Origin: Armatimonadota bacterium
Lineage (GTDB): Bacteria > Sysuimicrobiota > Sysuimicrobiia > Sysuimicrobiales > Humicultoraceae
Reading direction: 5' to 3'
DNA: 64,000 nucleotides
Assembly (NCBI GenBank): GCA_037443365.1
Contig: JBBIOM010000003.1
Coordinates: 6,942-70,941, forward strand
Both the position numbers and the translations under genes were made by a program. Positions 1-64,000 of the stretch are shown here, one piece after another; positions within the stretch are counted from its first letter, which is position 1, and every line of letters starts with the position of its first letter. Under the pieces are notes generated by a model. It was not told the origin of the DNA. It did not search any database and saw only the letters and a list, made by a program, of their open reading frames with translations.

Positions 1-28
1 GGGCGGCCCTGCGAGGGCGCCTACACCC

Positions 29-54
29 AGCACTCGCTCTGAGCACTCGCTCTG
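29..54. repeat. 13-bp perfect tandem duplication (AGCACTCGCTCTG x2)
   Basis: Copies read directly at 29-41 and 42-54. Confidence 0.8.
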
Positions 55-65
55 ACGCCGGCCCC

Positions 66-1205
66 CTATGAGGCGCTCGGCTCGGGGTGGAGCGCCAGCC
101 CCACGATGCGCACCTGCACCGCGCGCACCAGGTCGGTCTTGCTGATGATCCCGACCATCTGGCCCCAGGGGTTAACGACGACGAGCCGCTCGAAGTTGTT
201 GCGGCTCATTGTCTGGAAGGCCTCGAGCGCGCTGCGGTTCTGTTGGATTGTCACGATCCGCCGCGACATGACCTGCTCCACCGTGGCGTTCGGGTCGGCG
301 CCCTGGATTCCGCCAAGTGTCACCATCCCGACCAACCCTCCGGCGTCATCGAGCACCGGGTATCCCAGGTGGCGTTCGCGCAGCATCTTGTCGACAAGGT
401 CGGAGACGCGCATCTGGGGGTGGACAGTCTGGACGTCGCGTGTCATCAGGTACTCCACGCCGATCCCTTCGAGCATCTCCGCGACCAGGGTGGTCTGGGC
501 CTCCGATGAGCCGGCCATGTAGACGAAGAAGGCGACAAGCACCAGGAAGATGTTGAGGGAGAGGAAGCCGACCAGGCCGAGCAGCACTGCCAGGACCTGG
601 CTCACCGAGGCCGCCAGCTGCGTGGCCCTAAGATGCGGCATGCGCAGCGCCAACAGCGACCGCAGCACCCTTCCGCCGTCGAGCGGGAGCGCGGGCAGCA
701 GGTTGAACGTGCCCAGGGCCACGTTCGTGAACGCCAGGTAGCCGAAGATGAACCGCGCGGACGCGGCATCCTGCGGGAAGGACGCCAGGATCACCCAGCA
801 CAGGGCTGCCACCGCGAAGCTCGTAAACGGGCCTGCGATGGCCACGACCGCCTCGGCTCCCCGCTGGCGCGGCATCTCCTCGAGCTGCGCCACGCCCCCA
901 AGGATCCAGAGCGTGATCCGCTTGGCCTCGACACCGTAGCGGCGGGCGACGATCGAGTGCCCGAGCTCGTGCACCAGGACGCTGCAGAACAGCCCCAGGG
1001 CCGCGATCAACCCCAGGACGTAGGGCAGCGCGCCCTGCTGCAGCGCCGCAGGGTCCACGCCCAGGCGCAGCAGGCGGACGTACAGGTCGAGGCGGCTGCC
1101 GATCATCCATGCCAGCAGGGGCAGGATGACAAGAAATGTGGAATCCAGGTACACGGGTATCCCGAACAACTGAAACGGCAGGCGATATCCCTTGCGCAGC
1201 ATCAT
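66..1205 (-). CDS. Site-2 protease (peptidase M50) with C-terminal CBS pair
   Basis: HELGH zinc motif, NLLPALPLDGG motif, TM helices, two CBS domains; start moved to ATG 1205 after AGAGGGAG SD. Confidence 0.92.
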   Translation of the reverse strand: MMLRKGYRLPFQLFGIPVYLDSTFLVILPLLAWMIGSRLDLYVRLLRLGVDPAALQQGALPYVLGLIAALGLFCSVLVHELGHSIVARRYGVEAKRITLWILGGVAQLEEMPRQRGAEAVVAIAGPFTSFAVAALCWVILASFPQDAASARFIFGYLAFTNVALGTFNLLPALPLDGGRVLRSLLALRMPHLRATQLAASVSQVLAVLLGLVGFLSLNIFLVLVAFFVYMAGSSEAQTTLVAEMLEGIGVEYLMTRDVQTVHPQMRVSDLVDKMLRERHLGYPVLDDAGGLVGMVTLGGIQGADPNATVEQVMSRRIVTIQQNRSALEAFQTMSRNNFERLVVVNPWGQMVGIISKTDLVRAVQVRIVGLALHPEPSAS

Positions 1206-1384
1206 GCAACACTCCCTCTGCTTGTTGATGAGCCCTGGTGCTGCGTCTGCCAGGAGCGCTTCGCCCCCGAGGGGATTCCGCCCTCTGTGGTCGAAAGGTC
1301 CGGCAGGAGGCTGCATCGGATGAGATCCGGCCGGGCGGGATCGCGCCCGGGTGAGAAGCCAGCCACTTCAGGGAGGCACTGACA

Positions 1385-3268
1385 ATGCGAGGGGTTGCCG
1401 GCAAGATCCTCAGGGTGGATCTCACGTCACGCACTGTCAACACCGAGCATCCCGACGAGGGTTTCTACCGCACCTACCTGGGGGGAGCCGGCTTCGTATC
1501 CTACTTCATGCTCCGGGACATACCCAGGGGGATAGACGCCTTTGATCCGCAGAACCGGCTGGTTTTCGCGCTGGGGCCCATGACCGGCCTGGCGATGCCG
1601 GGCGCCACGCGCAACTGCGTCGGCGCCAAGTCGCCGCTGACAGCGGGCTTCTCCAAGAGCGAGGCCGGCGGCTTCTTCCCCATGGCCCTGAAGAAGGCCG
1701 GCTACGACGCCGTCATCGTGGAGGGCCGGGCCGACCGGCCCGTCTATCTCCTGGTGACGGACCAGAAGGTGGAGATCCGCGACGCCGCGGGTCTGTGGGG
1801 CAAGACGGTTCTGGAGACCCAGGACGCCATCGCCGCCGATACAGGCCACAAGACGATCCGCACGGCCGCCATAGGGCCCCCGGGCGAGCGCCTGGTGCGC
1901 TTCGCGTGCATCATGAACGATCTGCGCGAGGCCATTGGCCGCGGCGGCCTCGGAGCGGTCATGGGCTCCAAGAACCTGAAGGCCGTTGCGGCCCTCGGAC
2001 GCTGGAGTCCCGACGTGGCGGACCCGGCCAGGATCCGCGCGTTGACCCAGATGATGAACAAGGGCTTCGCCGACAACCCCCTGGGCTTCGCCGGGAGACT
2101 GCATGAGAGGGGCACCGGCGGCGAAGCGATGATGGTGGCGGGCAACGCGATAGGCAACCTGCCCTCGTACAACTTCGGCGTCAACTTCTTCGAGGGCATC
2201 TCCAAGGTGACCGCCGAGGCGGTCCTGGAGGCCTACGGTGTCGGCATGGAGGGCTGCGCCGCCTGCGCGGTGCGCTGCAAGAAGACCGTGGAGGCAGGAG
2301 AGCCCTGGAACTTCAATAGGCGCAACGGCGGCCCGGAGTACGAATCCCTCGCATCACTCGGCCCGACATGCGGTACCGACGACCTGGCGCGCATCACCAA
2401 GGCCTGCGAGCTGGCCAATCTCTACGGCCTGGACACGATATCGCTGGGGGTCTCCATCGGATTCGGCATGGAGTGCTTCGAGAATGGAATCCTCACCACC
2501 CGCGATACCGGCGGCATCGATCTCCGGTTCGGCAACGCTGAGGCCATGCTGCAGATGGTGGAGATGATCGCCTATCGCCGGGGGATCGGCGATCTGCTGG
2601 CCGAGGGCACGATGCGGGCGGCCCAGCGGCTGGGGCGAGGAGCCGAGGCGTTTGCGATGCACGTCAAGGGCCTGGAGATCCCCATGCACGAGCCGCGCGT
2701 AAAGCAGGGCCTGGGCGTAGTCTACGCCGTGGAGGCGCAGGGCGCCGATCACTGCGCCGGCATGCACGACACGGCCTACACGCAGGAATCGCCGGCCTTC
2801 GAGCACCTGCGCGGCATGGGCGCCACGCGCCCCCTTCCGGCCGACGACCTGTCCGACGAGAAGATGGCATCCCAGAAGGCCGCGCACCTGTGGAACCTGT
2901 TCCTGGACTCGGTGGTGTGCTGCCAGTTCGTCCCCTGGAGCATCGACCAGCTCGTAGACATCGTGCGCGCGACAACCGGCTGGTCCTACACCGCGCACGA
3001 GGCGCTGAGGCTGGGGGCGCGCGTCGCCACGCTCGGGCGCGTGTTCAACTTGCGCGAGGGGATAGACTCAGCGCGCGACACCCTGCCCAAGCGCATGTTC
3101 GGCCCCACGCGCGCGGGTGCCCTGAAGGACGGCGGCATCGACGCGGAGAAGTTCGGGCGTGCCGTCCGCGCGTTCTACGGCATGATGGGGTGGAACGAGG
3201 AAACGGGCGTGCCCTCGCGCGGCACGCTGCTGGACCTGGGCGTCGGATGGGCGGCCGACGAGCTATAG
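1385..3268 (+). CDS. aor: Tungsten-type aldehyde:ferredoxin oxidoreductase
   Basis: KSPLT, GRGGLGAVMGSKNLKA, CAACAVRC Fe-S motif, EYES, GLDTIS; GGGAGG SD. Confidence 0.93.
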   Translation: MRGVAGKILRVDLTSRTVNTEHPDEGFYRTYLGGAGFVSYFMLRDIPRGIDAFDPQNRLVFALGPMTGLAMPGATRNCVGAKSPLTAGFSKSEAGGFFPMALKKAGYDAVIVEGRADRPVYLLVTDQKVEIRDAAGLWGKTVLETQDAIAADTGHKTIRTAAIGPPGERLVRFACIMNDLREAIGRGGLGAVMGSKNLKAVAALGRWSPDVADPARIRALTQMMNKGFADNPLGFAGRLHERGTGGEAMMVAGNAIGNLPSYNFGVNFFEGISKVTAEAVLEAYGVGMEGCAACAVRCKKTVEAGEPWNFNRRNGGPEYESLASLGPTCGTDDLARITKACELANLYGLDTISLGVSIGFGMECFENGILTTRDTGGIDLRFGNAEAMLQMVEMIAYRRGIGDLLAEGTMRAAQRLGRGAEAFAMHVKGLEIPMHEPRVKQGLGVVYAVEAQGADHCAGMHDTAYTQESPAFEHLRGMGATRPLPADDLSDEKMASQKAAHLWNLFLDSVVCCQFVPWSIDQLVDIVRATTGWSYTAHEALRLGARVATLGRVFNLREGIDSARDTLPKRMFGPTRAGALKDGGIDAEKFGRAVRAFYGMMGWNEETGVPSRGTLLDLGVGWAADEL

Positions 3269-3311
3269 GCAGCACTGCTGGATCTGCATTCGGGCAACAG
3301 GGTGGTGCGCC

Positions 3312-5336
3312 ATGAGGATACGTGTGCCTCGAATCGTCCTGGCTGCGGTGCTGCTCGTGTGCCTGGGCGCCGCGCCTGGGCTCTCGCAACTGCCCAGCCT
3401 GCCGTCGCTCCCCGGCCTCCCCATACCGGGCATTGACCGCCTGACGCGGGCCGAGCGGGCCATCACCACCAGCCTGAACGACGCGGTCACCGAGGTGCCC
3501 TTCCTCGACGATTTCAATCCGCGCGATGCCGCGCCGTTACGACGACTCCAGCGGGGACCGCGCAACGGCTTCATCCTGGATCGGCCAGGGCTGTTCGAAG
3601 CCGAGGTCCGCAGCTACTGCATGAACGCCGGGACGTATGCACCGGCCCGCGGGGACGGGTACGCATATGCCCGCATGTCCGGCCCGAGGGCCCCGGTAAT
3701 CCGCAAGGTGCTCCAGAACTCGGTGGTTCACCCAGACATACCGCAGCGCACCGTGCAGACGCTCGTCTGGGCGATACTGGCGTACACGCGGATCAGCGAG
3801 ACGTCACCAGAAGTCCAGGCCGCGGCTGCCCGGCTCCTGTCATCCGCGGAGGTGACCGAGCTCAACGGCGGCGCGCTGGGCGCGGTCCCGCCGGAGGTTC
3901 TGCGGGAGGTCCTGTCGCGTCTGCCTGGTCCGGTCAGGCAAGCCATGGAGGCCGAGGCCCAGATCAGGAGCCTGTTGACGCAGGGCCGAGGCACGTTCGA
4001 GGAACTCGAGCGCGCGGCGGTTCGCCTGGGCGCGGCTCCCCGCGGAGAGGGGAGCCGCGAAGTTCCCAGAGGGCGCTGGTCGTATCATCCGGCAGGGTAT
4101 TTCATAAGGTACTTCCCGCACGACTACTCGCAAACGCGCCTGCAGATCTACGTGCCCGATCACACGACCCTAGAGCGGGATCGGAACGGCCGCATCGCGT
4201 CCATCACAGACCAATTGCGCAACCGTATCGAGGTGGCTTATGACGACCGCGCGGAGCCGGGAAGCGTGCCAGGCGCCCAGGAAGTCAGGGCACACGCCCT
4301 GGCGGCGTTTGGGCTGACCGCTCCTAGCCCTATCGGCCCCACGTTCGTCGAGATGAGGCGGGCCGAGTGGAGGGGCGGCTGGACCTTCGTGGGCGTTCCG
4401 GCTCCTGCCGGAGGGCCCGCGCCGCTGGCCTCGCGCTTCCCAGGCGCGGATGATCGCTATCAGCGCAGCCTCGGCGCCGCGCGGGAGGCCGCCAGCGCCG
4501 TCAGGGAAGCGGGCAGGCTGGCGGGCCGCACAGGCGCGCAGACGATCGCCCCGGCGGCGGCGCGGGACCTGGCCGACCTCGCGCACCTCGCCATGGCCAT
4601 CAGGGCCGCCGCGGGTGACGCCAGGGAAGCCAGGCCGGAATGGGCGTCCGATCACCTGTTCCTGGCCCATAAGGCCTGGGCGCACGCCCTGGCGCGGGCC
4701 GCGGGAGGACTTGGCCCGGGCGCGTCGCGGGGAATCCTGGCGACCGCCGTGGCGTCGGCCCGCGTGGTCGCTATCATGCTCTCCGACGATTGGAGCCCGT
4801 GCGACGATCCACCCAAGGACCCTGACGGCAAGTCCGAGATGGATCCCACCGACGGAACGGCGGCCCCGGGCAACACCAGCTCGCAACTTGTGCAGCCCTC
4901 CGCATTTGAGGCCCCATCTGGCGCACGACATCCTGACTGCGATCGTGTCGCGGCGGCCAAGCGCGACAACGAGAATGTGCGCAAGGTGTTCGAAGACAAC
5001 CGGCCGCAGGCGGGCGAGAACGGCGAGACGTACTACAAGAGGATAGGGGTGATACTCAAGGCCGCGGGCGGGGAGCCGACGGCCTGGACAGTCGTTGGCA
5101 ACTGCGTCATCGGCGGGGACAAGAGCTTCTACGCGTCGCAGCCGGATGCTGTGCGGGTCGCGGACTGCGCACACGAGAGGTCACATCAGGTGAGGTGCCG
5201 CTGGGCCCGGGATAATGCTGCAGGAGGGCACGGGGGCTGGCTGATGAATGCCGCGAACACGCGCCAGGATGAACTGGACGCCTACGCGGCCGGGATCAAG
5301 GCGCTCGATGACTGGATGAGCAAGAACTGCAGGTAG
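3312..5336 (+). CDS. Secreted multidomain hypothetical protein (thioester-domain-like motifs, one YD/RHS-like hairpin, C-terminal HExxH domain)
   Basis: Signal peptide; SYCMNAGTYAP and VQTLVW; RDRNGRIASITDQLRNRIEVAYDD; CAHERSHQ...ELDAY. ORF is solid, function is inferred. Confidence 0.7.
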   Translation: MRIRVPRIVLAAVLLVCLGAAPGLSQLPSLPSLPGLPIPGIDRLTRAERAITTSLNDAVTEVPFLDDFNPRDAAPLRRLQRGPRNGFILDRPGLFEAEVRSYCMNAGTYAPARGDGYAYARMSGPRAPVIRKVLQNSVVHPDIPQRTVQTLVWAILAYTRISETSPEVQAAAARLLSSAEVTELNGGALGAVPPEVLREVLSRLPGPVRQAMEAEAQIRSLLTQGRGTFEELERAAVRLGAAPRGEGSREVPRGRWSYHPAGYFIRYFPHDYSQTRLQIYVPDHTTLERDRNGRIASITDQLRNRIEVAYDDRAEPGSVPGAQEVRAHALAAFGLTAPSPIGPTFVEMRRAEWRGGWTFVGVPAPAGGPAPLASRFPGADDRYQRSLGAAREAASAVREAGRLAGRTGAQTIAPAAARDLADLAHLAMAIRAAAGDAREARPEWASDHLFLAHKAWAHALARAAGGLGPGASRGILATAVASARVVAIMLSDDWSPCDDPPKDPDGKSEMDPTDGTAAPGNTSSQLVQPSAFEAPSGARHPDCDRVAAAKRDNENVRKVFEDNRPQAGENGETYYKRIGVILKAAGGEPTAWTVVGNCVIGGDKSFYASQPDAVRVADCAHERSHQVRCRWARDNAAGGHGGWLMNAANTRQDELDAYAAGIKALDDWMSKNCR

Positions 5337-5378
5337 GCGGTCTGGCAGGACATCCGCGCGTCACGTGAGGGCAAAGGG

Positions 5379-6029
5379 ATGACAGAGAAGATCGAGTTCA
5401 CGAGCAACTACTCCGATCTCAGCACCAGTCGCGGCTTCCAGTTCGAGGTTGCCTGCAACCGGTGCGGAACCGGGTTTCGCACTTCATTCAAGCCGTCCAT
5501 CACCGGTACGGTCACCGGCGCGATGGATGCCGCCAGCAGCCTCTTCGGCGGGATCTTCGGCAAGGCCGCTGACCTCTCCGAACGCGTGCGTTCCGCGGCC
5601 TGGGAGAAGGCGCACGACGCTGCCTTCCAGGAGGCAATGGCGGAACTGAAGCCGGAGTTCATCCAGTGCCCGCGCTGCTCCACCTGGGTGTGCCGCAAGA
5701 ACTGCTGGAGCGTGGCGAAGGGCCTCTGCAAGGAGTGCGCGCCGGACCTGGGAGTGGAGATGGCCGCGGCGCAGTCCAGCCGCACCGTCGAGGAGATCTG
5801 GGCGCACTCGAAGATGGCCGAAGAGGACCGCGCCATGCTCAAGGAGCAGAGCTGGCGCGAAGGCGCCCGCGCGACGTGCCCGAACTGCGGGGTCGCCCTG
5901 GCCAAGAAGGTGAAGTTCTGCCCGGAGTGCGGCGCCAAGATCCAGGCCGAGGCCCACTGCACGGAGTGCGGGGCCAAGCTCGCCCCCGGGGCCAAGTTCT
6001 GCCCGGAGTGCGGCAACAAGGTGCAGTAG
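5379..6029 (+). CDS. Zinc-ribbon protein with C-terminal double zinc ribbon
   Basis: Multiple CxxC pairs; CPNCG...KFCPECG and CTECG...KFCPECG. Confidence 0.85.
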   Translation: MTEKIEFTSNYSDLSTSRGFQFEVACNRCGTGFRTSFKPSITGTVTGAMDAASSLFGGIFGKAADLSERVRSAAWEKAHDAAFQEAMAELKPEFIQCPRCSTWVCRKNCWSVAKGLCKECAPDLGVEMAAAQSSRTVEEIWAHSKMAEEDRAMLKEQSWREGARATCPNCGVALAKKVKFCPECGAKIQAEAHCTECGAKLAPGAKFCPECGNKVQ

Positions 6030-6050
6030 CCGGCCCTGGGAGCCCGGACC

Positions 6051-6617
6051 CTAGAGCAGCCGGGCGTCCGCGCCCTCTTCGCCGATCTCGATCAAGGCGC
6101 CCGCATTCCGGCCGTTGCCCATGGAGCAGTTGACGACGAGCGTATCGCCCACGCGCGCGACCCCGGGAGACTCGTGGACGTGTCCGCAGACCAGCAGGCG
6201 GGGACGGTAGCGCGTCAGCAGTTCCAGCACCCTGGGCGAGCCCGCGCGCGTGCGCACCATGGTCAGATCGAGGGTGCCCTGCGGCGGTTCGTGCGTGACG
6301 AGCACGTCGCAGGCGGCCCGCACGTCCGGTCCCCCGAAGGAGACGCCCTGGATGACGACCGGCCCCCCGCTGCCCAGCCCGCCGTCGCGCGCGATCGTGT
6401 CGCGCTCGTCAGGTCCGTCCATGTTCCCGGGTGCGGCCAGCACCGGGACCGGCAGCGTGCGCAGCAGGGCCAATGCCTCTGTCCCCTCGCCCGCGTGAGT
6501 GACATCCCCCGACAGCAGTACAACATCCGGAGCGTGCTCGGCGACGAGCGCGCGCACGCGCGCTACGCGTTCGGGCCGTCCATGGATGTCGGCGAAGGCA
6601 AGTATCCGGAGGGGCAT
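6051..6617 (-). CDS. Calcineurin-like metallophosphoesterase
   Basis: DIHG, GDV, GNMD, THEPP, GHVHE motifs; start moved to ATG 6617. Confidence 0.88.
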   Translation of the reverse strand: MPLRILAFADIHGRPERVARVRALVAEHAPDVVLLSGDVTHAGEGTEALALLRTLPVPVLAAPGNMDGPDERDTIARDGGLGSGGPVVIQGVSFGGPDVRAACDVLVTHEPPQGTLDLTMVRTRAGSPRVLELLTRYRPRLLVCGHVHESPGVARVGDTLVVNCSMGNGRNAGALIEIGEEGADARLL

Positions 6618-6697
6618 CGTCCCAACGATGATACCAGAGCAAGGGAGCGGAAGGCGATGGTGGAACACTGAGCTGGGGACAGCCTGGGGGTGTCCGC

Positions 6698-7855
6698 GTG
6701 GGCGGGATCGTCGTGGGTGCTGACGGACGCGTGTCGCTACCCGCGGAGTACGGCGGGGGAGAGGTCTTCCTGGAGCCGCGGGAGGGAGGGCTTTCCATCT
6801 GGCAGGCCAGGCCGGATGTGCGGGGCGTGTACGTCGAGGTGACGACGCGCTGCAACCTGGACTGCGCGATCTGCGTGCGCAGGGCCTGGCGCGACCAGGC
6901 CGGGGACATGACCCCCGAGACATTCGGCCTGATGGTCGAGCAGCTCGCCGCCTTCCCCGAGCTGGGGCGCATCACCTTCGGCGGCTACGGCGAGCCGCTT
7001 CTGCATCCGCGGATCGTGGACATGGTGGCGCGCGCCGCAAGTACGGGCGCCGGGGTGACACTGGTCACCAACGGGCTGCTCCTCGGCCGACGCATCTCCC
7101 TGGCACTGCTGGAAGCCCGCCTCGACACCCTCGTGGTCTCCGTGGATGACGCACACATGCAGGCGCACGCCAGGGCAGGGATAGCGGACGGCCTGGGGGC
7201 GGTGCTGGAGAACGTGCGCGGGATGCGGGATCTTGCGGTGGAACGCGGTTACATGGCGCCGCGCATCGGGCTGGAGTTCGTGGTGACGCGGGGCAATGTC
7301 GACAGGCTCTGCGACCTCCCTGAACTGGCGAAGGCCCTGGGCGCCGGCTTCGCCCTGGTGACCAACCTGCTGCCCCACACCGCGGAGATGAAGGAGGAGA
7401 TCATCTACGACCGGGCAGAGCCGCTGTCGGCGCTGGCAGGCTGGCCGGTGCACTCCGGCGGCTGGCTGCTTTGGGGGATCGCCCGACTCCCGCGCACGAG
7501 GTGGGGCGCGGCGCGGCGCTGCCGCTTCGTCGAGGAGCGTGCGCTGGTGATCGGGACCGACGGCGCGGTGAGCCCGTGCTACGCCCTGATGCACTCCTAC
7601 CCATGCTACATATACGGACGCCCGAAGCAGGTAAGCCGCTACGTGCTCGGACGCGCGGCCGAGCATACGCTGGCCGAGATCTGGATGGGCGAGGAGTACG
7701 TGAGGTTCCGTGCCAGGGTGCGGGAGTTCCGCTTTCCCTCATGCGTGGACTGCGGCATGGCCTGCGCCTATGCCGCGAGCAACGAGGACTGCTGGGGCAA
7801 CGCGCCCTCCTGTGCCGATTGCCTGTGGGCGCAGGACATCCTGCGTTGTCCCTAG
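6698..7855 (+). CDS. Radical SAM/SPASM protein, tungsten-cofactor oxidoreductase maturase type
   Basis: CNLDCAIC, GGYGEPL, C-terminal CVDC...C...DCWGNAPSCADCLWAQDILRCP; AOR gene nearby. Confidence 0.85.
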   Translation: MGGIVVGADGRVSLPAEYGGGEVFLEPREGGLSIWQARPDVRGVYVEVTTRCNLDCAICVRRAWRDQAGDMTPETFGLMVEQLAAFPELGRITFGGYGEPLLHPRIVDMVARAASTGAGVTLVTNGLLLGRRISLALLEARLDTLVVSVDDAHMQAHARAGIADGLGAVLENVRGMRDLAVERGYMAPRIGLEFVVTRGNVDRLCDLPELAKALGAGFALVTNLLPHTAEMKEEIIYDRAEPLSALAGWPVHSGGWLLWGIARLPRTRWGAARRCRFVEERALVIGTDGAVSPCYALMHSYPCYIYGRPKQVSRYVLGRAAEHTLAEIWMGEEYVRFRARVREFRFPSCVDCGMACAYAASNEDCWGNAPSCADCLWAQDILRCP

Positions 7856-7869
7856 GGAGGGGATCCGCC

Positions 7870-8883
7870 ATGGGAGATGGCTTCGCGCGCGTTCGCGCCG
7901 CGGTGGTGCAGGCGGCGCCGGTGATAATGGATCGCGAGGCCACGCTGGAGAAGACCTGCCGCCTGATTGACGCGGCCGCGTCCCGGGGCGCGCGCCTGAT
8001 CCTGTTTCCAGAGGCGTTCATACCCGCCTACCCGTGGGGTCTGCGGTTTGGCACGCGTGTCGGCGGGCGCACCTCGCAGGGCCGGGCCGCGTGGGCGCGC
8101 TACTGGGCCAACGCCGTGGAGGTCCCGGGGCCAGGCACCGATGCGATTGGGGAGGCCGCGCGCCGGGCCGGGGCCTACGTGGCCATAGGCGTGATCGAGC
8201 GCGACCAGACCTTCAGCCGCGGAACGGTCTACTGCACGCTGCTCTACTTCGGCCCCGACGGACGTCTGCTGGGCAAGCACAGGAAGCTGGTCCCCACGGC
8301 CGCCGAGCGGTACATCTGGGGGGGCGGCGACGGCAGCACGCTCCCGGTGCTCGACACGCCCCACGGTCGGGTGGGAGGCCTGATCTGCTGGGAGAACTAC
8401 ATGCCGCTGGCGCGCATGAGCATGTACGCCAAGGGCGTCGAGATCTACCTGGCGCCCACCGCGGACTCGCGCGACTCCTGGCAGGCCACGATCCGTCACA
8501 TCGCCTGCGAAGGCCGGTGCTTTGTGCTGTCGTGCTGCCAGTACGCGACCGCGTCGATGTACCCGGACGACCTCGAGGTGCGCGATGAGCTGTCCGGGAT
8601 GCCCGAGGTCCTCTCGCGCGGCGGCAGTGCGATAGTCGGCCCGCTGGGCGATTACCTGGCAGGCCCGCTGTTTGGTGAAGAGGGCATACTCACCGCCGAT
8701 CTCGACCTCGAGCAGGCCGTGCAGGGAAAGTTCGACTTGGACGTGGCCGGCCACTATGCCCGCCCCGACGTCTTCCGCCTGGTGGTGAACGAGCGGCCGA
8801 TGCCTCCGGTGGAGACCGCCGGCCCGTGCGGCGCGACCCAGGCCGCGGCAGAACTGCCCGTTGAGGAGGAACGCCGTCTATGA
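7870..8883 (+). CDS. Nitrilase (carbon-nitrogen hydrolase)
   Basis: Glu-Lys-Cys triad: FPEAFIP, HRKLVPT, ICWENYMP; GGGAGG SD before ATG 7870. Confidence 0.9.
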   Translation: MGDGFARVRAAVVQAAPVIMDREATLEKTCRLIDAAASRGARLILFPEAFIPAYPWGLRFGTRVGGRTSQGRAAWARYWANAVEVPGPGTDAIGEAARRAGAYVAIGVIERDQTFSRGTVYCTLLYFGPDGRLLGKHRKLVPTAAERYIWGGGDGSTLPVLDTPHGRVGGLICWENYMPLARMSMYAKGVEIYLAPTADSRDSWQATIRHIACEGRCFVLSCCQYATASMYPDDLEVRDELSGMPEVLSRGGSAIVGPLGDYLAGPLFGEEGILTADLDLEQAVQGKFDLDVAGHYARPDVFRLVVNERPMPPVETAGPCGATQAAAELPVEEERRL

Positions 8884-9704
8884 GCGGCCGGACCGTGATC
8901 ATAACCGGCGCTTCTAGCGGGATCGGCGCGGCCACGGCCAGGGCGTTTGCCCGCGCCGGGGACCGCGTCGTGCTGGTTGCTCGAAGGGCGGACCGCCTCG
9001 CCGCGCTAGCCGCCGAGCTCCCGGAGAGCATCGCGGTCCCATCTGACGTCACCTGCCCTGAGGCCGCGGCCCGAATCGTGGCAGCAACGCTCGAGCGCTA
9101 CGGCGCGATCGACGTGCTGGTCAACAACGCCGGGCTGGGACGGTACGACTGGCTCGAGCGCCTGCCCGAGGAGGACATCCGCGCCCAGATCGAGGTGAAC
9201 CTGCTCGCGTCGATCCTCTTGACGCGCGCGGTGCTCCCGGTCATGCAGGCGCAGGGGCGTGGGACCATCATCAACGTGGGCTCGGTGGCCGGGAAGGTCG
9301 CGACCCCCACCATGACGATCTACAATGCCAGCAAGTTCGGCCTGGAGGGGTTCAACGAGGGGCTGCGCCGCGAGGTGCAACCGCAGGGAATCCACGTCTG
9401 CATGATCACGCCCGGGCCGGTCGCCGGCACTGAGTTTAGCGCACGACGAAGAACCAACTCGCTGCGGGTGACCGTGCCCAAGTGGCTCCGCACCAACACT
9501 GAGCGAGTTGCCTCCTCGATAGTGGAGCTTGCCGACCGACCGCGCCGGCGCCGCATCCTGCCCGGGCTCTACCGCGTTGCGATCGCCCTCAATGCGCTCG
9601 CGCCGGCGATCGTGGATCGCCTGATCTCTGGCATGGCACGCCGCGCGCGAGGGAACATTCCGCCCGGACCAGGCGTAGATCAGGTAGGGAGCGGAAAGGG
9701 GTGA
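8880..9704 (+). CDS. SDR family oxidoreductase
   Basis: TGASSGIG, NNAG, YNASK; ATGA overlap with nitrilase. Confidence 0.92.
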   Translation: MSGRTVIITGASSGIGAATARAFARAGDRVVLVARRADRLAALAAELPESIAVPSDVTCPEAAARIVAATLERYGAIDVLVNNAGLGRYDWLERLPEEDIRAQIEVNLLASILLTRAVLPVMQAQGRGTIINVGSVAGKVATPTMTIYNASKFGLEGFNEGLRREVQPQGIHVCMITPGPVAGTEFSARRRTNSLRVTVPKWLRTNTERVASSIVELADRPRRRRILPGLYRVAIALNALAPAIVDRLISGMARRARGNIPPGPGVDQVGSGKG

Positions 9705-10231
9705 TTGTGATGGGAGCGCGGTATCGCATTACCGGTGTGTTGCTGGCCGCAATGCTTCTTGTGCCTGCCTGGGCTGCGCTGGCCGAGCCACAGGTGGGGC
9801 CGCCGCCCAAGCCGAAGCCCGGGCCGACGGCGAGGATGCCGGGGCCCGGCACGATTGTGCGCCAGGGAGACGCCTACTGCTTCGACCGCCCGGCGACGCT
9901 CGGCAACATCGCCGTGGCCGGCGGCCGGTGCTACACGTTCTACCTGCTGCGCAACTCCGCCGGCAGTTTCCTGGGATTTGGCCCTCCGGGCCCTCCCATG
10001 ATTCCTCCCGGGCAGATCGTTCGACTGAACACCCCGGCTGGCGCCAAGATGAACGGCCGGCTGTTCTACACCGTGCCTCTGCCCAGGCCGATCACGACCA
10101 TTCCCATAGGATCCATGCGCTTCGCCGACGTGCGCATCGTATGGGAAGGGGGAAGGTTCGTATTCCACGTCCTCGGGATCACCGAAGAGGCAAACCAGCG
10201 GGATCTCGAGATGCCCTTCATGCAGCGCTAG
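9701..10231 (+). CDS. Secreted Pro-rich hypothetical protein
   Basis: Signal peptide ending AALA-E; GTGA overlap with SDR stop; alternative ATG at 9710. Confidence 0.65.
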   Translation: MIVMGARYRITGVLLAAMLLVPAWAALAEPQVGPPPKPKPGPTARMPGPGTIVRQGDAYCFDRPATLGNIAVAGGRCYTFYLLRNSAGSFLGFGPPGPPMIPPGQIVRLNTPAGAKMNGRLFYTVPLPRPITTIPIGSMRFADVRIVWEGGRFVFHVLGITEEANQRDLEMPFMQR

Positions 10232-12201
10232 CGCAGCGTGGGGATCTCCTCGACCGCCTGCGGGTTCTCTAGAGAGGAGATGTCGCCCGGGTCCAATCCC
10301 AGGTAGCGGGCACGGATGACGCGGCGCATGATCTTGGCGTTGCGCGTCTTGGGTAGGTCGCGCACGAACCGGATATCCTCAGGGGCCAGGGCCTTGCCCA
10401 GGTGCGCCGCAGCCGCCTGCTTCAGTTCCTGGCGCAGTTCCTCGCCGGGCTCGTGTCCGGGCCGCAGCACCGCGAAGCAGACGACCACCTCGCCCTTTAT
10501 CTCGTGAGGCACCCCGATCGCCGCGGCCTCGGCCACGGCCGGGTGCGCTGTCAGCGCCGACTCCACCTCGGCCGGCCCGATGCGCTTGCCCGCGATGTTC
10601 AGGGTGTCGTCGCTACGGCCCAGTATGAACCAGAAACCGTCCTCGTCCGCGCGCACCCAGTCGCCGTGCACCCAGACCCCGGGCCACCTGGACCAGTACG
10701 TTTCGACATAGCGGTCCGGATCGCGCCAGAATCCCCGCGTCATGCCGGGCCACGGCTGGGTGAGCACCAACTCGCCCACAGCGCCGCGCACCGGGCGGCC
10801 GCGCTCGTCGTAGACATCGGCGGCCATGCCCGGGATGGGCCCGGTGAACGCCGCCGGCGCCTGCGGATGCAGCGGATCGCAGCACAGGATCCCGCCTGAG
10901 ATCTCGGTGCCGCCGGAGTAGTTCATTATCGGGCAACGCCTGCCGCCGATGTGCTCGAAGTACCACTGCCAGGACTCGGGGTTCCAGGGCTCACCGGTGC
11001 TGCCCAGGACGCGCAGGCTGCCCAGGTCGTGACGCCGCACCGGCTCAGGGCCGTGCCGCATCAGCGCGCGGATCGCCGTGGGCGAGATGCCCAGCGTGGT
11101 CACGCGGTGGCGCTCGACCATCTCCCAGAGGCGATCCGGACCCGGGTGATCGGGCGTACCATCGTAGAGGAACATCGCCGCCCCCAGCCACAGCGTGCCC
11201 AGTATCAGCCAGGGTCCCATCATCCAGCCGATGTCGGTGTACCAGAAGACGCGGTCGCCCGGGCCGACGTCGAAGCAGTACGCCATGTCCATTGCGCCCT
11301 TGAACGGGAATCCCATGTGGACGTGCACGGTGCCCTTGGGCCGGCCGGTCGTGCCCGAGGTGTAGATGATCATGTAGGGATCTTCGGGATCCATGGGCTC
11401 GGCCGCGGCCGCGTCGGGACGGTCGCGTACCAGGTCGTCCCACCAGAGGTCGCGGCCCTCGGTCCAGGGTGTCGGGATCCCCAGGCGCCGGACCACGATC
11501 ACGTTCCGGATGTTCGGCACCAGGTCGGCGGCCTGATCCGCGGTGCGCTTCATCTCGACGGTCACTCCGCGCCGCTGGAAACCGTCGGCCGTGATGAGCA
11601 GCTTAGCCCCGCAGTCGGCCAGGCGCGTGGCCACCGACGGGGCTGCGAAGCCCGAGAAGATCGGCACGTAGATCGCGCCGATGCGCGACAGCGCCAGCGT
11701 CGCGATGACCGTCTCCGGAATAAGCGGCATGAAGACCCCGGCCACGTCCCCGCGGCCGATTCCCATCGCCCGCAGCGCCGAGGCGAAGCGGCATACCTCG
11801 GCCTGCAACTCCGCGTAGGTGAGCGTGCGCGTGCCGCCGTCCTCGCCCTCCCAGATAACGGCCGTGCTGCCGCCTGCGCCGGTGTCGAGGTGACGGTCGA
11901 GGGCGTTGTCCGTGAGGTTGGTCAGGCCGCCAGCAAACCAGCGGGCCCATTCAATCCCGCGCGAGGTATCCAGCACGCGATCGTATGAACGCATCCATCG
12001 CAGCCCCAGATCGGCGGCCACCTCGCCCCAGAACCACGCGGGGTCCTCGATCGAGCGGCGGTAGAGATCGTCGTAGTCGCGCAGGCCCTGGCGCTCGATG
12101 AAACGCTGCAGGCGGCAGACCCGCGCCCAGGCAGGGTCGGGTGTCCAGACGATAGGGTTCGGGGTTCCCGGAGGGCTGTTGGCGGCGTCACGGGTGGGCA
12201 T
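10228..12201 (-). CDS. Acetate/short-chain acyl-CoA ligase (AMP-forming)
   Basis: ACS N-terminal region, [30 protein letters not shown]. Confidence 0.9.
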
Positions 12202-12357
12202 GGCACCGCCATTGTAGGGTTAGGATTCCGCCCCGCGCAAGATCGCCTGGCTGCGTCCCGGCGAGTCCGTCAGAGGGATACGGCCCTCCGTCGAAGAAAT
12301 CGCAATCTCGCGGCATGGCGCGCCAGGCCGCGCACCGCCCAGAGAGGAGAAGCAGGA

Positions 12358-12834
12358 TTGAAGGTTACGATCACGACCAACGGCGTCACCGCCACACATG
12401 ACGTGGAACCCAGGCTCCTGCTCGTGCACTACCTGCGCGATGTGTTGGGTCTGACCGGAACGCACATCGGGTGTGACACGACCAGCTGCGGGGCATGCAC
12501 GGTCATGCTGGACGGCCTGGCCGTGAAGTCGTGCACGGTGCTGGCCGTGCAGGCCGACGGCGGCGAGATCCTGACGGTGGAGGGCCTGGCCAGGGACGGG
12601 CGGCTCCACCCGATCCAGGAGGCCTTTTGGGAGGAGCACGCGCTGCAGTGCGGGTTCTGCACGCCGGGCATGATGATGACAGCGCTGCAGATCATCGAGC
12701 GCCATCCCGAACCCACGGACGAGGAGATCCGCCGCGGCCTGGAAGGGAACCTGTGCAGGTGCACCGGGTACCACAACATCGTGAAGGCCATCCATCGCGC
12801 GGCGCGGGAGATGGCCGCGAACCCCTCCGGATAG
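12358..12834 (+). CDS. (2Fe-2S) subunit of a xanthine/CO dehydrogenase-family enzyme (CoxS-like), orphan
   Basis: [32 protein letters not shown] start. Confidence 0.9.
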
Positions 12835-12908
12835 ATCCAGGCGAGCATCGTCAAGCAGGAGATTCGCCCGGTACGGCGAATGGCGCGGAAACACCGAGAA
12901 GTTGAAGG

Positions 12909-13586
12909 GTGATTCACCTGCCAAATCGCCGCCGGCCGGTTACCCATCCCAAGGGCGAGCGGGGAAGGCGCACCAGGCAACTGCTCCTGGACGCCGCCGA
13001 GGTGGAGTTCGGCCAGCGCGGCTACTTCGCCACGTCGGTGGCGGACATCACGCGCCGCGCACGGGTGGCGCAGGGCACCTTCTACGTCTACTTCCCGGGC
13101 AAGCGGGAGATCTTCGCCGAGCTGGTGCGCCACCTCAGCCGGACGCTGCGCCACACGATTCAAATGGCGGTGGCCGGCACCGGGGACCGCCTTGCCGTCG
13201 AACGTAAGGGTTTCGAGACCTTCCTCCGGTTCGTCGCCTCCCACCGCAACCTCTACCGCATCGTGCTGCAGGCCGAGTCCGTGAACCCGCCTGTCTACCG
13301 ATGGTACTATCGGCGCCTGGCCGAGGGGTACGTGCGGGGACTGTCCGCGGCGATGGACGCCGGCGAGATCCGGCGCACCGACCCCGAGGCCCTGTCGTAT
13401 TGCCTGATGGGAATAGGGAACTTCATCGGGATGCGCTACTCGCTGTGGAACCGGGCCGGCCTGCCGCGGCGCGCGCTGGAGAGCATGTTCGAGTTCATCG
13501 CCTCGGGCCTGGCGCCCGCGCCGGCTTCGACGAGCGCGGGACGACGGCCGGGAAGCGGCGCTCAGCGGCAGGGCGGCGGATCATGA
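12909..13586 (+). CDS. TetR/AcrR family transcriptional regulator
   Basis: HTH TSVADITRRARVAQGTFYVYFPGK. Confidence 0.9.
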   Translation: MIHLPNRRRPVTHPKGERGRRTRQLLLDAAEVEFGQRGYFATSVADITRRARVAQGTFYVYFPGKREIFAELVRHLSRTLRHTIQMAVAGTGDRLAVERKGFETFLRFVASHRNLYRIVLQAESVNPPVYRWYYRRLAEGYVRGLSAAMDAGEIRRTDPEALSYCLMGIGNFIGMRYSLWNRAGLPRRALESMFEFIASGLAPAPASTSAGRRPGSGAQRQGGGS

Positions 13587-14593
13587 TCCCGCCGGTGGGC
13601 ATCGTGGATGTGGCGGTCTACCTTCCGGCTCAGACGATGAGCGCCGAGGAGATCGCCCATCGGTCCGGAATCCCGGCCGAGGTCGTGCGGGAGAAGTTCG
13701 GCCTGAGCGGCAAGCGCATCGCCGCCCCAGACGAGCACCTCTCGCACCTGTGCATCGAGGCCGCACGCCCCCTCCTCTCGGCGATACCCGCCGAGGAGAT
13801 CGACGTCGTCATCTACTTTGGGAGCTATCACCGGGACTACTACGTCTGGCCGGTGGCCCCGCGCATCCAGCACGCCCTGGGGCTCCGGCAGGCGCACGTA
13901 TTCGAGCTGATGAACACCAGCGCTGGCGGGCCGATCACCCTGAAGGTGGCGGCGGACATGCTGCGGGCCGACGCGACGCTCCGGAATATCCTGCTCGTGG
14001 CCGGGTCCCGCGAGTCCTACCTCCTGGACTACAAGAACGCTCGCTCGCGGTTCATGTTCAACTTCGGCGACGGCGCCGCGGCCGCCCTGCTCCGGCGTGG
14101 ACATGCCGCGAACCGCATCCTGGGCGGCGCGTTCCTCACCGAGGGCGCGTTCGCAATGGACGTCATGGTGCCGGCCGGTGGTTCGGTGCACCCCCCGAGC
14201 ATCGAGACGGTCGCACGCGGCATGCACTCGTTCGACGTCCCGGATCCCGCAGGGATGAAGGCGCGCCTCGACCCGCTGACCATTGCCAACTTCCTCCGGG
14301 TCATCCGAGGCGCCTGCGAGCGCAGCGGGTGTGACCCGGGGGCGATCGGGTTCCTGGCGGTGCTGCACACCAAGCGGTCGCTCCATGACCAATTGCTGGG
14401 GGCGCTGGGCCTGCGCGAGGACCAGTCGGTCTACCTGGAGGAGACCGGGCACATCTCCGCAGCCGATCCCCTGGTAGCCCTGCACGAGGGCCGCCGGACC
14501 GGCCGGCTGAGGGACGGCATGCTGGCCGTGGCGGTGAGCGCCGGCACCGGCTACTCATGGGGCGCGGTGGCCATCCAGTGGGGTGATGGCTGA
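13583..14593 (+). CDS. KSIII/FabH-like thiolase-fold enzyme with Ser at the catalytic Cys position
   Basis: FELMNTSAG, FNFGDGAAA, LHTK, GHISAAD, SAGTGYSW; ATGA overlap with tetR. Confidence 0.85.
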   Translation: MIPPVGIVDVAVYLPAQTMSAEEIAHRSGIPAEVVREKFGLSGKRIAAPDEHLSHLCIEAARPLLSAIPAEEIDVVIYFGSYHRDYYVWPVAPRIQHALGLRQAHVFELMNTSAGGPITLKVAADMLRADATLRNILLVAGSRESYLLDYKNARSRFMFNFGDGAAAALLRRGHAANRILGGAFLTEGAFAMDVMVPAGGSVHPPSIETVARGMHSFDVPDPAGMKARLDPLTIANFLRVIRGACERSGCDPGAIGFLAVLHTKRSLHDQLLGALGLREDQSVYLEETGHISAADPLVALHEGRRTGRLRDGMLAVAVSAGTGYSWGAVAIQWGDG

Positions 14594-16155
14594 TGCAGGG
14601 GATCTGGCACTGGCTCGACCAACGCGACCTCATCACACCTCGCCGCCTGGCCGTCGTGGATGGCGATCGGCGGTTCACCTACCGCGAGCTGGCCGCGCGG
14701 GTGCGGGGGTTGAGCGCGGGGCTGCGCCGGCGCGGGATCGGCAGGAGCGACCGCGTTGCGGTCCTCGCGTTCAACCGGGTCGAGTACCTGGAAGCGTTGT
14801 TCGCGCTGGCGCGCCTGGGCGCGATCATGGTGCCCCTCAACTGGCGCCTGACCCCACCGGAACTGGCCGTACAGCTCGCCGACAGCGCGCCTTCGCTGAT
14901 GATCGCCGATGCCGAGCACCGCGATCTGGCCTTATCGGCCGCGGCGGAGTCGCGTCTTGCTCTGCCCCTGATCCTGATCGGGGACGAGTACGAGGACGCC
15001 GTGCGCACGCCGCCGGATGATGACGCCCCGGGCGCCTTCGACGATCCGCTCATCATCATGTACACCTCGGGCACCACCGGCCGGCCCAAGGGCGCGGTGC
15101 TGACCCAGGGCACGCAGCTCTGGAACAGCCTCAACATCGGCACGGCGATCGGGCTCACCTACCGCGACGTCACCCTGACGGTTCTGCCCATGTTCCACAT
15201 CGGCGGGCTGGGGCTCTACGCGCTGCCCACCCTTCACGTAGGGGGCCGCTTGGTCATCCAGCGCACATTCGATCCCGAGGAGACCTGCCGCCTGCTGCGC
15301 GACGAAGGCGTCACCGCGATGTTCGGGGTGCCGGCGATCTACCAGGCGCTGCTGCAGACGCCCTCCTTCGGCCAACGCGACCAGAGCGGCGTGCGGTTCG
15401 GCGTGGGCGGCGCACCGTGCCCGCTCCCGGTGCTCGAGGCGTTTGAGCAGCGCGGCCTGCTGCTCCAGCAGGGCTTCGGACTGACCGAGACCGCGCCCAC
15501 GGCCACGCTCCTGCCGCCTGAGGACGCGTACCGCAAGAAGGGCTCTGTGGGCCCGCCGACCCTGCACGTAGAGGCGCGCGTGGTGGACGATGCAGACCGC
15601 GACCTGCCGCCCGGAGAGATCGGCGAGATCTGCCTGCGCGGCCCCAACCTCTTCGCGGGCTACTGGGGGCTGCCCGAGGCCACGGCCGAGGTGCACTCGC
15701 CGCCTGCGCGGCCTGATGATCCGGCGGCGCAGGGGCGCGGCGCTTCAGGCGGCGACTACCGTGGGTGGTGGTTCCACACCGGTGACCTGGGCTACGCCGA
15801 CCGGGAGGGATTTCTGTACATCGCCGACCGCAAGAAGGACATGATCATCTCGGGCGGCGAGAACATATACCCCGCTGAGGTGGAGCAGGTCCTCTACCAG
15901 CATCCGGCGGTCGCGGATGTGGCCGTGATCGGCATCCCTGACGCCCGATGGGGCGAGGCCGCAATGGCGATCGTCGTGCTCAAGCCCGGTGCTGCGACCA
16001 CGCCGGAGGAGATCACCGCCGCCTGCGGGGGCCGGTTGGCCCGATACAAGATCCCCCGGCGTGTGGCGTTTGTCGAGGCGCTGCCGCGCAACGCCGCGGG
16101 CAAGGTGCTCAAGCGCGTGCTCCGCGAGACCTACGGGAAGGTCGGGGAGGGGTAG
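14593..16155 (+). CDS. Long/medium-chain acyl-CoA synthetase
   Basis: [34 protein letters not shown]. Confidence 0.92.
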   Translation: MQGIWHWLDQRDLITPRRLAVVDGDRRFTYRELAARVRGLSAGLRRRGIGRSDRVAVLAFNRVEYLEALFALARLGAIMVPLNWRLTPPELAVQLADSAPSLMIADAEHRDLALSAAAESRLALPLILIGDEYEDAVRTPPDDDAPGAFDDPLIIMYTSGTTGRPKGAVLTQGTQLWNSLNIGTAIGLTYRDVTLTVLPMFHIGGLGLYALPTLHVGGRLVIQRTFDPEETCRLLRDEGVTAMFGVPAIYQALLQTPSFGQRDQSGVRFGVGGAPCPLPVLEAFEQRGLLLQQGFGLTETAPTATLLPPEDAYRKKGSVGPPTLHVEARVVDDADRDLPPGEIGEICLRGPNLFAGYWGLPEATAEVHSPPARPDDPAAQGRGASGGDYRGWWFHTGDLGYADREGFLYIADRKKDMIISGGENIYPAEVEQVLYQHPAVADVAVIGIPDARWGEAAMAIVVLKPGAATTPEEITAACGGRLARYKIPRRVAFVEALPRNAAGKVLKRVLRETYGKVGEG

Positions 16156-16159
16156 GCCT

Positions 16160-16975
16160 ATGCCGCTCGTACCCGTTGGCGCGGTCACGCTCTTTTACGA
16201 GAGGGCAGGCGACGGGCCCACCGTCGTGCTCGTGCCCGGGCTGGGCGGCGACCACCGCCTGTGGCACTACCAGGTACCGGCGCTAACCGGACGGCTGGAC
16301 GTCATTCGCGTGGACAACCGCGGCGCCGGGCAGTCGGCGATGCCGGACGAGCCGTACACGATTGCGATGCTCGCCGACGATCTGGCCGGGCTGCTGGACG
16401 CGCTGGGGATCGCGCGCGCGCACGTGGTCGGCGCCTCGATGGGCGGGTTCATCGCCCAGGAGTTCGCGCTGCGACACCCGCACCGGCTGGGCCGGATGGT
16501 GTTGTGCTGCACCTCGCCGGGCGGACCCCGGAGTGTGCCGATTCCACAGGAAGCCGTCTCCGTGCTGGTGAATCGGACGGGCGAACCGCGGACCGACCTG
16601 TTGAGATCGTTCGAGCTCATGACAACCGAAGGCTTCCGGACGGCGCACCCCGAGATCGTCGAAGCCCACATCGCCTGGCGCCTGGCGCACCCCCAACCGC
16701 TGTTTGCCTACAACCGGCAACTAGCAGCAGCCGGCGCTCACAACGCCGCGGAGCGTCTGGGCGCGATCCGCGCGCCGACGCTCGTCTGTCACGGCACCGG
16801 CGATCGAATCGTGCCGTCAGAGAACGCGGTTCTGCTGGCCGAAGGCATTCCGCAAGCCCGCCTGCATCTCTTTGAAGGCTCGTCGCATCTCTTTTTCTGG
16901 GAGCAGGCGGCGGCGTTCAACCGGCTCGTGCTCGAGTTCCTGATTGAGGGCGACCCAGAGGGAGGTAGACGATGA
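16160..16975 (+). CDS. Alpha/beta hydrolase
   Basis: GASMGG nucleophile elbow, GTGDRIVP, SSHLFF; start moved to ATG 16160. Confidence 0.9.
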   Translation: MPLVPVGAVTLFYERAGDGPTVVLVPGLGGDHRLWHYQVPALTGRLDVIRVDNRGAGQSAMPDEPYTIAMLADDLAGLLDALGIARAHVVGASMGGFIAQEFALRHPHRLGRMVLCCTSPGGPRSVPIPQEAVSVLVNRTGEPRTDLLRSFELMTTEGFRTAHPEIVEAHIAWRLAHPQPLFAYNRQLAAAGAHNAAERLGAIRAPTLVCHGTGDRIVPSENAVLLAEGIPQARLHLFEGSSHLFFWEQAAAFNRLVLEFLIEGDPEGGRR

Positions 16976-18168
16976 ACAGGATCGCGGTCGTGCTGGTTGT
17001 GGTGGCCCTGCTGGCGATGGGAGGAACGGATGCTCTGGCGCAGCGAGAGCAGGTCCGCATAGGGATCTCGCTTCCGCTGACAGGCCCGGCCTCAGCCAGC
17101 GGCAAGGCGGCCGAGGCCGGCTACCGGCTGGCCCTGGACGAGATCAACAAGGCCGGCGGAGTGCTGGGTCGCCGGCTGCAGATACTGATCGAGGACGACG
17201 GTAACCTGCCAGCCAAGGGGGTGCCGATCTTCACCAAGTTCGTGACGGTGGACCGGGTCCACGCGATCACGGGCATCTTTGGGAGCGCGATTGGGGTCAG
17301 CATCGTGGGGCCGGCGAAGCTGCACGAGCCGCTGATCGCCATGCTGGGCGCGGCCTCGCCCCTCGTGGAGCGCGGCTTCGAGGGCTACAAGTACCTGTTC
17401 CACTATCACCCGTGGGCGTATCACAACATGGAGGCGGTTTTCAACTTCATGGAGTTCGTGCGGACCGGCACCGGCGCGTCCACCATCGCCATGCTCTACG
17501 AGGACGGCCCGTTTGGATCAGCGGGCATCGGAGACACCCGCAGTGAGTTGATCCGGCGGGGGTTCGACGTGCCGTTCATGGAGTCGTTCAAGACCGGGTC
17601 GGGCGACTTTACCGCGCTGCTGACGCGCGCGAAGCGCCATCCGGTGGACGTGCTGTTCTGGATCGGCTTCGACGCCGATGCGCTGCCGATCGCGGTGCAG
17701 TCGCGCGAGATCGGGTTCAAGCCAAGGCTGATTTTTGGGTCGCCGGCGTCGTGGCCGGTGGGCTATGAGGGTAACCCGGTGGCCCGGGACGTCGCCGGCA
17801 TGGCCGGCTGGACCTCGGCCAGCCCGCTGCCTGCGTCCAAGGAGTTCGTCAAGAAGTACCAGGCCAAGTTCGGCGGTCTGACCGAGGAGTACATGGCGCC
17901 GATGGGCTACACGATCCTCACATCCCTGGCGGCGGCGATGAACAAGGCCGGCACCACCGACAAGGACAGGGTCGCCGCGGAGCTGGCGAAGACCGACACC
18001 GACACCCCGATGGGCAGGCTCAAGTTCAAGCCCAGCCGGCTCAGCCCCAGCGTCTACCAGGGATTCGACTCCGACCTGTGGATGGTGTTCCAGTTCCGGG
18101 AGGGGCGGCGGGTGCCGGTGTGGCCCAAGCACGTGGCCGCCGGTCCGCTGGCGTGGCGCTGGCGATAG
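16972..18168 (+). CDS. HAAT (Liv-type) ABC transporter substrate-binding protein
   Basis: Signal peptide, RIGISLPLTG, EINKAGGVLGR. Confidence 0.9.
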   Translation: MNRIAVVLVVVALLAMGGTDALAQREQVRIGISLPLTGPASASGKAAEAGYRLALDEINKAGGVLGRRLQILIEDDGNLPAKGVPIFTKFVTVDRVHAITGIFGSAIGVSIVGPAKLHEPLIAMLGAASPLVERGFEGYKYLFHYHPWAYHNMEAVFNFMEFVRTGTGASTIAMLYEDGPFGSAGIGDTRSELIRRGFDVPFMESFKTGSGDFTALLTRAKRHPVDVLFWIGFDADALPIAVQSREIGFKPRLIFGSPASWPVGYEGNPVARDVAGMAGWTSASPLPASKEFVKKYQAKFGGLTEEYMAPMGYTILTSLAAAMNKAGTTDKDRVAAELAKTDTDTPMGRLKFKPSRLSPSVYQGFDSDLWMVFQFREGRRVPVWPKHVAAGPLAWRWR

Positions 18169-18182
18169 GAGCAGAGACCTCT

Positions 18183-18212
18183 GGCCGCCCGTCCGGATAT
18201 GGGCGGGCGGCC
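18183..18212 (+). promoter_or_regulatory. Intercistronic GC stem-loop after the SBP gene (probable mRNA-stabilising hairpin)
   Basis: GGCCGCCCGTCC-ggatat-GGGCGGGCGGCC, one G-U pair, no U-tract. Confidence 0.5.
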
Positions 18213-18220
18213 GGGGTTGC

Positions 18221-19081
18221 GTGATGGACCTCTTCCTGCAGACCCTGGCCAACGCGCTGATCCAGAGCGGGACCTACGCGCTGGCATCGTCCGGTCTGGC
18301 CCTGGCGGTCGGGGTGCTCCACATCGTGAACTTCGCGCATGGCGAGTTCCTGATGGTTGGCGCGTTCGTCGCCTACTGGCTGAGCGTGCTGGCTGGGATC
18401 GACCCCATCGTTTCGTTGGTGCCTGCCGGCGCCGTCATGTTCGCGGCCAGCGGCGTGATCTACCAGGCCAGCATCCGCCGCGTGCTGCTCGCCCCGGAGC
18501 TCAACGCGCTGCTGCTGACCTTCGGGATCGGCATCACGCTGCAGAACCTGGCGGTGCTGGCGTTTGGCGCCACGCCCCGCGTGGTCCACACCGCCTACCA
18601 GCTCACCGCGGTGACGGTGGGCCCGGTCTCGGTGGGCGTGGCGCCGCTGATCACGCTGGTCGTATCGGTCACGCTGCTGGCCGGCATGTACGCCGTTCTG
18701 TACCGGACCGGCGTCGGTAAGAGCATCCGGGCGGTGGCCCAGAACCGCACCGGCGCGCACCTGGTTGGACTGGACGTGGACCGGATCTACCTGCTGACCT
18801 TTGGCATCGCCTCGGCGCTGGCCGCGATCGCCGGCTCGATGGTCCTGGTGCGCATCGGCGCCAGCCCGCACATGGGGTTTGGGTTCGTCCTCAAGGCGTT
18901 CGCGATCATCGTTATGGCGGGACTGGGGAACCTGACCGGGGTGCTGTGGGCGTCGCTGGTTCTGGCGACGGCGGAGGCGTTCGTGCGCACCTACGTTCCG
19001 GGCGGCGGCGGCGCGGCCGAGGCCGTCTTCTTCCTGCTCATATTCTTCACCCTGGTGTGGCGTTCGTGGAGAACGGCATGA
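18221..19081 (+). CDS. HAAT ABC permease (LivH-like)
   Basis: VNFAHGEF, GKSIRAVAQN, GLGNL. Confidence 0.92.
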   Translation: MMDLFLQTLANALIQSGTYALASSGLALAVGVLHIVNFAHGEFLMVGAFVAYWLSVLAGIDPIVSLVPAGAVMFAASGVIYQASIRRVLLAPELNALLLTFGIGITLQNLAVLAFGATPRVVHTAYQLTAVTVGPVSVGVAPLITLVVSVTLLAGMYAVLYRTGVGKSIRAVAQNRTGAHLVGLDVDRIYLLTFGIASALAAIAGSMVLVRIGASPHMGFGFVLKAFAIIVMAGLGNLTGVLWASLVLATAEAFVRTYVPGGGGAAEAVFFLLIFFTLVWRSWRTA

Positions 19082-20004
19082 GGTGGGTGGGGCCGGCGGC
19101 GCTGTGCGTTGCGCTCCTCGTGCCGCTCGTGCCTGCCGGCGGCTACCAGCAGTATGTCGTGCAGGTGGCGACGTTCGTGCTCATCAACGCGGCAGTGGCC
19201 CTGGCATGGGACATACAGGCCCGCACCGGCCAGCTCTCGCTGGCGCCGGCGGCGTTCTTTGGGCTGGGCGCCTACGCGTACACGATGGCCGCGCTCCGCG
19301 GCGTGCCCCTTGCGGTCGCGTTCCTGCTGGGGCCGCTCGTGGCCGGAGTGGTCAGCCTGGGGTTGGGGATCGTCACGCTGCGACTGCAGGGGCTGTACTT
19401 CGCCATCGCGACGCTGGCGTTCGCCGAGGTCGTCAAGGTGATCTTCAAGGAGTTGCCCCTGGACCTCACCGGCGGCGCCGTGGGCCTCACCGCGCCGCCG
19501 CTGCTGGGCGGCCACCAGACCGGGCTCTACTACCTGGGCCTTGGCGTGTTTCTGGTCGTGGTGGTCGCCAGCCTGGCGGTCCGCCACAGCCGGCTCCACT
19601 ACGCCTTCACCGCAATCCGCCAGGGCGAGCTGACCGCTCGGGTCCTCGGGGTGCGCGTGGTGCGCACCAAACTTCTGGCCTTCGTCCTGTCGGCGGCTCT
19701 GATCGGCATGGTGGGCGCGTACGCGACGAGCCGCTTGTTCTTCGTCATCCCGGAGGACACGTTCGGGATCGGGCTGTCGGTGACCGCGCTGGCGACCGCG
19801 ATCTTCGGCGGGGTGTACACGACGGCCGGACCGGTGCTGGGCGCGGTCATCCTGCGCAGCCTCGAGGAGGTGCTGCGGCTCGTGCTCCGTGAAGGTTACC
19901 TGGCCGTCTACGGGGTGATCCTGATGCTGGTCATCCTCTACCTGCCGGGCGGGCTCGTGAGTCTCTGGAATCGGCGGTCGCGCGATGTTGCTGGCGGCGA
20001 CTAG
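19078..20004 (+). CDS. HAAT ABC permease (LivM-like)
   Basis: TGQLSLA, RLQGLYFAIATLAF, LPGGL; ATGA overlap. Confidence 0.92.
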   Translation: MRWVGPAALCVALLVPLVPAGGYQQYVVQVATFVLINAAVALAWDIQARTGQLSLAPAAFFGLGAYAYTMAALRGVPLAVAFLLGPLVAGVVSLGLGIVTLRLQGLYFAIATLAFAEVVKVIFKELPLDLTGGAVGLTAPPLLGGHQTGLYYLGLGVFLVVVVASLAVRHSRLHYAFTAIRQGELTARVLGVRVVRTKLLAFVLSAALIGMVGAYATSRLFFVIPEDTFGIGLSVTALATAIFGGVYTTAGPVLGAVILRSLEEVLRLVLREGYLAVYGVILMLVILYLPGGLVSLWNRRSRDVAGGD

Positions 20005-20708
20005 CCTCTCCAAGCGGTTCGGCGGGGTTGCCGCGGTGCGGCGCCTCGACTTCCACCTCGATCCAGGGGAGATCCTCGCCATCATCGGCCCCAACGGCGC
20101 CGGCAAGACGACCGTGCTGAACCTCCTATCTGGGGTCTTTCCAGCGGACGAGGGCCGCATCGTGCTGGACGGCGTTGACATAACCCACCTTCCGGCCGAG
20201 GACCGCTGCCACCTGGGCCTGGGCCGCGCGTTCCAGGTCGTCCAGCCGTTCCCCGAGATGACGGTCCGCGACAACCTGATGATCGGCGCGCTGTTCGGGA
20301 GCCGTCGGCGCTCGCTCGCCGAGGCGCGCGCCCGAACCGAAGAGGTGCTCGCCCTGACAGGCCTGGCCGATCGTGCTGCGATGCCGGCACGAGACCTCAC
20401 GCTGGCCTGGGAGAAGCGTGTGGAGATGGCCCGCGCGATCGCCACGTCACCCCGCGTGCTGCTGCTCGACGAGGTGATGGCCGGGCTGCTGCCGCAGGAA
20501 GCCGACGAGATGCTGGCCGTGGTCAGATCCGTGCGCGAGACCGGGGTCGCGGTGTTGTTCATCGAGCACGTCATGCGGGTGGTCCGTGACCTGGCCGACC
20601 GCGTGATCGTGATGGACTTCGGCGAGAAGATCGCCGAGGGCAGCTACGCGGACGTAACAGGGCACCCAAGGGTCATCGAGGCGTACCTGGGCATGGAGGA
20701 GGCCGGCG

Positions 20709-20716
<8 letters not shown>
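19985..20716 (+). CDS. HAAT ABC ATPase (LivG-like)
   Basis: GPNGAGKTT, LLLDE, IEH, VIEAYLG. Confidence 0.93.
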
Positions 20717-21416
<700 letters not shown>

Positions 21417-21428
21417 CAGGAGAGTCGT

Positions 21429-22211
21429 ATGGGGAGCCTGGAAGGGCGCGCCGCGGTCACGACCGGCGCGGGCAGCGGCATCGGTTGCGCCGTCGCGCGG
21501 GCGTTGGCGCGCGAGGGCGCCGCCGTGTGCGTGGCCGACATCGACGAGCGCGGCGCTCGGGCCACGGCCGACGCCATCGCCCGGGCAGGCGGTCGCGCGC
21601 AGTTCCTGCGGGCCGATGTCTCGCGGGCCGACGATGCCCGGCAGATGATCGAGAAGGCCGCCGCGACCTTCGGGCGGATTGACATCCTTGTGAACAACGC
21701 CGGGCTACAGCACGTCGCACCGATAGTGGACTACCCGGAAGAACGCTGGAACCTCCTCATCGGGGTTATGCTCACCGGAACCTTCCTGTGCACCAGGTAC
21801 GCCTTGCCACACATGATGAAGCAGCAGTGGGGCCGCGTGGTCAACATCGCCTCGGTGCACGGGCTGGTCGCTTCGCCGTTCAAGTCGGCCTACGTCGCCG
21901 CCAAGCACGGCGTCGTGGGCTTCACCAAGGTGGCAGCCTGGGAGGTTGCCGCGCAGGGAATCACCGTGAACGCCATCTGCCCCGGCTACGTGCGCACGCC
22001 GCTGGTCGAGGGACAGATCCCGGAGCAGGCCCGCGCGTACGGCATCTCCGAATCCGAAGTGGTGCAGCGCATCATGCTGGAGCCGCAGGCGATCAAGCGA
22101 ATGATGGAGCCCGAGGAAGTCGCCGCCATGGTACTCCACCTTTGCTCGGACGCCGCAGGAATGATCACGGGCTCCGCGCTGACCATGGATGGGGGGTGGA
22201 CCGCGCGGTGA
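21429..22211 (+). CDS. bdhA: D-3-hydroxybutyrate dehydrogenase (SDR)
   Basis: NNAGLQHVAP, HGLVASPFKSAYVAAKHG, TPLVEGQI, DGGWTA. Confidence 0.85.
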   Translation: MGSLEGRAAVTTGAGSGIGCAVARALAREGAAVCVADIDERGARATADAIARAGGRAQFLRADVSRADDARQMIEKAAATFGRIDILVNNAGLQHVAPIVDYPEERWNLLIGVMLTGTFLCTRYALPHMMKQQWGRVVNIASVHGLVASPFKSAYVAAKHGVVGFTKVAAWEVAAQGITVNAICPGYVRTPLVEGQIPEQARAYGISESEVVQRIMLEPQAIKRMMEPEEVAAMVLHLCSDAAGMITGSALTMDGGWTAR

Positions 22212-22621
22212 GATTCACACCTGGGCAGAAGGCCGCCATCACCCGGACCATCACCGAGGCCGACATCGAGGCCTATGCCGCGTTGACCGGGGACCGCAAC
22301 CCCGTGCACCTGGATTCGGCCTACGCGGCGCGTACCCGGTTTGGCGGGCGTATCGCCCACGGCATGCTGACCGCCGGGCTTGTCTCGGCGGTTCTCGGCA
22401 TGCACCTCCCCGGTCCAGGCGCCGTCTACCTCAGCCAGACCCTCACCTTCCTCAAGCCGGTTCACATCGGTGATACAATCACGGCGACCGTTGAGGTCAC
22501 GACCTACGACGCCGAACGGCGCCGCCTCCATCTCCGGACGTATTGCGCCAACCAGCGGGGAGAGACGGTGCTGGACGGGGAGGCCGTACTCCTGGCCGAG
22601 GCGACTCAACGCACCCGTTGA
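22208..22621 (+). CDS. MaoC/PhaJ-like (R)-enoyl-CoA hydratase
   Basis: LTGDRNPVHLD...RIAHGML...LPGPG; GTGA overlap. Confidence 0.88.
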   Translation: MRFTPGQKAAITRTITEADIEAYAALTGDRNPVHLDSAYAARTRFGGRIAHGMLTAGLVSAVLGMHLPGPGAVYLSQTLTFLKPVHIGDTITATVEVTTYDAERRRLHLRTYCANQRGETVLDGEAVLLAEATQRTR

Positions 22622-22663
22622 GCCCGGCGTCAAATATCGGAGTCTTCTTCCCGGAGGGTCTGG

Positions 22664-24133
22664 GTGAAACGCATCGCTGTCATTGCCGTTGTTCTGGCCG
22701 TCGTCGCAGGCGGGGCATGGATCTACCGTGGGCGCGCCGCCCTGAATCCGGTTGATGAAGGACCGCGCACCGCGCGGGTGACGCGCGGCAGCCTGACGCA
22801 CAGCGTCTCGGCGACGGGGACGCTTCGGCCCTACTCGCAGGTGGAGGTCCGGTCGCGCGCCACCGGCACCGTGGTCGAGGTGTACGTGCAGGAGGGCGAC
22901 CCGGTAAGCAAGGGCCAGCTGCTGGTGGTCATTGATGACCGTGATGCCCGGGCCGAGTACGAGACGCGGACCGCGCAGCTCGCCTCGGCGCAGGCCCGGC
23001 TCGAGCAGGCGCGCAGCCAGCTTGCCCTGACCCGCGCGCAGACGCAGACCCGCGTAACCGAGGCCGAGGCGTCACTGGGCACCGCGGCCGCGCGCCTGGC
23101 GCAGGTGGAGGCAGGGTCGCGGCCCGAGCAGCTCGATCAGGCGCGGGAAGCCCTGCGGCAGGCCGAGCTCTCGGCGGAGCTGGCGCGAGCGAACCTGGCC
23201 CGGACGCGCGACCTGTTCGCCGACGGTTTGGTCTCGCGCGCGCAGCTCGATCAGGTGCAGACCCAGCACGACGTGGCGCAGGCGCAGCTCCGGTCTGCCC
23301 GAGCGCGGCTCTCCGAGCTGACTTCCGGGAGCCGGCCCGAGGAGATCGCGGTGGCAAGGGCGCAGGTGCGGCAGGCCGAGGCAGCGCTGGCCCAGGCCAA
23401 GGCCGCCCGGCTGCAGGAGGGCGTGCAGGTCGCTGAGGTGGCCTCGGCCGAGGCGCAGGTTCGCAATGTCCGTGCGCAGACGGCGCAGGCGCGCGACCGG
23501 CTGGGTGAGACCCGGATTCCCGCGCCGATCGCCGGGATCGTCGCGCGCCAGCTTGCGCAGGTGGGGCAGAGCGTGATCGGCGGCACCGGCGCGGGCGGAA
23601 CCCTGGTGATGACGATTGCCGACATGCGCGTCGTGCAGGCCGAGGTCGGCGTGGACGAGTCCGACATAGCCCAGATCACGCCGGGTCTGACCGTGCGGGT
23701 TGTCGCCGACGCCCTGCCCGGGCGCACCTTCAACGGCAAGGTGGCGCGCATCGCGCCGCAGTCGGTGGTCGTCCAGAACGTGACCCAGTACGAGGTGATC
23801 GTGGAGATCGAGAACCCCGATCAGGCGCTGCGCCTGGGCATGAGCCTGGACGCCGAGTTCATCATCGCACAGCGCCAGGGCGTGCTCCTGGTGCCCGCCG
23901 AGGCGGTGCGAGGCAAGGATGCGAAAGTAGTGATCCTGGCGGAGGGAGGGAACCTCACCCCGGTTGTGGTCGAGACCGGGGCTACTGATGGCCGCCAGGT
24001 GGAGATAACGCGCGGCGTCGAGCAGGGGCAGACCGTCTACCTGGGACCTGCCCGCCGCCCGACCAGCAATACCACGCCGCGCTCACAGCCGGCCAGCCCG
24101 TTCATGCCGGCCCGGCCGCCGCTGCGGCGCTAG
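22664..24133 (+). CDS. Periplasmic adaptor (MacA/HlyD family)
   Basis: N-terminal TM, lipoyl half-motifs VQEGDPV and IPAPIAG, long coiled coil, VDESDI. Confidence 0.9.
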   Translation: MKRIAVIAVVLAVVAGGAWIYRGRAALNPVDEGPRTARVTRGSLTHSVSATGTLRPYSQVEVRSRATGTVVEVYVQEGDPVSKGQLLVVIDDRDARAEYETRTAQLASAQARLEQARSQLALTRAQTQTRVTEAEASLGTAAARLAQVEAGSRPEQLDQAREALRQAELSAELARANLARTRDLFADGLVSRAQLDQVQTQHDVAQAQLRSARARLSELTSGSRPEEIAVARAQVRQAEAALAQAKAARLQEGVQVAEVASAEAQVRNVRAQTAQARDRLGETRIPAPIAGIVARQLAQVGQSVIGGTGAGGTLVMTIADMRVVQAEVGVDESDIAQITPGLTVRVVADALPGRTFNGKVARIAPQSVVVQNVTQYEVIVEIENPDQALRLGMSLDAEFIIAQRQGVLLVPAEAVRGKDAKVVILAEGGNLTPVVVETGATDGRQVEITRGVEQGQTVYLGPARRPTSNTTPRSQPASPFMPARPPLRR

Positions 24134-24142
24134 CGCCCGCCG

Positions 24143-24823
24143 ATGTCGCTCATTGCCGTACGGAACGTCGAGAAGATCTACCGCATGGACGGGGTGGAGG
24201 TGCACGCGCTGCGCGGGATCTCGCTCACGATCGAGCCCGGCGAGTTCGTCGCCATCATGGGTCCCAGCGGCTCGGGCAAGTCCACCTGCATGAACATCCT
24301 GGGCTGCCTGGACCGGCCCACCAGCGGCACGTATCTGCTGGAGGGCACCGACGTGACCACACTCGGCGACGAGGCACTGGCGCGCCTGCGCAACCGGCGG
24401 CTGGGCTTCGTCTTCCAGTCGTACAACCTGCTGGCGCGCACGCCCGCGATAGAGAACGTCGAGCTGCCGCTCGTGTACGCTGGCGCTCGCGACCGGCAGG
24501 CCCGCGCTCGCGCGGCCCTGGACTCGGTGGGGCTGGGGGAGCGGGCCGGGCACCTGCCCACGCAGCTCTCCGGCGGCGAGCAACAGCGCGTCGCCATCGC
24601 CAGGGCGCTCGTCAACTCCCCCTCGATCATCCTGGCGGACGAGCCCACAGGAAACCTCGACTCATCCACCGCGGGGGAGATCATGGGCGTGCTTGATCGG
24701 CTCTCCCACCAGGGCATCACCATAGTCCTGGTCACGCACGAGGCCGACATCGCGGCGCACGCGCGCCGGCACGTCACCTTCAGGGACGGGCGCGTCACGA
24801 GGGACGTTTTGGTGAGGGCATGA
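24143..24823 (+). CDS. MacB/LolD-family ABC ATPase
   Basis: GPSGSGKST, LSGGEQQRVAIARAL, ADEPTGNLD. Confidence 0.94.
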   Translation: MSLIAVRNVEKIYRMDGVEVHALRGISLTIEPGEFVAIMGPSGSGKSTCMNILGCLDRPTSGTYLLEGTDVTTLGDEALARLRNRRLGFVFQSYNLLARTPAIENVELPLVYAGARDRQARARAALDSVGLGERAGHLPTQLSGGEQQRVAIARALVNSPSIILADEPTGNLDSSTAGEIMGVLDRLSHQGITIVLVTHEADIAAHARRHVTFRDGRVTRDVLVRA

Positions 24824-26031
24824 CGCTCGGGGCAGGCTTTCGGATCGCGCTGCGCGCCATGTCGGCGAACCCCCTGCGCTCGCTGCTGACAGCGCTGGGC
24901 GTGATCATAGGGGTCGGCGCGGTGATCGCCATGGTAGCGATCGGTCAGGGCGCGCGCCGGGCAGTCACCGAGCAGGTGCAGGCGCTGGGCAGCAACCTGC
25001 TGACGGTCTTCGCCGGACAGGTGCAGCTCGCCCGGATAGCGCGGGGCGACCCTGTGCGCACGCTGACCGTCGAGGACGCCGAGGCGATCCGCAAGACGGT
25101 CCCTGGCGTGACCGGCGTCAGCGCCGAGTACTCGCGGCAGGCGCAGGTGGTCTATAGGGCAGAGAACGTGATCACCCAGGTCTCGGGCGTCACCCCGGAG
25201 TTCCAGGAGGTGCGCAACTTCCGGCCTGCCCGGGGCGAGTTCTTCACCGATGCGGACATGCGCGGCCGGGCCAAGGTGGCCGTGGTCGGGAAGACCGTCG
25301 CCGACCGGCTTTTCCCTGATGCGGAACCGATAGGCCAGCGCATCAGGATACGCGGGGTCACCTTCACGGTGATCGGGATCATGGAGGAGAAGGGGGCCAC
25401 CTCGTTCACGGACCGCGACGACGTGGTCTTCGTGCCGCTCGCGACCGCGCAGCGCCGCCTCTTTGGCGTCACGCACGTCCGGACCGTCCACGTGCAGGTG
25501 GCGTCGGCAGAGGAGATGCCCGCCGCGCAGGAGGCGCTGACCGAGCTGCTGCGCACGCGGCACCGGCTGGCCCCGAACCAGGACAACGACTTCACGGTGC
25601 GCAGTCAGGCGGATATCCTCCAGACATTTACGAGCGTTTCCCAGACGATGACCCTGCTGCTGGGCGGGATCGCCGCGGTCTCGCTGATCGTGGGCGGAAT
25701 AGGGATAATGAACATCATGCTCGTCTCGGTAACCGAGCGGACGCGCGAGATCGGTATCCGCATGGCGGTGGGCGCGCGCCGCCGTGACATCCTGATGCAG
25801 TTCCTGGTCGAGTCGGTCGCGCTCAGCGTGGGCGGCGGAATGATCGGCATCGGGGTGGGGATCCTGGGCTCGCGGCTGATAACCCGCTTCGCCGGGTGGT
25901 CCACGCTGCTGTCGCTCCAGGCGGTGCTGCTGGCATTTGGTTTCGCGGTGGCCGTGGGCGTGTTCTTCGGGCTCTACCCGGCGCAGCGCGCGGCCAGGAT
26001 GGATCCGATCGTGGCGCTGCGCCATGAGTAG
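24820..26031 (+). CDS. MacB-family ABC permease
   Basis: RSLLTALGVIIG, GGIGIMNIMLVSVTERTREIG, DPIVALR. Confidence 0.94.
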   Translation: MTLGAGFRIALRAMSANPLRSLLTALGVIIGVGAVIAMVAIGQGARRAVTEQVQALGSNLLTVFAGQVQLARIARGDPVRTLTVEDAEAIRKTVPGVTGVSAEYSRQAQVVYRAENVITQVSGVTPEFQEVRNFRPARGEFFTDADMRGRAKVAVVGKTVADRLFPDAEPIGQRIRIRGVTFTVIGIMEEKGATSFTDRDDVVFVPLATAQRRLFGVTHVRTVHVQVASAEEMPAAQEALTELLRTRHRLAPNQDNDFTVRSQADILQTFTSVSQTMTLLLGGIAAVSLIVGGIGIMNIMLVSVTERTREIGIRMAVGARRRDILMQFLVESVALSVGGGMIGIGVGILGSRLITRFAGWSTLLSLQAVLLAFGFAVAVGVFFGLYPAQRAARMDPIVALRHE

Positions 26032-26061
26032 GCACGCGGCAATGCAGGAGGGCATGCGAAG

Positions 26062-26604
26062 ATGAAGCGATCCTTGACTTGGGTATTGATGGCGGTGGTG
26101 GTGGCGTTGGTGGGTGGGGCAGGCGCCTACTACTATGTCCGCGGCCGTCCGACCGCAGCGCCCCAGCGCCCGCGCGATCCCGGGTTCATGGTGGTGCTCT
26201 CGATCCGGACCCTGGAGCGCGAGCCCACAACCCGGCTCTCGCGGGAACAGATCGCCAGGATCCTTCCGTTGATGAAGGCGTTGAAGGACGTGCCGCTCTC
26301 GGACGTGGAGGCCTCCGCAGCGATCGCGCGCGCCGTCAGGGAGGTCTTCACGCCCGAGCAGCGCGCGGCCCTGGAAGAGGCCGCCCGGCGCCTCCGGGAG
26401 CGGGCGGCGGGAGCGCCGGGTGCGCGGGGAGGCGGCTTTGCGCCCCCTGGGGCGGGCGGGGTGCCCGGGGGCCTGGGAGGGGCACCGGGTGGTCCGGGAG
26501 GCGCGCCGGGTGGAGTGGGGCTCACCGATGAGGAGCGCGAGCAGCGCCGCGCACAGATGTTCGAAAGGATGATTCGATACCTGGAACGACGAATGAAGTC
26601 ATAG
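26062..26604 (+). CDS. Membrane-anchored helical hypothetical protein with Gly/Pro-rich linker
   Basis: N-terminal TM; LSREQ and FTPEQ motifs; AGGAGG SD. Confidence 0.75.
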   Translation: MKRSLTWVLMAVVVALVGGAGAYYYVRGRPTAAPQRPRDPGFMVVLSIRTLEREPTTRLSREQIARILPLMKALKDVPLSDVEASAAIARAVREVFTPEQRAALEEAARRLRERAAGAPGARGGGFAPPGAGGVPGGLGGAPGGPGGAPGGVGLTDEEREQRRAQMFERMIRYLERRMKS

Positions 26605-26632
26605 GTTCCCGGTAGTCCTCCAGGAGGGTTCG

Positions 26633-27910
26633 ATGCGCTACACGGCGCTGGCAATCGCGATTGTACTGTTCGGCCTATCAGGCTCCCCCGCGGCCGCCCA
26701 GGCACCCCAGGTCCGCCCGGCTTCCCTGGCCGAGTTGATCGCGGCGGCCGATCAGCGGAACCCATCAATAGCCGCGGCGCGCCAGGCGGTCGCCGCAGCC
26801 GAGGCCAGGGTTGCGCTGGCGCGCTCAGGCCGGGGCCCGACCGTCACCGCATCGGGCACCGCTGCGACCGCGGGCGGGGGAACCGCCACTACGACTCCTT
26901 CCTTCTCCAGCTCGACCGCGATCTCGGCCTCATACCTGCTATACGACAGCGGCCAGATCGGGCATGCCGTGCGGCAGGCCGAGGCCAGCCTCAAGGCCGC
27001 CCGGTTGGCGCTCGAGGCCATGCGCCAGGACGTGGCCAACGGCGTGGCCCAGGCCTACGTGAACGTGCTGCGCGCCGAGCGCACGCTGGCCCTGCGCGAG
27101 CAGGTGGTGGCGCAGAACCGCGAGTCGTTGCGCCTCGCCGAGGGGCAGTTCCGCGCCGGGGTAGTGCCCCGGTCGGACGTGGTGCGCGCGCAGGCCGGGC
27201 TGGCGGCTGCGGAAGGCGACCTGCTCGCGGCGCGCAACGCGTTTGATCAGACCGTGGCCGCGCTCAACGTCGCCACCGGTCAGGCGCCGTTCGCGCCGAT
27301 GGCGGTTGCGCCTGCGCCGGCTGTCCCGCGCCTGACTGTCACCCCGGCGGGTCTGCCCGCGCTCGTGGAGGAGCGCCCAGAGGCGCGCCGTGTGCTGGCC
27401 GAGATCGAGGCCGCCGAGGCCGCCCTGGCCCTTGCCCAGGCCGGGGGCGGCCTGCGGATGACCCTCGACGGGCGCGTGGCGCATGCCTTCGCGCCCACGA
27501 CGCAGACGATCTACTCGCTGGGCACCACGATCAGCTTCCCGCTCTCGGATGCGGGGCGCGTGGCCGCCCAGGTCGCGGAGGCCACGGCCAATCTGGCGTC
27601 GGCGCGCGAGCGCATACAGTCCGTCCGGCTGGCGCTGCAACAGCAGGCCCTTGTCGCGTACCTGGCGATACTCGACGCCCGGGCGCGCATCGCCAGCGCC
27701 CGTGCAGGACTCGAGTTCGCGCAGGAGTCGCTGCGCCTGGCGAAGGGGCGATACGCCGCCGGAGCCGGGCCCTTCCTCGAGGTCGTGGACGCGCAGACCG
27801 CGCTGGTGGCGGCCGAGGTGACGCTGGCCCGGGCCGAGTTCGACGAGCTGGCCGCGGTGCTGTCGCTGCGCTACGCGCTCGGTCGATCGGTGGCAGACGG
27901 AGCGATCTAG
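26633..27910 (+). CDS. TolC-family outer-membrane efflux protein
   Basis: Signal peptide, two OEP repeats (NPSI..., QFRAG / RYAAG...LEVVDAQ). Confidence 0.88.
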   Translation: MRYTALAIAIVLFGLSGSPAAAQAPQVRPASLAELIAAADQRNPSIAAARQAVAAAEARVALARSGRGPTVTASGTAATAGGGTATTTPSFSSSTAISASYLLYDSGQIGHAVRQAEASLKAARLALEAMRQDVANGVAQAYVNVLRAERTLALREQVVAQNRESLRLAEGQFRAGVVPRSDVVRAQAGLAAAEGDLLAARNAFDQTVAALNVATGQAPFAPMAVAPAPAVPRLTVTPAGLPALVEERPEARRVLAEIEAAEAALALAQAGGGLRMTLDGRVAHAFAPTTQTIYSLGTTISFPLSDAGRVAAQVAEATANLASARERIQSVRLALQQQALVAYLAILDARARIASARAGLEFAQESLRLAKGRYAAGAGPFLEVVDAQTALVAAEVTLARAEFDELAAVLSLRYALGRSVADGAI

Positions 27911-27913
27911 GAC

Positions 27914-29248
27914 ATGCGCCTGCGCGCCCGATTCCTGCCGCTTCTCCTGGCCCTGATCCTTGCGATCGGGGCACCGGCCTCTCCTGCTCTTGCGCAGCCC
28001 CCTGATGTGGGCGTTGCGCTGTTCCTCGAGGGCTACCGCACCATAAGGGACGAGAGCCTGTACGCGCCTTCCCCGCAGACCCTGCTGCTGGGCGCTGAGG
28101 CCGGCCTTCGCGGGCTCCTGCGGGGGGAAGGTCAGAACCCCGACGCGCTTCCTTCCCTGATACTTGTCGGGGACGAGCGGAGCGATCTCGAACAGACGCT
28201 GCACCGCCTTGCGCAGGTTCAGATGCTCGCGCGCGCCCGGCCGATCGCCGTGGTCTACGCGGCGATCGCCGGGATGGTGGCCGCGCTGCGCGATCAGAAC
28301 AGCGCCTTCTTCTCGCCGGACGCCCTGATTCAACTCAACAACCGGATCCGTGGGGACGAGTTCGTCGGCGTCGGCATCGTTATCGAGGACCGGGCCGGAG
28401 CGACGGTCATCACCGAGGTGCTGGAGGGATCGCCCGCTATCGAGGCCGGGCTTCGCGCCGGCGACGTCATCCTCGCCGTGGACGGCGCGCCCACCGGGGG
28501 GCTGTCGCTCGAGCGGGTCAGCCAGATGATCCGGGGAGCAGAGGGATCGGAAGTCGCCCTGACGATACAGCGCCCTGGGGTTCCGGCCCCGCTCCAGGTG
28601 ACCATGGTGCGGCGGCGCATCGTGCAGCGCGTGGTCGCAACCCGCATGCTGGCCTCGGGGGTCGGGTACGTGCGGATCACGCAGTTCACCCAGGCGTCGC
28701 CCGAGATGTTCGCATCCGGGCTGCGCGACCTCCTGGATCAGGGGGCAAAGGGCCTGGTGCTCGATCTGCGCGGCAATCCAGGCGGCTTGCTGGACGCGTC
28801 GGTCAGCATCGCCAGCCACTTCCTGGAGCGCGGCGTCGTGGTGACACTGGAATCTGGCCAAGGCGGAGTGACATCCTATCTGGTGCGCCCGCGCGCCCCG
28901 CGATACACCGGACCGCTCGTGGTGCTGATAGACGGCGGGAGCGCCAGCGCCTCGGAGGTCGTGGCCGGGGCGCTGCAGGACGCCGGAGTGAAGCTCGTGG
29001 GTGCCCGTACGTACGGCAAGGCCACGGTGCAGGCGGTCTTCCGACTGCGTGACGGCAGCGGGCTTCGGCTCACCGTCTCGAGGTATCTCACGCCGCTCGG
29101 GCGCGACATCGAGGGTCGAGGACTCGCGCCGGACGTGGAGGTCGCCACCGTGGGATCTTTGATCGGGAGCCCGAACGACGCGGCGTTGAACCGCGCCGTG
29201 GCGATGCTCCAGCAGTCGGCGGCGCGGGTAGGCGTCGCGTCGCACTAG
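27914..29248 (+). CDS. C-terminal processing protease (S41, CtpA-like) with PDZ domain
   Basis: GVGI PDZ, LDLRGNPGG, SASASE, TYGKA. Confidence 0.93.
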   Translation: MRLRARFLPLLLALILAIGAPASPALAQPPDVGVALFLEGYRTIRDESLYAPSPQTLLLGAEAGLRGLLRGEGQNPDALPSLILVGDERSDLEQTLHRLAQVQMLARARPIAVVYAAIAGMVAALRDQNSAFFSPDALIQLNNRIRGDEFVGVGIVIEDRAGATVITEVLEGSPAIEAGLRAGDVILAVDGAPTGGLSLERVSQMIRGAEGSEVALTIQRPGVPAPLQVTMVRRRIVQRVVATRMLASGVGYVRITQFTQASPEMFASGLRDLLDQGAKGLVLDLRGNPGGLLDASVSIASHFLERGVVVTLESGQGGVTSYLVRPRAPRYTGPLVVLIDGGSASASEVVAGALQDAGVKLVGARTYGKATVQAVFRLRDGSGLRLTVSRYLTPLGRDIEGRGLAPDVEVATVGSLIGSPNDAALNRAVAMLQQSAARVGVASH

Positions 29249-29280
29249 GCCTGATTCCCCCAAGTTCCGCAGGAGGCACC

Positions 29281-31053
29281 ATGGCGGTCCACGGCGAGAT
29301 ACACCGCAGCACGTACTTCGATTCCGTCGCCCTGATGCTGGCGCAGCGCGAGGCGCGCGATCTGCCCGGAGTGGAGGAAGTGGGCGTCGTCATGGCGACG
29401 GACGCCAACAAGGAGATCCTGCGCGCCGGGGGTCTTGAGTTCCCGGCCCTGGCCGGGGCGCGCCCGGACGACCTCGTGGTTGTCGCCCGGGCTGCTTCCG
29501 AGGCCGAGGCGCGGGCGGCCGTCGCCTTTGCCATCCGGGCGCTCACCAGCCGCCGCGCGCAGGGGGTGGGAGACGCCTACCGCCCCAAGTCGGTCGCCTC
29601 GGCCTCGCGCCTTGCTCCCGAGGCCACGATCGCCTTGATATCGGTTCCGGGGCGGTTCGCACACTCGGTGGCGCGCGAGGCGCTCGATGCCGGATTGCAC
29701 GTCCTGCTCTTCTCGGACAACGTGCCCATCGAGCACGAGATAGCCCTGAAGGCGCGCGCTCGTGAGCGCGGGCTGCTCGTGATGGGTCCGGACTGCGGCA
29801 CCGCGATGATTGGGGGCGGGGCGCTCGGCTTTGCCAACCGCGTGCGCGCGGGGCGCATCGGCCTGGTCGGCGCGGCCGGCACCGGGCTGCAGGAGGTCGC
29901 CTCTCTGATCCACGGGTTTGGTGGCGGGATCACGCACGCGATCGGCACCGGCGGGCGCGATCTCGCCTCGGCCGTCGGCGGCGTGACGATGCTGGCCGGC
30001 CTGCGGGCGCTGGCCCTCGATCCCGCGACCGAGGTGATCGTCCTGGTGAGCAAGCCGCCCGCGCCGGAGGTCGCCGGCAAGATCCTGGCCGCGGCCGCTG
30101 CGTGCGGCAAGCCGGTGGTTGCCTCTTTCGTCGGTGCTGTGGTGCAGCCAGCAGGGCGGGTCTGCGGCGCCTCGACCCTCGAGGAGGCTGCGCGCCTCGC
30201 GGTGCAGCAGGCCTACGGCGCCGGGGCCGCGCCGCCGCCCATGCCGCACCTGCCGGGGCAGGAGGTGGAGCGGCTCGCCGCGGGGCAGAGGTACGTGCGC
30301 GGTCTTTACAGCGGCGGCACGCTCTGCTATGAGGCGCTGGTGCTGCTGCGGGAGAGCCTGGGCCCGGTCTACTCCAACTCGCCGGTGGATCCCTCCCTGG
30401 CGCTCGAGCCGGTGACGCGCAGCCGCGAGCACTCCGTCATTGACATGGGCGGGGACGAGTTCACGCAGGGCCGTCTCCACCCGATGCTCGACCCCACCCT
30501 GCGTCTTGCGCGCCTGCGGCAGGAGGCCGCCGACCCGCAGGTCGCGGTCATACTGCTGGACGTGGTGCTGGGCTACGCTGCCCACCCTGACCCCGCCGGA
30601 GCGCTCGCGCCCGTGATAAGGGAGGTCCGCGCGCGTGCATCGAGTGAGGGACGGCACCTCATCGTCGCAGGATCGGTCTGCGGCACGGATGAAGACCCTC
30701 AGGACGCGCCCGCGCAGCGCGCGGCGCTGGTCGAGGCGGGGATGCTGGTGGCAGAGAGCAACGCCCGCGCGGTTCACCTCGCGCGTATGGCTGTCGGGCG
30801 ACAGCGGTCAAGCGAGCCCTCTTCTGCTTCTACGAGTGATGTCGTCGCCGCTGCAGCGGCGACGACGGCGTGGCCCGACGTGGGTCCGATCACCGCGATG
30901 CTCAAGGCGCGTCCCTCGGTCATCAACGTCGGGCTCGAGTTGTTCGCCGAGAGCCTGCGGGCGCAGGGGGTGCCGGTTGTATCCGTGGACTGGCAGCCGC
31001 CGGCCGGAGGAAAGCGGCACCTGCTGGACCTGCTGGACAAACTGGAGGGGTAG
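29281..31053 (+). CDS. fdrA: FdrA/AllF (succinyl-CoA synthetase alpha-like; oxamate carbamoyltransferase subunit)
   Basis: YFDSVALM, FSDNV, MGPDCGT, GTGGRDL, GLYSGGTL, GRLHPMLDP, VDWQPPAGG. Confidence 0.92.
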   Translation: MAVHGEIHRSTYFDSVALMLAQREARDLPGVEEVGVVMATDANKEILRAGGLEFPALAGARPDDLVVVARAASEAEARAAVAFAIRALTSRRAQGVGDAYRPKSVASASRLAPEATIALISVPGRFAHSVAREALDAGLHVLLFSDNVPIEHEIALKARARERGLLVMGPDCGTAMIGGGALGFANRVRAGRIGLVGAAGTGLQEVASLIHGFGGGITHAIGTGGRDLASAVGGVTMLAGLRALALDPATEVIVLVSKPPAPEVAGKILAAAAACGKPVVASFVGAVVQPAGRVCGASTLEEAARLAVQQAYGAGAAPPPMPHLPGQEVERLAAGQRYVRGLYSGGTLCYEALVLLRESLGPVYSNSPVDPSLALEPVTRSREHSVIDMGGDEFTQGRLHPMLDPTLRLARLRQEAADPQVAVILLDVVLGYAAHPDPAGALAPVIREVRARASSEGRHLIVAGSVCGTDEDPQDAPAQRAALVEAGMLVAESNARAVHLARMAVGRQRSSEPSSASTSDVVAAAAATTAWPDVGPITAMLKARPSVINVGLELFAESLRAQGVPVVSVDWQPPAGGKRHLLDLLDKLEG

Positions 31054-31057
31054 CATA

Positions 31058-32296
31058 GTGGACATCAACGCCGCGAATCAGGAAGCCCTGGGACGCGTCC
31101 TCGCTGCGCAGCCGGTCCTGGCGGGGGTCGGGCGCGCGCTCGATCTCATCCCCGGCATGACCCCGGATCTCATCCTGCACGCGGGTCCGCCCATCTCCTG
31201 GGAGCGCATGTCCGGCCCGCTGCGCGGCGCCGTGATAGGCGGGCTCATCTTCGAGGGACGGGCGCGCACCGAGGACGAGGCGGTTGCGCTTGCTGCGTCG
31301 GGAGGGGTGCGCTTCGAGCCGTGCCATCACCACGCCGCCGTGGGGCCCATGGCCGGCGTGACCACCGCCTCCATGCGGGTCTACATCATCGAGAACCGCG
31401 CGGCGGGCAACCGGGCCTTCTCCAACTTCAACGAGGGATACGGCAAGGTGCTGCGCTACGGCGCATTCAGCGAGGACGTCCTGGCGCGGTTGCGGTGGGT
31501 AAACGAGGTCCTGGCGCCGTCCGTCGGCGATGCCCTCGAGCGCGCGGGCGGCCTCGACATGAAGGCGCTGATCGCGCAGCAACTGACAATGGGCGATGAG
31601 GGCCACAACCGCAATCGGGCGGGATCGGCCATGTTTGGCCGCCTGCTCGCCCCGCACCTCGCACGGGGCGGCCTCCCGGCGGAGGTGCTCGAGCAGGTGC
31701 TGCGCTACTTCGCCGACAACGACCTGGCGGTGCTCAACCCGGTGATGGCCGCGTGCAAGGCCACGATGGACGCCGCGTGCGGGATCGCCGGCAGCACGGT
31801 CGTCACCTGCATGGCGCGCAACGGCACCGACTTCGGGATCCGGGTCTCGGGCCTGGGCGACCGATGGTTCGTCGCCCCGGCCGCGGTCCCGGTGGGGCTC
31901 TACTTCCCCGGGTTTGCGGCCCACGACGCCAACCCCGACATAGGCGACTCGACGATCACCGAGACCGCGGGCATCGGTGCATTCGCCATGGCCGCGGCCC
32001 CTGCCATCGTGAAGTTCGTGGGCGGCACGCCGGCCGAGGCCACGGCCGCGACGCTGGAGATGTACGAGATCACCGTCGGCGAGAACCCGGCCTTCGGGCT
32101 GCCGCCGCTGGACTTCCGTGGGACCCCGACCGGGGTAGACATCCGCAAGGTCGTGCGCACCGGCATCACCCCGCGCATCAACACCGGCATAGCGCACAGG
32201 ATGCCGGGCGTCGGCCAGGTGGGCGCCGGGCTCGTGCGCCCGCCCATGGCGTGCTTCGAACAGGCCCTGGAGGCAATGGCTGAACTGGCGACCTAA
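31058..32296 (+). CDS. ylbE: DUF1116 protein (YlbE/AllG)
   Basis: LHAGPP, VGPMAG, MGDEGHNRN, MARNG, DIGDSTITE, INTGIAH; GTG start. Confidence 0.92.
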   Translation: MDINAANQEALGRVLAAQPVLAGVGRALDLIPGMTPDLILHAGPPISWERMSGPLRGAVIGGLIFEGRARTEDEAVALAASGGVRFEPCHHHAAVGPMAGVTTASMRVYIIENRAAGNRAFSNFNEGYGKVLRYGAFSEDVLARLRWVNEVLAPSVGDALERAGGLDMKALIAQQLTMGDEGHNRNRAGSAMFGRLLAPHLARGGLPAEVLEQVLRYFADNDLAVLNPVMAACKATMDAACGIAGSTVVTCMARNGTDFGIRVSGLGDRWFVAPAAVPVGLYFPGFAAHDANPDIGDSTITETAGIGAFAMAAAPAIVKFVGGTPAEATAATLEMYEITVGENPAFGLPPLDFRGTPTGVDIRKVVRTGITPRINTGIAHRMPGVGQVGAGLVRPPMACFEQALEAMAELAT

Positions 32297-32339
32297 AAGA
32301 GGGCTTCCAAGGCGGACATCTCAAGGAGGTGTGCCTGGA

Positions 32340-32798
32340 ATGAGGGTGGAGGCAAGGCTCGCCGAGATGGGACTCGAGCTTCCCAGCGCGCCCAAGCCTG
32401 TTGCGAACTACGTCCGCACGGTGCGTGCCGGGAACCTGCTGTTCGTGTCGGGGCACGGCCCGTACCGCGACGGGAAACTGCAGTTCCTCGGCAAGGTCGG
32501 CGTGGACCTGACCGTGGAAGAGGGCTACCAGGCCGCCCGGCTGGTGGCGCTCAACTGCCTGGCCTCCGTGAAGGAGGCACTGGGCGACCTCGACCGCGTC
32601 AAGCGCGTGGTGAAGCTGCTGGGCATGGTCAACTGCCCGCCCGAGTTCGGGGGGCAACCCGAGGTGATCAACGGCGCCTCGGACCTGCTGGTGGAGCTCT
32701 ACGGCGACGCCGGGCGCCACGCCCGGTCGGCGGTTGGGATGAGCGCGCTCCCGCGGGGCATCGCGGTGGAGATCGAGATGGTCTTGGAAGTCGAGTAG
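32340..32798 (+). CDS. RidA/YjgF family protein
   Basis: PVANYV, NGASDLL, GRHARSAVG, VEIE; AGGAGG SD. Confidence 0.9.
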   Translation: MRVEARLAEMGLELPSAPKPVANYVRTVRAGNLLFVSGHGPYRDGKLQFLGKVGVDLTVEEGYQAARLVALNCLASVKEALGDLDRVKRVVKLLGMVNCPPEFGGQPEVINGASDLLVELYGDAGRHARSAVGMSALPRGIAVEIEMVLEVE

Positions 32799-32867
32799 GT
32801 CCTGGCCTCCCCGCCGCCGAAGAACCCCACGACGGAGCACGCTCGAACACCAGACGGAGGTGGACGG

Positions 32868-33698
32868 ATGAAGCCGTTTGACCTGTCAAGGGCACGGGTT
32901 CTGGATCTCTCGCAGAACTTCAGCGTGGACTCGCCGCCATTCGCCTACTACGAGGGGCCCACGATCAAGTGGGTGAAGAAGATGGCCTTCGAGGGCGTGA
33001 ACGCGCAGCACATCAGCAGCACCAACCACATCGCCACCCACCTCGACGCGCCGCTGCACTTCAACGATCCCGGGCCCGACGTGGCAGGGATCCCGATCGG
33101 CGACCTCGTCGGCCCGGCGTGCATCGTGGACCTGCAGCAGTTCGGGATCGGCGACTACGATATCTACGGACCGCGGCACTTCGAGGAGTGGGAGAAGAAG
33201 CACAAGACGAAGATCGAGCGCGGCGACATCCTGGTGATTCACACGGGCTATCACGCCTACTACAACGAGGACTGGTCGGAGAACACGAGGAAGCAGCATC
33301 CCGACGCCCGGCCCGACCTTCCCAGGGCGTTCCTGCGCCATCCCGGCCCGCAGGCCGAGTTCTGCGACTGGGTGCTCGACCGCGGCATCCGGTGGATGGC
33401 GGTTGACGCCATCTCGACTGACCACCCCTTCAACACCAAGGTGCGCGACGCCCGCCGCGACCTGATTCCCGAGGTGGAGGCCAAGATCGGCATGACCATG
33501 GACCAGGCGTTTCCCTGGCCGAAGGACTACCAGGCCACGCACACCCGGCTCTTCCCCAAGGGCGTGTTCCACATCGAGAACGTGGGCGGGGACGTTGACC
33601 TGGTCCTGAACAAGCGCGTGTGGATAGGCTGCTTCCCGTTCCGGTTCAAGGGCGGCGAGGCGGCGTTCTGCCGGTTCGTGGCGTTCGTGGAGGCATGA
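32868..33698 (+). CDS. Cyclase family metal-dependent amidohydrolase (kynurenine formamidase/isatin hydrolase-like)
   Basis: HIATHLDAP metal motif, GDILVIHTG, HIENVG. Confidence 0.88.
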   Translation: MKPFDLSRARVLDLSQNFSVDSPPFAYYEGPTIKWVKKMAFEGVNAQHISSTNHIATHLDAPLHFNDPGPDVAGIPIGDLVGPACIVDLQQFGIGDYDIYGPRHFEEWEKKHKTKIERGDILVIHTGYHAYYNEDWSENTRKQHPDARPDLPRAFLRHPGPQAEFCDWVLDRGIRWMAVDAISTDHPFNTKVRDARRDLIPEVEAKIGMTMDQAFPWPKDYQATHTRLFPKGVFHIENVGGDVDLVLNKRVWIGCFPFRFKGGEAAFCRFVAFVEA

Positions 33699-34903
33699 CG
33701 GCCGAACCGGGAGGCGCGGTGGCGCCTCTCGACGGTCTCCTCGTACTAGACCTGACCCGGGCCCTCGCGGGCCCGTACTGCACCCTCATGCTGGCGGACA
33801 TGGGGGCCCGGGTCATCAAGGTCGAGACCCCCGACGGCGGAGATGACACGCGCGGCTGGGGGCCGCCGTTCATCCAGGGCGAGAGCACATACTTCCTGTG
33901 CATCAACCGCAACAAGGAGAGCCTGACCCTCAACCTCAAGCACCCCGACGCGCAGCGGGCTCTCTGGAGGCTCATCGAGCGCGCCGACGTGCTGGTTGAG
34001 AACTTCCGGCCGGGCGTGATGGAACGCCTCGGCTTCGGCTACGATGCTGTGCACGAGGCCAACCCCCGCCTTATCTACGCGTCGGTCTCCGGGTTCGGGC
34101 AGGACGGCCCGTACCGCGAGCGCGTGGCCTACGATCTGATCCTGCAGGGCATGGGCGGGTTGATGGGGACGACCGGCGAGGAGGGCGGCCCGCCCGTCAA
34201 GATTGGGGTGGCGGTCACCGACATCGCGGCCGGCATGTTCGCGGCGTACGGCGTTGTCGTGGCGCTGCAGGCGCGGGCCCGCACCGGCGTGGGGCAGCTG
34301 GTGGACGCCTCGATGCTCGACAGCCAGGTCGCCTGGATGACCTATCAGGCCGGCGCGTACTTCGCGACAGGGGAGAACCCGAAGCGGCTGGGCACCGCGC
34401 ATCCCTCGCTGGTGCCTTATCAATCGTTCGCGACAAGCGACGGATACGTGAACCTGGCGGTGGGCAGCGAGGCCATCTGGGGGCGGTTCGTCGTGGCCGT
34501 GGACGCGCCGCACCTGGCCGACGACCCCCGGTTTCGCACCAACGCCGACCGAGTCCGCCATCGCGATGAGCTCATCGCCTTGCTGGAGCCGGTCCTTGCG
34601 CAAAGGACGATGGCCGAATGGTCGGCCGTCTTCGAATCGGCCGGCGTGCCGGCGGGCCCGATCTACCAGATGTCCGACCTGTTCGGCGACCCCCAGGTGC
34701 GCCACCGACGGCTGGTTGTTGAGATGGAGCATCCCAAGGCCGGCCTGATCAGGCAGACCGGTGTTCCCGTCAAGCTCTCGGCGACCCCGGGGCGCGTTGC
34801 CTCGCCGCCGCCGCTGCTGGGGCAGCACACGGATGCGATTCTGCAGGAGCTCGGCTACGACGCCGATGCGATTGGAGGCATGCGCCGCGCTGGCGCGATC
34901 TGA
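33695..34903 (+). CDS. Family III (CaiB/BaiF/Frc) CoA-transferase
   Basis: LDLTRALAGP, NRNKES, ENFRPG, SGFGQDGP, catalytic D in VTDIAAG; ATGA overlap. Confidence 0.93.
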   Translation: MTAEPGGAVAPLDGLLVLDLTRALAGPYCTLMLADMGARVIKVETPDGGDDTRGWGPPFIQGESTYFLCINRNKESLTLNLKHPDAQRALWRLIERADVLVENFRPGVMERLGFGYDAVHEANPRLIYASVSGFGQDGPYRERVAYDLILQGMGGLMGTTGEEGGPPVKIGVAVTDIAAGMFAAYGVVVALQARARTGVGQLVDASMLDSQVAWMTYQAGAYFATGENPKRLGTAHPSLVPYQSFATSDGYVNLAVGSEAIWGRFVVAVDAPHLADDPRFRTNADRVRHRDELIALLEPVLAQRTMAEWSAVFESAGVPAGPIYQMSDLFGDPQVRHRRLVVEMEHPKAGLIRQTGVPVKLSATPGRVASPPPLLGQHTDAILQELGYDADAIGGMRRAGAI

Positions 34904-34927
34904 GACCCGGAGTCGGGAGGCACTGCC

Positions 34928-36688
34928 ATGCCTGAAGCCGAACGCTGCCCGGAGTGCCAGACCCAGACCCCGCGCGGCACACTGCGGGCCGGACTCTGGA
35001 TCTGCCCTTCGTGCGGGTGGCATCTTTCCATGCCGGCCCGCGACCGCATCGAATCCCTGGCCGATCCGCGGACATTCAGGGAGCTCGCCCGGGGCCTGGT
35101 GTCGGTGGACCCGCTCAAGTTCACGGACCAGCACGCCTACCGGGCGCGGCTGCTCGACGCGCGCAGGCAGACCGGGCTGCGCGAGGCCGTGGTGACGGGC
35201 ACCGCCCGGATAGACGGGCTGCCGGTGGTCCTCGCCGTGTTCGACTTCGCGTTTCTCGGCGGGACCATGGGCTCGGCGGTGGGCGAGAAGATCGCCGACG
35301 CGTTCGAGGTCGCCACGCGGCGCAGGTGGCCGGTTGTCACGGTCACCTCCAGCGGCGGCGCCCGGATGCAGGAAGGGATGCTCTCGCTGATGCAGATGGC
35401 CAAGACCGCGGCGGCGCGAGGGCGCCATCACGCCGCGGGATTGGCGCACATCTCGGTGCTCGCCCACCCGACCTTCGGGGGCGTGGCCGCGAGCTTCGCC
35501 TCCCTGGGCGACGTGCTGGTCGCCGAGCCAGGGGCGCACATCGGGTTCATCGGGCCGCGCGTCATCGAGGCGACCATCGGCGAGACCCTGCCGCCGGGTT
35601 CGCACCGCGCCGAGCGGCTCTTCGCCGGCGGCATGGTGGACATGCTGGTCAGCCGGCGCGCATTGCGCGAGGCGGTATCGGGCCTTGTGCGCCACCTGAG
35701 GCGCCCCGCGCGGGCGCGCAGGGCCGCCAATGCGCCGCCTGCCCGCGCGGCCTCAATCGCGCCGGAGCGTTCGGCATGGGAGATCGTGCAGATCGCGCGG
35801 CGGCCCGACCGGCCGACCGCGCTCCTCTACATCCAGAAGCTGATCTCGCGGTTCGTAGAGCTGCACGGCGATCGCCAGTTCGGCGACGACCCGGCCACCG
35901 TTGGCGGGATCGGCGAGTTCGACGGCCAGACCGTGGTCGTGGTCGGTCAGGAGCGCGGCGCCACGCAGGAGGAGGCAGGCGCGCGCCACCGGGGCATGGC
36001 CCGCCCTGAGGGGTACCGCGAGGCGCTACGCCTGATGAACCTGGCCGCCAAGTTCCGCCTGCCGCTCGTGACCCTCATTGACACCCCGGGCGCCTACCCG
36101 GGATACGAATCCGAGCAGAGGGGGATCGCGCAGGCGCTGGCGCACGACCTGCAGGCGATGGCGCTCCTGCCCACACCGGTCGTGGCGGTGGTCATCGGTG
36201 AGGGCGGGAGCGGAGGCGCCCTGGCCCTGGCCGTGGGCGATCGCGTGATGATGCTGGAGAACGCGTACTTCTCGGTCATCTCGCCCGAGGGTGCCGCGGC
36301 CATCCTCTACCGTGACGTCGCGCGCGCCGAGGATCTCGCGGCCGCGCTCAAGATGACCGCATCCGACCTGCTGAGGCTGGGCGTCATTGACGAGATCGTG
36401 CCCGAGCCGGCGGGCGGCGCACACGTGGATCCGGATGCCGCGGCCGAGTCGGTGCGCCGCCACCTGCGCGCGGCGCTGGGGTCGCTCTGTCCTCAATCCC
36501 CGGAGAAGCTGCTGCACCGGCGTTACCGCAAGTACCGGCAGATCGGGCGCGTGGGCGCCTACTGGCGAGAGGTGGTGCTTGGGGAGGTAGCGGACGCGCT
36601 GGAGACGCTCGAGCGCCGGATGCCGCGCCGCAGGAGCGCCGCGCGGCCGGACCAGGCGTCCGCGGAGGCCGGGCGACGGCCCGGCTGA
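34928..36688 (+). CDS. accDA: Fused carboxyltransferase beta-alpha (AccD-AccA)
   Basis: Zn ribbon CPEC...CPSC, GGARMQEG, ELHGDR, DTPGAYPG, GEGGSGGA. Confidence 0.92.
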   Translation: MPEAERCPECQTQTPRGTLRAGLWICPSCGWHLSMPARDRIESLADPRTFRELARGLVSVDPLKFTDQHAYRARLLDARRQTGLREAVVTGTARIDGLPVVLAVFDFAFLGGTMGSAVGEKIADAFEVATRRRWPVVTVTSSGGARMQEGMLSLMQMAKTAAARGRHHAAGLAHISVLAHPTFGGVAASFASLGDVLVAEPGAHIGFIGPRVIEATIGETLPPGSHRAERLFAGGMVDMLVSRRALREAVSGLVRHLRRPARARRAANAPPARAASIAPERSAWEIVQIARRPDRPTALLYIQKLISRFVELHGDRQFGDDPATVGGIGEFDGQTVVVVGQERGATQEEAGARHRGMARPEGYREALRLMNLAAKFRLPLVTLIDTPGAYPGYESEQRGIAQALAHDLQAMALLPTPVVAVVIGEGGSGGALALAVGDRVMMLENAYFSVISPEGAAAILYRDVARAEDLAAALKMTASDLLRLGVIDEIVPEPAGGAHVDPDAAAESVRRHLRAALGSLCPQSPEKLLHRRYRKYRQIGRVGAYWREVVLGEVADALETLERRMPRRRSAARPDQASAEAGRRPG

Positions 36689-36845
36689 GGACCCGGCAGG
36701 GAACTAGCAGACAGCGTCGAACGGTTCGGCGATCCCGGAAGGCGGCAGATAGGCACAAGCACGCGACCGGGGCGTCACTTGGTGGAGAGGGGGTGGAAGC
36801 GAAAGTCAGGATGGGCGGATTCTGACCACGAAGGGAGGCGGATGA

Positions 36846-38267
36846 GTGGCAACAGAGGTTAAGAGGGGAGAGTTGATCTACTCTGTCGACGACATCCCGC
36901 AACCGTTCAGCAGGGCCTTCTTCCTGGGTGTTCAGCACGTCCTGACAATGTTTGGCGCAACGGTCTCGGTCCCGCTCCTCCTGGGGCCGGCCATGGGGAT
37001 GACCCAGGCACAGATCGCGACGCTGGTCGGATCTGTCATGCTCGCTTCCGGGGTTGTCACCCTGCTCCAGGTGCACTGGGGGTCCCGGCTGCCCATCGTG
37101 CAGGGAGTCTCGTTCTCGTTCCTCGGTCCGTTCTTCGCCATCATCGGCGCTCACAAGGCGCACGGTGGCCCGGTCGTCATGCAGTACATCGCCGGCGCCA
37201 TCATGACCGGCAGCTTCGTCGAGATGGCGGTCGGTCACTTCCGCTGGATCGGCAAGCTGCGCCGCGTGATCAGCCCCGTGGTGATCGGCCCGGTCATCAT
37301 GCTGATAGGCCTGGCCCTGTTCAAGGTCGGTGCCCCCAAGGCGGGCGCCTACTGGCCGATGGCCGCGCTCGTCATCTTCTGCATATTCTGGTTCTCACAG
37401 TTCCTCTCGCGCGGCAGCCTCGTCTTCCGGTTGTTCCCCATCCTGCTGGCCGTCGCCGTCGGGTGGGTGGTGTCGTACTTCTTCAGCGCGATCGGCACCT
37501 TCGGCCCCAACCATCCCTCCTACGTGGGCCTGCAGGTGGTGCGGGAGGCAGCGTGGTTCCGGCCGCCTTGGGGAGAGGGCATCGGCTGGATCTTCCCGTG
37601 GGGTCTTCCCAAGTTCAGCCTGGCCTTCTTCCTTGCGATCCTGGCCGGCTATCTCGCCTCCATGATCGAGTCGTTTGGTGACTACCACTCGGTCTCGTAC
37701 ATGAGCCGGCTCCCGGACCCCAGCGAGGACACGATCAACAAGGGGATCCGCGCCGAGGGCGTGGGGTGCTTCTTCACCGGCCTGTTCGGTGGATTCGCCA
37801 GCACGAGCTACTCCGAGAACATCGGGCTGATCGGGATAACGCGGGTCGCCAGCCGCTACGTGGTGACCATCGGCTCCTTCGTCCTGATCTTCCTGGGTGT
37901 CTTCGGCAAGTTCGGCGCACTCGCCGCGACGCTACCCGGGCCTGTGGTGGGCGCGATGTACTGCGCGCTCTTCGGGCTCATCGCGGCCATCGGCGTGCAG
38001 CAGGTGGCGCGCTGCGATCTTCGCAGCGACCGCAACCTGCTGATCATCGGGTTCTCCCTCTTCATGGGCCTGAGCCTCCCGGCGTACTTCACGGGCGTTC
38101 CGGAGCTCGAGTTCGCGGCCCAGAAGGTCGTCATCACCTGGGCGCCCTGGCTCGCCGACATGATCAACATCGTCGGGTCCACGGGCATGGCGGTTGCCGC
38201 GATATTCGGGCTTGTCCTGGACAACCTGCTGCCAGGGACTCTGGAGGAGCGGGGAATCAGGAGCTAG
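36846..38267 (+). CDS. NCS2 nucleobase:cation symporter (xanthine/uracil permease family)
   Basis: QH motif in TM1, IESFGD, SYSENIGLIGITRVASR signature. Confidence 0.93.
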   Translation: MATEVKRGELIYSVDDIPQPFSRAFFLGVQHVLTMFGATVSVPLLLGPAMGMTQAQIATLVGSVMLASGVVTLLQVHWGSRLPIVQGVSFSFLGPFFAIIGAHKAHGGPVVMQYIAGAIMTGSFVEMAVGHFRWIGKLRRVISPVVIGPVIMLIGLALFKVGAPKAGAYWPMAALVIFCIFWFSQFLSRGSLVFRLFPILLAVAVGWVVSYFFSAIGTFGPNHPSYVGLQVVREAAWFRPPWGEGIGWIFPWGLPKFSLAFFLAILAGYLASMIESFGDYHSVSYMSRLPDPSEDTINKGIRAEGVGCFFTGLFGGFASTSYSENIGLIGITRVASRYVVTIGSFVLIFLGVFGKFGALAATLPGPVVGAMYCALFGLIAAIGVQQVARCDLRSDRNLLIIGFSLFMGLSLPAYFTGVPELEFAAQKVVITWAPWLADMINIVGSTGMAVAAIFGLVLDNLLPGTLEERGIRS

Positions 38268-38305
38268 GCGTGATCGAGCCGGGAAAGTGCCCGGCGCAGT
38301 GCACG

Positions 38306-38339
38306 TCGCGGGGGCTGCCCTCTTGGGGAGCCCCCGCGA
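38306..38339. terminator. GC-rich stem-loop between convergent NCS2 and katG genes (possible terminator)
   Basis: TCGCGGGGG...CCCCCGCGA perfect 9-bp arms plus inner pairing; no clear U-tract. Confidence 0.45.
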
Positions 38340-38519
38340 ATCCTTCCAGCCAGCCCGGCGGCGTGCTTTGGATTGCCCTCATTGGCGAGCCGTCCTCGCT
38401 TGTTCTCCGCTGGGCCACAGCACTGATTGCTCAGCCCATCACTCACCGCATCCGTGCGGGCCTGCCATGGACAGCAGGCTCCACCCACTTGGGAGCCCCT
38501 GAATGTGCTTACGCCATGG

Positions 38520-41226
<2,707 letters not shown>

Positions 41227-41284
41227 GCGCACCCCCTTGCGCTCTGCAGGCTTCACGCCGTGGAAGCCCCCTGCCCTCAGGTAT

Positions 41285-41305
41285 CCATATTCATAATGAG
41301 TATGG
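41285..41305. promoter_or_regulatory. AT-rich 10-1-10 palindrome, candidate Fur/PerR operator
   Basis: CCATATTCAT-A-ATGAGTATGG with one mismatch, about 60 bp upstream of the Fur-family gene. Confidence 0.7.
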
Positions 41306-41341
41306 TTTTCTGGATCAGCATGCCAGATCGTCGCGGTCCCG

Positions 41342-42214
41342 TCAAGAGTGTGACGCCGGTCCGCGCTGCAGTGCCACCACCGAGGCCAGGATGAGTAGCG
41401 CGCCGGCGATCGCACGCCCCGCAAGCGCTTCTCCCAGCAGCGCCGCCGCGAACACCGCGGCAACCGCCGGCTCGACAGTCGCGGTCAGGCTGGCGGACCG
41501 GCTATCGATGAAGCGCAATCCGTAGAGGAACAGGGCGAACGGCAGCACGGTAGCGAACACCACAATGAAGAGGAGCAAGCCCCACTCGCCCGGTGTGAAC
41601 GGAAGCAGGTATACACGCCAGGGCGGCGTGTGTAGGCTCCAGAGGATCGAACCCACCAGCAACCCGTAGAACAGCATGTGCCACGGATCCACGGTGCGGG
41701 CACGTGAGCGTCCCATCAGGATCCAGCCCGCGAAGCCTAGCGCCGAGGCGATCCCTGACGCGACCGCGGCTGGCGAGACAGCGAGCCCGTGCGATCCCGC
41801 CACGAGCAAGTAGCCGCCAGCGATCACGCCCGCGAGGCAGGCCGCCTGCATTGCGTGTAGGCGTTCGCGGTGCACCACGGCCGTGTAGGCAACCACCAGC
41901 GCTGGCGCCGTGTACTGCAGAAAGATTGCCGTCGCAACATCGGCCAGGCTGATGGTCAGGTAGTACATCGACTGGGAAACGACCATTGCGACGCCCAGGG
42001 GGATCAACCGGAGCACCACGACCCACGGTAACCTCACCGAGCGCCCCTGTGCCCACAACGCAGTCGCGGTCAGCACCAGGCCCGCGGTCACGCGTATCTC
42101 GACCACCGCCGCGGGAGTGATCGTCCCGCGGTTGAACAGGGCCTTGGCCACCACACCGGCGATGCCCCACAATGAGGCCGCGGCAAGCACGGCCGCGTAT
42201 CCCCGCAGGCGCAT
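41342..42214 (-). CDS. EamA/DMT family transporter
   Basis: About 10 TM helices, LWG, LQYTAP, TVEPAVA. Confidence 0.88.
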   Translation of the reverse strand: MRLRGYAAVLAAASLWGIAGVVAKALFNRGTITPAAVVEIRVTAGLVLTATALWAQGRSVRLPWVVVLRLIPLGVAMVVSQSMYYLTISLADVATAIFLQYTAPALVVAYTAVVHRERLHAMQAACLAGVIAGGYLLVAGSHGLAVSPAAVASGIASALGFAGWILMGRSRARTVDPWHMLFYGLLVGSILWSLHTPPWRVYLLPFTPGEWGLLLFIVVFATVLPFALFLYGLRFIDSRSASLTATVEPAVAAVFAAALLGEALAGRAIAGALLILASVVALQRGPASHS

Positions 42215-43111
42215 CTAGGGCTCGACCCTGTCCCAGGCCCAGCAGAAGCCGGTCAGGGCGTCGGCGCCCGAGGTTTCGCCGATACCCAGTATCCGCCGCG
42301 CGGCCGCGCGTGCGGCGCCGGGTCCCTCACCGATCCCGCGCGCAAGCCCATGCCAGGGCGCCGAGCCCCAGCCCTGGCGAGCGGCTTCCAGGTAGGCCGC
42401 GCTGATGCGGGTGGTGCGCGGGATCGCGGCGCCGACCAGTGTGTCTCTGGCCTGAGACACCCCACCGGCCGCGCTAGCCAGGGAGGGCCACAGCGTAAGC
42501 GCGTGAACGATTCCCACGAGGAGGTCGTCCCCTGCCGGGGTCAACCCAGGCCCTCGCCCGGCCATGCGGGAGGCCACCGCGCCGGCAACCGCCCGCGCGC
42601 TGCTCTTCCCAGAAAGGAACGCGGCGATGGCTTCTAAACCGGATGACAGTTCCGGCAGGATGCCCCCCTGGGCGCCCAGGTTCGATCGAGGCGCGTCGGA
42701 GCCAAGTTCCGCACGGACCGCGGCACGCGCGCACTTCACCAGCCCCGGCGCGAGGTCCTGGCGCAGGGGAGGAAGGGCCGGATCCCAGACGCGCGCGCTC
42801 CCAAGATCCACCGCGCCCTGTCCGATCCGCAGCCTGCCGTCCCCCAGCGAGACCGGTTCGCCTGGGGCGATCGGACCCAGCGATGAGAATCCATCCACAC
42901 CGATCGTGAACGGCGCTGGCTCGAGATCACTCGATGTCAGCGCGAGGATTCGGCCGTCCAGATCCAGGTAGGCGCTCCGCTCGAACGCGGCCAACACTAC
43001 TCCGGCCGCGCTGGACGCCCGGAGGCCCTCCAGCGGCGCGGCGATGAGCCCGGCACGAATTGCGCGGGTGGCTGCGATGTGCGCAACGACGGGCGATCGT
43101 GATGGGGTCAT
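42215..43111 (-). CDS. ylbF: DUF2877 protein (YlbF/AllH)
   Basis: GRGPGLTPAGDDLLVG, TTRISAAYL, IGETSGAD; ATGA-type overlap with coxS. Confidence 0.88.
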   Translation of the reverse strand: MTPSRSPVVAHIAATRAIRAGLIAAPLEGLRASSAAGVVLAAFERSAYLDLDGRILALTSSDLEPAPFTIGVDGFSSLGPIAPGEPVSLGDGRLRIGQGAVDLGSARVWDPALPPLRQDLAPGLVKCARAAVRAELGSDAPRSNLGAQGGILPELSSGLEAIAAFLSGKSSARAVAGAVASRMAGRGPGLTPAGDDLLVGIVHALTLWPSLASAAGGVSQARDTLVGAAIPRTTRISAAYLEAARQGWGSAPWHGLARGIGEGPGAARAAARRILGIGETSGADALTGFCWAWDRVEP

Positions 43112-43644
43112 TCCACTCCTGTGGCCTTCACCGCCTCCACGATCGCCGCGTATCCCGTGCACCGGCACAGATGCCCGCCGAGCACTTCTCGTATGGCCGC
43201 ATCGGAAGGCCGGGGTGTGCTTTGCAGGAGCGCGTGCATGCTCATAAGTACCCCGGGTGTGCAGAACCCGCACTGCAGCGCGTGGTGTTGCGCAAACGAC
43301 TGCTGCAGGGGGGAAAGCGCGTTGGGCTCGCCCAGCGCCTCGACCGTGGTGACCTCAGCGCCGTCGGCCTGCACCGCGAACAGCAGGCACGACCTGACCG
43401 GCGCTCCATCCAGCAGCACTGTGCAGGCCCCGCAGACGCCGTGCTCGCACCCCAGGTGCGTCCCGGTCAGGCCCAGATCCTCGCGCAGGAAGTCGGCCAG
43501 GGTGCGCCGCACCTCCACCGTCCTTGAGACCTCGCTTCCGTTGACGCGTAGCCGGATCGTTGCCTGGCCGGCCGGTGCCCTGCGCCGCGCGCGGGGCCGC
43601 GTCTTGCGAGGGGTGGTGATTCCTTCAGAGGGGTTGCTGCTCAT
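43108..43644 (-). CDS. Mo-hydroxylase (2Fe-2S) small subunit
   Basis: [28 protein letters not shown]. Confidence 0.93.
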   Translation of the reverse strand: MSSNPSEGITTPRKTRPRARRRAPAGQATIRLRVNGSEVSRTVEVRRTLADFLREDLGLTGTHLGCEHGVCGACTVLLDGAPVRSCLLFAVQADGAEVTTVEALGEPNALSPLQQSFAQHHALQCGFCTPGVLMSMHALLQSTPRPSDAAIREVLGGHLCRCTGYAAIVEAVKATGVE

Positions 43645-44519
43645 CGTCGTTGCTCCCGGATACGCCCGGCTGCCTGCATGATGGCCCGGCCTGCCAGCAC
43701 GCCGGCGACATGTCGCCTGTAGGCCGCAGTCGCGTGTATGTCAGAGGGAGGATCGAGCCGGTGCTGCGCCGCGCGCATCGCCTCGGCCACGCTTGCTTCG
43801 GTAACCTCCTTGCCCAGGAGCGCCTGCTCGGCCTCGGGCACGCGGACCGGCCCCGGCCCCACTCCTGTGAAGACGAGGCGGGCGCTGCTACACCGCCGGT
43901 CGCCGTCCTGCTCCAGGACTGCGGCCACGCCCGCAAGGGCGAAGTCACCGTGTCGCCTGGCGATCTCGAGAAAGGCCCACCCCGCGCCCGGCGTGAGCGC
44001 GGGCAGGCGCACCTCGGTCAGCAATTCGTCGGGTTCCAGGGCGGTGGTCAGATAGCCCGCGAAGAACTGCTCGCAGTCAAGCACACGTTCCCCGCGTACG
44101 CTGGCAAGCACGAAGCGCGCGTCCAGGGCCGCCGCCGCGGCGGGCAACTCCGAGGAGGGGTCGGCGTGCGCCAGGCTTCCGCCGATCGTGCCGCGCGCGC
44201 GGATCTGCGGGTGTCCGATGCATCGCGTGGCCTCGGCCAGCAGGGGGATCCGCCGGGCGACGCCGCGGTGGGTCTCCACCGTCTGCTGGCGCGTCATCGC
44301 GCCGATCGCAAGCCCCCCTTCGAAGGGGCGGATGAAGGCCAGGTCCCTTATCCGGTTCAGATCCACGATCACCGCCGGGCGCGCCAGGCGCATCGCCAGC
44401 AGCGGCACAAGGCTCTGCCCGCCTGCCAGCGCCTTTGCTTCTGTGCCGAACTCGGCCAGGGCCTCCAGCGCCTCCAGGCGTCGCCGGGGCGCCAGGTACT
44501 CGAAGGGTCCGGGCTTCAC
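43641..44519 (-). CDS. Mo-hydroxylase FAD-binding medium subunit
   Basis: AGGQSL, GTIGGSLAHADP, RRHGDFA, DIHATAAYR. Confidence 0.93.
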   Translation of the reverse strand: MKPGPFEYLAPRRRLEALEALAEFGTEAKALAGGQSLVPLLAMRLARPAVIVDLNRIRDLAFIRPFEGGLAIGAMTRQQTVETHRGVARRIPLLAEATRCIGHPQIRARGTIGGSLAHADPSSELPAAAAALDARFVLASVRGERVLDCEQFFAGYLTTALEPDELLTEVRLPALTPGAGWAFLEIARRHGDFALAGVAAVLEQDGDRRCSSARLVFTGVGPGPVRVPEAEQALLGKEVTEASVAEAMRAAQHRLDPPSDIHATAAYRRHVAGVLAGRAIMQAAGRIREQRR

Positions 44520-46864
44520 GATGGCACGCTCCGATCTCCTGCCTGGGAGCCTGTTTCCTGCAGCAACTCCAGCAATCGCGTGTGCGAAAGGGGCATCTGG
44601 GCCACTCGCGTCCCCAGCGCATCGTCCAGGGCCGAGGCGAACACCGCTGTCGCCGGGATCACGCCGGCCTCGCCGGCGCCCTTCACGCCCAGCGGGTTAA
44701 GCGGGGAAGGGGTCTCCACGTGCCCTATCTCGGCCTTCGGGACCTCGGCCGCGGTCGGCAGCAGGTAGTCCATGAAGGTCTGCGTCAGGAGCTGGCCGTC
44801 CTCGTCATACACCAGGGCCTCGTAGAAGGCGCCGCCGATGCCCTGGGCCACGCCGCCCTGGATCTGCCCGTCCAGGATCATCGGGTTGATCACGGTGCCG
44901 CAGTCGTGGACGACAACGTACCGCTCGACGCGCACCGCTCCCGTATCCCTGTCGACCTCAAGGATCGCGGCGTGACACCCGCCGGCGAAGCTGCCCCGCG
45001 GCGGCGCGAAGTAGCGCGCGGCCTCCAGCCCCGGTCCTTCCCATTCCTTCGGGATGGTTCCGCGGAGCGGGTTGGCGGCCGTCGCGACCTCGCCCAGCGT
45101 AACCGATCGCGCAGGGGCTCCGCGCACGAAGATCTTCCCATCGGCAATCTCGAGGTCGTCGGGCCCCGCTTCCAGCAACCCCGAGGCAACCATGAGCGTC
45201 TTCTCGCGCACGGCCCTGGCCGCCAGCGCCACCGCGCTGCCCGCCACGACCGCAGAGCGGCTCGCGAATGTTCCGGTGCCCCACCCGAAGGCCGCGGTGT
45301 CGCCTGTAGTGACGGTGACGTCGCGCACATCCACGCCCAGGGCGTCCGCGATTATCTGCGCGAACACGGTGAAGTGCCCCTGGCCCTGTGTGCCTACGCT
45401 CGTGGCCGCGAACACCTTGCCCGTTGACTCGACCGTGACGCGGCACCCCTCGTACGGGCCGATGCCGGTGCCCTCCACGTAGAGCGCCAGCCCCAGCCCA
45501 AGGGTGCGGCCTGCCCTGCGCGCCGCGGCCTGGCGCTCTGGCCAACCCGCGTAGTCAATCATCTCGAGGGTCTTGTCGAGCACGGCCGGGTAGTTGCCGC
45601 TGTCGTAGATGAGCGGCGCGTTGTCCTGGTAGATCAGCCCGGTATCGTAGGGGAACTCATGCGGCTGGATCAGGTTGCGGCGGCGCACCTCCGCGCGGTC
45701 TATGCCCAGTTCGCGCGCCACCCGGTCCATCAGGCGCTCCATGATGAAGACGCCGTGAGGCCGCCCGGCCCCGCGGTAGGGGCTCACCTGGGTCTTGTTA
45801 GTGAATACCGCCCGGAACTCGCAGTGGTAGTTGGGGATCTTGTACGGGCCAACCAGGGTGGTGCTGGCGACGATGGGTACGATCAGGCCGTAGGCGATGT
45901 AGGCGCCGGCGTCGTGCAGGAAGACCGTTCGTACGCCCAGGATCCGGCCCTCGCCGTCCACGGCGATCTGTACGTCGTGGATCTGCTCGCGCTCCTGGTT
46001 CGTGGCCACGAAGTTCTCACGCCTGTCCTCGATCCACTTGACGGGCCGGCCCAGGCGCATCGCGGCAAGCGGCACCAGGATCTCCTCGGGGTAGAACATC
46101 ATTATCTTGGGCCCGAACCCACCGCCCACGTCGGGCGCAACCACGCGCACGTTGTTCTGGGGCAGGCCGAACAGCCGCGCCAGCCCGTTGCGTATCGGGA
46201 TGGGCGACTGCGTCGAGTCGTAGATGACCAGATTGCGCAGGCGCCCGTCCCATATCGCCAGGATCCCGCGCGTCTCCATGGAGGCGGCCGTGCCGCGGTC
46301 CATGCGGATCCTCTCGGAGAAGACGTGCGGGGCACACGCGAAGGCACCCTCGGGGTCGCCCACCCGCTGGGTGTAGTGCGCGGCCACGTTGGTCCCGGCG
46401 TCCTCGTGGACCAGCGGGCTCTCGGGCCTGATGGCGGCCTCGAGGTCCACAACGGCCGGAAGCGGCTCGTACTCCACCTCGATGGCCTCCAGGGCGTCCT
46501 CGGCCAGGTAGCGGCTCTCGGCCACCACGAACGCCACGGGCTCGCCGACATGGCGGACGACCTCCCCGGCCAGGGCGACCTGGGTCTTGTGGTGGATCAG
46601 TGTCGGGTGGGGAATGAGCCTAGGCAGCGGATCCCCGAGCGGCGGCGGGAGGTCGGCGCGCGTGTAGACCGCGACGACCCCGGGGATAGCCCGGGCACCG
46701 GAGGCGTCAATGCGCACGATCCTGGCGCGGGCGTGCGGACTTCGGAGCACCGCCCCGTGCAGCAGGTTGGGCGGCTGGATGTCGTCCACGAAGGTGCCCC
46801 TGCCCGTCAGCAGCCGGGGGTCCTCGACCCTCCGGACGCGCTCGCCGAACCACCGCGTCCCCAT
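44516..46864 (-). CDS. Mo-hydroxylase molybdopterin large subunit (form II CoxL-like)
   Basis: RVEDPRLLTG, VGGGFG, PYRGAGR loop, QGQGH, GVKGAGE catalytic Glu; start moved to ATG 46864. Confidence 0.93.
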   Translation of the reverse strand: MGTRWFGERVRRVEDPRLLTGRGTFVDDIQPPNLLHGAVLRSPHARARIVRIDASGARAIPGVVAVYTRADLPPPLGDPLPRLIPHPTLIHHKTQVALAGEVVRHVGEPVAFVVAESRYLAEDALEAIEVEYEPLPAVVDLEAAIRPESPLVHEDAGTNVAAHYTQRVGDPEGAFACAPHVFSERIRMDRGTAASMETRGILAIWDGRLRNLVIYDSTQSPIPIRNGLARLFGLPQNNVRVVAPDVGGGFGPKIMMFYPEEILVPLAAMRLGRPVKWIEDRRENFVATNQEREQIHDVQIAVDGEGRILGVRTVFLHDAGAYIAYGLIVPIVASTTLVGPYKIPNYHCEFRAVFTNKTQVSPYRGAGRPHGVFIMERLMDRVARELGIDRAEVRRRNLIQPHEFPYDTGLIYQDNAPLIYDSGNYPAVLDKTLEMIDYAGWPERQAAARRAGRTLGLGLALYVEGTGIGPYEGCRVTVESTGKVFAATSVGTQGQGHFTVFAQIIADALGVDVRDVTVTTGDTAAFGWGTGTFASRSAVVAGSAVALAARAVREKTLMVASGLLEAGPDDLEIADGKIFVRGAPARSVTLGEVATAANPLRGTIPKEWEGPGLEAARYFAPPRGSFAGGCHAAILEVDRDTGAVRVERYVVVHDCGTVINPMILDGQIQGGVAQGIGGAFYEALVYDEDGQLLTQTFMDYLLPTAAEVPKAEIGHVETPSPLNPLGVKGAGEAGVIPATAVFASALDDALGTRVAQMPLSHTRLLELLQETGSQAGDRSVPS

Positions 46865-47051
46865 CGAGTGCGCCTCCAACACCACGGCCCATCCGATGTC
46901 TGGGACCGCCGTGGGAAGTCGAGCCGTGGGATCATTAGTCTCTTCGCGCCGGGCGCCGGGCGCTCCTGCCCACCGCGGCCGCCCGCCGCCGCAAAGGACA
47001 CGCCGGGCGCCCGACGAACCTAGGGAGGAAGGCCTCTTGGAGGTGACGGCG

Positions 47052-47720
47052 GTGGCAAGAGCGATGAAGTTCATCTTCGGGCACAGCAAGGAGGGGGAGG
47101 TCCGGGATCTCCTTCTGCGACACCTCGACAAGGTCGGCGAGTGCGTGGCGCGGGCCCGAGCCGTCATGGACGACTACCTGGCCGGCCGGGTCGAAGAGGC
47201 CAAGTCCGGGGCTGTTGACGTGGATCACCTGGAGACCGACGCCGACTACATGCGGCGCTCGGTGGTGGACCTGCTCTATCGGGGGGCTTTCCTGCCGATC
47301 TTCCGGTCCGACATACACGAGTTCGTCGAGCGGATGGACATGATAAGCGACGCCGCCGAGGACATGTGCGACTTCCTGCTGGGCCAGCGCCCCGAGATCC
47401 CCGGGGAATACGCGGAGCACATCCGGCACATCCTGGAGCACACCCAGGTGGCCTACGGGGCCCTGCACGATGCGGTGACCAACTTCTTCACCACTCCTGA
47501 TCAGCGCGTGATTCGCGAGAACCTGACCAGACTCGGTGTGACCGAGTCACTGATTGACGACATCGAGTGGAAGATGACCCGTCAGATCTTCACCTCGGGC
47601 CTCCCCCTGGCCGCCAGGACCCACCTGAAGCAGTTCCTTGAGACGCTGACAGAGATGTCCGACAGGATGGAAGACGCGGGTGACCGTCTCGAGGCGCTGA
47701 TCATCGGCCTGAAGATCTAG
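47052..47720 (+). CDS. DUF47 (PhoU-like) phosphate-transport regulator
   Basis: LETDAD, GAFLPIFRSD, MDMISDAAED, DRMED; GGAGGTG SD (alternative ATG 47064). Confidence 0.85.
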   Translation: MARAMKFIFGHSKEGEVRDLLLRHLDKVGECVARARAVMDDYLAGRVEEAKSGAVDVDHLETDADYMRRSVVDLLYRGAFLPIFRSDIHEFVERMDMISDAAEDMCDFLLGQRPEIPGEYAEHIRHILEHTQVAYGALHDAVTNFFTTPDQRVIRENLTRLGVTESLIDDIEWKMTRQIFTSGLPLAARTHLKQFLETLTEMSDRMEDAGDRLEALIIGLKI

Positions 47721-47722
47721 AC

Positions 47723-48658
47723 ATGATCGCACTGCTGCCCGCCCTCTATCTCGGTTGGGGGATAGGGGCCAACGACGCCGCCAACACCTTTGGCCCCCAG
47801 ATAGGTGCCAACATCATCTCCTACCGACGCGCGGTGGTCATGGCCGCGATCTTCGCCTTCCTGGGCGCGGTCGTGGAGGGCGAGAAGGTCTTCCCGACAC
47901 TGGGTCGCCTCACGAGCCTGACGCTCGAGATGAGCATCATCGCCGCCCTGGCGGCCGGCATCGCGACGAACGTCATGACGAAGTTCGGGCTGCCCATCTC
48001 GACCTCGCACTCCATCTTCGGCGCGCTGATCGCCGCGGGGCTGTACACCGGGAGGTCGCTCGATCAGGCAATCGTTGCGCGCATGGTCGCCTCGATGATG
48101 GCCGCGCCCGTGGGGGCAGGCCTGGGCGCTTATCTTCTCCATCGGCTGCTCGCCGCCTCAGCGGCGGGAAAGATCGGCAGGGGGCTGATCTTCGGGCGAG
48201 CCGTGCGCTACCTTGCGGTGCTGGTGGGATGCTACGCCGCGTACGCGCTGGGCTCCAACAACGTCGGCAACGCGATGGCCCCGTTTGTGGCCGTCGGTCT
48301 GGTCAGCCCAGCAGCCGGCGCCGCCTTGGGCGGCCTGGCGATAGCCGTCGGGGTGCTAACCTACAGCCGGAACGTCATCATGCTCGTCGGCAAACAGATT
48401 ACGGCGCTGGATCCGATCACGGCCCTGGTGGCGGCGACGGCCACCGCCGTCACGGTCCACCTGTTCACCCAGCTTCGGATCCCGGTTTCAACGTCGCAGG
48501 CGATCGTTGGCGCGGTGGTCGGCGTGGGGCTCACCAAGGGGATGCTGGCGGTCAACCGCCGGATGTTCTGGTTGGTTCCGGCCGGATGGGTCATAAGCAT
48601 CGCTGGCGCGGGGGTCATGGGCTACCTGTTGATGGCGGTGCTGACGCTGTGGCGGTGA
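47723..48658 (+). CDS. PiT-family anion transporter, copy 1
   Basis: GANDAAN, LPISTSH, GSNNVGN, IPVSTSQ. Confidence 0.9.
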   Translation: MIALLPALYLGWGIGANDAANTFGPQIGANIISYRRAVVMAAIFAFLGAVVEGEKVFPTLGRLTSLTLEMSIIAALAAGIATNVMTKFGLPISTSHSIFGALIAAGLYTGRSLDQAIVARMVASMMAAPVGAGLGAYLLHRLLAASAAGKIGRGLIFGRAVRYLAVLVGCYAAYALGSNNVGNAMAPFVAVGLVSPAAGAALGGLAIAVGVLTYSRNVIMLVGKQITALDPITALVAATATAVTVHLFTQLRIPVSTSQAIVGAVVGVGLTKGMLAVNRRMFWLVPAGWVISIAGAGVMGYLLMAVLTLWR

Positions 48659-48662
48659 GCGC

Positions 48663-49598
48663 GTGCTGATCCTTCTCCCAGCCTTCTACCTCGGATGGGG
48701 AATAGGGGCCAACGACACAGCCAACGCCTTCGGGCCACAGGTGGGAGCCGGCGCCGTCACCCTGCGCCGGGCCGCCGTCCTCACGGCGCTCTTCGGCTTC
48801 CTGGGCGCCCTGCTCGAGGGGCGGAAGATCTTTCCCACCCTTGGCGGGCTAACGAATCTATCCCTAGAGATGAGCGTGATGGCCACCCTGGCGGCTGCCA
48901 TCAACGTGAACGCGATGACCCGGCTCGGGATGCCGATCTCGACGTCGCACTCCATCGTTGGCGCACTGATCGGCGTGGGCCTCGCCCAGCAGGCAGGATT
49001 CAACACGGGGATAGTGTTGAAGGTCGCCACCGCGATGCTGGCGACGCCGATAGGGTCCGCCGTCATCGCCTACCTGATCTACAGGGCGATCGCGGCCCTG
49101 GCCGCGGGACGGTTGGGGAACATGCTGGCCTTCCAGCGCTCGGTGCGCTACTCCGCGGTCGTGGTTGGCTGCTACGCGGCCTACGCCATGGGCGCCAACA
49201 ACGTCGGCAATGCCATGGCGCCGTACGTGGCCGTGGGCCTGATCGGCGCCTCGCCCGGCGCGGCCCTGGGTGGCGTGGCCATCGCGCTCGGCGTGCTGAC
49301 CTATAGCCGCCGCGTCATCATGACGGTCGGGAAGCAGATTACGGCGCTGGACCCGACATCCGCGCTGGTGGCCACGATGGCCACGGCGATCACTATTCAC
49401 CTGTTCACCGAGCTCGGCATACCCGTGTCCACCTCGCAGGCGATCGTCGGAGCGGTGGTCGGTGTGGGGCTCACCAAGGGGGTCACGGCGCTCAACCGCC
49501 GAACCCTGATGGTGATACCGGGCGGATGGGTTGTCAGCGTCCTCGGCTCGGGAGTTGCGGCCTGGCTCATGATTTCGGGCTACCGCTTGCTTCGGTGA
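48663..49598 (+). CDS. PiT-family anion transporter, copy 2
   Basis: GANDTAN, MPISTSH, GANNVGN, IPVSTSQ. Confidence 0.9.
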   Translation: MLILLPAFYLGWGIGANDTANAFGPQVGAGAVTLRRAAVLTALFGFLGALLEGRKIFPTLGGLTNLSLEMSVMATLAAAINVNAMTRLGMPISTSHSIVGALIGVGLAQQAGFNTGIVLKVATAMLATPIGSAVIAYLIYRAIAALAAGRLGNMLAFQRSVRYSAVVVGCYAAYAMGANNVGNAMAPYVAVGLIGASPGAALGGVAIALGVLTYSRRVIMTVGKQITALDPTSALVATMATAITIHLFTELGIPVSTSQAIVGAVVGVGLTKGVTALNRRTLMVIPGGWVVSVLGSGVAAWLMISGYRLLR

Positions 49599-49614
49599 TG
49601 CGGGAGGGGCTTCG

Positions 49615-50586
49615 ATGCGCAGCGTGGTGGTGATGACGACAGGCGGCACGATCTCGACCCGGGACAGGGACGGCCGCGGGGCAACGCCCACCCTGCGCGG
49701 GGCCGATTTCCTGCGTGAGATTCCGGGGCTCGACGTAGTTGCCTCGGTGGAGGTGGAGGAGTTCGCCCTCATCCCGGGCGCGTACATGACGCTCGCCCGG
49801 ATCCTGGAGATGAGCCGCCGCGCATCGGAGATAGTCGCGCGCCAGGACGTTTCGGGGCTGGTCATAACGCACGGGACCGACACGCTGGAAGAGTCGGCCT
49901 ACTACCTGCACCTGACGGTGGCCGGCGATACCCCGGTGGTCTTCACCGGGGCGATGCGCAACGCATCGCAGATCGGATTCGACGGCTACCGCAACCTCTA
50001 CGACGCGATCCGCACTGCGGCCTCACCCGAGGCGCGTGGGCGCGGCGTGCTGGTGGTGCTCAACGAGGAGGTCCACTCGGCGCGGTGGGTTACCAAGACC
50101 AGCGGGCAGAAGGAGGACACCTACAAGTCGCCGTTGACCGGCCCGGTGGGCATCGCGTACGGAGACCGGATAGCGTTCGTCGCCGCGCCGCACCCGCGGC
50201 GCGTCTTGCCCAACGCCATGGAACCCAGGGTGGACCTGATCCGCCTGGCGGTGGACGCCGATGATCGGTTCCTGCGCTGCAGCCTGGGGAGCGGCTCGCG
50301 GGGGATCGTGATCGAGGCCTTTGGCGGCGGCCGCGTGCCGCCCAGGCTGCTGCCGGCCATCGGCGACGCGCTGGGTGCCGGTGTCCCGGTGGTCGTCACG
50401 ACGCGCTGCCACAGCGGCGAGATGTGGGACGCCTACGGATACGAGGGCGCGTTTCGTGATCTCGCCGCGCGGGGGGTGTTCTTCGTGCACGACCTGCCCG
50501 GGCACAAGGCCCGCCTGAAACTCGCGGTGGGGCTGGGCAACGGCCTTGGCGGGGAGGCGCTGCGCGGCTACCTGGCGGAGGCCTGA
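49615..50586 (+). CDS. L-asparaginase (cytoplasmic)
   Basis: TTGGTIS, HGTDTLEE, TGAMR, KARLKL. Confidence 0.9.
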   Translation: MRSVVVMTTGGTISTRDRDGRGATPTLRGADFLREIPGLDVVASVEVEEFALIPGAYMTLARILEMSRRASEIVARQDVSGLVITHGTDTLEESAYYLHLTVAGDTPVVFTGAMRNASQIGFDGYRNLYDAIRTAASPEARGRGVLVVLNEEVHSARWVTKTSGQKEDTYKSPLTGPVGIAYGDRIAFVAAPHPRRVLPNAMEPRVDLIRLAVDADDRFLRCSLGSGSRGIVIEAFGGGRVPPRLLPAIGDALGAGVPVVVTTRCHSGEMWDAYGYEGAFRDLAARGVFFVHDLPGHKARLKLAVGLGNGLGGEALRGYLAEA

Positions 50587-50596
50587 GGGGCCGAAA

Positions 50597-50626
50597 TTGA
50601 CACTCCGAATCCGACCTTCTTATAAT
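50597..50626 (+). promoter_or_regulatory. Consensus sigma70 promoter
   Basis: TTGACA (50597-50602), 18-nt spacer, TATAAT (50621-50626), upstream of coxG. Confidence 0.85.
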
Positions 50627-50700
50627 GAAAGATGGCACGGCGGGCGCTGCGGGCTAAGTGGCCCCCAGCCTCCGCCGGTCTCTCTTCCTGGAGGGCGAAC

Positions 50701-51162
50701 ATGAAGATAGAAGGCGAGCATCTCCTGCCGGCCGGGCGCGACCGGGTGTGGGCCGCGCTCAACGACCCCGAAGTGCTGGCCAGGACCGTCCCAGGGCTCA
50801 AGCAGCTCGCGCCTACTGGCAACGACACCTACGACGCCACGATCGAGCTTTCCATTGGACCGGTGCACAGCACCTACCAGGGGCGCGCCCGAATCACCGA
50901 CAAGAACTACCCGGAGAAGATGACCCTGACCGTGGAGGGGGGAGGACGGCCCGGAACGATCAAGGCCGCGGGCACCCTGATGCTGGAGGCCCGCGATGCG
51001 GCGACGTTCGTGAGCTATACAGGGGACGTGCAGATGACCGGGATTCTGATGAGCGTCGGCCACCGCCTGTTCGGCGGCGTGGCGAAGCAACTGGCCGGCG
51101 TGTTCTTCAAGGCGCTGGAGCGCGAGGTGCGCCAGGGCGCGGACGAGGAGCCCGCCGGATGA
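50701..51162 (+). CDS. coxG: CoxG-like SRPBCC protein
   Basis: VWAALNDPEVLARTVPG, SVGHRL, FFKAL; GGAGGG SD. Confidence 0.88.
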   Translation: MKIEGEHLLPAGRDRVWAALNDPEVLARTVPGLKQLAPTGNDTYDATIELSIGPVHSTYQGRARITDKNYPEKMTLTVEGGGRPGTIKAAGTLMLEARDAATFVSYTGDVQMTGILMSVGHRLFGGVAKQLAGVFFKALEREVRQGADEEPAG

Positions 51163-52061
51163 TACCGGCCGCCTTCGCCTATCACCGGCCTCGCACGGTG
51201 CGGGCGGCCCTGCGGCTCTTGCAACGCCACGGCCCGGACGCCAAGGTGTTGGCCGGCGGGCAAAGTCTGCTTCCCATGATGAAACTGCGGGTAGCAACCC
51301 CGGCACACCTGATAGACATCGGGCGCGCGGCCCCACTCCGGCGCATCCGGTACAGCCGGGGCGTGCTGCGCATCGGCTCGATGGCCACGCACAGGGAGAT
51401 CGAGTCCTCGGCCGCGGTGCGCCGGTGCGCGCCGGTCCTCGCGGAGACCGCGGCGGTCATAGGCGATCTTCAGGTGCGCAACCTCGGCACGATCGGCGGA
51501 ACCCTGATGCACGCCGACCCTGTGGCGGACTACCCGGCCGCGGTGCTGGCTCTGGACGCGGAGACCGTGCTGATGGGTCCGGACGGCGCCCGGACCGTCC
51601 CGGCCGCGGAGTTCTTCACGGGGCCGATGACCACCGCGGCCAGCTGGGACGAGATCATGACGGAGATCGTGGTTCGCGCCGCACCCGCCAGGCGCGGCGC
51701 AGCGTACCTGAAGATGCCCAATCCGGCCTCTGGCCTTGCCCTGGCCGGGGTAGCGGCCGTGGTCGGGCTGGATGGGGCCGGATGCTGCGCGCACGTGCGC
51801 GTGGGCATCACGGGCGTGGCATCCGCCCCCTACCTGGCCGCAGCGGTGGAGGCGGTCCTGGCAGGCCAGGAGCCCACTGACGCGCTGCTGGATCAGGCCG
51901 CGGCATCGGCCGCGGCCGGCGTGGATGCGATCTCGGATGTACACGCCAGCGCCCAGTACAGGGCCCATCTGGCCCGCGTTCTGACGCACCGCGCCCTCGT
52001 GCTTGCCCGCGATCGGGCCCGCTCGACGCGAAGGCGCGCGCGTAGAGGGCCGCGCGCCTAG
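51159..52061 (+). CDS. Mo-hydroxylase FAD-binding medium subunit (CoxM-like)
   Basis: MIPAAFAYHRP, AGGQSLLP, QVRNLGTIGG, DVHASAQYR. Confidence 0.92.
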   Translation: MIPAAFAYHRPRTVRAALRLLQRHGPDAKVLAGGQSLLPMMKLRVATPAHLIDIGRAAPLRRIRYSRGVLRIGSMATHREIESSAAVRRCAPVLAETAAVIGDLQVRNLGTIGGTLMHADPVADYPAAVLALDAETVLMGPDGARTVPAAEFFTGPMTTAASWDEIMTEIVVRAAPARRGAAYLKMPNPASGLALAGVAAVVGLDGAGCCAHVRVGITGVASAPYLAAAVEAVLAGQEPTDALLDQAAASAAAGVDAISDVHASAQYRAHLARVLTHRALVLARDRARSTRRRARRGPRA

Positions 52062-52076
52062 TTGCCGGAGCAGGAG

Positions 52077-53027
52077 ATGCACTCCGAGATCAGCCACATC
52101 CAAGACCTGCTGGCCGCGCAGGGCTACGTGGCCGACAGGACCATCGCGACCAGCGTCTACCTGTCCATCACCTTGCGCAAGCCCCTGCTCATAGAGGGCG
52201 CCGCGGGCGTTGGGAAGACCGAGGTGGCCAAGGTCATGGCCCGCGCCCTTGACGCCGACCTCATCCGGCTTCAGTGCTACGAGGGCCTCGACGCCACCAC
52301 CGCGCTGTACGAGTGGAACTACCAGAAGCAGCTCCTCCACATCCGGCTCTCCGAGGGCGGCGACCGCACCGTGGCCGAGCGCGAGGCCGAGATATTCAGC
52401 GAGCCGTTCCTGCTCAAGCGCCCGCTGCTGGACGCAATCACGAGGCCTCACCCCCCGGTGTTGCTCGTGGACGAGATAGACCGGGCCGACGAGGAGTTCG
52501 AGGCATTCCTGCTGGAGGTGCTCTCCGACTTCCAGGTCTCCATCCCTGAGATAGGCACGATAGCGGCCAGTGCGATTCCCAATGTCGTGCTCACCAGCAA
52601 CCGCACCCGGGAGCTCGGCGACGCCCTACGGCGGAGGTGCCTGTATCTCTGGATCGACTACCCCACGTTTGAGAAGGAGCTGGAGATAGTCAGGCGCAAG
52701 GTGCCTTCGGTCAACGGACGGCTGGCAGAGCAGATAGGCGCCTTCATGCAGCTGATCCGCCGCGTCCGCCTGGACAAGGCGCCCGGTGTGGCCGAGACCC
52801 TCGACTGGAGCGCGGCGCTCATGGCGCTTCACCGCGACCACCTCGATCGCGCCGCGGTTGAGGAGACGCTGGGCGTGCTCTTCAAGCATCATGACGACGC
52901 CGCGGCGGTGAGGGCGCAATGGCTGGATCAGATTCTGGCGGGCCTCGCGGCACTGGAGCAGGAGGGACGCCCGTGGTCCCAGGAGGCAGTGGCGCGGGCC
53001 GCGGAGCGGCTCGCGATCCGCAGATAG
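52077..53027 (+). CDS. coxD: MoxR AAA+ ATPase (CoxD-like)
   Basis: GAAGVGKT, LIRLQCYEGLD, LLVDEIDR, ALRRRCL; start 52062 or 52077. Confidence 0.9.
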   Translation: MHSEISHIQDLLAAQGYVADRTIATSVYLSITLRKPLLIEGAAGVGKTEVAKVMARALDADLIRLQCYEGLDATTALYEWNYQKQLLHIRLSEGGDRTVAEREAEIFSEPFLLKRPLLDAITRPHPPVLLVDEIDRADEEFEAFLLEVLSDFQVSIPEIGTIAASAIPNVVLTSNRTRELGDALRRRCLYLWIDYPTFEKELEIVRRKVPSVNGRLAEQIGAFMQLIRRVRLDKAPGVAETLDWSAALMALHRDHLDRAAVEETLGVLFKHHDDAAAVRAQWLDQILAGLAALEQEGRPWSQEAVARAAERLAIRR

Positions 53028-54166
53028 GGCGCAGGCGGCACGGCGACCTCGCGGCCAACGTGGTGGCGTTCGCCCGCCTGCTGAGGGATCGCGGTCTGCG
53101 CGTCGGGCCGCTCGAGGCAGCCGAGGCGCTGCGCGCCCTGACGGTGGTGGATCTGGCCGACCGCCTCGAGACCTATCTCGCGCTGAGGGCCGTACTGGCT
53201 TCGGGACCGGAGGCGCAGCGCGTATTCGACGGCGCGTTCTGGCAGTTCTGGGGCGATGCGCCGGAGATCGCGGGCGATCTCCCGCAAGAAGACGCTGGCA
53301 CGCAGCCGCTGGACGGCCAGGGGGCGCTCGACCGTGTGATGATCGAGTGGCAGGACGCAGGCCCGGGCGACGCCGGCTCCGAGGGCGATCGCGTGCCGGC
53401 CTACAGCCCGGCCGAGGCGCTCACCCAGAAGGACTTCAGCACGCTCTCCGCCGACGAGTTGGATGAGATCACGGCGATCATAACCGCCATCGCCGAGAGA
53501 GTGGCGACACGCCTTTCGCGCCGCTCGAAGCACGCCCGCAGGGGGCATCTGGTGGACCTGCGGCGGACGATCCGGCACAGCCTGCGCCGCGGGGGCGAGA
53601 TGCTGGACATCCTCAGGCGCGAGCGGAGGCTTCAGAAGACGCGCGTGGTGCTGCTGTGCGACGTCAGCGGCTCGATGGACCTGTACAGCCGCTTCCTGAT
53701 CCAGTTCATCTACGCCCTGCAGCACACACTGGCCAGGGTCGAGACCTTCGTGTTCAGCACCGGTCTTAGCCGGATAACGCGGGCGCTCGCTCACGCCGAT
53801 CTCCATGCCGCCATGGACGAGATCGCCCGCGAGGTGCCCGACTGGTCCGGGGGTACGAAGATAGGGCGCAGCCTGCGCCGATTCCTGACCGACCACGGAG
53901 GGCACTCGCTCGATGCCCGGACAGTGGTCATCATCGCAAGCGACGGCTGGGACACGGGCGATTCCGAGGTCCTGGATGCCGCCATGTCCGAGTTGCGCCG
54001 TCGCGCCGCGCGCGTAATCTGGCTGAACCCGCTCCTGGCAAGCCCGGGATACGAACCGATCTGCCAGGGCATGCGCGTCGCCCTGCCATACGTTGATGTC
54101 TTTGCGCCGGCGCACAACCTGGACAGCCTGCGCCGGCTGGAGCGCCATCTGGCGCGCAGCCCATGA
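52973..54166 (+). CDS. coxE: vWA-domain protein (CoxE-like)
   Basis: DVSGSM MIDAS, DWSGGTKIG, SDGWDTG, IWLNP; start uncertain. Confidence 0.88.
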   Translation: MVPGGSGAGRGAARDPQIGRRRHGDLAANVVAFARLLRDRGLRVGPLEAAEALRALTVVDLADRLETYLALRAVLASGPEAQRVFDGAFWQFWGDAPEIAGDLPQEDAGTQPLDGQGALDRVMIEWQDAGPGDAGSEGDRVPAYSPAEALTQKDFSTLSADELDEITAIITAIAERVATRLSRRSKHARRGHLVDLRRTIRHSLRRGGEMLDILRRERRLQKTRVVLLCDVSGSMDLYSRFLIQFIYALQHTLARVETFVFSTGLSRITRALAHADLHAAMDEIAREVPDWSGGTKIGRSLRRFLTDHGGHSLDARTVVIIASDGWDTGDSEVLDAAMSELRRRAARVIWLNPLLASPGYEPICQGMRVALPYVDVFAPAHNLDSLRRLERHLARSP

Positions 54167-55866
54167 AAGAGCTCGCCGATCTCCTTGCGTCAGCGCGCGC
54201 CGCGGCTGCTGCCGGGGAGGCGATGGCCCTGGCCACGATCATCGGCGTCAAGGGCTCCACCTACCGGCGCGAGGGCGCCCGCATGCTCGTTGCCGGCTCG
54301 GGTCTTGCGACCGGCAACATCAGCGGGGGCTGCCTCGAACGCGACGTGGCGGCCGTGGCAATGGAGGTGATGGAGCGCCGGATCCCGCGCGTGGTGCTCT
54401 ACGACCTGACCGCCGATGACGACGCGGTGTGGGGATTGGGCCTGGGATGCAACGGCGTGATCGAGGTGTTCGTCGAGCCGGTGACCGGCGACGATCCGTT
54501 GTGGGAGGCCGCTGGAGCGGCGTTGGGCGGGGCCGCCGTGGGACTGGTCACCGTCGTGGAGGGAGGCGACACGCTGCCTGCAGGCAGACGCATGGTCGCC
54601 TGGCCCGATGGTCGCTGCCAGGGTAGCCTGGGAGAGGAGGCCGCAGACGCCGAGGCCGCGCGGCTCGCGCGGCGCGCCCAGACCGCCCTCGGAGCCCGGA
54701 CGCACGAGATCCGCGCCAAGGGAGAAGGCCGCCTCCGGCTCTTCGTCGAGGGTCTGCGCCCCCCGCTGCGCCTGATCGTGTGCGGGGCAGGGCACGACGC
54801 GATTCCTGTGGTGCGCTTCGGATCGCAGCTTGGCTGGAGCGTGCTGGTCGTGGACAGGCGCAAGGAGTTCCTCACGCCCGAGCGGTTCCGGGGCGCAGCC
54901 GGGCTGATCTGCACGGAATTCCCCGATGCCGCGAGGGCGGCCACGACCGACCCCCTCACGTTCGTGCTTGTCATGACGCACAACTACCTCCACGATCGCG
55001 ATCTACTGCGGGCGTTCCTGCCGACGCCAGCGCGGTATCTGGGAATGCTGGGTCCCAGGGCGCGCACCGAGAAGATGCTGCGGGAGCTGGAATCCGAAGG
55101 CGTGGCGATCGACGACACCCGCCGCGCCCAGATCTACGGCCCGGTCGGCCTGGACATCGGCGGTGAGGGCCCGGATGAGATCGCGGTGGCGGCGCTGGCG
55201 GAGATTCTGGCGGTGGCACACGGGCGCGCGGGAGGATTCCTCCGCGCCCGTGCGGGTCCCATCCACCGGCCCGCGCAGGATGCCGGGGCACCGTACTCCG
55301 CCGTGATCCTGGCGGCCGGAGCCAGCACCCGCATGGGCCGTCCGAAGCTGGCGATTCCGGTACGGGGGGTGCCCATCATCCGGCGCGTCGCGGAGGCCGC
55401 GCTCGCCTCGCGCTGCGGTGAGGCAATCGTGGTGCTGGGCGCGCACGCGGAACTCTACCGCTCGCTGCTCGATGGGCTGGCGGTGCGGATCGTATTGAAT
55501 CCGGACCCGAGCGAGGGCATGGGTTCCTCGATCCGCACCGGAGTCGCGGCCGTTTCACCGGAGGCAGCCGGGGCGGTCATCCTGCTGGCGGACCAGCCGC
55601 TCGTCACCGCGGAGGTGATTGACCGCCTGATCGAGGCCGCGCTGGCCGAAGGCCGGCGCATCGCCGCCTCTGAATACCGGGGAGCGATAGTACCGCCGGT
55701 CTGCTTCCACCGGGACCTCTTCCCGGAACTGCTGGCCCTCCAGGGCGATCGGGGTGCACGCAGCGTTGTCCTGGCCCATCCCCAGGAGGTCACGATGGTG
55801 CCGCTATCCGAGCCCTGCGCCCTCGACGTGGACACCGACGCCGATCTAACCGGCGCTGGCACGTAG
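54163..55866 (+). CDS. XdhC/CoxF chaperone fused to MocA-like molybdopterin nucleotidyltransferase
   Basis: GSTYRREGA, SGGCLE, GLGCNG, MTHN, PVGLDIG; then ILAAGASTRMGRPK, LADQP, GDRGAR, DVDT. Confidence 0.88.
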   Translation: MKELADLLASARAAAAAGEAMALATIIGVKGSTYRREGARMLVAGSGLATGNISGGCLERDVAAVAMEVMERRIPRVVLYDLTADDDAVWGLGLGCNGVIEVFVEPVTGDDPLWEAAGAALGGAAVGLVTVVEGGDTLPAGRRMVAWPDGRCQGSLGEEAADAEAARLARRAQTALGARTHEIRAKGEGRLRLFVEGLRPPLRLIVCGAGHDAIPVVRFGSQLGWSVLVVDRRKEFLTPERFRGAAGLICTEFPDAARAATTDPLTFVLVMTHNYLHDRDLLRAFLPTPARYLGMLGPRARTEKMLRELESEGVAIDDTRRAQIYGPVGLDIGGEGPDEIAVAALAEILAVAHGRAGGFLRARAGPIHRPAQDAGAPYSAVILAAGASTRMGRPKLAIPVRGVPIIRRVAEAALASRCGEAIVVLGAHAELYRSLLDGLAVRIVLNPDPSEGMGSSIRTGVAAVSPEAAGAVILLADQPLVTAEVIDRLIEAALAEGRRIAASEYRGAIVPPVCFHRDLFPELLALQGDRGARSVVLAHPQEVTMVPLSEPCALDVDTDADLTGAGT

Positions 55867-55873
55867 CATACCG

Positions 55874-57478
55874 CTAGCCCTGGGGGCGCCTGAGAACCCG
55901 CCCGGCCCTGGCGCCCGTATCCTCTCCGTGCTCGACGACGATCTGCCCGTTCACGATCACGTGCTCGACGCCCGCGCAGAACCGGTGCGGATCGTGATAG
56001 GTCGCCAGATCGCAGACGCGATCCGGATCGAAGACCACGAGATCGGCGGCGCAGCCAGGGCGGATCAGCCCCAGGTCGTAGCGGCGCAGCCGCTGCGACG
56101 GGAGGGAGGTCATCTTGCGCACGGCCTCCTCGAGCCGCAGCACCCCGTCTTCGCGCACGTACCTGCCCAGCACGCGCACGAACGTGCCGTAGCTGCGCGG
56201 ATGCGGCTTGCCCCCGGCCGCGGGCGAGAGCGTCCAGCCGTCGCTGGCGACGGCGACCGCGGGGTGACGCATCACGCGCCTCACGTCGTCCTCGGACATG
56301 GAGAAGGCTATCATCTGCACACCGCCGCGCCCGTCCTCCAGGATGTTCAGCGCTGCATCCACCGGGTCCTCGCCACGTGCGGCCGCGATCTCGGTGAGCA
56401 TCCTGCCCTCGTATTCCTTCATGGGGCCTTCGGGGACGCGGCTGATCATGACGGCCTCGGCGTCGAACTCGCGTTCCCCCTTCCGCGGCGCCTCGGGGGC
56501 GGGAGACACGATCTCGGCGCGGATGCGCGCGCGCTGTTCGGGGTGTGCGAGGCGTGACAGCAGCGCGTCCATCCCACCTTCCATCGCCCACTTGGGCAAT
56601 ATCGCCGTCAGGGTGGTGCTGCTCGCGGCGTACGGGTACTGGTCGGCCAGCACGTCCTGGCCCGCGGCGCGCGCGCGGTCGATCATCTCCAGCGACGCGC
56701 CAACACGCCCCCAGTTCCGTTGGCCCGCCGCCTTGTGGTGGCTGAGTTGCACGGGCACCTTCCCCCGGCGTCCGATCTCCAGCGCCTCTTCGACCGCGTC
56801 GAGCAGCGAGTCGCCCTCACCCCGGATGTGCGTGGAGTAGAACGCGCCGTACCGTCCCGCGACTTCCGCCAGCGCTACGAGTTCGTCGGTTTCGGCGTAG
56901 CTCCCCGGAACGTAGATCAGGCCCGAGGAAAGGCCAAACACGCCCTGCTCGAACGCTCGTGCCACGTGAGAGCGCATCGCGTCCAGTTCCTGCGGCGAGG
57001 GCGCCCGGTCCTCGAAGCCCATCACCGCGACCCGCACCGTCCCTCCCCCAACCTGGAGGGCGACGTTGCAGGCGAGCGGCAGCCGCTCCAGGTGCGCCGC
57101 GTAGCCGGCCGCATCTTCCCAGTCCCACGACAGCCCGGCATCCACGAACGCCGCGTAGGCGCGCAGCGCGTCCAGGCGATCCCGCTGCACCGGAAAGGGA
57201 GAGAAGCCGCAGTTGCCTACGAGCTGCGTTGTCACGCCCTGGCGCACCATCGCCTGGGCGCGAGGGTAGGCCGGCAGCGTGAAGTCACCGTGGGTGTGCA
57301 GGTCAATGAACCCCGGCGCCAGCGCCGCGCCGTCGGCGTCGATCACGTGGCGTGCGACGACGCCCGAGAGGTCGCCGACCTGCGCGATGCGATCTCCCTC
57401 AATGCCCACGTCACCCCAGAACCAGGGGTTGCCCGTTCCATCCACGACGCGCGCGCTGCGCAAGACCAGGCCGAGCAT
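55874..57478 (-). CDS. N-acyl-D-amino-acid deacylase (amidohydrolase)
   Basis: PGFIDLHTHGD, GNCG, THIRGE, SHHK, PHPRSYGTF. Confidence 0.92.
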   Translation of the reverse strand: MLGLVLRSARVVDGTGNPWFWGDVGIEGDRIAQVGDLSGVVARHVIDADGAALAPGFIDLHTHGDFTLPAYPRAQAMVRQGVTTQLVGNCGFSPFPVQRDRLDALRAYAAFVDAGLSWDWEDAAGYAAHLERLPLACNVALQVGGGTVRVAVMGFEDRAPSPQELDAMRSHVARAFEQGVFGLSSGLIYVPGSYAETDELVALAEVAGRYGAFYSTHIRGEGDSLLDAVEEALEIGRRGKVPVQLSHHKAAGQRNWGRVGASLEMIDRARAAGQDVLADQYPYAASSTTLTAILPKWAMEGGMDALLSRLAHPEQRARIRAEIVSPAPEAPRKGEREFDAEAVMISRVPEGPMKEYEGRMLTEIAAARGEDPVDAALNILEDGRGGVQMIAFSMSEDDVRRVMRHPAVAVASDGWTLSPAAGGKPHPRSYGTFVRVLGRYVREDGVLRLEEAVRKMTSLPSQRLRRYDLGLIRPGCAADLVVFDPDRVCDLATYHDPHRFCAGVEHVIVNGQIVVEHGEDTGARAGRVLRRPQG

Positions 57479-59410
57479 CTACTTCCCTCCCTGTGATGGG
57501 GGCAGCACCAGCAAGACGTCGCCGACCGGGCGCTCTCCGCCCTCGTCCGACGGCAGGTTGATCACCACTCCGCGCACCACCAGTGTCGTCGAGCCCCCGC
57601 CGTCCAGGTTCAGGGCGTCGGTTGCGCCGAGCCGCCGCAGCATCCCTGCCAGTTCGACCAGCGTCATGCCGAGGCTGTGATAGGGCTGACGTCCTCCGAT
57701 CACCGCAAGCACGATCCGGCCATCCTCCAGACGGCCGATTGCGGTGCGCGGATGTCGCCGGTTGACAAGCGACGGCCTGAATCCCTCGCTGCCCACGAAC
57801 TGCCCGCCGGCCAGCAGCCGCGGGCCGCCGCCTGCCACGTGCCGCACGCCCTCCCACCGCGGATCGCCCGAGACCGGAACCATGCGCACGCGGAGTGCGA
57901 CGCGATCCCCGGGCCTAAACGCCGCCAGCAGCGCGCTCCGACCGCGGGTGTGCCCCGAGAGCACGTAGCCGCCTGCGGGGATCGGGCTGTTGCCGCGGCC
58001 GTCCCAGACCTGCTGCACCGTCTCCCCGGCCACCACGACCTCGGCACCCAGCGCGCTCGTACGCGTCGTTGCGCCGTGCGCCGGGCGGTACAGTATGATC
58101 TCGCCCGCGGCGCGATCGCGGTTGACCCCGTCAATCGTCACCGCGCCCCCATTGGTGGAGGCGGCGGCGTCGAGCCGCAGCAGGTCGAAGAGAACCTGGC
58201 CGTCATCGGTGATCCCGACGCAACTCCTGCCCGCCAGCGGCTCGCTGATCACCTCGCCGTCTGCGGCCAGACACCCCAGCGGGTCTCCGGAGGGCATGAA
58301 GAAGCCGCCGTTGGTAGCGGCGATCGCGCCGGCCCGGCGCGCCGCCTCGCTCGTGCGGAGGCGACCTATGGTCGCGCCCGCCGCTAGCGCCGGCCGCAGG
58401 CGCGCGCCGCCCGCGGGCTCGATCAACACTATCCCGCTCCAGAACGGCCCCGGTAGCACCTCGTAGTCGGGCACCGTCAGGATGATCCACGTGGGCAGCC
58501 CCTCGGCCTCGAGACGCTGCTGCAAGGCGACGGCCTCATCGCGCGTGGCGTAGTTGCCGACGCGGACCTTGAAGAAGTCATCAGTGGCCTCGACAAACGC
58601 CGGGTGGCCGCGCGAGCGCATCGTCTCGGCCAGTCGGCGCGCACGCTCTTCGTCCTGGAACGCGCCGACCTGCACCCGCCAGACCGGCGGCGCCCGCAGC
58701 GCGCCCCGCTTCTCGAGGATGAGGGTCACGCCCGCTTCCAGCGTGACCGAGAAGGCCAGTGACATGCCCTGCTCGATGCCCTGCAGGTATGCCCAGATCA
58801 TGCTCGCCGCCTCGGCGCGCGTGAGCGCATCGAGCGGCCGCACGCGATCCGATGGCGGTTCGCGCAGCAGGGGCGGGACGGAGAGCGCTGCCACCGCTAT
58901 CGCACCACGCACACCCGGTGGCAGGCCGCCGAGATCGGCGAAGGGCAACGGCGCGTTGACCATGTAGGCGGACTCGAACGTGTGCCCCAACGCGCGCACA
59001 AGCCACGTGAAGGCGTCGCCACGGAGAAGCGGCGAGTTCGGCCGGAACAGACCGCCCGCGCTGAGCATACCGTAGGCCACTGCCGACTCAACCGCGGGCG
59101 CCAGCTCGCGCGCGAGATGCAGGTCCACAAATGACGGCGGATCGAACCGCACCTGCGGCAGTCCCCGCGCTACGACCAGCCAGGCGACGAATTGCGCGCG
59201 GTTGATCGCCGCATCGGGGCGGAAGAGACGGTCGCCTCCCACCTCGATGACGCCGCGAGAGACGAGGTTCGCGATGCGCTCCTCCGCCCAGTGACCGCGG
59301 ATGTCTTCGGGACGCGACTGCGCCCGCGCGGCTGCGGACGAGGTGACCAGCAGCGCCGTCACAAGCGCTAGGGCGGCGAGAGGACTGCGGCGTGCGCCCG
59401 GCGGGAACAT
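57479..59410 (-). CDS. Secreted SLH + SPOR + phosphodiester glycosidase (NAGPA/DUF2233) protein
   Basis: DIRGHWA...FRPD...INRAQF (SLH); VQVGAF...KVRVG (SPOR); NGGFF, HPRTAIG, NLDGGGS; start moved to ATG 59410. Confidence 0.87.
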   Translation of the reverse strand: MFPPGARRSPLAALALVTALLVTSSAAARAQSRPEDIRGHWAEERIANLVSRGVIEVGGDRLFRPDAAINRAQFVAWLVVARGLPQVRFDPPSFVDLHLARELAPAVESAVAYGMLSAGGLFRPNSPLLRGDAFTWLVRALGHTFESAYMVNAPLPFADLGGLPPGVRGAIAVAALSVPPLLREPPSDRVRPLDALTRAEAASMIWAYLQGIEQGMSLAFSVTLEAGVTLILEKRGALRAPPVWRVQVGAFQDEERARRLAETMRSRGHPAFVEATDDFFKVRVGNYATRDEAVALQQRLEAEGLPTWIILTVPDYEVLPGPFWSGIVLIEPAGGARLRPALAAGATIGRLRTSEAARRAGAIAATNGGFFMPSGDPLGCLAADGEVISEPLAGRSCVGITDDGQVLFDLLRLDAAASTNGGAVTIDGVNRDRAAGEIILYRPAHGATTRTSALGAEVVVAGETVQQVWDGRGNSPIPAGGYVLSGHTRGRSALLAAFRPGDRVALRVRMVPVSGDPRWEGVRHVAGGGPRLLAGGQFVGSEGFRPSLVNRRHPRTAIGRLEDGRIVLAVIGGRQPYHSLGMTLVELAGMLRRLGATDALNLDGGGSTTLVVRGVVINLPSDEGGERPVGDVLLVLPPSQGGK

Positions 59411-59578
59411 CGTCTCCGGGATTCTGCCGGCGCTCGCCCGTTCCTGCTCGCGCCAAGCGACCGGCGAGGAAATCAAGAAATTGTGTCCCGCAAAGAAGGA
59501 GAATCTACATGTGGTATCGAACGGATGAACGACGGCAACATCGTGCCGTCCATCTTCCAAGAGAAGGAGGCGAGGACG

Positions 59579-59623
59579 GTGGCGAAGAAGGCGAAGAAGG
59601 CCGCTAAGAAGAAGGGCAAGTAG
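59579..59623 (+). CDS. 14-aa Lys/Ala-rich micro-peptide MAKKAKKAAKKKGK
   Basis: AAGGAGG SD at 59564-59570, 8-nt spacer, GTG start, TAG stop, intrinsic terminator 18 nt downstream; too short for the ORF track. Confidence 0.65.
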   Translation: MAKKAKKAAKKKGK

Positions 59624-59641
59624 CCGCCCTGCGCTTGCCCC

Positions 59642-59675
59642 AAAGAAACGGCGGGAACCCCGCCGTTTCTTTTTT
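59642..59675. terminator. Intrinsic terminator, probably bidirectional
   Basis: AAAGAAACGGCGGG-aac-CCCGCCGTTTCTTT perfect 14-bp inverted repeat running into a T-tract. Confidence 0.9.
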
Positions 59676-59700
59676 GTGTCCGCGCCGGGGAAAGGGGTAT

Positions 59701-60879
59701 CTACCCGAACGCGTTGAGGCCTGTAAGATCGCGCCCTAGAACCAGCGTGTGGATATCGTACGTTCCCTCGTACGTGTCGACGGACTCGAGATTCGCCGCG
59801 TGTCGCATCGAGTGGTACTCGACGGTGATGCCGTAGGCGCCGAGGATCGTGCGCGCCGCGCGCGCCGCCTCGAGCGCCATGCGCACGTTGTTGCGCTTCG
59901 CGAGCGACACCTGCGTGTGCCGCATGAGTCCCTGATCCTTGAGCTGCCCCAGCCGGAAGGCGAGGAACTGCGCCTTGGTCAACTCGGTGAGCATGTCCGC
60001 CAGTCGTTCCTGGATTATCTGCGTCGCGGCGATGGGTCTGCCGAACGCCACCCGATCACGCGCGTAGCTCAACGCCTCCTCGAAGCAGGCCGTCGCCGCT
60101 CCCAGGGCGCCCCATGCGATTCCATAGCGCGCCTGGGTCAGGCAGGAGAGCGGCGCCTTCAATCCCCTGGCGCCGGGGAGGCGGGCGCTGTCTTCCAGGC
60201 GCACGCCGTCGAGCACCAGCTCGGACGTGTCGGATGCGCGCATGCTGGCCTTGGTCTTCAGCTCGTGCGTCGTGAAGCCGGGTGTGCCGCGCTCAACCAG
60301 GAATCCCAGGATCTCGCCGTCGTCGTCCTTGGCCCAGACCACGGCCACGTCGGCGAGCGACCCGTTCGTGATCCACATCTTGGAGCCTGTCAGTTCCCAA
60401 TCGCTGCCGCGGCGCCTGGCACGGGTCTGCATAGAGGCTGGATCAGAACCCGCCGACGGCTCGGTCAGGCCGAAGCAGCCGATGGCCTTTCCGCTTGCCA
60501 GCCGGGGGAGCCAGCGCCGCCGCTGCTCCTCGCTGCCGTATGTGTATATCGGGTACATGACGAGCGAACCCTGCACCGATGCAAACGAGCGTAGCCCTGA
60601 ATCACCACGCTCGAGCTCTTGCAGGATCAGACCGTACGCGATGTTGTTGACGCCGGCCGCGCCGTACTCGCTGGGCAGGTTGGCGCCCAGGACTCCCAGG
60701 TCTCCCATCGGTTCGACCAGGTGCCGGGGGAACTCGCCGCGCAGCCACCAGCCGCCGATGTGCGGCAGGACCTCGCGGTCCACGAAACGCCGGACCGTGT
60801 CGCGCATCAGGCGCTCGTCATCGGAGAGCAGTCCATCCAACATGTAATAGTCGGCCGTCTTCACCAGGAGTTCTTCCAC
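59701..60879 (-). CDS. Acyl-CoA dehydrogenase, glutaryl-CoA dehydrogenase-like
   Basis: ELERGDSGLRSFASVQ, CFGLTEP, KMWITNG, TYEGT; GGGAGG SD before GTG 60879. Confidence 0.88.
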   Translation of the reverse strand: MEELLVKTADYYMLDGLLSDDERLMRDTVRRFVDREVLPHIGGWWLRGEFPRHLVEPMGDLGVLGANLPSEYGAAGVNNIAYGLILQELERGDSGLRSFASVQGSLVMYPIYTYGSEEQRRRWLPRLASGKAIGCFGLTEPSAGSDPASMQTRARRRGSDWELTGSKMWITNGSLADVAVVWAKDDDGEILGFLVERGTPGFTTHELKTKASMRASDTSELVLDGVRLEDSARLPGARGLKAPLSCLTQARYGIAWGALGAATACFEEALSYARDRVAFGRPIAATQIIQERLADMLTELTKAQFLAFRLGQLKDQGLMRHTQVSLAKRNNVRMALEAARAARTILGAYGITVEYHSMRHAANLESVDTYEGTYDIHTLVLGRDLTGLNAFG

Positions 60880-60955
60880 GCTGCGACCTCCCACGGTGCC
60901 GTGTCCCCCGGATGCTACGGGATGCGGGGTGACCGGGGAAGGGTTCCCCAGAGTC

Positions 60956-61381
60956 ATGCGGAATCCTCTCACCGTGCCTGCGAACCGCGTCATGCGCATC
61001 CGAGCCGGCGGCGTCGAGACCACGGGCGCGCTGGGGGACACACCCACTGCCGACGCCATCTGGGAGGCGCTGCCGATCGAGGGCCGCGCCAATCGCTGGG
61101 GGGACGAGATCTACTTCCGCATCGGGCTGGGCCTGCCCGAAGAGGACGCCCGGGAGGTCGTGGAGGTGGGCGATCTCGGGTACTGGCCCCCAGGGCAGGC
61201 GTTCTGCCTCTTCTTTGGTCCGACCCCGGCCAGCCATGCAAGCGAACCGCGCGCGGCAAGCCCGGTAAACGTGTTCGGCTGCATCGAGGGCGACGCCACC
61301 CGGTTTCGCGCTGTGCGCGATGGAGCCCTGGTGGTCTTGGAGCGGGTCGAAGCCCACGCGACATCCCCGACGAGCGGCTGA
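60956..61381 (+). CDS. Cyclophilin-like fold protein (DUF369-type)
   Basis: NRWGDEIYF, VEVGDLGYWPPGQAFCLFFGPTP, ASPVNVFG; start uncertain (60956/60974/60992). Confidence 0.8.
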   Translation: MRNPLTVPANRVMRIRAGGVETTGALGDTPTADAIWEALPIEGRANRWGDEIYFRIGLGLPEEDAREVVEVGDLGYWPPGQAFCLFFGPTPASHASEPRAASPVNVFGCIEGDATRFRAVRDGALVVLERVEAHATSPTSG

Positions 61382-61443
61382 CACGCTCACGCAGATCCCG
61401 ATGACGAGGAGGACTCTGCTCCGCCACGTCGAAGTGCTCACAT

Positions 61444-61459
61444 TGGTAATCGTTTTCCA
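61444..61459. promoter_or_regulatory. LacI-type operator
   Basis: TGGTAATCGTTTTCCA, imperfect palindrome with central CG, upstream of the LacI gene. Confidence 0.65.
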
Positions 61460-61488
61460 TCACTGAACTCATTCATCACTGAACTCAT
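61458..61488. repeat. 15-bp direct repeat with 16-bp period (CATCACTGAACTCAT x2)
   Basis: Copies at 61458-61472 and 61474-61488. Confidence 0.85.
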
Positions 61489-61524
61489 CGTGCCCCTAGC
61501 GACCCAGACGGAGGAGGCCCGCAG

Positions 61525-62571
61525 GTGACCGCGACGATCCGCGAGGTGGCCCAAGTCGCCGGGGTGTCGGTCGCCACCGTCTCGCGGGTAGTGAGCGGGA
61601 GCAGGCACCGCGTGAGCGCGGCCACCCGAAGCCGGGTGATGGCCGCTGTCGCGCGCCTGCGCTATCAGCCCAATCTGGTGGCGCAGGGACTGAAAAGCCG
61701 CGTCACTCACACGGTCGGACTGATCGTGCCCGACATCAGCAATCCCTTCTTCCCGGCGATTGCTCGCGGGATCGAGGACATCGCGAACCAGGCCGGGATG
61801 GCAGTCCTCCTGTGCAACACCTATGAGGATCTCTCGAAGGAGCGCAGGTATCTCGCGCTGTTGCGAAAGCGCATGGTGGACGGCCTCATCTTCGCCACGG
61901 TGGGGGCCAACACCGAGCACCTGCGGATGCTGAGGCGTCAACGGATGCCCGCGGTGTTGATCGCCCGCGCCCCCGGCGGGGTGGACATGGATGCCGTGCT
62001 GGTGGACAACCGCCGCGGGGAACGCGAGGCGGTCGAGCACCTGCTGCGCCTCGGGCACCGACGCATCGCCTTCATCGGAGGCCCCTCGGTCCTGCCGGTG
62101 GCCGGAGAACGCCTGGCCGGCTACCGCGATGCGCTTGGCGCCGTCGGCATAAGGTTCGACCCGGCGCTCGTCTTCGATGGTGGATTCCGTCCCGAGGGAG
62201 GCGCGGCGGCGGTAGGGGAGTTGCTGCGCCGACGAGTCAAGTTCACGGCCATCGCGGCTGCCAACGACCTCATGGCGATCGGGGCAATGGAGGACCTCCA
62301 CCGCCGCGGGCGCCGGATCCCAACCGACGTCGCGGTTGTGGGCTTTGACGACATCACGTTCGCCTCGCTCGTCGAGCCCCCGCTCACGACCGTGGCGCAG
62401 CCCAAGTACCAGATGGGCCGTCTGGCTATGGAGCGGCTGCTGGAACTGCTCAACGGCGGGACCTCACGGGCGCGCCGGCTGGTTCTGGAGCCGCGGCTCG
62501 TGATCCGGGAGTCATGTGGGGCAGCGATCAAGCGCACCAGAAGCAAGTCACCTGACCGAGGAGGGGATTGA
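61525..62571 (+). CDS. LacI family transcriptional regulator
   Basis: TIREVAQVAGVSVATVSRV, NPFF, VVGFDD, LTTVAQP. Confidence 0.95.
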   Translation: MTATIREVAQVAGVSVATVSRVVSGSRHRVSAATRSRVMAAVARLRYQPNLVAQGLKSRVTHTVGLIVPDISNPFFPAIARGIEDIANQAGMAVLLCNTYEDLSKERRYLALLRKRMVDGLIFATVGANTEHLRMLRRQRMPAVLIARAPGGVDMDAVLVDNRRGEREAVEHLLRLGHRRIAFIGGPSVLPVAGERLAGYRDALGAVGIRFDPALVFDGGFRPEGGAAAVGELLRRRVKFTAIAAANDLMAIGAMEDLHRRGRRIPTDVAVVGFDDITFASLVEPPLTTVAQPKYQMGRLAMERLLELLNGGTSRARRLVLEPRLVIRESCGAAIKRTRSKSPDRGGD

Positions 62572-62574
62572 CAG

Positions 62575-63744
62575 ATGAAGGGTTTGTTGCTCGAGGCCGA
62601 GTGGAAGCCGCGTAACGGATACAAGGTCAGCGAGTTCGAGCGCGCCACGGGGAAGGCGATCACAGGGAGCAGCGTCTGGCACCGCCCGCGGCTGCGCCTG
62701 GCGGACCTGCCCGATCCTGTCCTTGGCCCGCGCGAGGTGAGGCTGCGGGTTAGGGCGTGCGGAATCTGCGGTTCGGATGTGCACTTCTACGAGACCGACA
62801 AGGACGGCTACATGCTGTATCCCGGGCTGACCAAGTTCCCGGCGTTCCTCGGCCACGAGTTCTCGGGCGAGGTCATCGAGATCGGCGCCGAGGTGACCGA
62901 CCTGAAGGTGGGCGACATGGTCACCGCCGAGGAGATGATCTGGTGCGGCGAGTGCGTCCCCTGCCGCAATGGGTATCCCAACCAGTGCCTGCGGCTCGAG
63001 GAGATCGGCTTCACGATCCACGGCGCAATGGCCGAATCCATCGTGATCGGCGCCAAGTACTGCTGGAAGATCAACGAGTTGGCCGAGGTCTACGGCAGCG
63101 CGGAGCGGGCCTTCGAGGCCGGCGCCCTGTGCGAACCTACCAGCGTCTCATACAATGCCATGTTCTCCAGGGCAGGGGGCTTCAAGCCGGGCGGATACGT
63201 CACGGTCTTCGGAACGGGTCCGATAGGCCTGGCCGGGGTCGCCCTTGCCAGGGCGGCTGGCGCTGGCCGCGTAATCGCCTTCGACGTATCCGCGCCGCGC
63301 CGGGAGCTGGCCAAGAAGCTCGGCGCCGACTTCGCCTACGATCCGGTTGAACTGGCCCGGGCAGGAACGAAGCCGCGTGACGTGATCATGGAGGCCACCA
63401 AGGGCGAGGGGGCCGACCTGCACTTCGAGGCCGCCGGCAGTCCGCCGCTCACCATCCCCGAGATGGAGGAGAGCCTGGCCGTGGGCGGCAAGATCGTGAT
63501 CATCGGGCGGGCCTCCGAGCGCGTGCCGATGTACCTCGAGCACTTCCAGACACACGCGGCGCAGTTGTACGGTGCGCAGGGCCACTCGGGATACGCGAAC
63601 TTCCCGTCGGTCATCCGGCTGATGGCGGCACGTCGGATTGACATGACGCAGGTCGTTACGGACCGGTTCCCGCTTGCCCGTGGCGTCGAGGCCATAGAGA
63701 AGGCAACCAAGCGGGAGGGCGGCAAGATCCTGGTGCTCCCATGA
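62575..63744 (+). CDS. iolM: scyllo-inosose 3-dehydrogenase (Zn-dependent MDR)
   Basis: Characteristic N-terminus (AEWKPR...GSSVW), CGSD, YPGLT, GHEFSG, GAQGHSG. Confidence 0.8.
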   Translation: MKGLLLEAEWKPRNGYKVSEFERATGKAITGSSVWHRPRLRLADLPDPVLGPREVRLRVRACGICGSDVHFYETDKDGYMLYPGLTKFPAFLGHEFSGEVIEIGAEVTDLKVGDMVTAEEMIWCGECVPCRNGYPNQCLRLEEIGFTIHGAMAESIVIGAKYCWKINELAEVYGSAERAFEAGALCEPTSVSYNAMFSRAGGFKPGGYVTVFGTGPIGLAGVALARAAGAGRVIAFDVSAPRRELAKKLGADFAYDPVELARAGTKPRDVIMEATKGEGADLHFEAAGSPPLTIPEMEESLAVGGKIVIIGRASERVPMYLEHFQTHAAQLYGAQGHSGYANFPSVIRLMAARRIDMTQVVTDRFPLARGVEAIEKATKREGGKILVLP

Positions 63745-64000
63745 GACGCTTCGGACTGAACGGCGCTACCACGGGCGAGCACGTTGACATCGCCACCGAC
63801 ATCAGGGTGGCTGGCGATGCCGGGTATCAGGCCGTCGAGCTGAGGGACACCAAGATCGAGCGGTATCTCGGCTCGGGCGGCACGCTTTCCGCCCTGCGCA
63901 GCATGCTCCGCGACGCCGGGGTTGAGGTGCTCAGCATCAACGCGTTGGAGGACTCGACGCTCCGGAGTGGCGCGCGTCTGGATGAGATCCTGGCTCGCTG
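63741..64000 (+). CDS. Sugar phosphate isomerase/epimerase, IolI-like (truncated by window end)
   Basis: Own translation MRRFGLNGATT...AGYQAVELR...SINALE; ATGA overlap with iolM. Confidence 0.75.
   Translation, partial: MRRFGLNGATTGEHVDIATDIRVAGDAGYQAVELRDTKIERYLGSGGTLSALRSMLRDAGVEVLSINALEDSTLRSGARLDEILAR

Follow-up and report, generated by a model that had tools for sequence, protein, structure and literature searches.

A conserved two-operon cluster joining AllF, AllG and AllH with a molybdenum hydroxylase, a candidate unit for N-heterocycle catabolism in a hot-spring bacterium

Genes of the two convergent operons

The window, i.e., the whole 64,000-nucleotide stretch that was analyzed, comes from the genome (97.7% complete) of a hot-spring bacterium. 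The gene order read earlier from the sequence alone was recovered gene for gene, position by position, in Pfam and NCBIfam profile matches. On the forward strand, the first operon starts with AllF (29281..31053, 590 aa), an FdrA-type subunit resembling the succinyl-CoA synthetase alpha subunit (PF02629 and PF00549; NF004760, 539.3 bits, cut-off 433). AllG (DUF1116; 31058..32296, 412 aa; PF06545, 305.9 bits) follows, with a GTG start 4 nt past the AllF stop and a ribosome-binding site, GGAGGGG. Next are a Rid/YjgF-family protein, which is a lineage-specific accessory (32331..32798, 155 aa; PF14588, 104.8 bits), a cyclase-family metal amidohydrolase proposed as the ring opener (32868..33698, 276 aa; PF04199, 114.8 bits), and a family III CoA-transferase (33695..34903, 402 aa; PF02515, 467.5 bits), the start of which shares an ATGA overlap with the cyclase stop. 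A fused AccD-AccA carboxyltransferase (34928..36688, 586 aa; PF01039 and PF03255) and an NCS2 nucleobase permease (36846..38267, 473 aa; PF00860) complete the operon.

The second operon is on the reverse strand and converges with the first. It encodes a CoxL-type molybdenum hydroxylase large subunit (44516..46864, 782 aa; PF01315, PF02738 and PF20256), a CoxM-type FAD subunit (43641..44519; PF00941 and PF03450), a CoxS-type [2Fe-2S] small subunit (43108..43644; PF01799 and PF00111), AllH (DUF2877; 42215..43111, 298 aa; PF11392, 73.9 bits) and, as the last gene, an EamA/DMT transporter (41342..42214, 290 aa; PF00892). Four-base overlaps (GTGA or ATGA) were found at CoxL/CoxM, CoxM/CoxS and CoxS/AllH. 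The last of these, an ATGA start/stop overlap, confirmed the DUF2877-coxS overlap that had been claimed, and AllH is translationally coupled to CoxS. The EamA ATG abuts the AllH stop, and EamA orthologues adjoin AllH or the cluster in relatives. Only two genes, both on the reverse strand, lie between the convergent halves, namely, KatG catalase-peroxidase (38520..40715; PF00141) and a Fur/PerR-like regulator (40762..41226, 154 aa), an ORF translation named from reading its sequence and not from Pfam.

Beyond CoxL, a divergent neighbor operon on the forward strand (47723..55866; Pfam and NCBIfam) holds two PHO4 phosphate transporters, an asparaginase-family amidohydrolase (49615-50586), a CoxG-like gene (50701-51123, tblastn), a second CoxM-like FAD subunit (51159-52061), a CoxD/MoxR-like AAA protein (52062-53027) and an XdhC and MobA-like fusion (54163-55866). 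These genes likely have maturation and accessory functions, and the same block flanks CoxL in a genome of the same genus (G006).

Conservation of the linkage

Linkage was counted in the 80 closest AllG loci, spanning at least four named phyla. Of the 60 loci with 2 kb or more of sequence before AllG, 53 had AllF upstream, and of the 64 with 2.5 kb or more after it, 52 contained a cyclase. A Cox subunit was found in 19 of the 29 loci flanked on each side by 8 kb or more, which is a conservative count because the window's own CoxS sits 10.8 kb from AllG. The CoA-transferase (12/29 fully flanked loci; 25/80 overall) and AccDA (6/29), which are adjacent in this cluster type, are accessory to the cluster core. 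Of all 80 loci, the Rid gene was present in six, and AllH was detected by HMM in only ten. Amidase, CN-hydrolase or Amidohydro_3 genes recurred in other AllG loci and cluster variants, and the transporters linked across variants were of nucleobase or nucleoside types (NCS2, Bmp and NCS1).

Genomes with both halves contiguous, a search proposed in the earlier note, were found. AccDA and AllH converge without katG between them in L036 and L040, the order in L054 is CoxM-CoxS-AllF-AllG-cyclase-CoxL, and G035 and G038 have compact versions. Among 39 relatives, AllG, the cyclase and AllH were all present in 30 and all absent in three (completeness 89, 99 and 98%). The remaining six held a partial set; five of these genomes were incomplete (72-85% completeness) or contaminated (8%). 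The sixth genome, 96% complete, holds only AllG, at 57% identity. Because of the CoxS/AllH overlap, the contiguous halves in relatives and other phyla, and the shared presence and absence of AllG, AllH and the cyclase, the two operons very likely act as one functional unit. The arrangement is well beyond chance and is found again across phyla, and no published description of this cluster type was found in the literature.

Two unrelated operons might also face each other by coincidence, with CoxLMS oxidizing CO or an aldehyde and AllFG being orphans. The separation of the halves by katG and the Fur-like gene would agree with this, as would the CoxL score above the cut-off of the model named aerobic CODH (NF040766, 1035.9 bits vs 950), and all CSP1-3 genomes are credited with aerobic CO oxidation in the available text of a 2025 paper. 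However, neither katG nor the Fur/PerR-like gene was found in the 80 closest AllG loci or in the fetched regions of relatives (17 for katG); both genes are an insertion outside the pathway. Moreover, CoxL carries the form-II-like motif PYRGAGR, whereas AYxCSFR, the motif of form I, occurs in no frame of the genome. Together with the coupling of AllH to CoxS and the linkage kept across phyla, with contiguous forms, this makes a coincidence highly improbable. CoxLMS is probably a form-II-CoxL-like enzyme and not a CO dehydrogenase. CoxL shares 52-76% identity with cluster-linked CoxL elsewhere, whereas no paralogue in its own genome exceeds 42.5%.

Evidence on the substrate

AllF, AllG and AllH are 37.5, 51 and 34% identical to E. 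coli FdrA, YlbE and the AllH counterpart, respectively. AllF motifs, e.g., GRxHPMxD, are common to 95% or more of 56 AllF sequences, that of E. coli among them. AllG belongs to the same family as PDB 3CLQ (E 1e-123), and its predicted model matched 3CLQ with a TM of 0.94 and no further fold. AllH shares the invariant motifs GxGxGLTPxGDD and GxTSGAD with the other members of a set of 21 sequences, and its predicted model (pLDDT 89.4) matched none of the PDB folds at E <= 0.001. The adjacency claimed for the E. coli genes was seen in NC_000913.3 (fdrA-ylbE-ylbF-ybcF), and their claimed oxamate carbamoyltransferase activity agrees with PMC11326118. According to the available text of that paper, purified AllFGH interconverts oxalurate plus Pi and carbamoyl phosphate plus oxamate in an assay run without CoA, AllH pulled down neither AllF nor AllG, and oxalurate is the sole proven substrate. 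AllFGH of the window probably performs acylurea phosphorolysis after a ring opening.

AllF and AllG might instead form an acyl-CoA synthetase for a heteroaromatic carboxylate, with the molybdenum enzyme hydroxylating the CoA ester (cf. furoyl-CoA dehydrogenase), the cyclase opening the ring and AccDA decarboxylating. NCBI names FdrA an acyl-CoA synthetase, AllF has CoA-binding and CoA-ligase domains, the CoA-transferase is linked in the 25 loci counted above, and CoxL has a match to 4-hydroxybenzoyl-CoA reductase below the threshold. However, the E. coli enzyme acts as a transcarbamylase in assays that contain no CoA, as reported in the available text of PMC11326118, carbamate kinase shares an operon or cluster with AllFGH genes in E. 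coli, enterobacterial plasmids, Embleya and L049, and the linked transporters are of nucleobase or nucleoside types. Of the 80 AllG loci, only one has carbamate kinase inside. This CoA-thioester chemistry was therefore considered very unlikely.

The window lacks allantoinase, AllC, AllD, barbiturase and carbamate kinase genes, as had been claimed, and AllE is also absent. Genome-wide, no allantoinase, AllC, AllD, AllE (no tblastn match), barbiturase/AtzD-family or urease gene was found. The best match to the allantoinase model is a dihydropyrimidinase (260.8 bits, cut-off 357.85), and the AllC-like and AllD-like proteins fall below their cut-offs. Thus, the outcome named in the earlier note as contrary, canonical allantoin genes elsewhere and no conserved linkage, was not observed. 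The single carbamate kinase of the genome is unlinked, in a separate YgeW/XdhD/SsnA-type purine cluster on contig C12. Since the genome has a dihydropyrimidinase above cut-off next to a CN-hydrolase, it may encode a further route for pyrimidines or hydantoins.

The signature motif of the window permease is ENIGLIGITR, and those of linked NCS2 permeases are ENIGL(I/V)G(I/L)TR in L013 and L049 and ENIGVMAATR/K in Embleya and Nonomuraea. All start with E as in E. coli UraA (ENIGVMAITR) and RutG (ENIGVMAVTK), unlike the Q of XanQ and UacT. The TM8 residues of the window permease, ESFGD, resemble XanQ, it is overall about as similar to purine as to pyrimidine transporters (27-31%), and its best NCBIfam match is the xanthine permease subfamily, below the cut-off.

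An approximately 43 kb region of the cultured actinomycete Embleya sp. NBC_00888 contains AllH-AllF-AllG, PucR, NCS2, CoxM-CoxS-CoxL, CoxG, a CN-hydrolase, an AtzD/barbiturase-family enzyme (498 bits), carbamate kinase, an AccDA-like carboxyltransferase, a CoA-transferase III and NmrA. Identities to the window are 53% (CoxL), 39% (AccDA-like) and 46% (CoA-transferase III). The nearest cyclase-family gene in this record is more than 2.5 Mb away; the barbiturase/cyanuric-acid-hydrolase-family enzyme and carbamate kinase stand in place of the window's cyclase. This is the strongest evidence gained for the uracil-to-barbiturate version proposed in the earlier note, which is supported at the sequence level by this replacement and the E-type permease motifs. 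The substitution comes from a single genome, where the AtzD-family protein may act on cyanuric acid and not on barbiturate. The family was found in none of the 80 AllG loci and in 3 of 94 genomes of the phylum, with no cluster gene beside it in two of the three (G038 and G079).

Oxalurate, as the sole proven AllFGH substrate in the available text of PMC11326118, could also be the acylurea here, formed by the hydroxylase and cyclase, e.g., from a five-membered ureide (parabanate, for instance) or another purine-derived ring. AllFGH would then be a true oxamate carbamoyltransferase, and oxamate would pass via oxalate to oxalyl-CoA by the CoA-transferase. The nearest NCBIfam models of that enzyme are dicarboxylate CoA-transferases, all below cut-off, with sizeable sub-threshold scores to CoA:oxalate and formyl-CoA transferases, and the amidase or CN-hydrolase genes of other variants could be oxamate amidases. 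Carboxyltransferases, however, act on malonyl-type thioesters and not on oxalyl-CoA, and the cluster showed no oxalyl-CoA decarboxylase. The absence of allantoin genes from the genome, the separate purine cluster, the E-type motif and the Embleya replacement, from a family known to us only for six-membered trioxo rings, also render an oxalurate route unlikely.

Finally, the cyclase might hydrolyze uracil directly to ureidoacrylate, from which AllFGH would release carbamoyl phosphate and 3-aminoacrylate, Rid would form malonic semialdehyde, and CoxLMS, as an aldehyde oxidoreductase, would yield malonate for conversion to malonyl-CoA and acetyl-CoA. Such a Rut-like route employs all window genes including Rid and leaves no amidase to be accounted for; RutC of E. 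coli belongs to the Rid family and deaminates 3-aminoacrylate (annotation; available text of PMC8113886), and among NCBIfam models glyceraldehyde dehydrogenase ranks second for CoxL (687 bits, below cut-off). However, the Rid gene is rare among the AllG loci, where amidase, CN-hydrolase and Amidohydro_3 genes recur, and another gene of the genome matches RutC better than the window Rid does; E. coli RutC had no tblastn match on the window's contig. Furthermore, the Embleya enzyme needs an oxidized ring, and the nearest solved CoxL relatives, CODH 8UEM, quinoline 2-oxidoreductase 1T3Q and 6-hydroxypseudooxynicotine dehydrogenase 7DQX, include N-heterocycle hydroxylases. We regard this route as quite unlikely. 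No sequence assigned to uracil/thymine dehydrogenase was found for comparison.

Proposed pathway and known systems

The gene set is conserved, and its biochemical role here is read from sequence. We moderately favor the whole cluster acting together to degrade a ureide-containing N-heterocycle, with uracil and/or thymine as the most likely one; by a slight balance, we expect the substrate to be one of these two bases, broken down via barbiturate. The NCS2 permease would import the base, and CoxLMS would hydroxylate C6 to give barbiturate or 5-methylbarbiturate. The cyclase would open the ring to ureidomalonate, an N-acylurea; this step is performed by barbiturase in the classical pathway, and we know of no cyclase-family enzyme that opens barbiturate. 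The cyclase is 79-95% identical across the order, and its motif HIATHLDAPLH lines up with chains of solved structures from the cyclase family and kynurenine formamidase.

With phosphate, AllF-AllG-AllH would convert ureidomalonate to carbamoyl phosphate, destined for biosynthesis or the distant carbamate kinase, and malonamate. The two operons contain no dedicated amidase gene for the amide left by carbamoyl transfer; the neighboring asparaginase-family and Amidohydro_3 genes are candidates for its hydrolysis to malonate. An Amidohydro_3 gene lies between the cyclase and Rid in relatives and is missing here, the best homologue in the genome being 35% identical. The CoA-transferase would then form malonyl-CoA and AccD-AccA would decarboxylate it to acetyl-CoA, the two jointly being a CoA-based counterpart of malonate decarboxylase. 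By score, AccDA is a true carboxyltransferase of the biotin-dependent ACC type (370.6 bits against a cut-off of 357 for the AccA model, 309 against 317 for the AccD model); its N-terminus carries an AccD-type zinc ribbon, and its matches to MdcD/MdcE are weak. The cluster encodes no biotin carrier; the housekeeping accD, accA and BCCP are separate, on contig C24. If the pathway is true, the urea-like part of the base would be saved as carbamoyl phosphate, and a role would be given to a "CO dehydrogenase-like" enzyme type so far without an assigned function.

A related combination occurs in an enterobacterial plasmid operon with an AtzD-family ring-opening amidohydrolase, NCS2, DUF2877, FdrA, DUF1116 and carbamate kinase (at least 12 accessions common to both sets of matches listed). 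The plasmid AllG is 54.5% identical to the window AllG versus 47.8% to the E. coli chromosomal AllG. Compared with the oxamate carbamoyltransferase of E. coli, AllFGH of the window has related subunits, and the acylurea proposed for it is a different one, ureidomalonate.

Gene layout and linkage of the two halves

All genes that the earlier note had read from the sequence alone are present at the positions it gave. On the forward strand, which was searched with Pfam and NCBIfam models, AllF (FdrA type, 29281–31053; NF004760, 539 bits, cut-off 433) is followed by AllG (DUF1116), the GTG start of which lies at 31058, four bases after the AllF stop, with a GGAGGGG ribosome-binding site upstream. 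The Rid/YjgF protein (32331–32798), the cyclase-family protein (PF04199, 32868–33698; 114.8 bits, cut-off 23.1), the CoA-transferase III (whose start at 33695 overlaps the cyclase stop as ATGA), the AccD–AccA fusion (AccDA, 34928–36688) and the NCS2 permease (36846–38267) follow on the same strand. On the reverse strand, CoxL (46864–44516, found with Pfam; motif codons at 45373–45390), CoxM (44519–43641), CoxS (43644–43108), AllH (DUF2877, 43111–42215) and EamA (42214–41342) were located. Since the CoxL/CoxM, CoxM/CoxS and CoxS/AllH junctions are four-base overlaps and EamA begins immediately after the AllH stop, coxL-coxM-coxS-allH-eamA is a single tightly coupled operon. A Fur/PerR-like gene (41226–40762) follows after a gap of 115 bases, and then KatG (40715–38520), both on the reverse strand. 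The allH gene is 9.9 kb from allG, on the opposite strand and inside the cox operon, and AllH, which completes an AllFGH-type enzyme as its third subunit, is predicted to be translated with the hydroxylase rather than with AllF and AllG.

Beside coxL, a divergent block, mainly on the forward strand (47723–57478 including an Amidohydro_3 gene), was annotated using Pfam, NCBIfam and tblastn. It contains two tandem PHO4 phosphate transporters, an asparaginase-family gene (49615–50586), a CoxG-like gene, an orphan second CoxM, a CoxD/MoxR-like AAA protein and an XdhC + MobA-like fusion, and the Amidohydro_3 gene (55874–57478, reverse strand) lies just past it on the strand opposite to the block. 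The block is kept in G006, a relative of the same genus, and PHO4 is beside CoxL also in another relative, G014; the adjacency of phosphate transporters to a proposed phosphorolytic pathway may be significant. Apart from the cluster, a lone CoxS-like [2Fe-2S] gene (12346–12810, forward strand), 49% identical to the cluster CoxS, was observed amid genes of the acyl-CoA synthetase and FabH-like kinds, and neither an L nor an M partner is close to it.

The linkage of these genes was evaluated on the 80 closest AllG loci from species-representative genomes, onto which the window proteins were mapped, with counts taken from tblastn and HMM searches. The loci carry the labels Sysuimicrobiota/'Armatimonadota', Chloroflexota (mostly Anaerolineales), Bacillota and Acidobacteriota, with a few contigs probably mis-binned, and the closest are held by MAGs named Candidatus Fervidifonticultor and Sysuimicrobiota (= CSP1-3). 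In 53 of the 60 loci that extend at least 2 kb upstream, AllF precedes AllG by at most 1.5 kb. Of the 64 loci that extend at least 2.5 kb downstream, 52 contain a cyclase-family gene, which in 43 of them is no more than 2.5 kb away. One or more Cox subunits were found in 19 of the 29 loci that extend at least 8 kb in both directions, which is a conservative count because CoxS sits 10.8 kb from AllG in the window. AllH was detected in 10 of the 80 loci and carbamate kinase in one.

Three arrangements recurred among these loci. In type A, which is window-like, AllF-AllG-cyclase-CoA-transferase-AccDA converges directly on AllH-CoxS-CoxM-CoxL (loci L036 and L040), and genomes with both halves contiguous, which the earlier note had named as a check, were thus found. 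Type B, from Anaerolineales, consists of CoA-transferase, AllF, CN-hydrolase, AllG, a double cyclase, NmrA, CoxM-CoxS-CoxL, CoxG and a Bmp binding protein, and type C of CoxM, CoxS, amidase, AllF, AllG, cyclase, CoxL and AllH. Compact cluster regions were also found within the order, in G035 and G038, and the layout in G006 is as in the window with katG and fur absent. KatG and Fur occurred in none of the 80 loci; therefore, they are a local insertion.

A phyletic pattern was compiled over 39 relatives, leaving two unpublished genomes out. AllG, cyclase and AllH were all present in 30 relatives and all missing in three (completeness 89, 99 and 98%). Partial sets were found in six, and five of these genomes suffer from incompleteness or contamination; G032, the remaining one at 96% completeness, has AllG only, at 57% identity. 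Wherever two of the three genes shared a contig, they were 0.9–37 kb apart. Chance adjacency, by which the two halves would be neighbors with no shared function, could draw on the intervening katG and fur in the window, and is opposed by the coupling of AllH to CoxS, the recurring arrangements and the contiguous forms.

Other contents of the clusters were also recorded. An Amidohydro_3 gene (422 aa) is inside the cluster of relatives (L104:7488 in G006, L107:17869 in G028, L116:11983 in G014, and loci L013–L023), and its position in G006 is between the cyclase and Rid genes. It is absent from that position in the window, where 69 bases separate the cyclase and Rid genes, and its best homologue in the host genome is 35% identical.

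AllFGH and the host genome

The AllFGH families are all present in the window (PF02629 + PF00549, PF06545 and PF11392), and to our knowledge E. coli AllFGH is the sole characterized relative. Identity to the E. coli proteins is 51% for AllG, 37.5% for AllF and 34% for AllH, the last over 101 residues. As described in one source (PMC11326118), E. coli has an oxamate carbamoyltransferase, AllF-AllG-AllH, with the carbamate kinase AllK in an allFGHK operon, and the purified AllFGH interconverts oxalurate and phosphate with carbamoyl phosphate and oxamate. According to the same source, all of allF, allG and allH are required in vivo, and tagged AllF co-purifies AllG, whereas tagged AllH alone retained neither AllF nor AllG (PMC11326118).

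Structural comparison placed AllG in the same family as the uncharacterized structure 3CLQ, and its predicted model fits no other fold. A role for AllG as a succinyl-CoA-synthetase-beta-like partner of AllF was considered and dropped, as the model matches only its own family. The AllH model is confident (pLDDT 89.4) and comprises a beta-barrel and a helical bundle, with the invariant motifs GxGxGLTPxGDD and GxTSGAD; no PDB relative was found at E ≤ 0.001. Accordingly, a ribokinase/ThiM-like kinase function, guessed from the GDD-type motifs, was dropped, the model having no such PDB match. No fusion of AllH into longer proteins was found, which is weak evidence, and in a MAFFT alignment of AllF with SucD of the host genome, the phosphohistidine loop of SucD was not aligned to any conserved AllF histidine.

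The host genome (G000; 2.2 Mb in 69 contigs, 97.7% complete) carries one copy of AllF, one of AllH and two of AllG. The second AllG, on contig C60 (C60:4–1239, reverse strand, at the contig end), is 52% identical to the window AllG and lies downstream of an oligopeptide-type ABC transporter; paralogues of this type adjoin a different molybdenum hydroxylase in G014, G031 and G038, the last of which also has SsnA-like amidohydrolases there.

No allantoinase above cut-off was detected in the host genome, where the best match (260.8 bits against 357.85) is a dihydropyrimidinase scoring 540.9 bits with its own model. The genome has AllC-like and AllD-like proteins that were under cut-off, E. coli AllE had no tblastn match in it, and no urease was found in it. 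An oxalurate route, in which AllFGH would act on the same ureide as in E. coli, draws on the reaction of its characterized relative. The earlier note had held that canonical allantoin genes elsewhere, with the other genes unlinked, would count against a new pathway. Allantoin genes were not found in the host genome, and thus allantoin-derived oxalurate is not the feed of AllFGH. The substrate of AllFGH in the window is probably ureidomalonate rather than oxalurate.

The genome-wide search that the earlier note had proposed found no allB, allC or allD above cut-off and no AtzD/barbiturase, but did find a carbamate kinase outside the window. The only carbamate kinase of the host genome above cut-off (372 bits, cut-off 358) is on contig C12, in a cluster (C12:1–25000; L097 and L098) with two NMT1 binding proteins, two PALP enzymes, two YgeW/OTCase-like transcarbamylases, an XdhD-like fused Fe-S/Mo subunit, an SsnA-like amidohydrolase (39% to E. 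coli SsnA), a luciferase-like monooxygenase, an M20 peptidase, a second hydroxylase and adenine deaminase. This cluster resembles the E. coli ygeW–ygfT region and is predicted to be of purine type, and purines appear to be handled elsewhere in the genome than in the window cluster. On contig C13 (16209–18470, L120), a dihydropyrimidinase/D-hydantoinase (540.9 bits, cut-off 393) adjoins a carbamoylase-type CN-hydrolase, and this pair may be part of a reductive pyrimidine or hydantoin route.

Hydroxylase, permease, putative ring opener and carbon end

CoxLMS was compared with the CO dehydrogenases. We take AYxCSFR to be the motif of form I, CO-oxidizing CoxL and an AYRGAGR-type motif to be that of form II. 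The window CoxL has PYRGAGR and passes NF040766, a model named for aerobic CO dehydrogenase group 5 (1035.9 bits, cut-off 950), and is thus form II CoxL-like by both tests. The form I motif is absent from the window CoxL and from every reading frame of the host genome, in which two CoxL-like genes with PYRGAGR were found, one on contig C3 and the other at the end of contig C6. The nearest solved relatives are CO dehydrogenase 8UEM, quinoline 2-oxidoreductase 1T3Q and 6-hydroxypseudooxynicotine dehydrogenase 7DQX (phmmer, 497–545 bits), and CoxL is far from true xanthine dehydrogenases. The window enzyme shares the L-M-S architecture and YRGAGR-type motif of its solved form II-type relatives but differs in its gene context, which indicates an N-heterocycle as substrate. 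CoxL of the cluster is 52–76% identical to cluster-linked CoxL of other phyla, compared with at most 42.5% to its paralogues in the host genome. Thermomicrobium roseum CoxL (47%) was not accepted as an orthologue, its context being PxpA-type carboxylase genes. In a 2025 paper, aerobic CO dehydrogenase is said to be encoded by all CSP1-3 genomes (PMC11962464). On the above motif definitions, the host genome with its lack of a form I motif does not fit this statement.

The substrate was also approached through the permease. The NCS2 signature motif is [Q/E/P]NxGxxxxT[R/K/G], with E in first place marking the uracil type, and the window permease has ENIGLIGITR. In E. coli, this rule held for UraA (ENIGVMAITR) and RutG (ENIGVMAVTK), both with E, and for XanQ and UacT, both with Q. 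The orthologues in loci L013 and L049 also have E, and the linked permeases of two actinomycetes have ENIGVMAATR/K. Overall similarity was non-discriminating (27–31% to all four E. coli proteins), and despite the E-type motif, the UraA and RutG equivalog scores were far under cut-off. A hydrolytic Rut-like route would employ the Rid protein, which has no role in the scheme proposed here.

The cyclase has the motif HIATHLDAPLH, and thus retains what we take to be the family metal motif, HxGTHxDxPxH, with A replacing G. Kynurenine formamidase and isatin hydrolase are amide hydrolases of this family (PF04199), and the latter opens a cyclic amide. HxxTHxDxPxH is conserved in both these enzymes and the window cyclase, although the match of the latter to solved members is weak (best chain, E = 2.6e-13; isatin hydrolase, about 1e-4). 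The AtzD/barbiturase family, in turn, opens barbiturate and cyanurate. AtzD/TrzD barbiturase (PF09663) gave no match in the host genome, where the controls were also matchless, and the same tool finds the family in the phylum. It was observed in three of 94 phylum genomes, all of one family (G038:C156:24786–25871, G079:C19:6202–7287 and G071:C116), and no cluster genes directly adjoin it in G038 and G079, the two inspected.

A plasmid collection was queried with an AtzD-family protein, the window CoxL and the window AllG. In Embleya sp. NBC_00888 (NZ_CP108785.1), a matching gene set was found within about 43 kb. It begins with CoxD-like, XdhC, AllG (55%), AllF (45%), AllH, PucR, NCS2, CoxM-CoxS-CoxL (53%) and CoxG, and continues with a CN-hydrolase (50% to the type B one), an AtzD/barbiturase-family ring-opening amidohydrolase (498 bits) and carbamate kinase. 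An AccDA-like carboxyltransferase (39%), CoA-transferase III (46%), NmrA, a second PucR, an NCS1 permease and, last, an Amidohydro_3 gene 52% identical to one in the clusters of relatives make up the rest. There is no cyclase in this region, and both PF04199 genes of the record are more than 2.5 Mb off. The cyclase is thus the sole missing member, with an AtzD/barbiturase-family enzyme in its place, which suggests a non-orthologous replacement and is the strongest of the lines pointing to a pyrimidine oxidized to barbiturate. A minimal set (AllH-AllF-AllG, PucR, NCS2, NCS2 and CoxM-CoxS-CoxL, 53%) was found in Nonomuraea gerenzanensis.

An enterobacterial plasmid operon was also recovered, in which a hypothetical gene, an AtzD-family ring-opening amidohydrolase, NCS2, DUF2877, FdrA, DUF1116 and carbamate kinase are joined. 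The one record inspected (NZ_CP154588.1:124956–134972, L134) is IS26-flanked, mobile and also has LysR, and among the matches listed, at least 12 accessions were common to the AtzD and AllG searches (this record and at least 11 other enterobacterial plasmids). The plasmid AllG is 54.5% identical to the window AllG, compared with 47.8% to the E. coli chromosomal AllG, and the plasmid AllF is 43.9% identical to that of the window. Like the window with its proposed ring opener, the operon combines a ring opener, a nucleobase permease and AllHFG. Unlike the window, it has a ring opener of a different family, a Q-type permease motif and an in-operon carbamate kinase, while a molybdenum hydroxylase, a CoA-transferase and a carboxyltransferase are all missing from it. 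Its gene content suggests a complete pathway of its own, leading from a trioxo ring (cyanurate or barbiturate) to ATP. In nitrifiers, allFGHK adjoins biuret and triuret hydrolases, as stated in a 2025 paper (PMC12625717). Taken with the plasmid operons, this suggests that AllFGH-type enzymes act right after ring opening, or on acylureas generally.

At the carbon end, AccDA scored 370.6 bits in its AccA half (cut-off 357) and 309 bits in its AccD half (cut-off 317.45). It appears to be a second, fused copy of an ACC-type carboxyltransferase, the housekeeping accD, accA and BCCP being on contig C24, and no biotinyl domain was found in the cluster. Its MdcD and MdcE equivalog scores were under cut-off (65.4 against 228 and 57.5 against 237 bits). 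Biotin-independent malonate decarboxylase (MdcA, MdcD/MdcE) pairs a transferase that loads malonate on a thiol carrier with an AccD/AccA-like decarboxylating pair, as the window would do. However, the carrier of malonate decarboxylase is a dedicated ACP, whereas that of the window would be CoA; the window fusion scores as ACC-type rather than Mdc-type, and the cluster is without MdcA, ACP or a biotin carrier. A dicarboxylate-type CoA-transferase beside an acetyl/malonyl-CoA carboxyltransferase would fit malonate (C4-C5-C6 of a pyrimidine), not purine-derived oxalate or glyoxylate. A CoA-thioester route could draw on the linked CoA-transferase, and the carbamoyl transfer by E. coli AllFGH tells against it.

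The proposed route and its relation to known systems

The permease motif, the carbon end and the Embleya replacement point to a pyrimidine that would be oxidized to barbiturate. In the proposed route, the base would be taken up and hydroxylated at C6, and the ring would be opened by the cyclase. Ureidomalonate would then undergo phosphorolysis to carbamoyl phosphate and malonamate, followed by deamidation, CoA transfer and decarboxylation to acetyl-CoA. The route has gaps. An amidase is missing from both window operons, while other variants carry an amidase or CN-hydrolase; the asparaginase-family gene and the Amidohydro_3 gene beside CoxL are possible stand-ins. Carbamate kinase is unlinked to the cluster in the host genome, and a biotin carrier for AccDA may come from elsewhere in the genome. 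Each of the rivals (the oxalurate, Rut-like and CoA-thioester routes, and chance adjacency) accounts less well than the proposed route for the replacement in Embleya and for the malonyl-type end.

Tentatively, and with somewhat less than even confidence, the cluster is read as a phosphorolytic oxidative pyrimidine pathway, in which CoxLMS would be the uracil/thymine dehydrogenase, the cyclase a new non-homologous barbiturase, AllFGH general acylurea phosphorylases, and CoA-transferase with AccDA a two-protein malonate decarboxylase. On this reading, the pathway would be distributed widely in uncultured Chloroflexota, Sysuimicrobiota and Bacillota, and also in cultured actinomycetes. AllFGH would keep the ureido group of oxalurate, ureidomalonate and perhaps biuret-type compounds as carbamoyl phosphate, and the AccD–AccA fusion would possibly be biotin-independent. 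If the reading is right, the role of AllFGH is widened from one step of enterobacterial allantoin use to a general saving of ureide nitrogen and energy in urease-free organisms. It would also add a barbiturate ring opener unrelated to the known kind, put forward candidates for the genes of uracil/thymine dehydrogenase, and assign a substrate to a form II CoxL clade now routinely annotated as aerobic CO dehydrogenases. In a literature search that left most subscription journals aside, no published description of the cluster, of a uracil/thymine dehydrogenase gene or of a cyclase-family barbiturate hydrolase was found, and nothing relevant on ureidomalonate and malonamate enzymes; no reference sequence for uracil/thymine dehydrogenase (EC 1.17.99.4) was found either. 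The proposal can be tested directly in Embleya sp. NBC_00888 and Nonomuraea gerenzanensis, which are cultured and carry matching clusters.

The known kinds behind this finding are the oxidative pyrimidine pathway and AllFGH, and the cluster would be a variant of both. Compared with E. coli AllFGH, the window has the same three families and the same predicted type of reaction, phosphorolysis of an N-acylurea to carbamoyl phosphate and an amide. However, the one allFGHK operon of E. coli is replaced by two operons, with allH coupled to coxS and no carbamate kinase in the cluster. In E. coli, the allantoin genes (allB, allC, allD and allE) supply oxalurate, whereas in the window the linkage is to a molybdenum hydroxylase and a cyclase-family hydrolase, without allantoin context. 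The classical oxidative pyrimidine pathway, of Rhodococcus and related aerobes, consists of uracil/thymine dehydrogenase, an AtzD-family barbiturase and ureidomalonase. The proposed route would share its intermediates (barbiturate, ureidomalonate and a malonyl unit), with the first step carried out by a three-subunit molybdenum hydroxylase and a cyclase-family hydrolase in the place of the AtzD-family barbiturase. Moreover, the ureide is hydrolyzed to urea in the classical pathway, whereas that of the window would be cleaved with phosphate to carbamoyl phosphate, and malonate, unlike in the classical pathway, would be handled as its CoA ester by the CoA-transferase and the fused carboxyltransferase.
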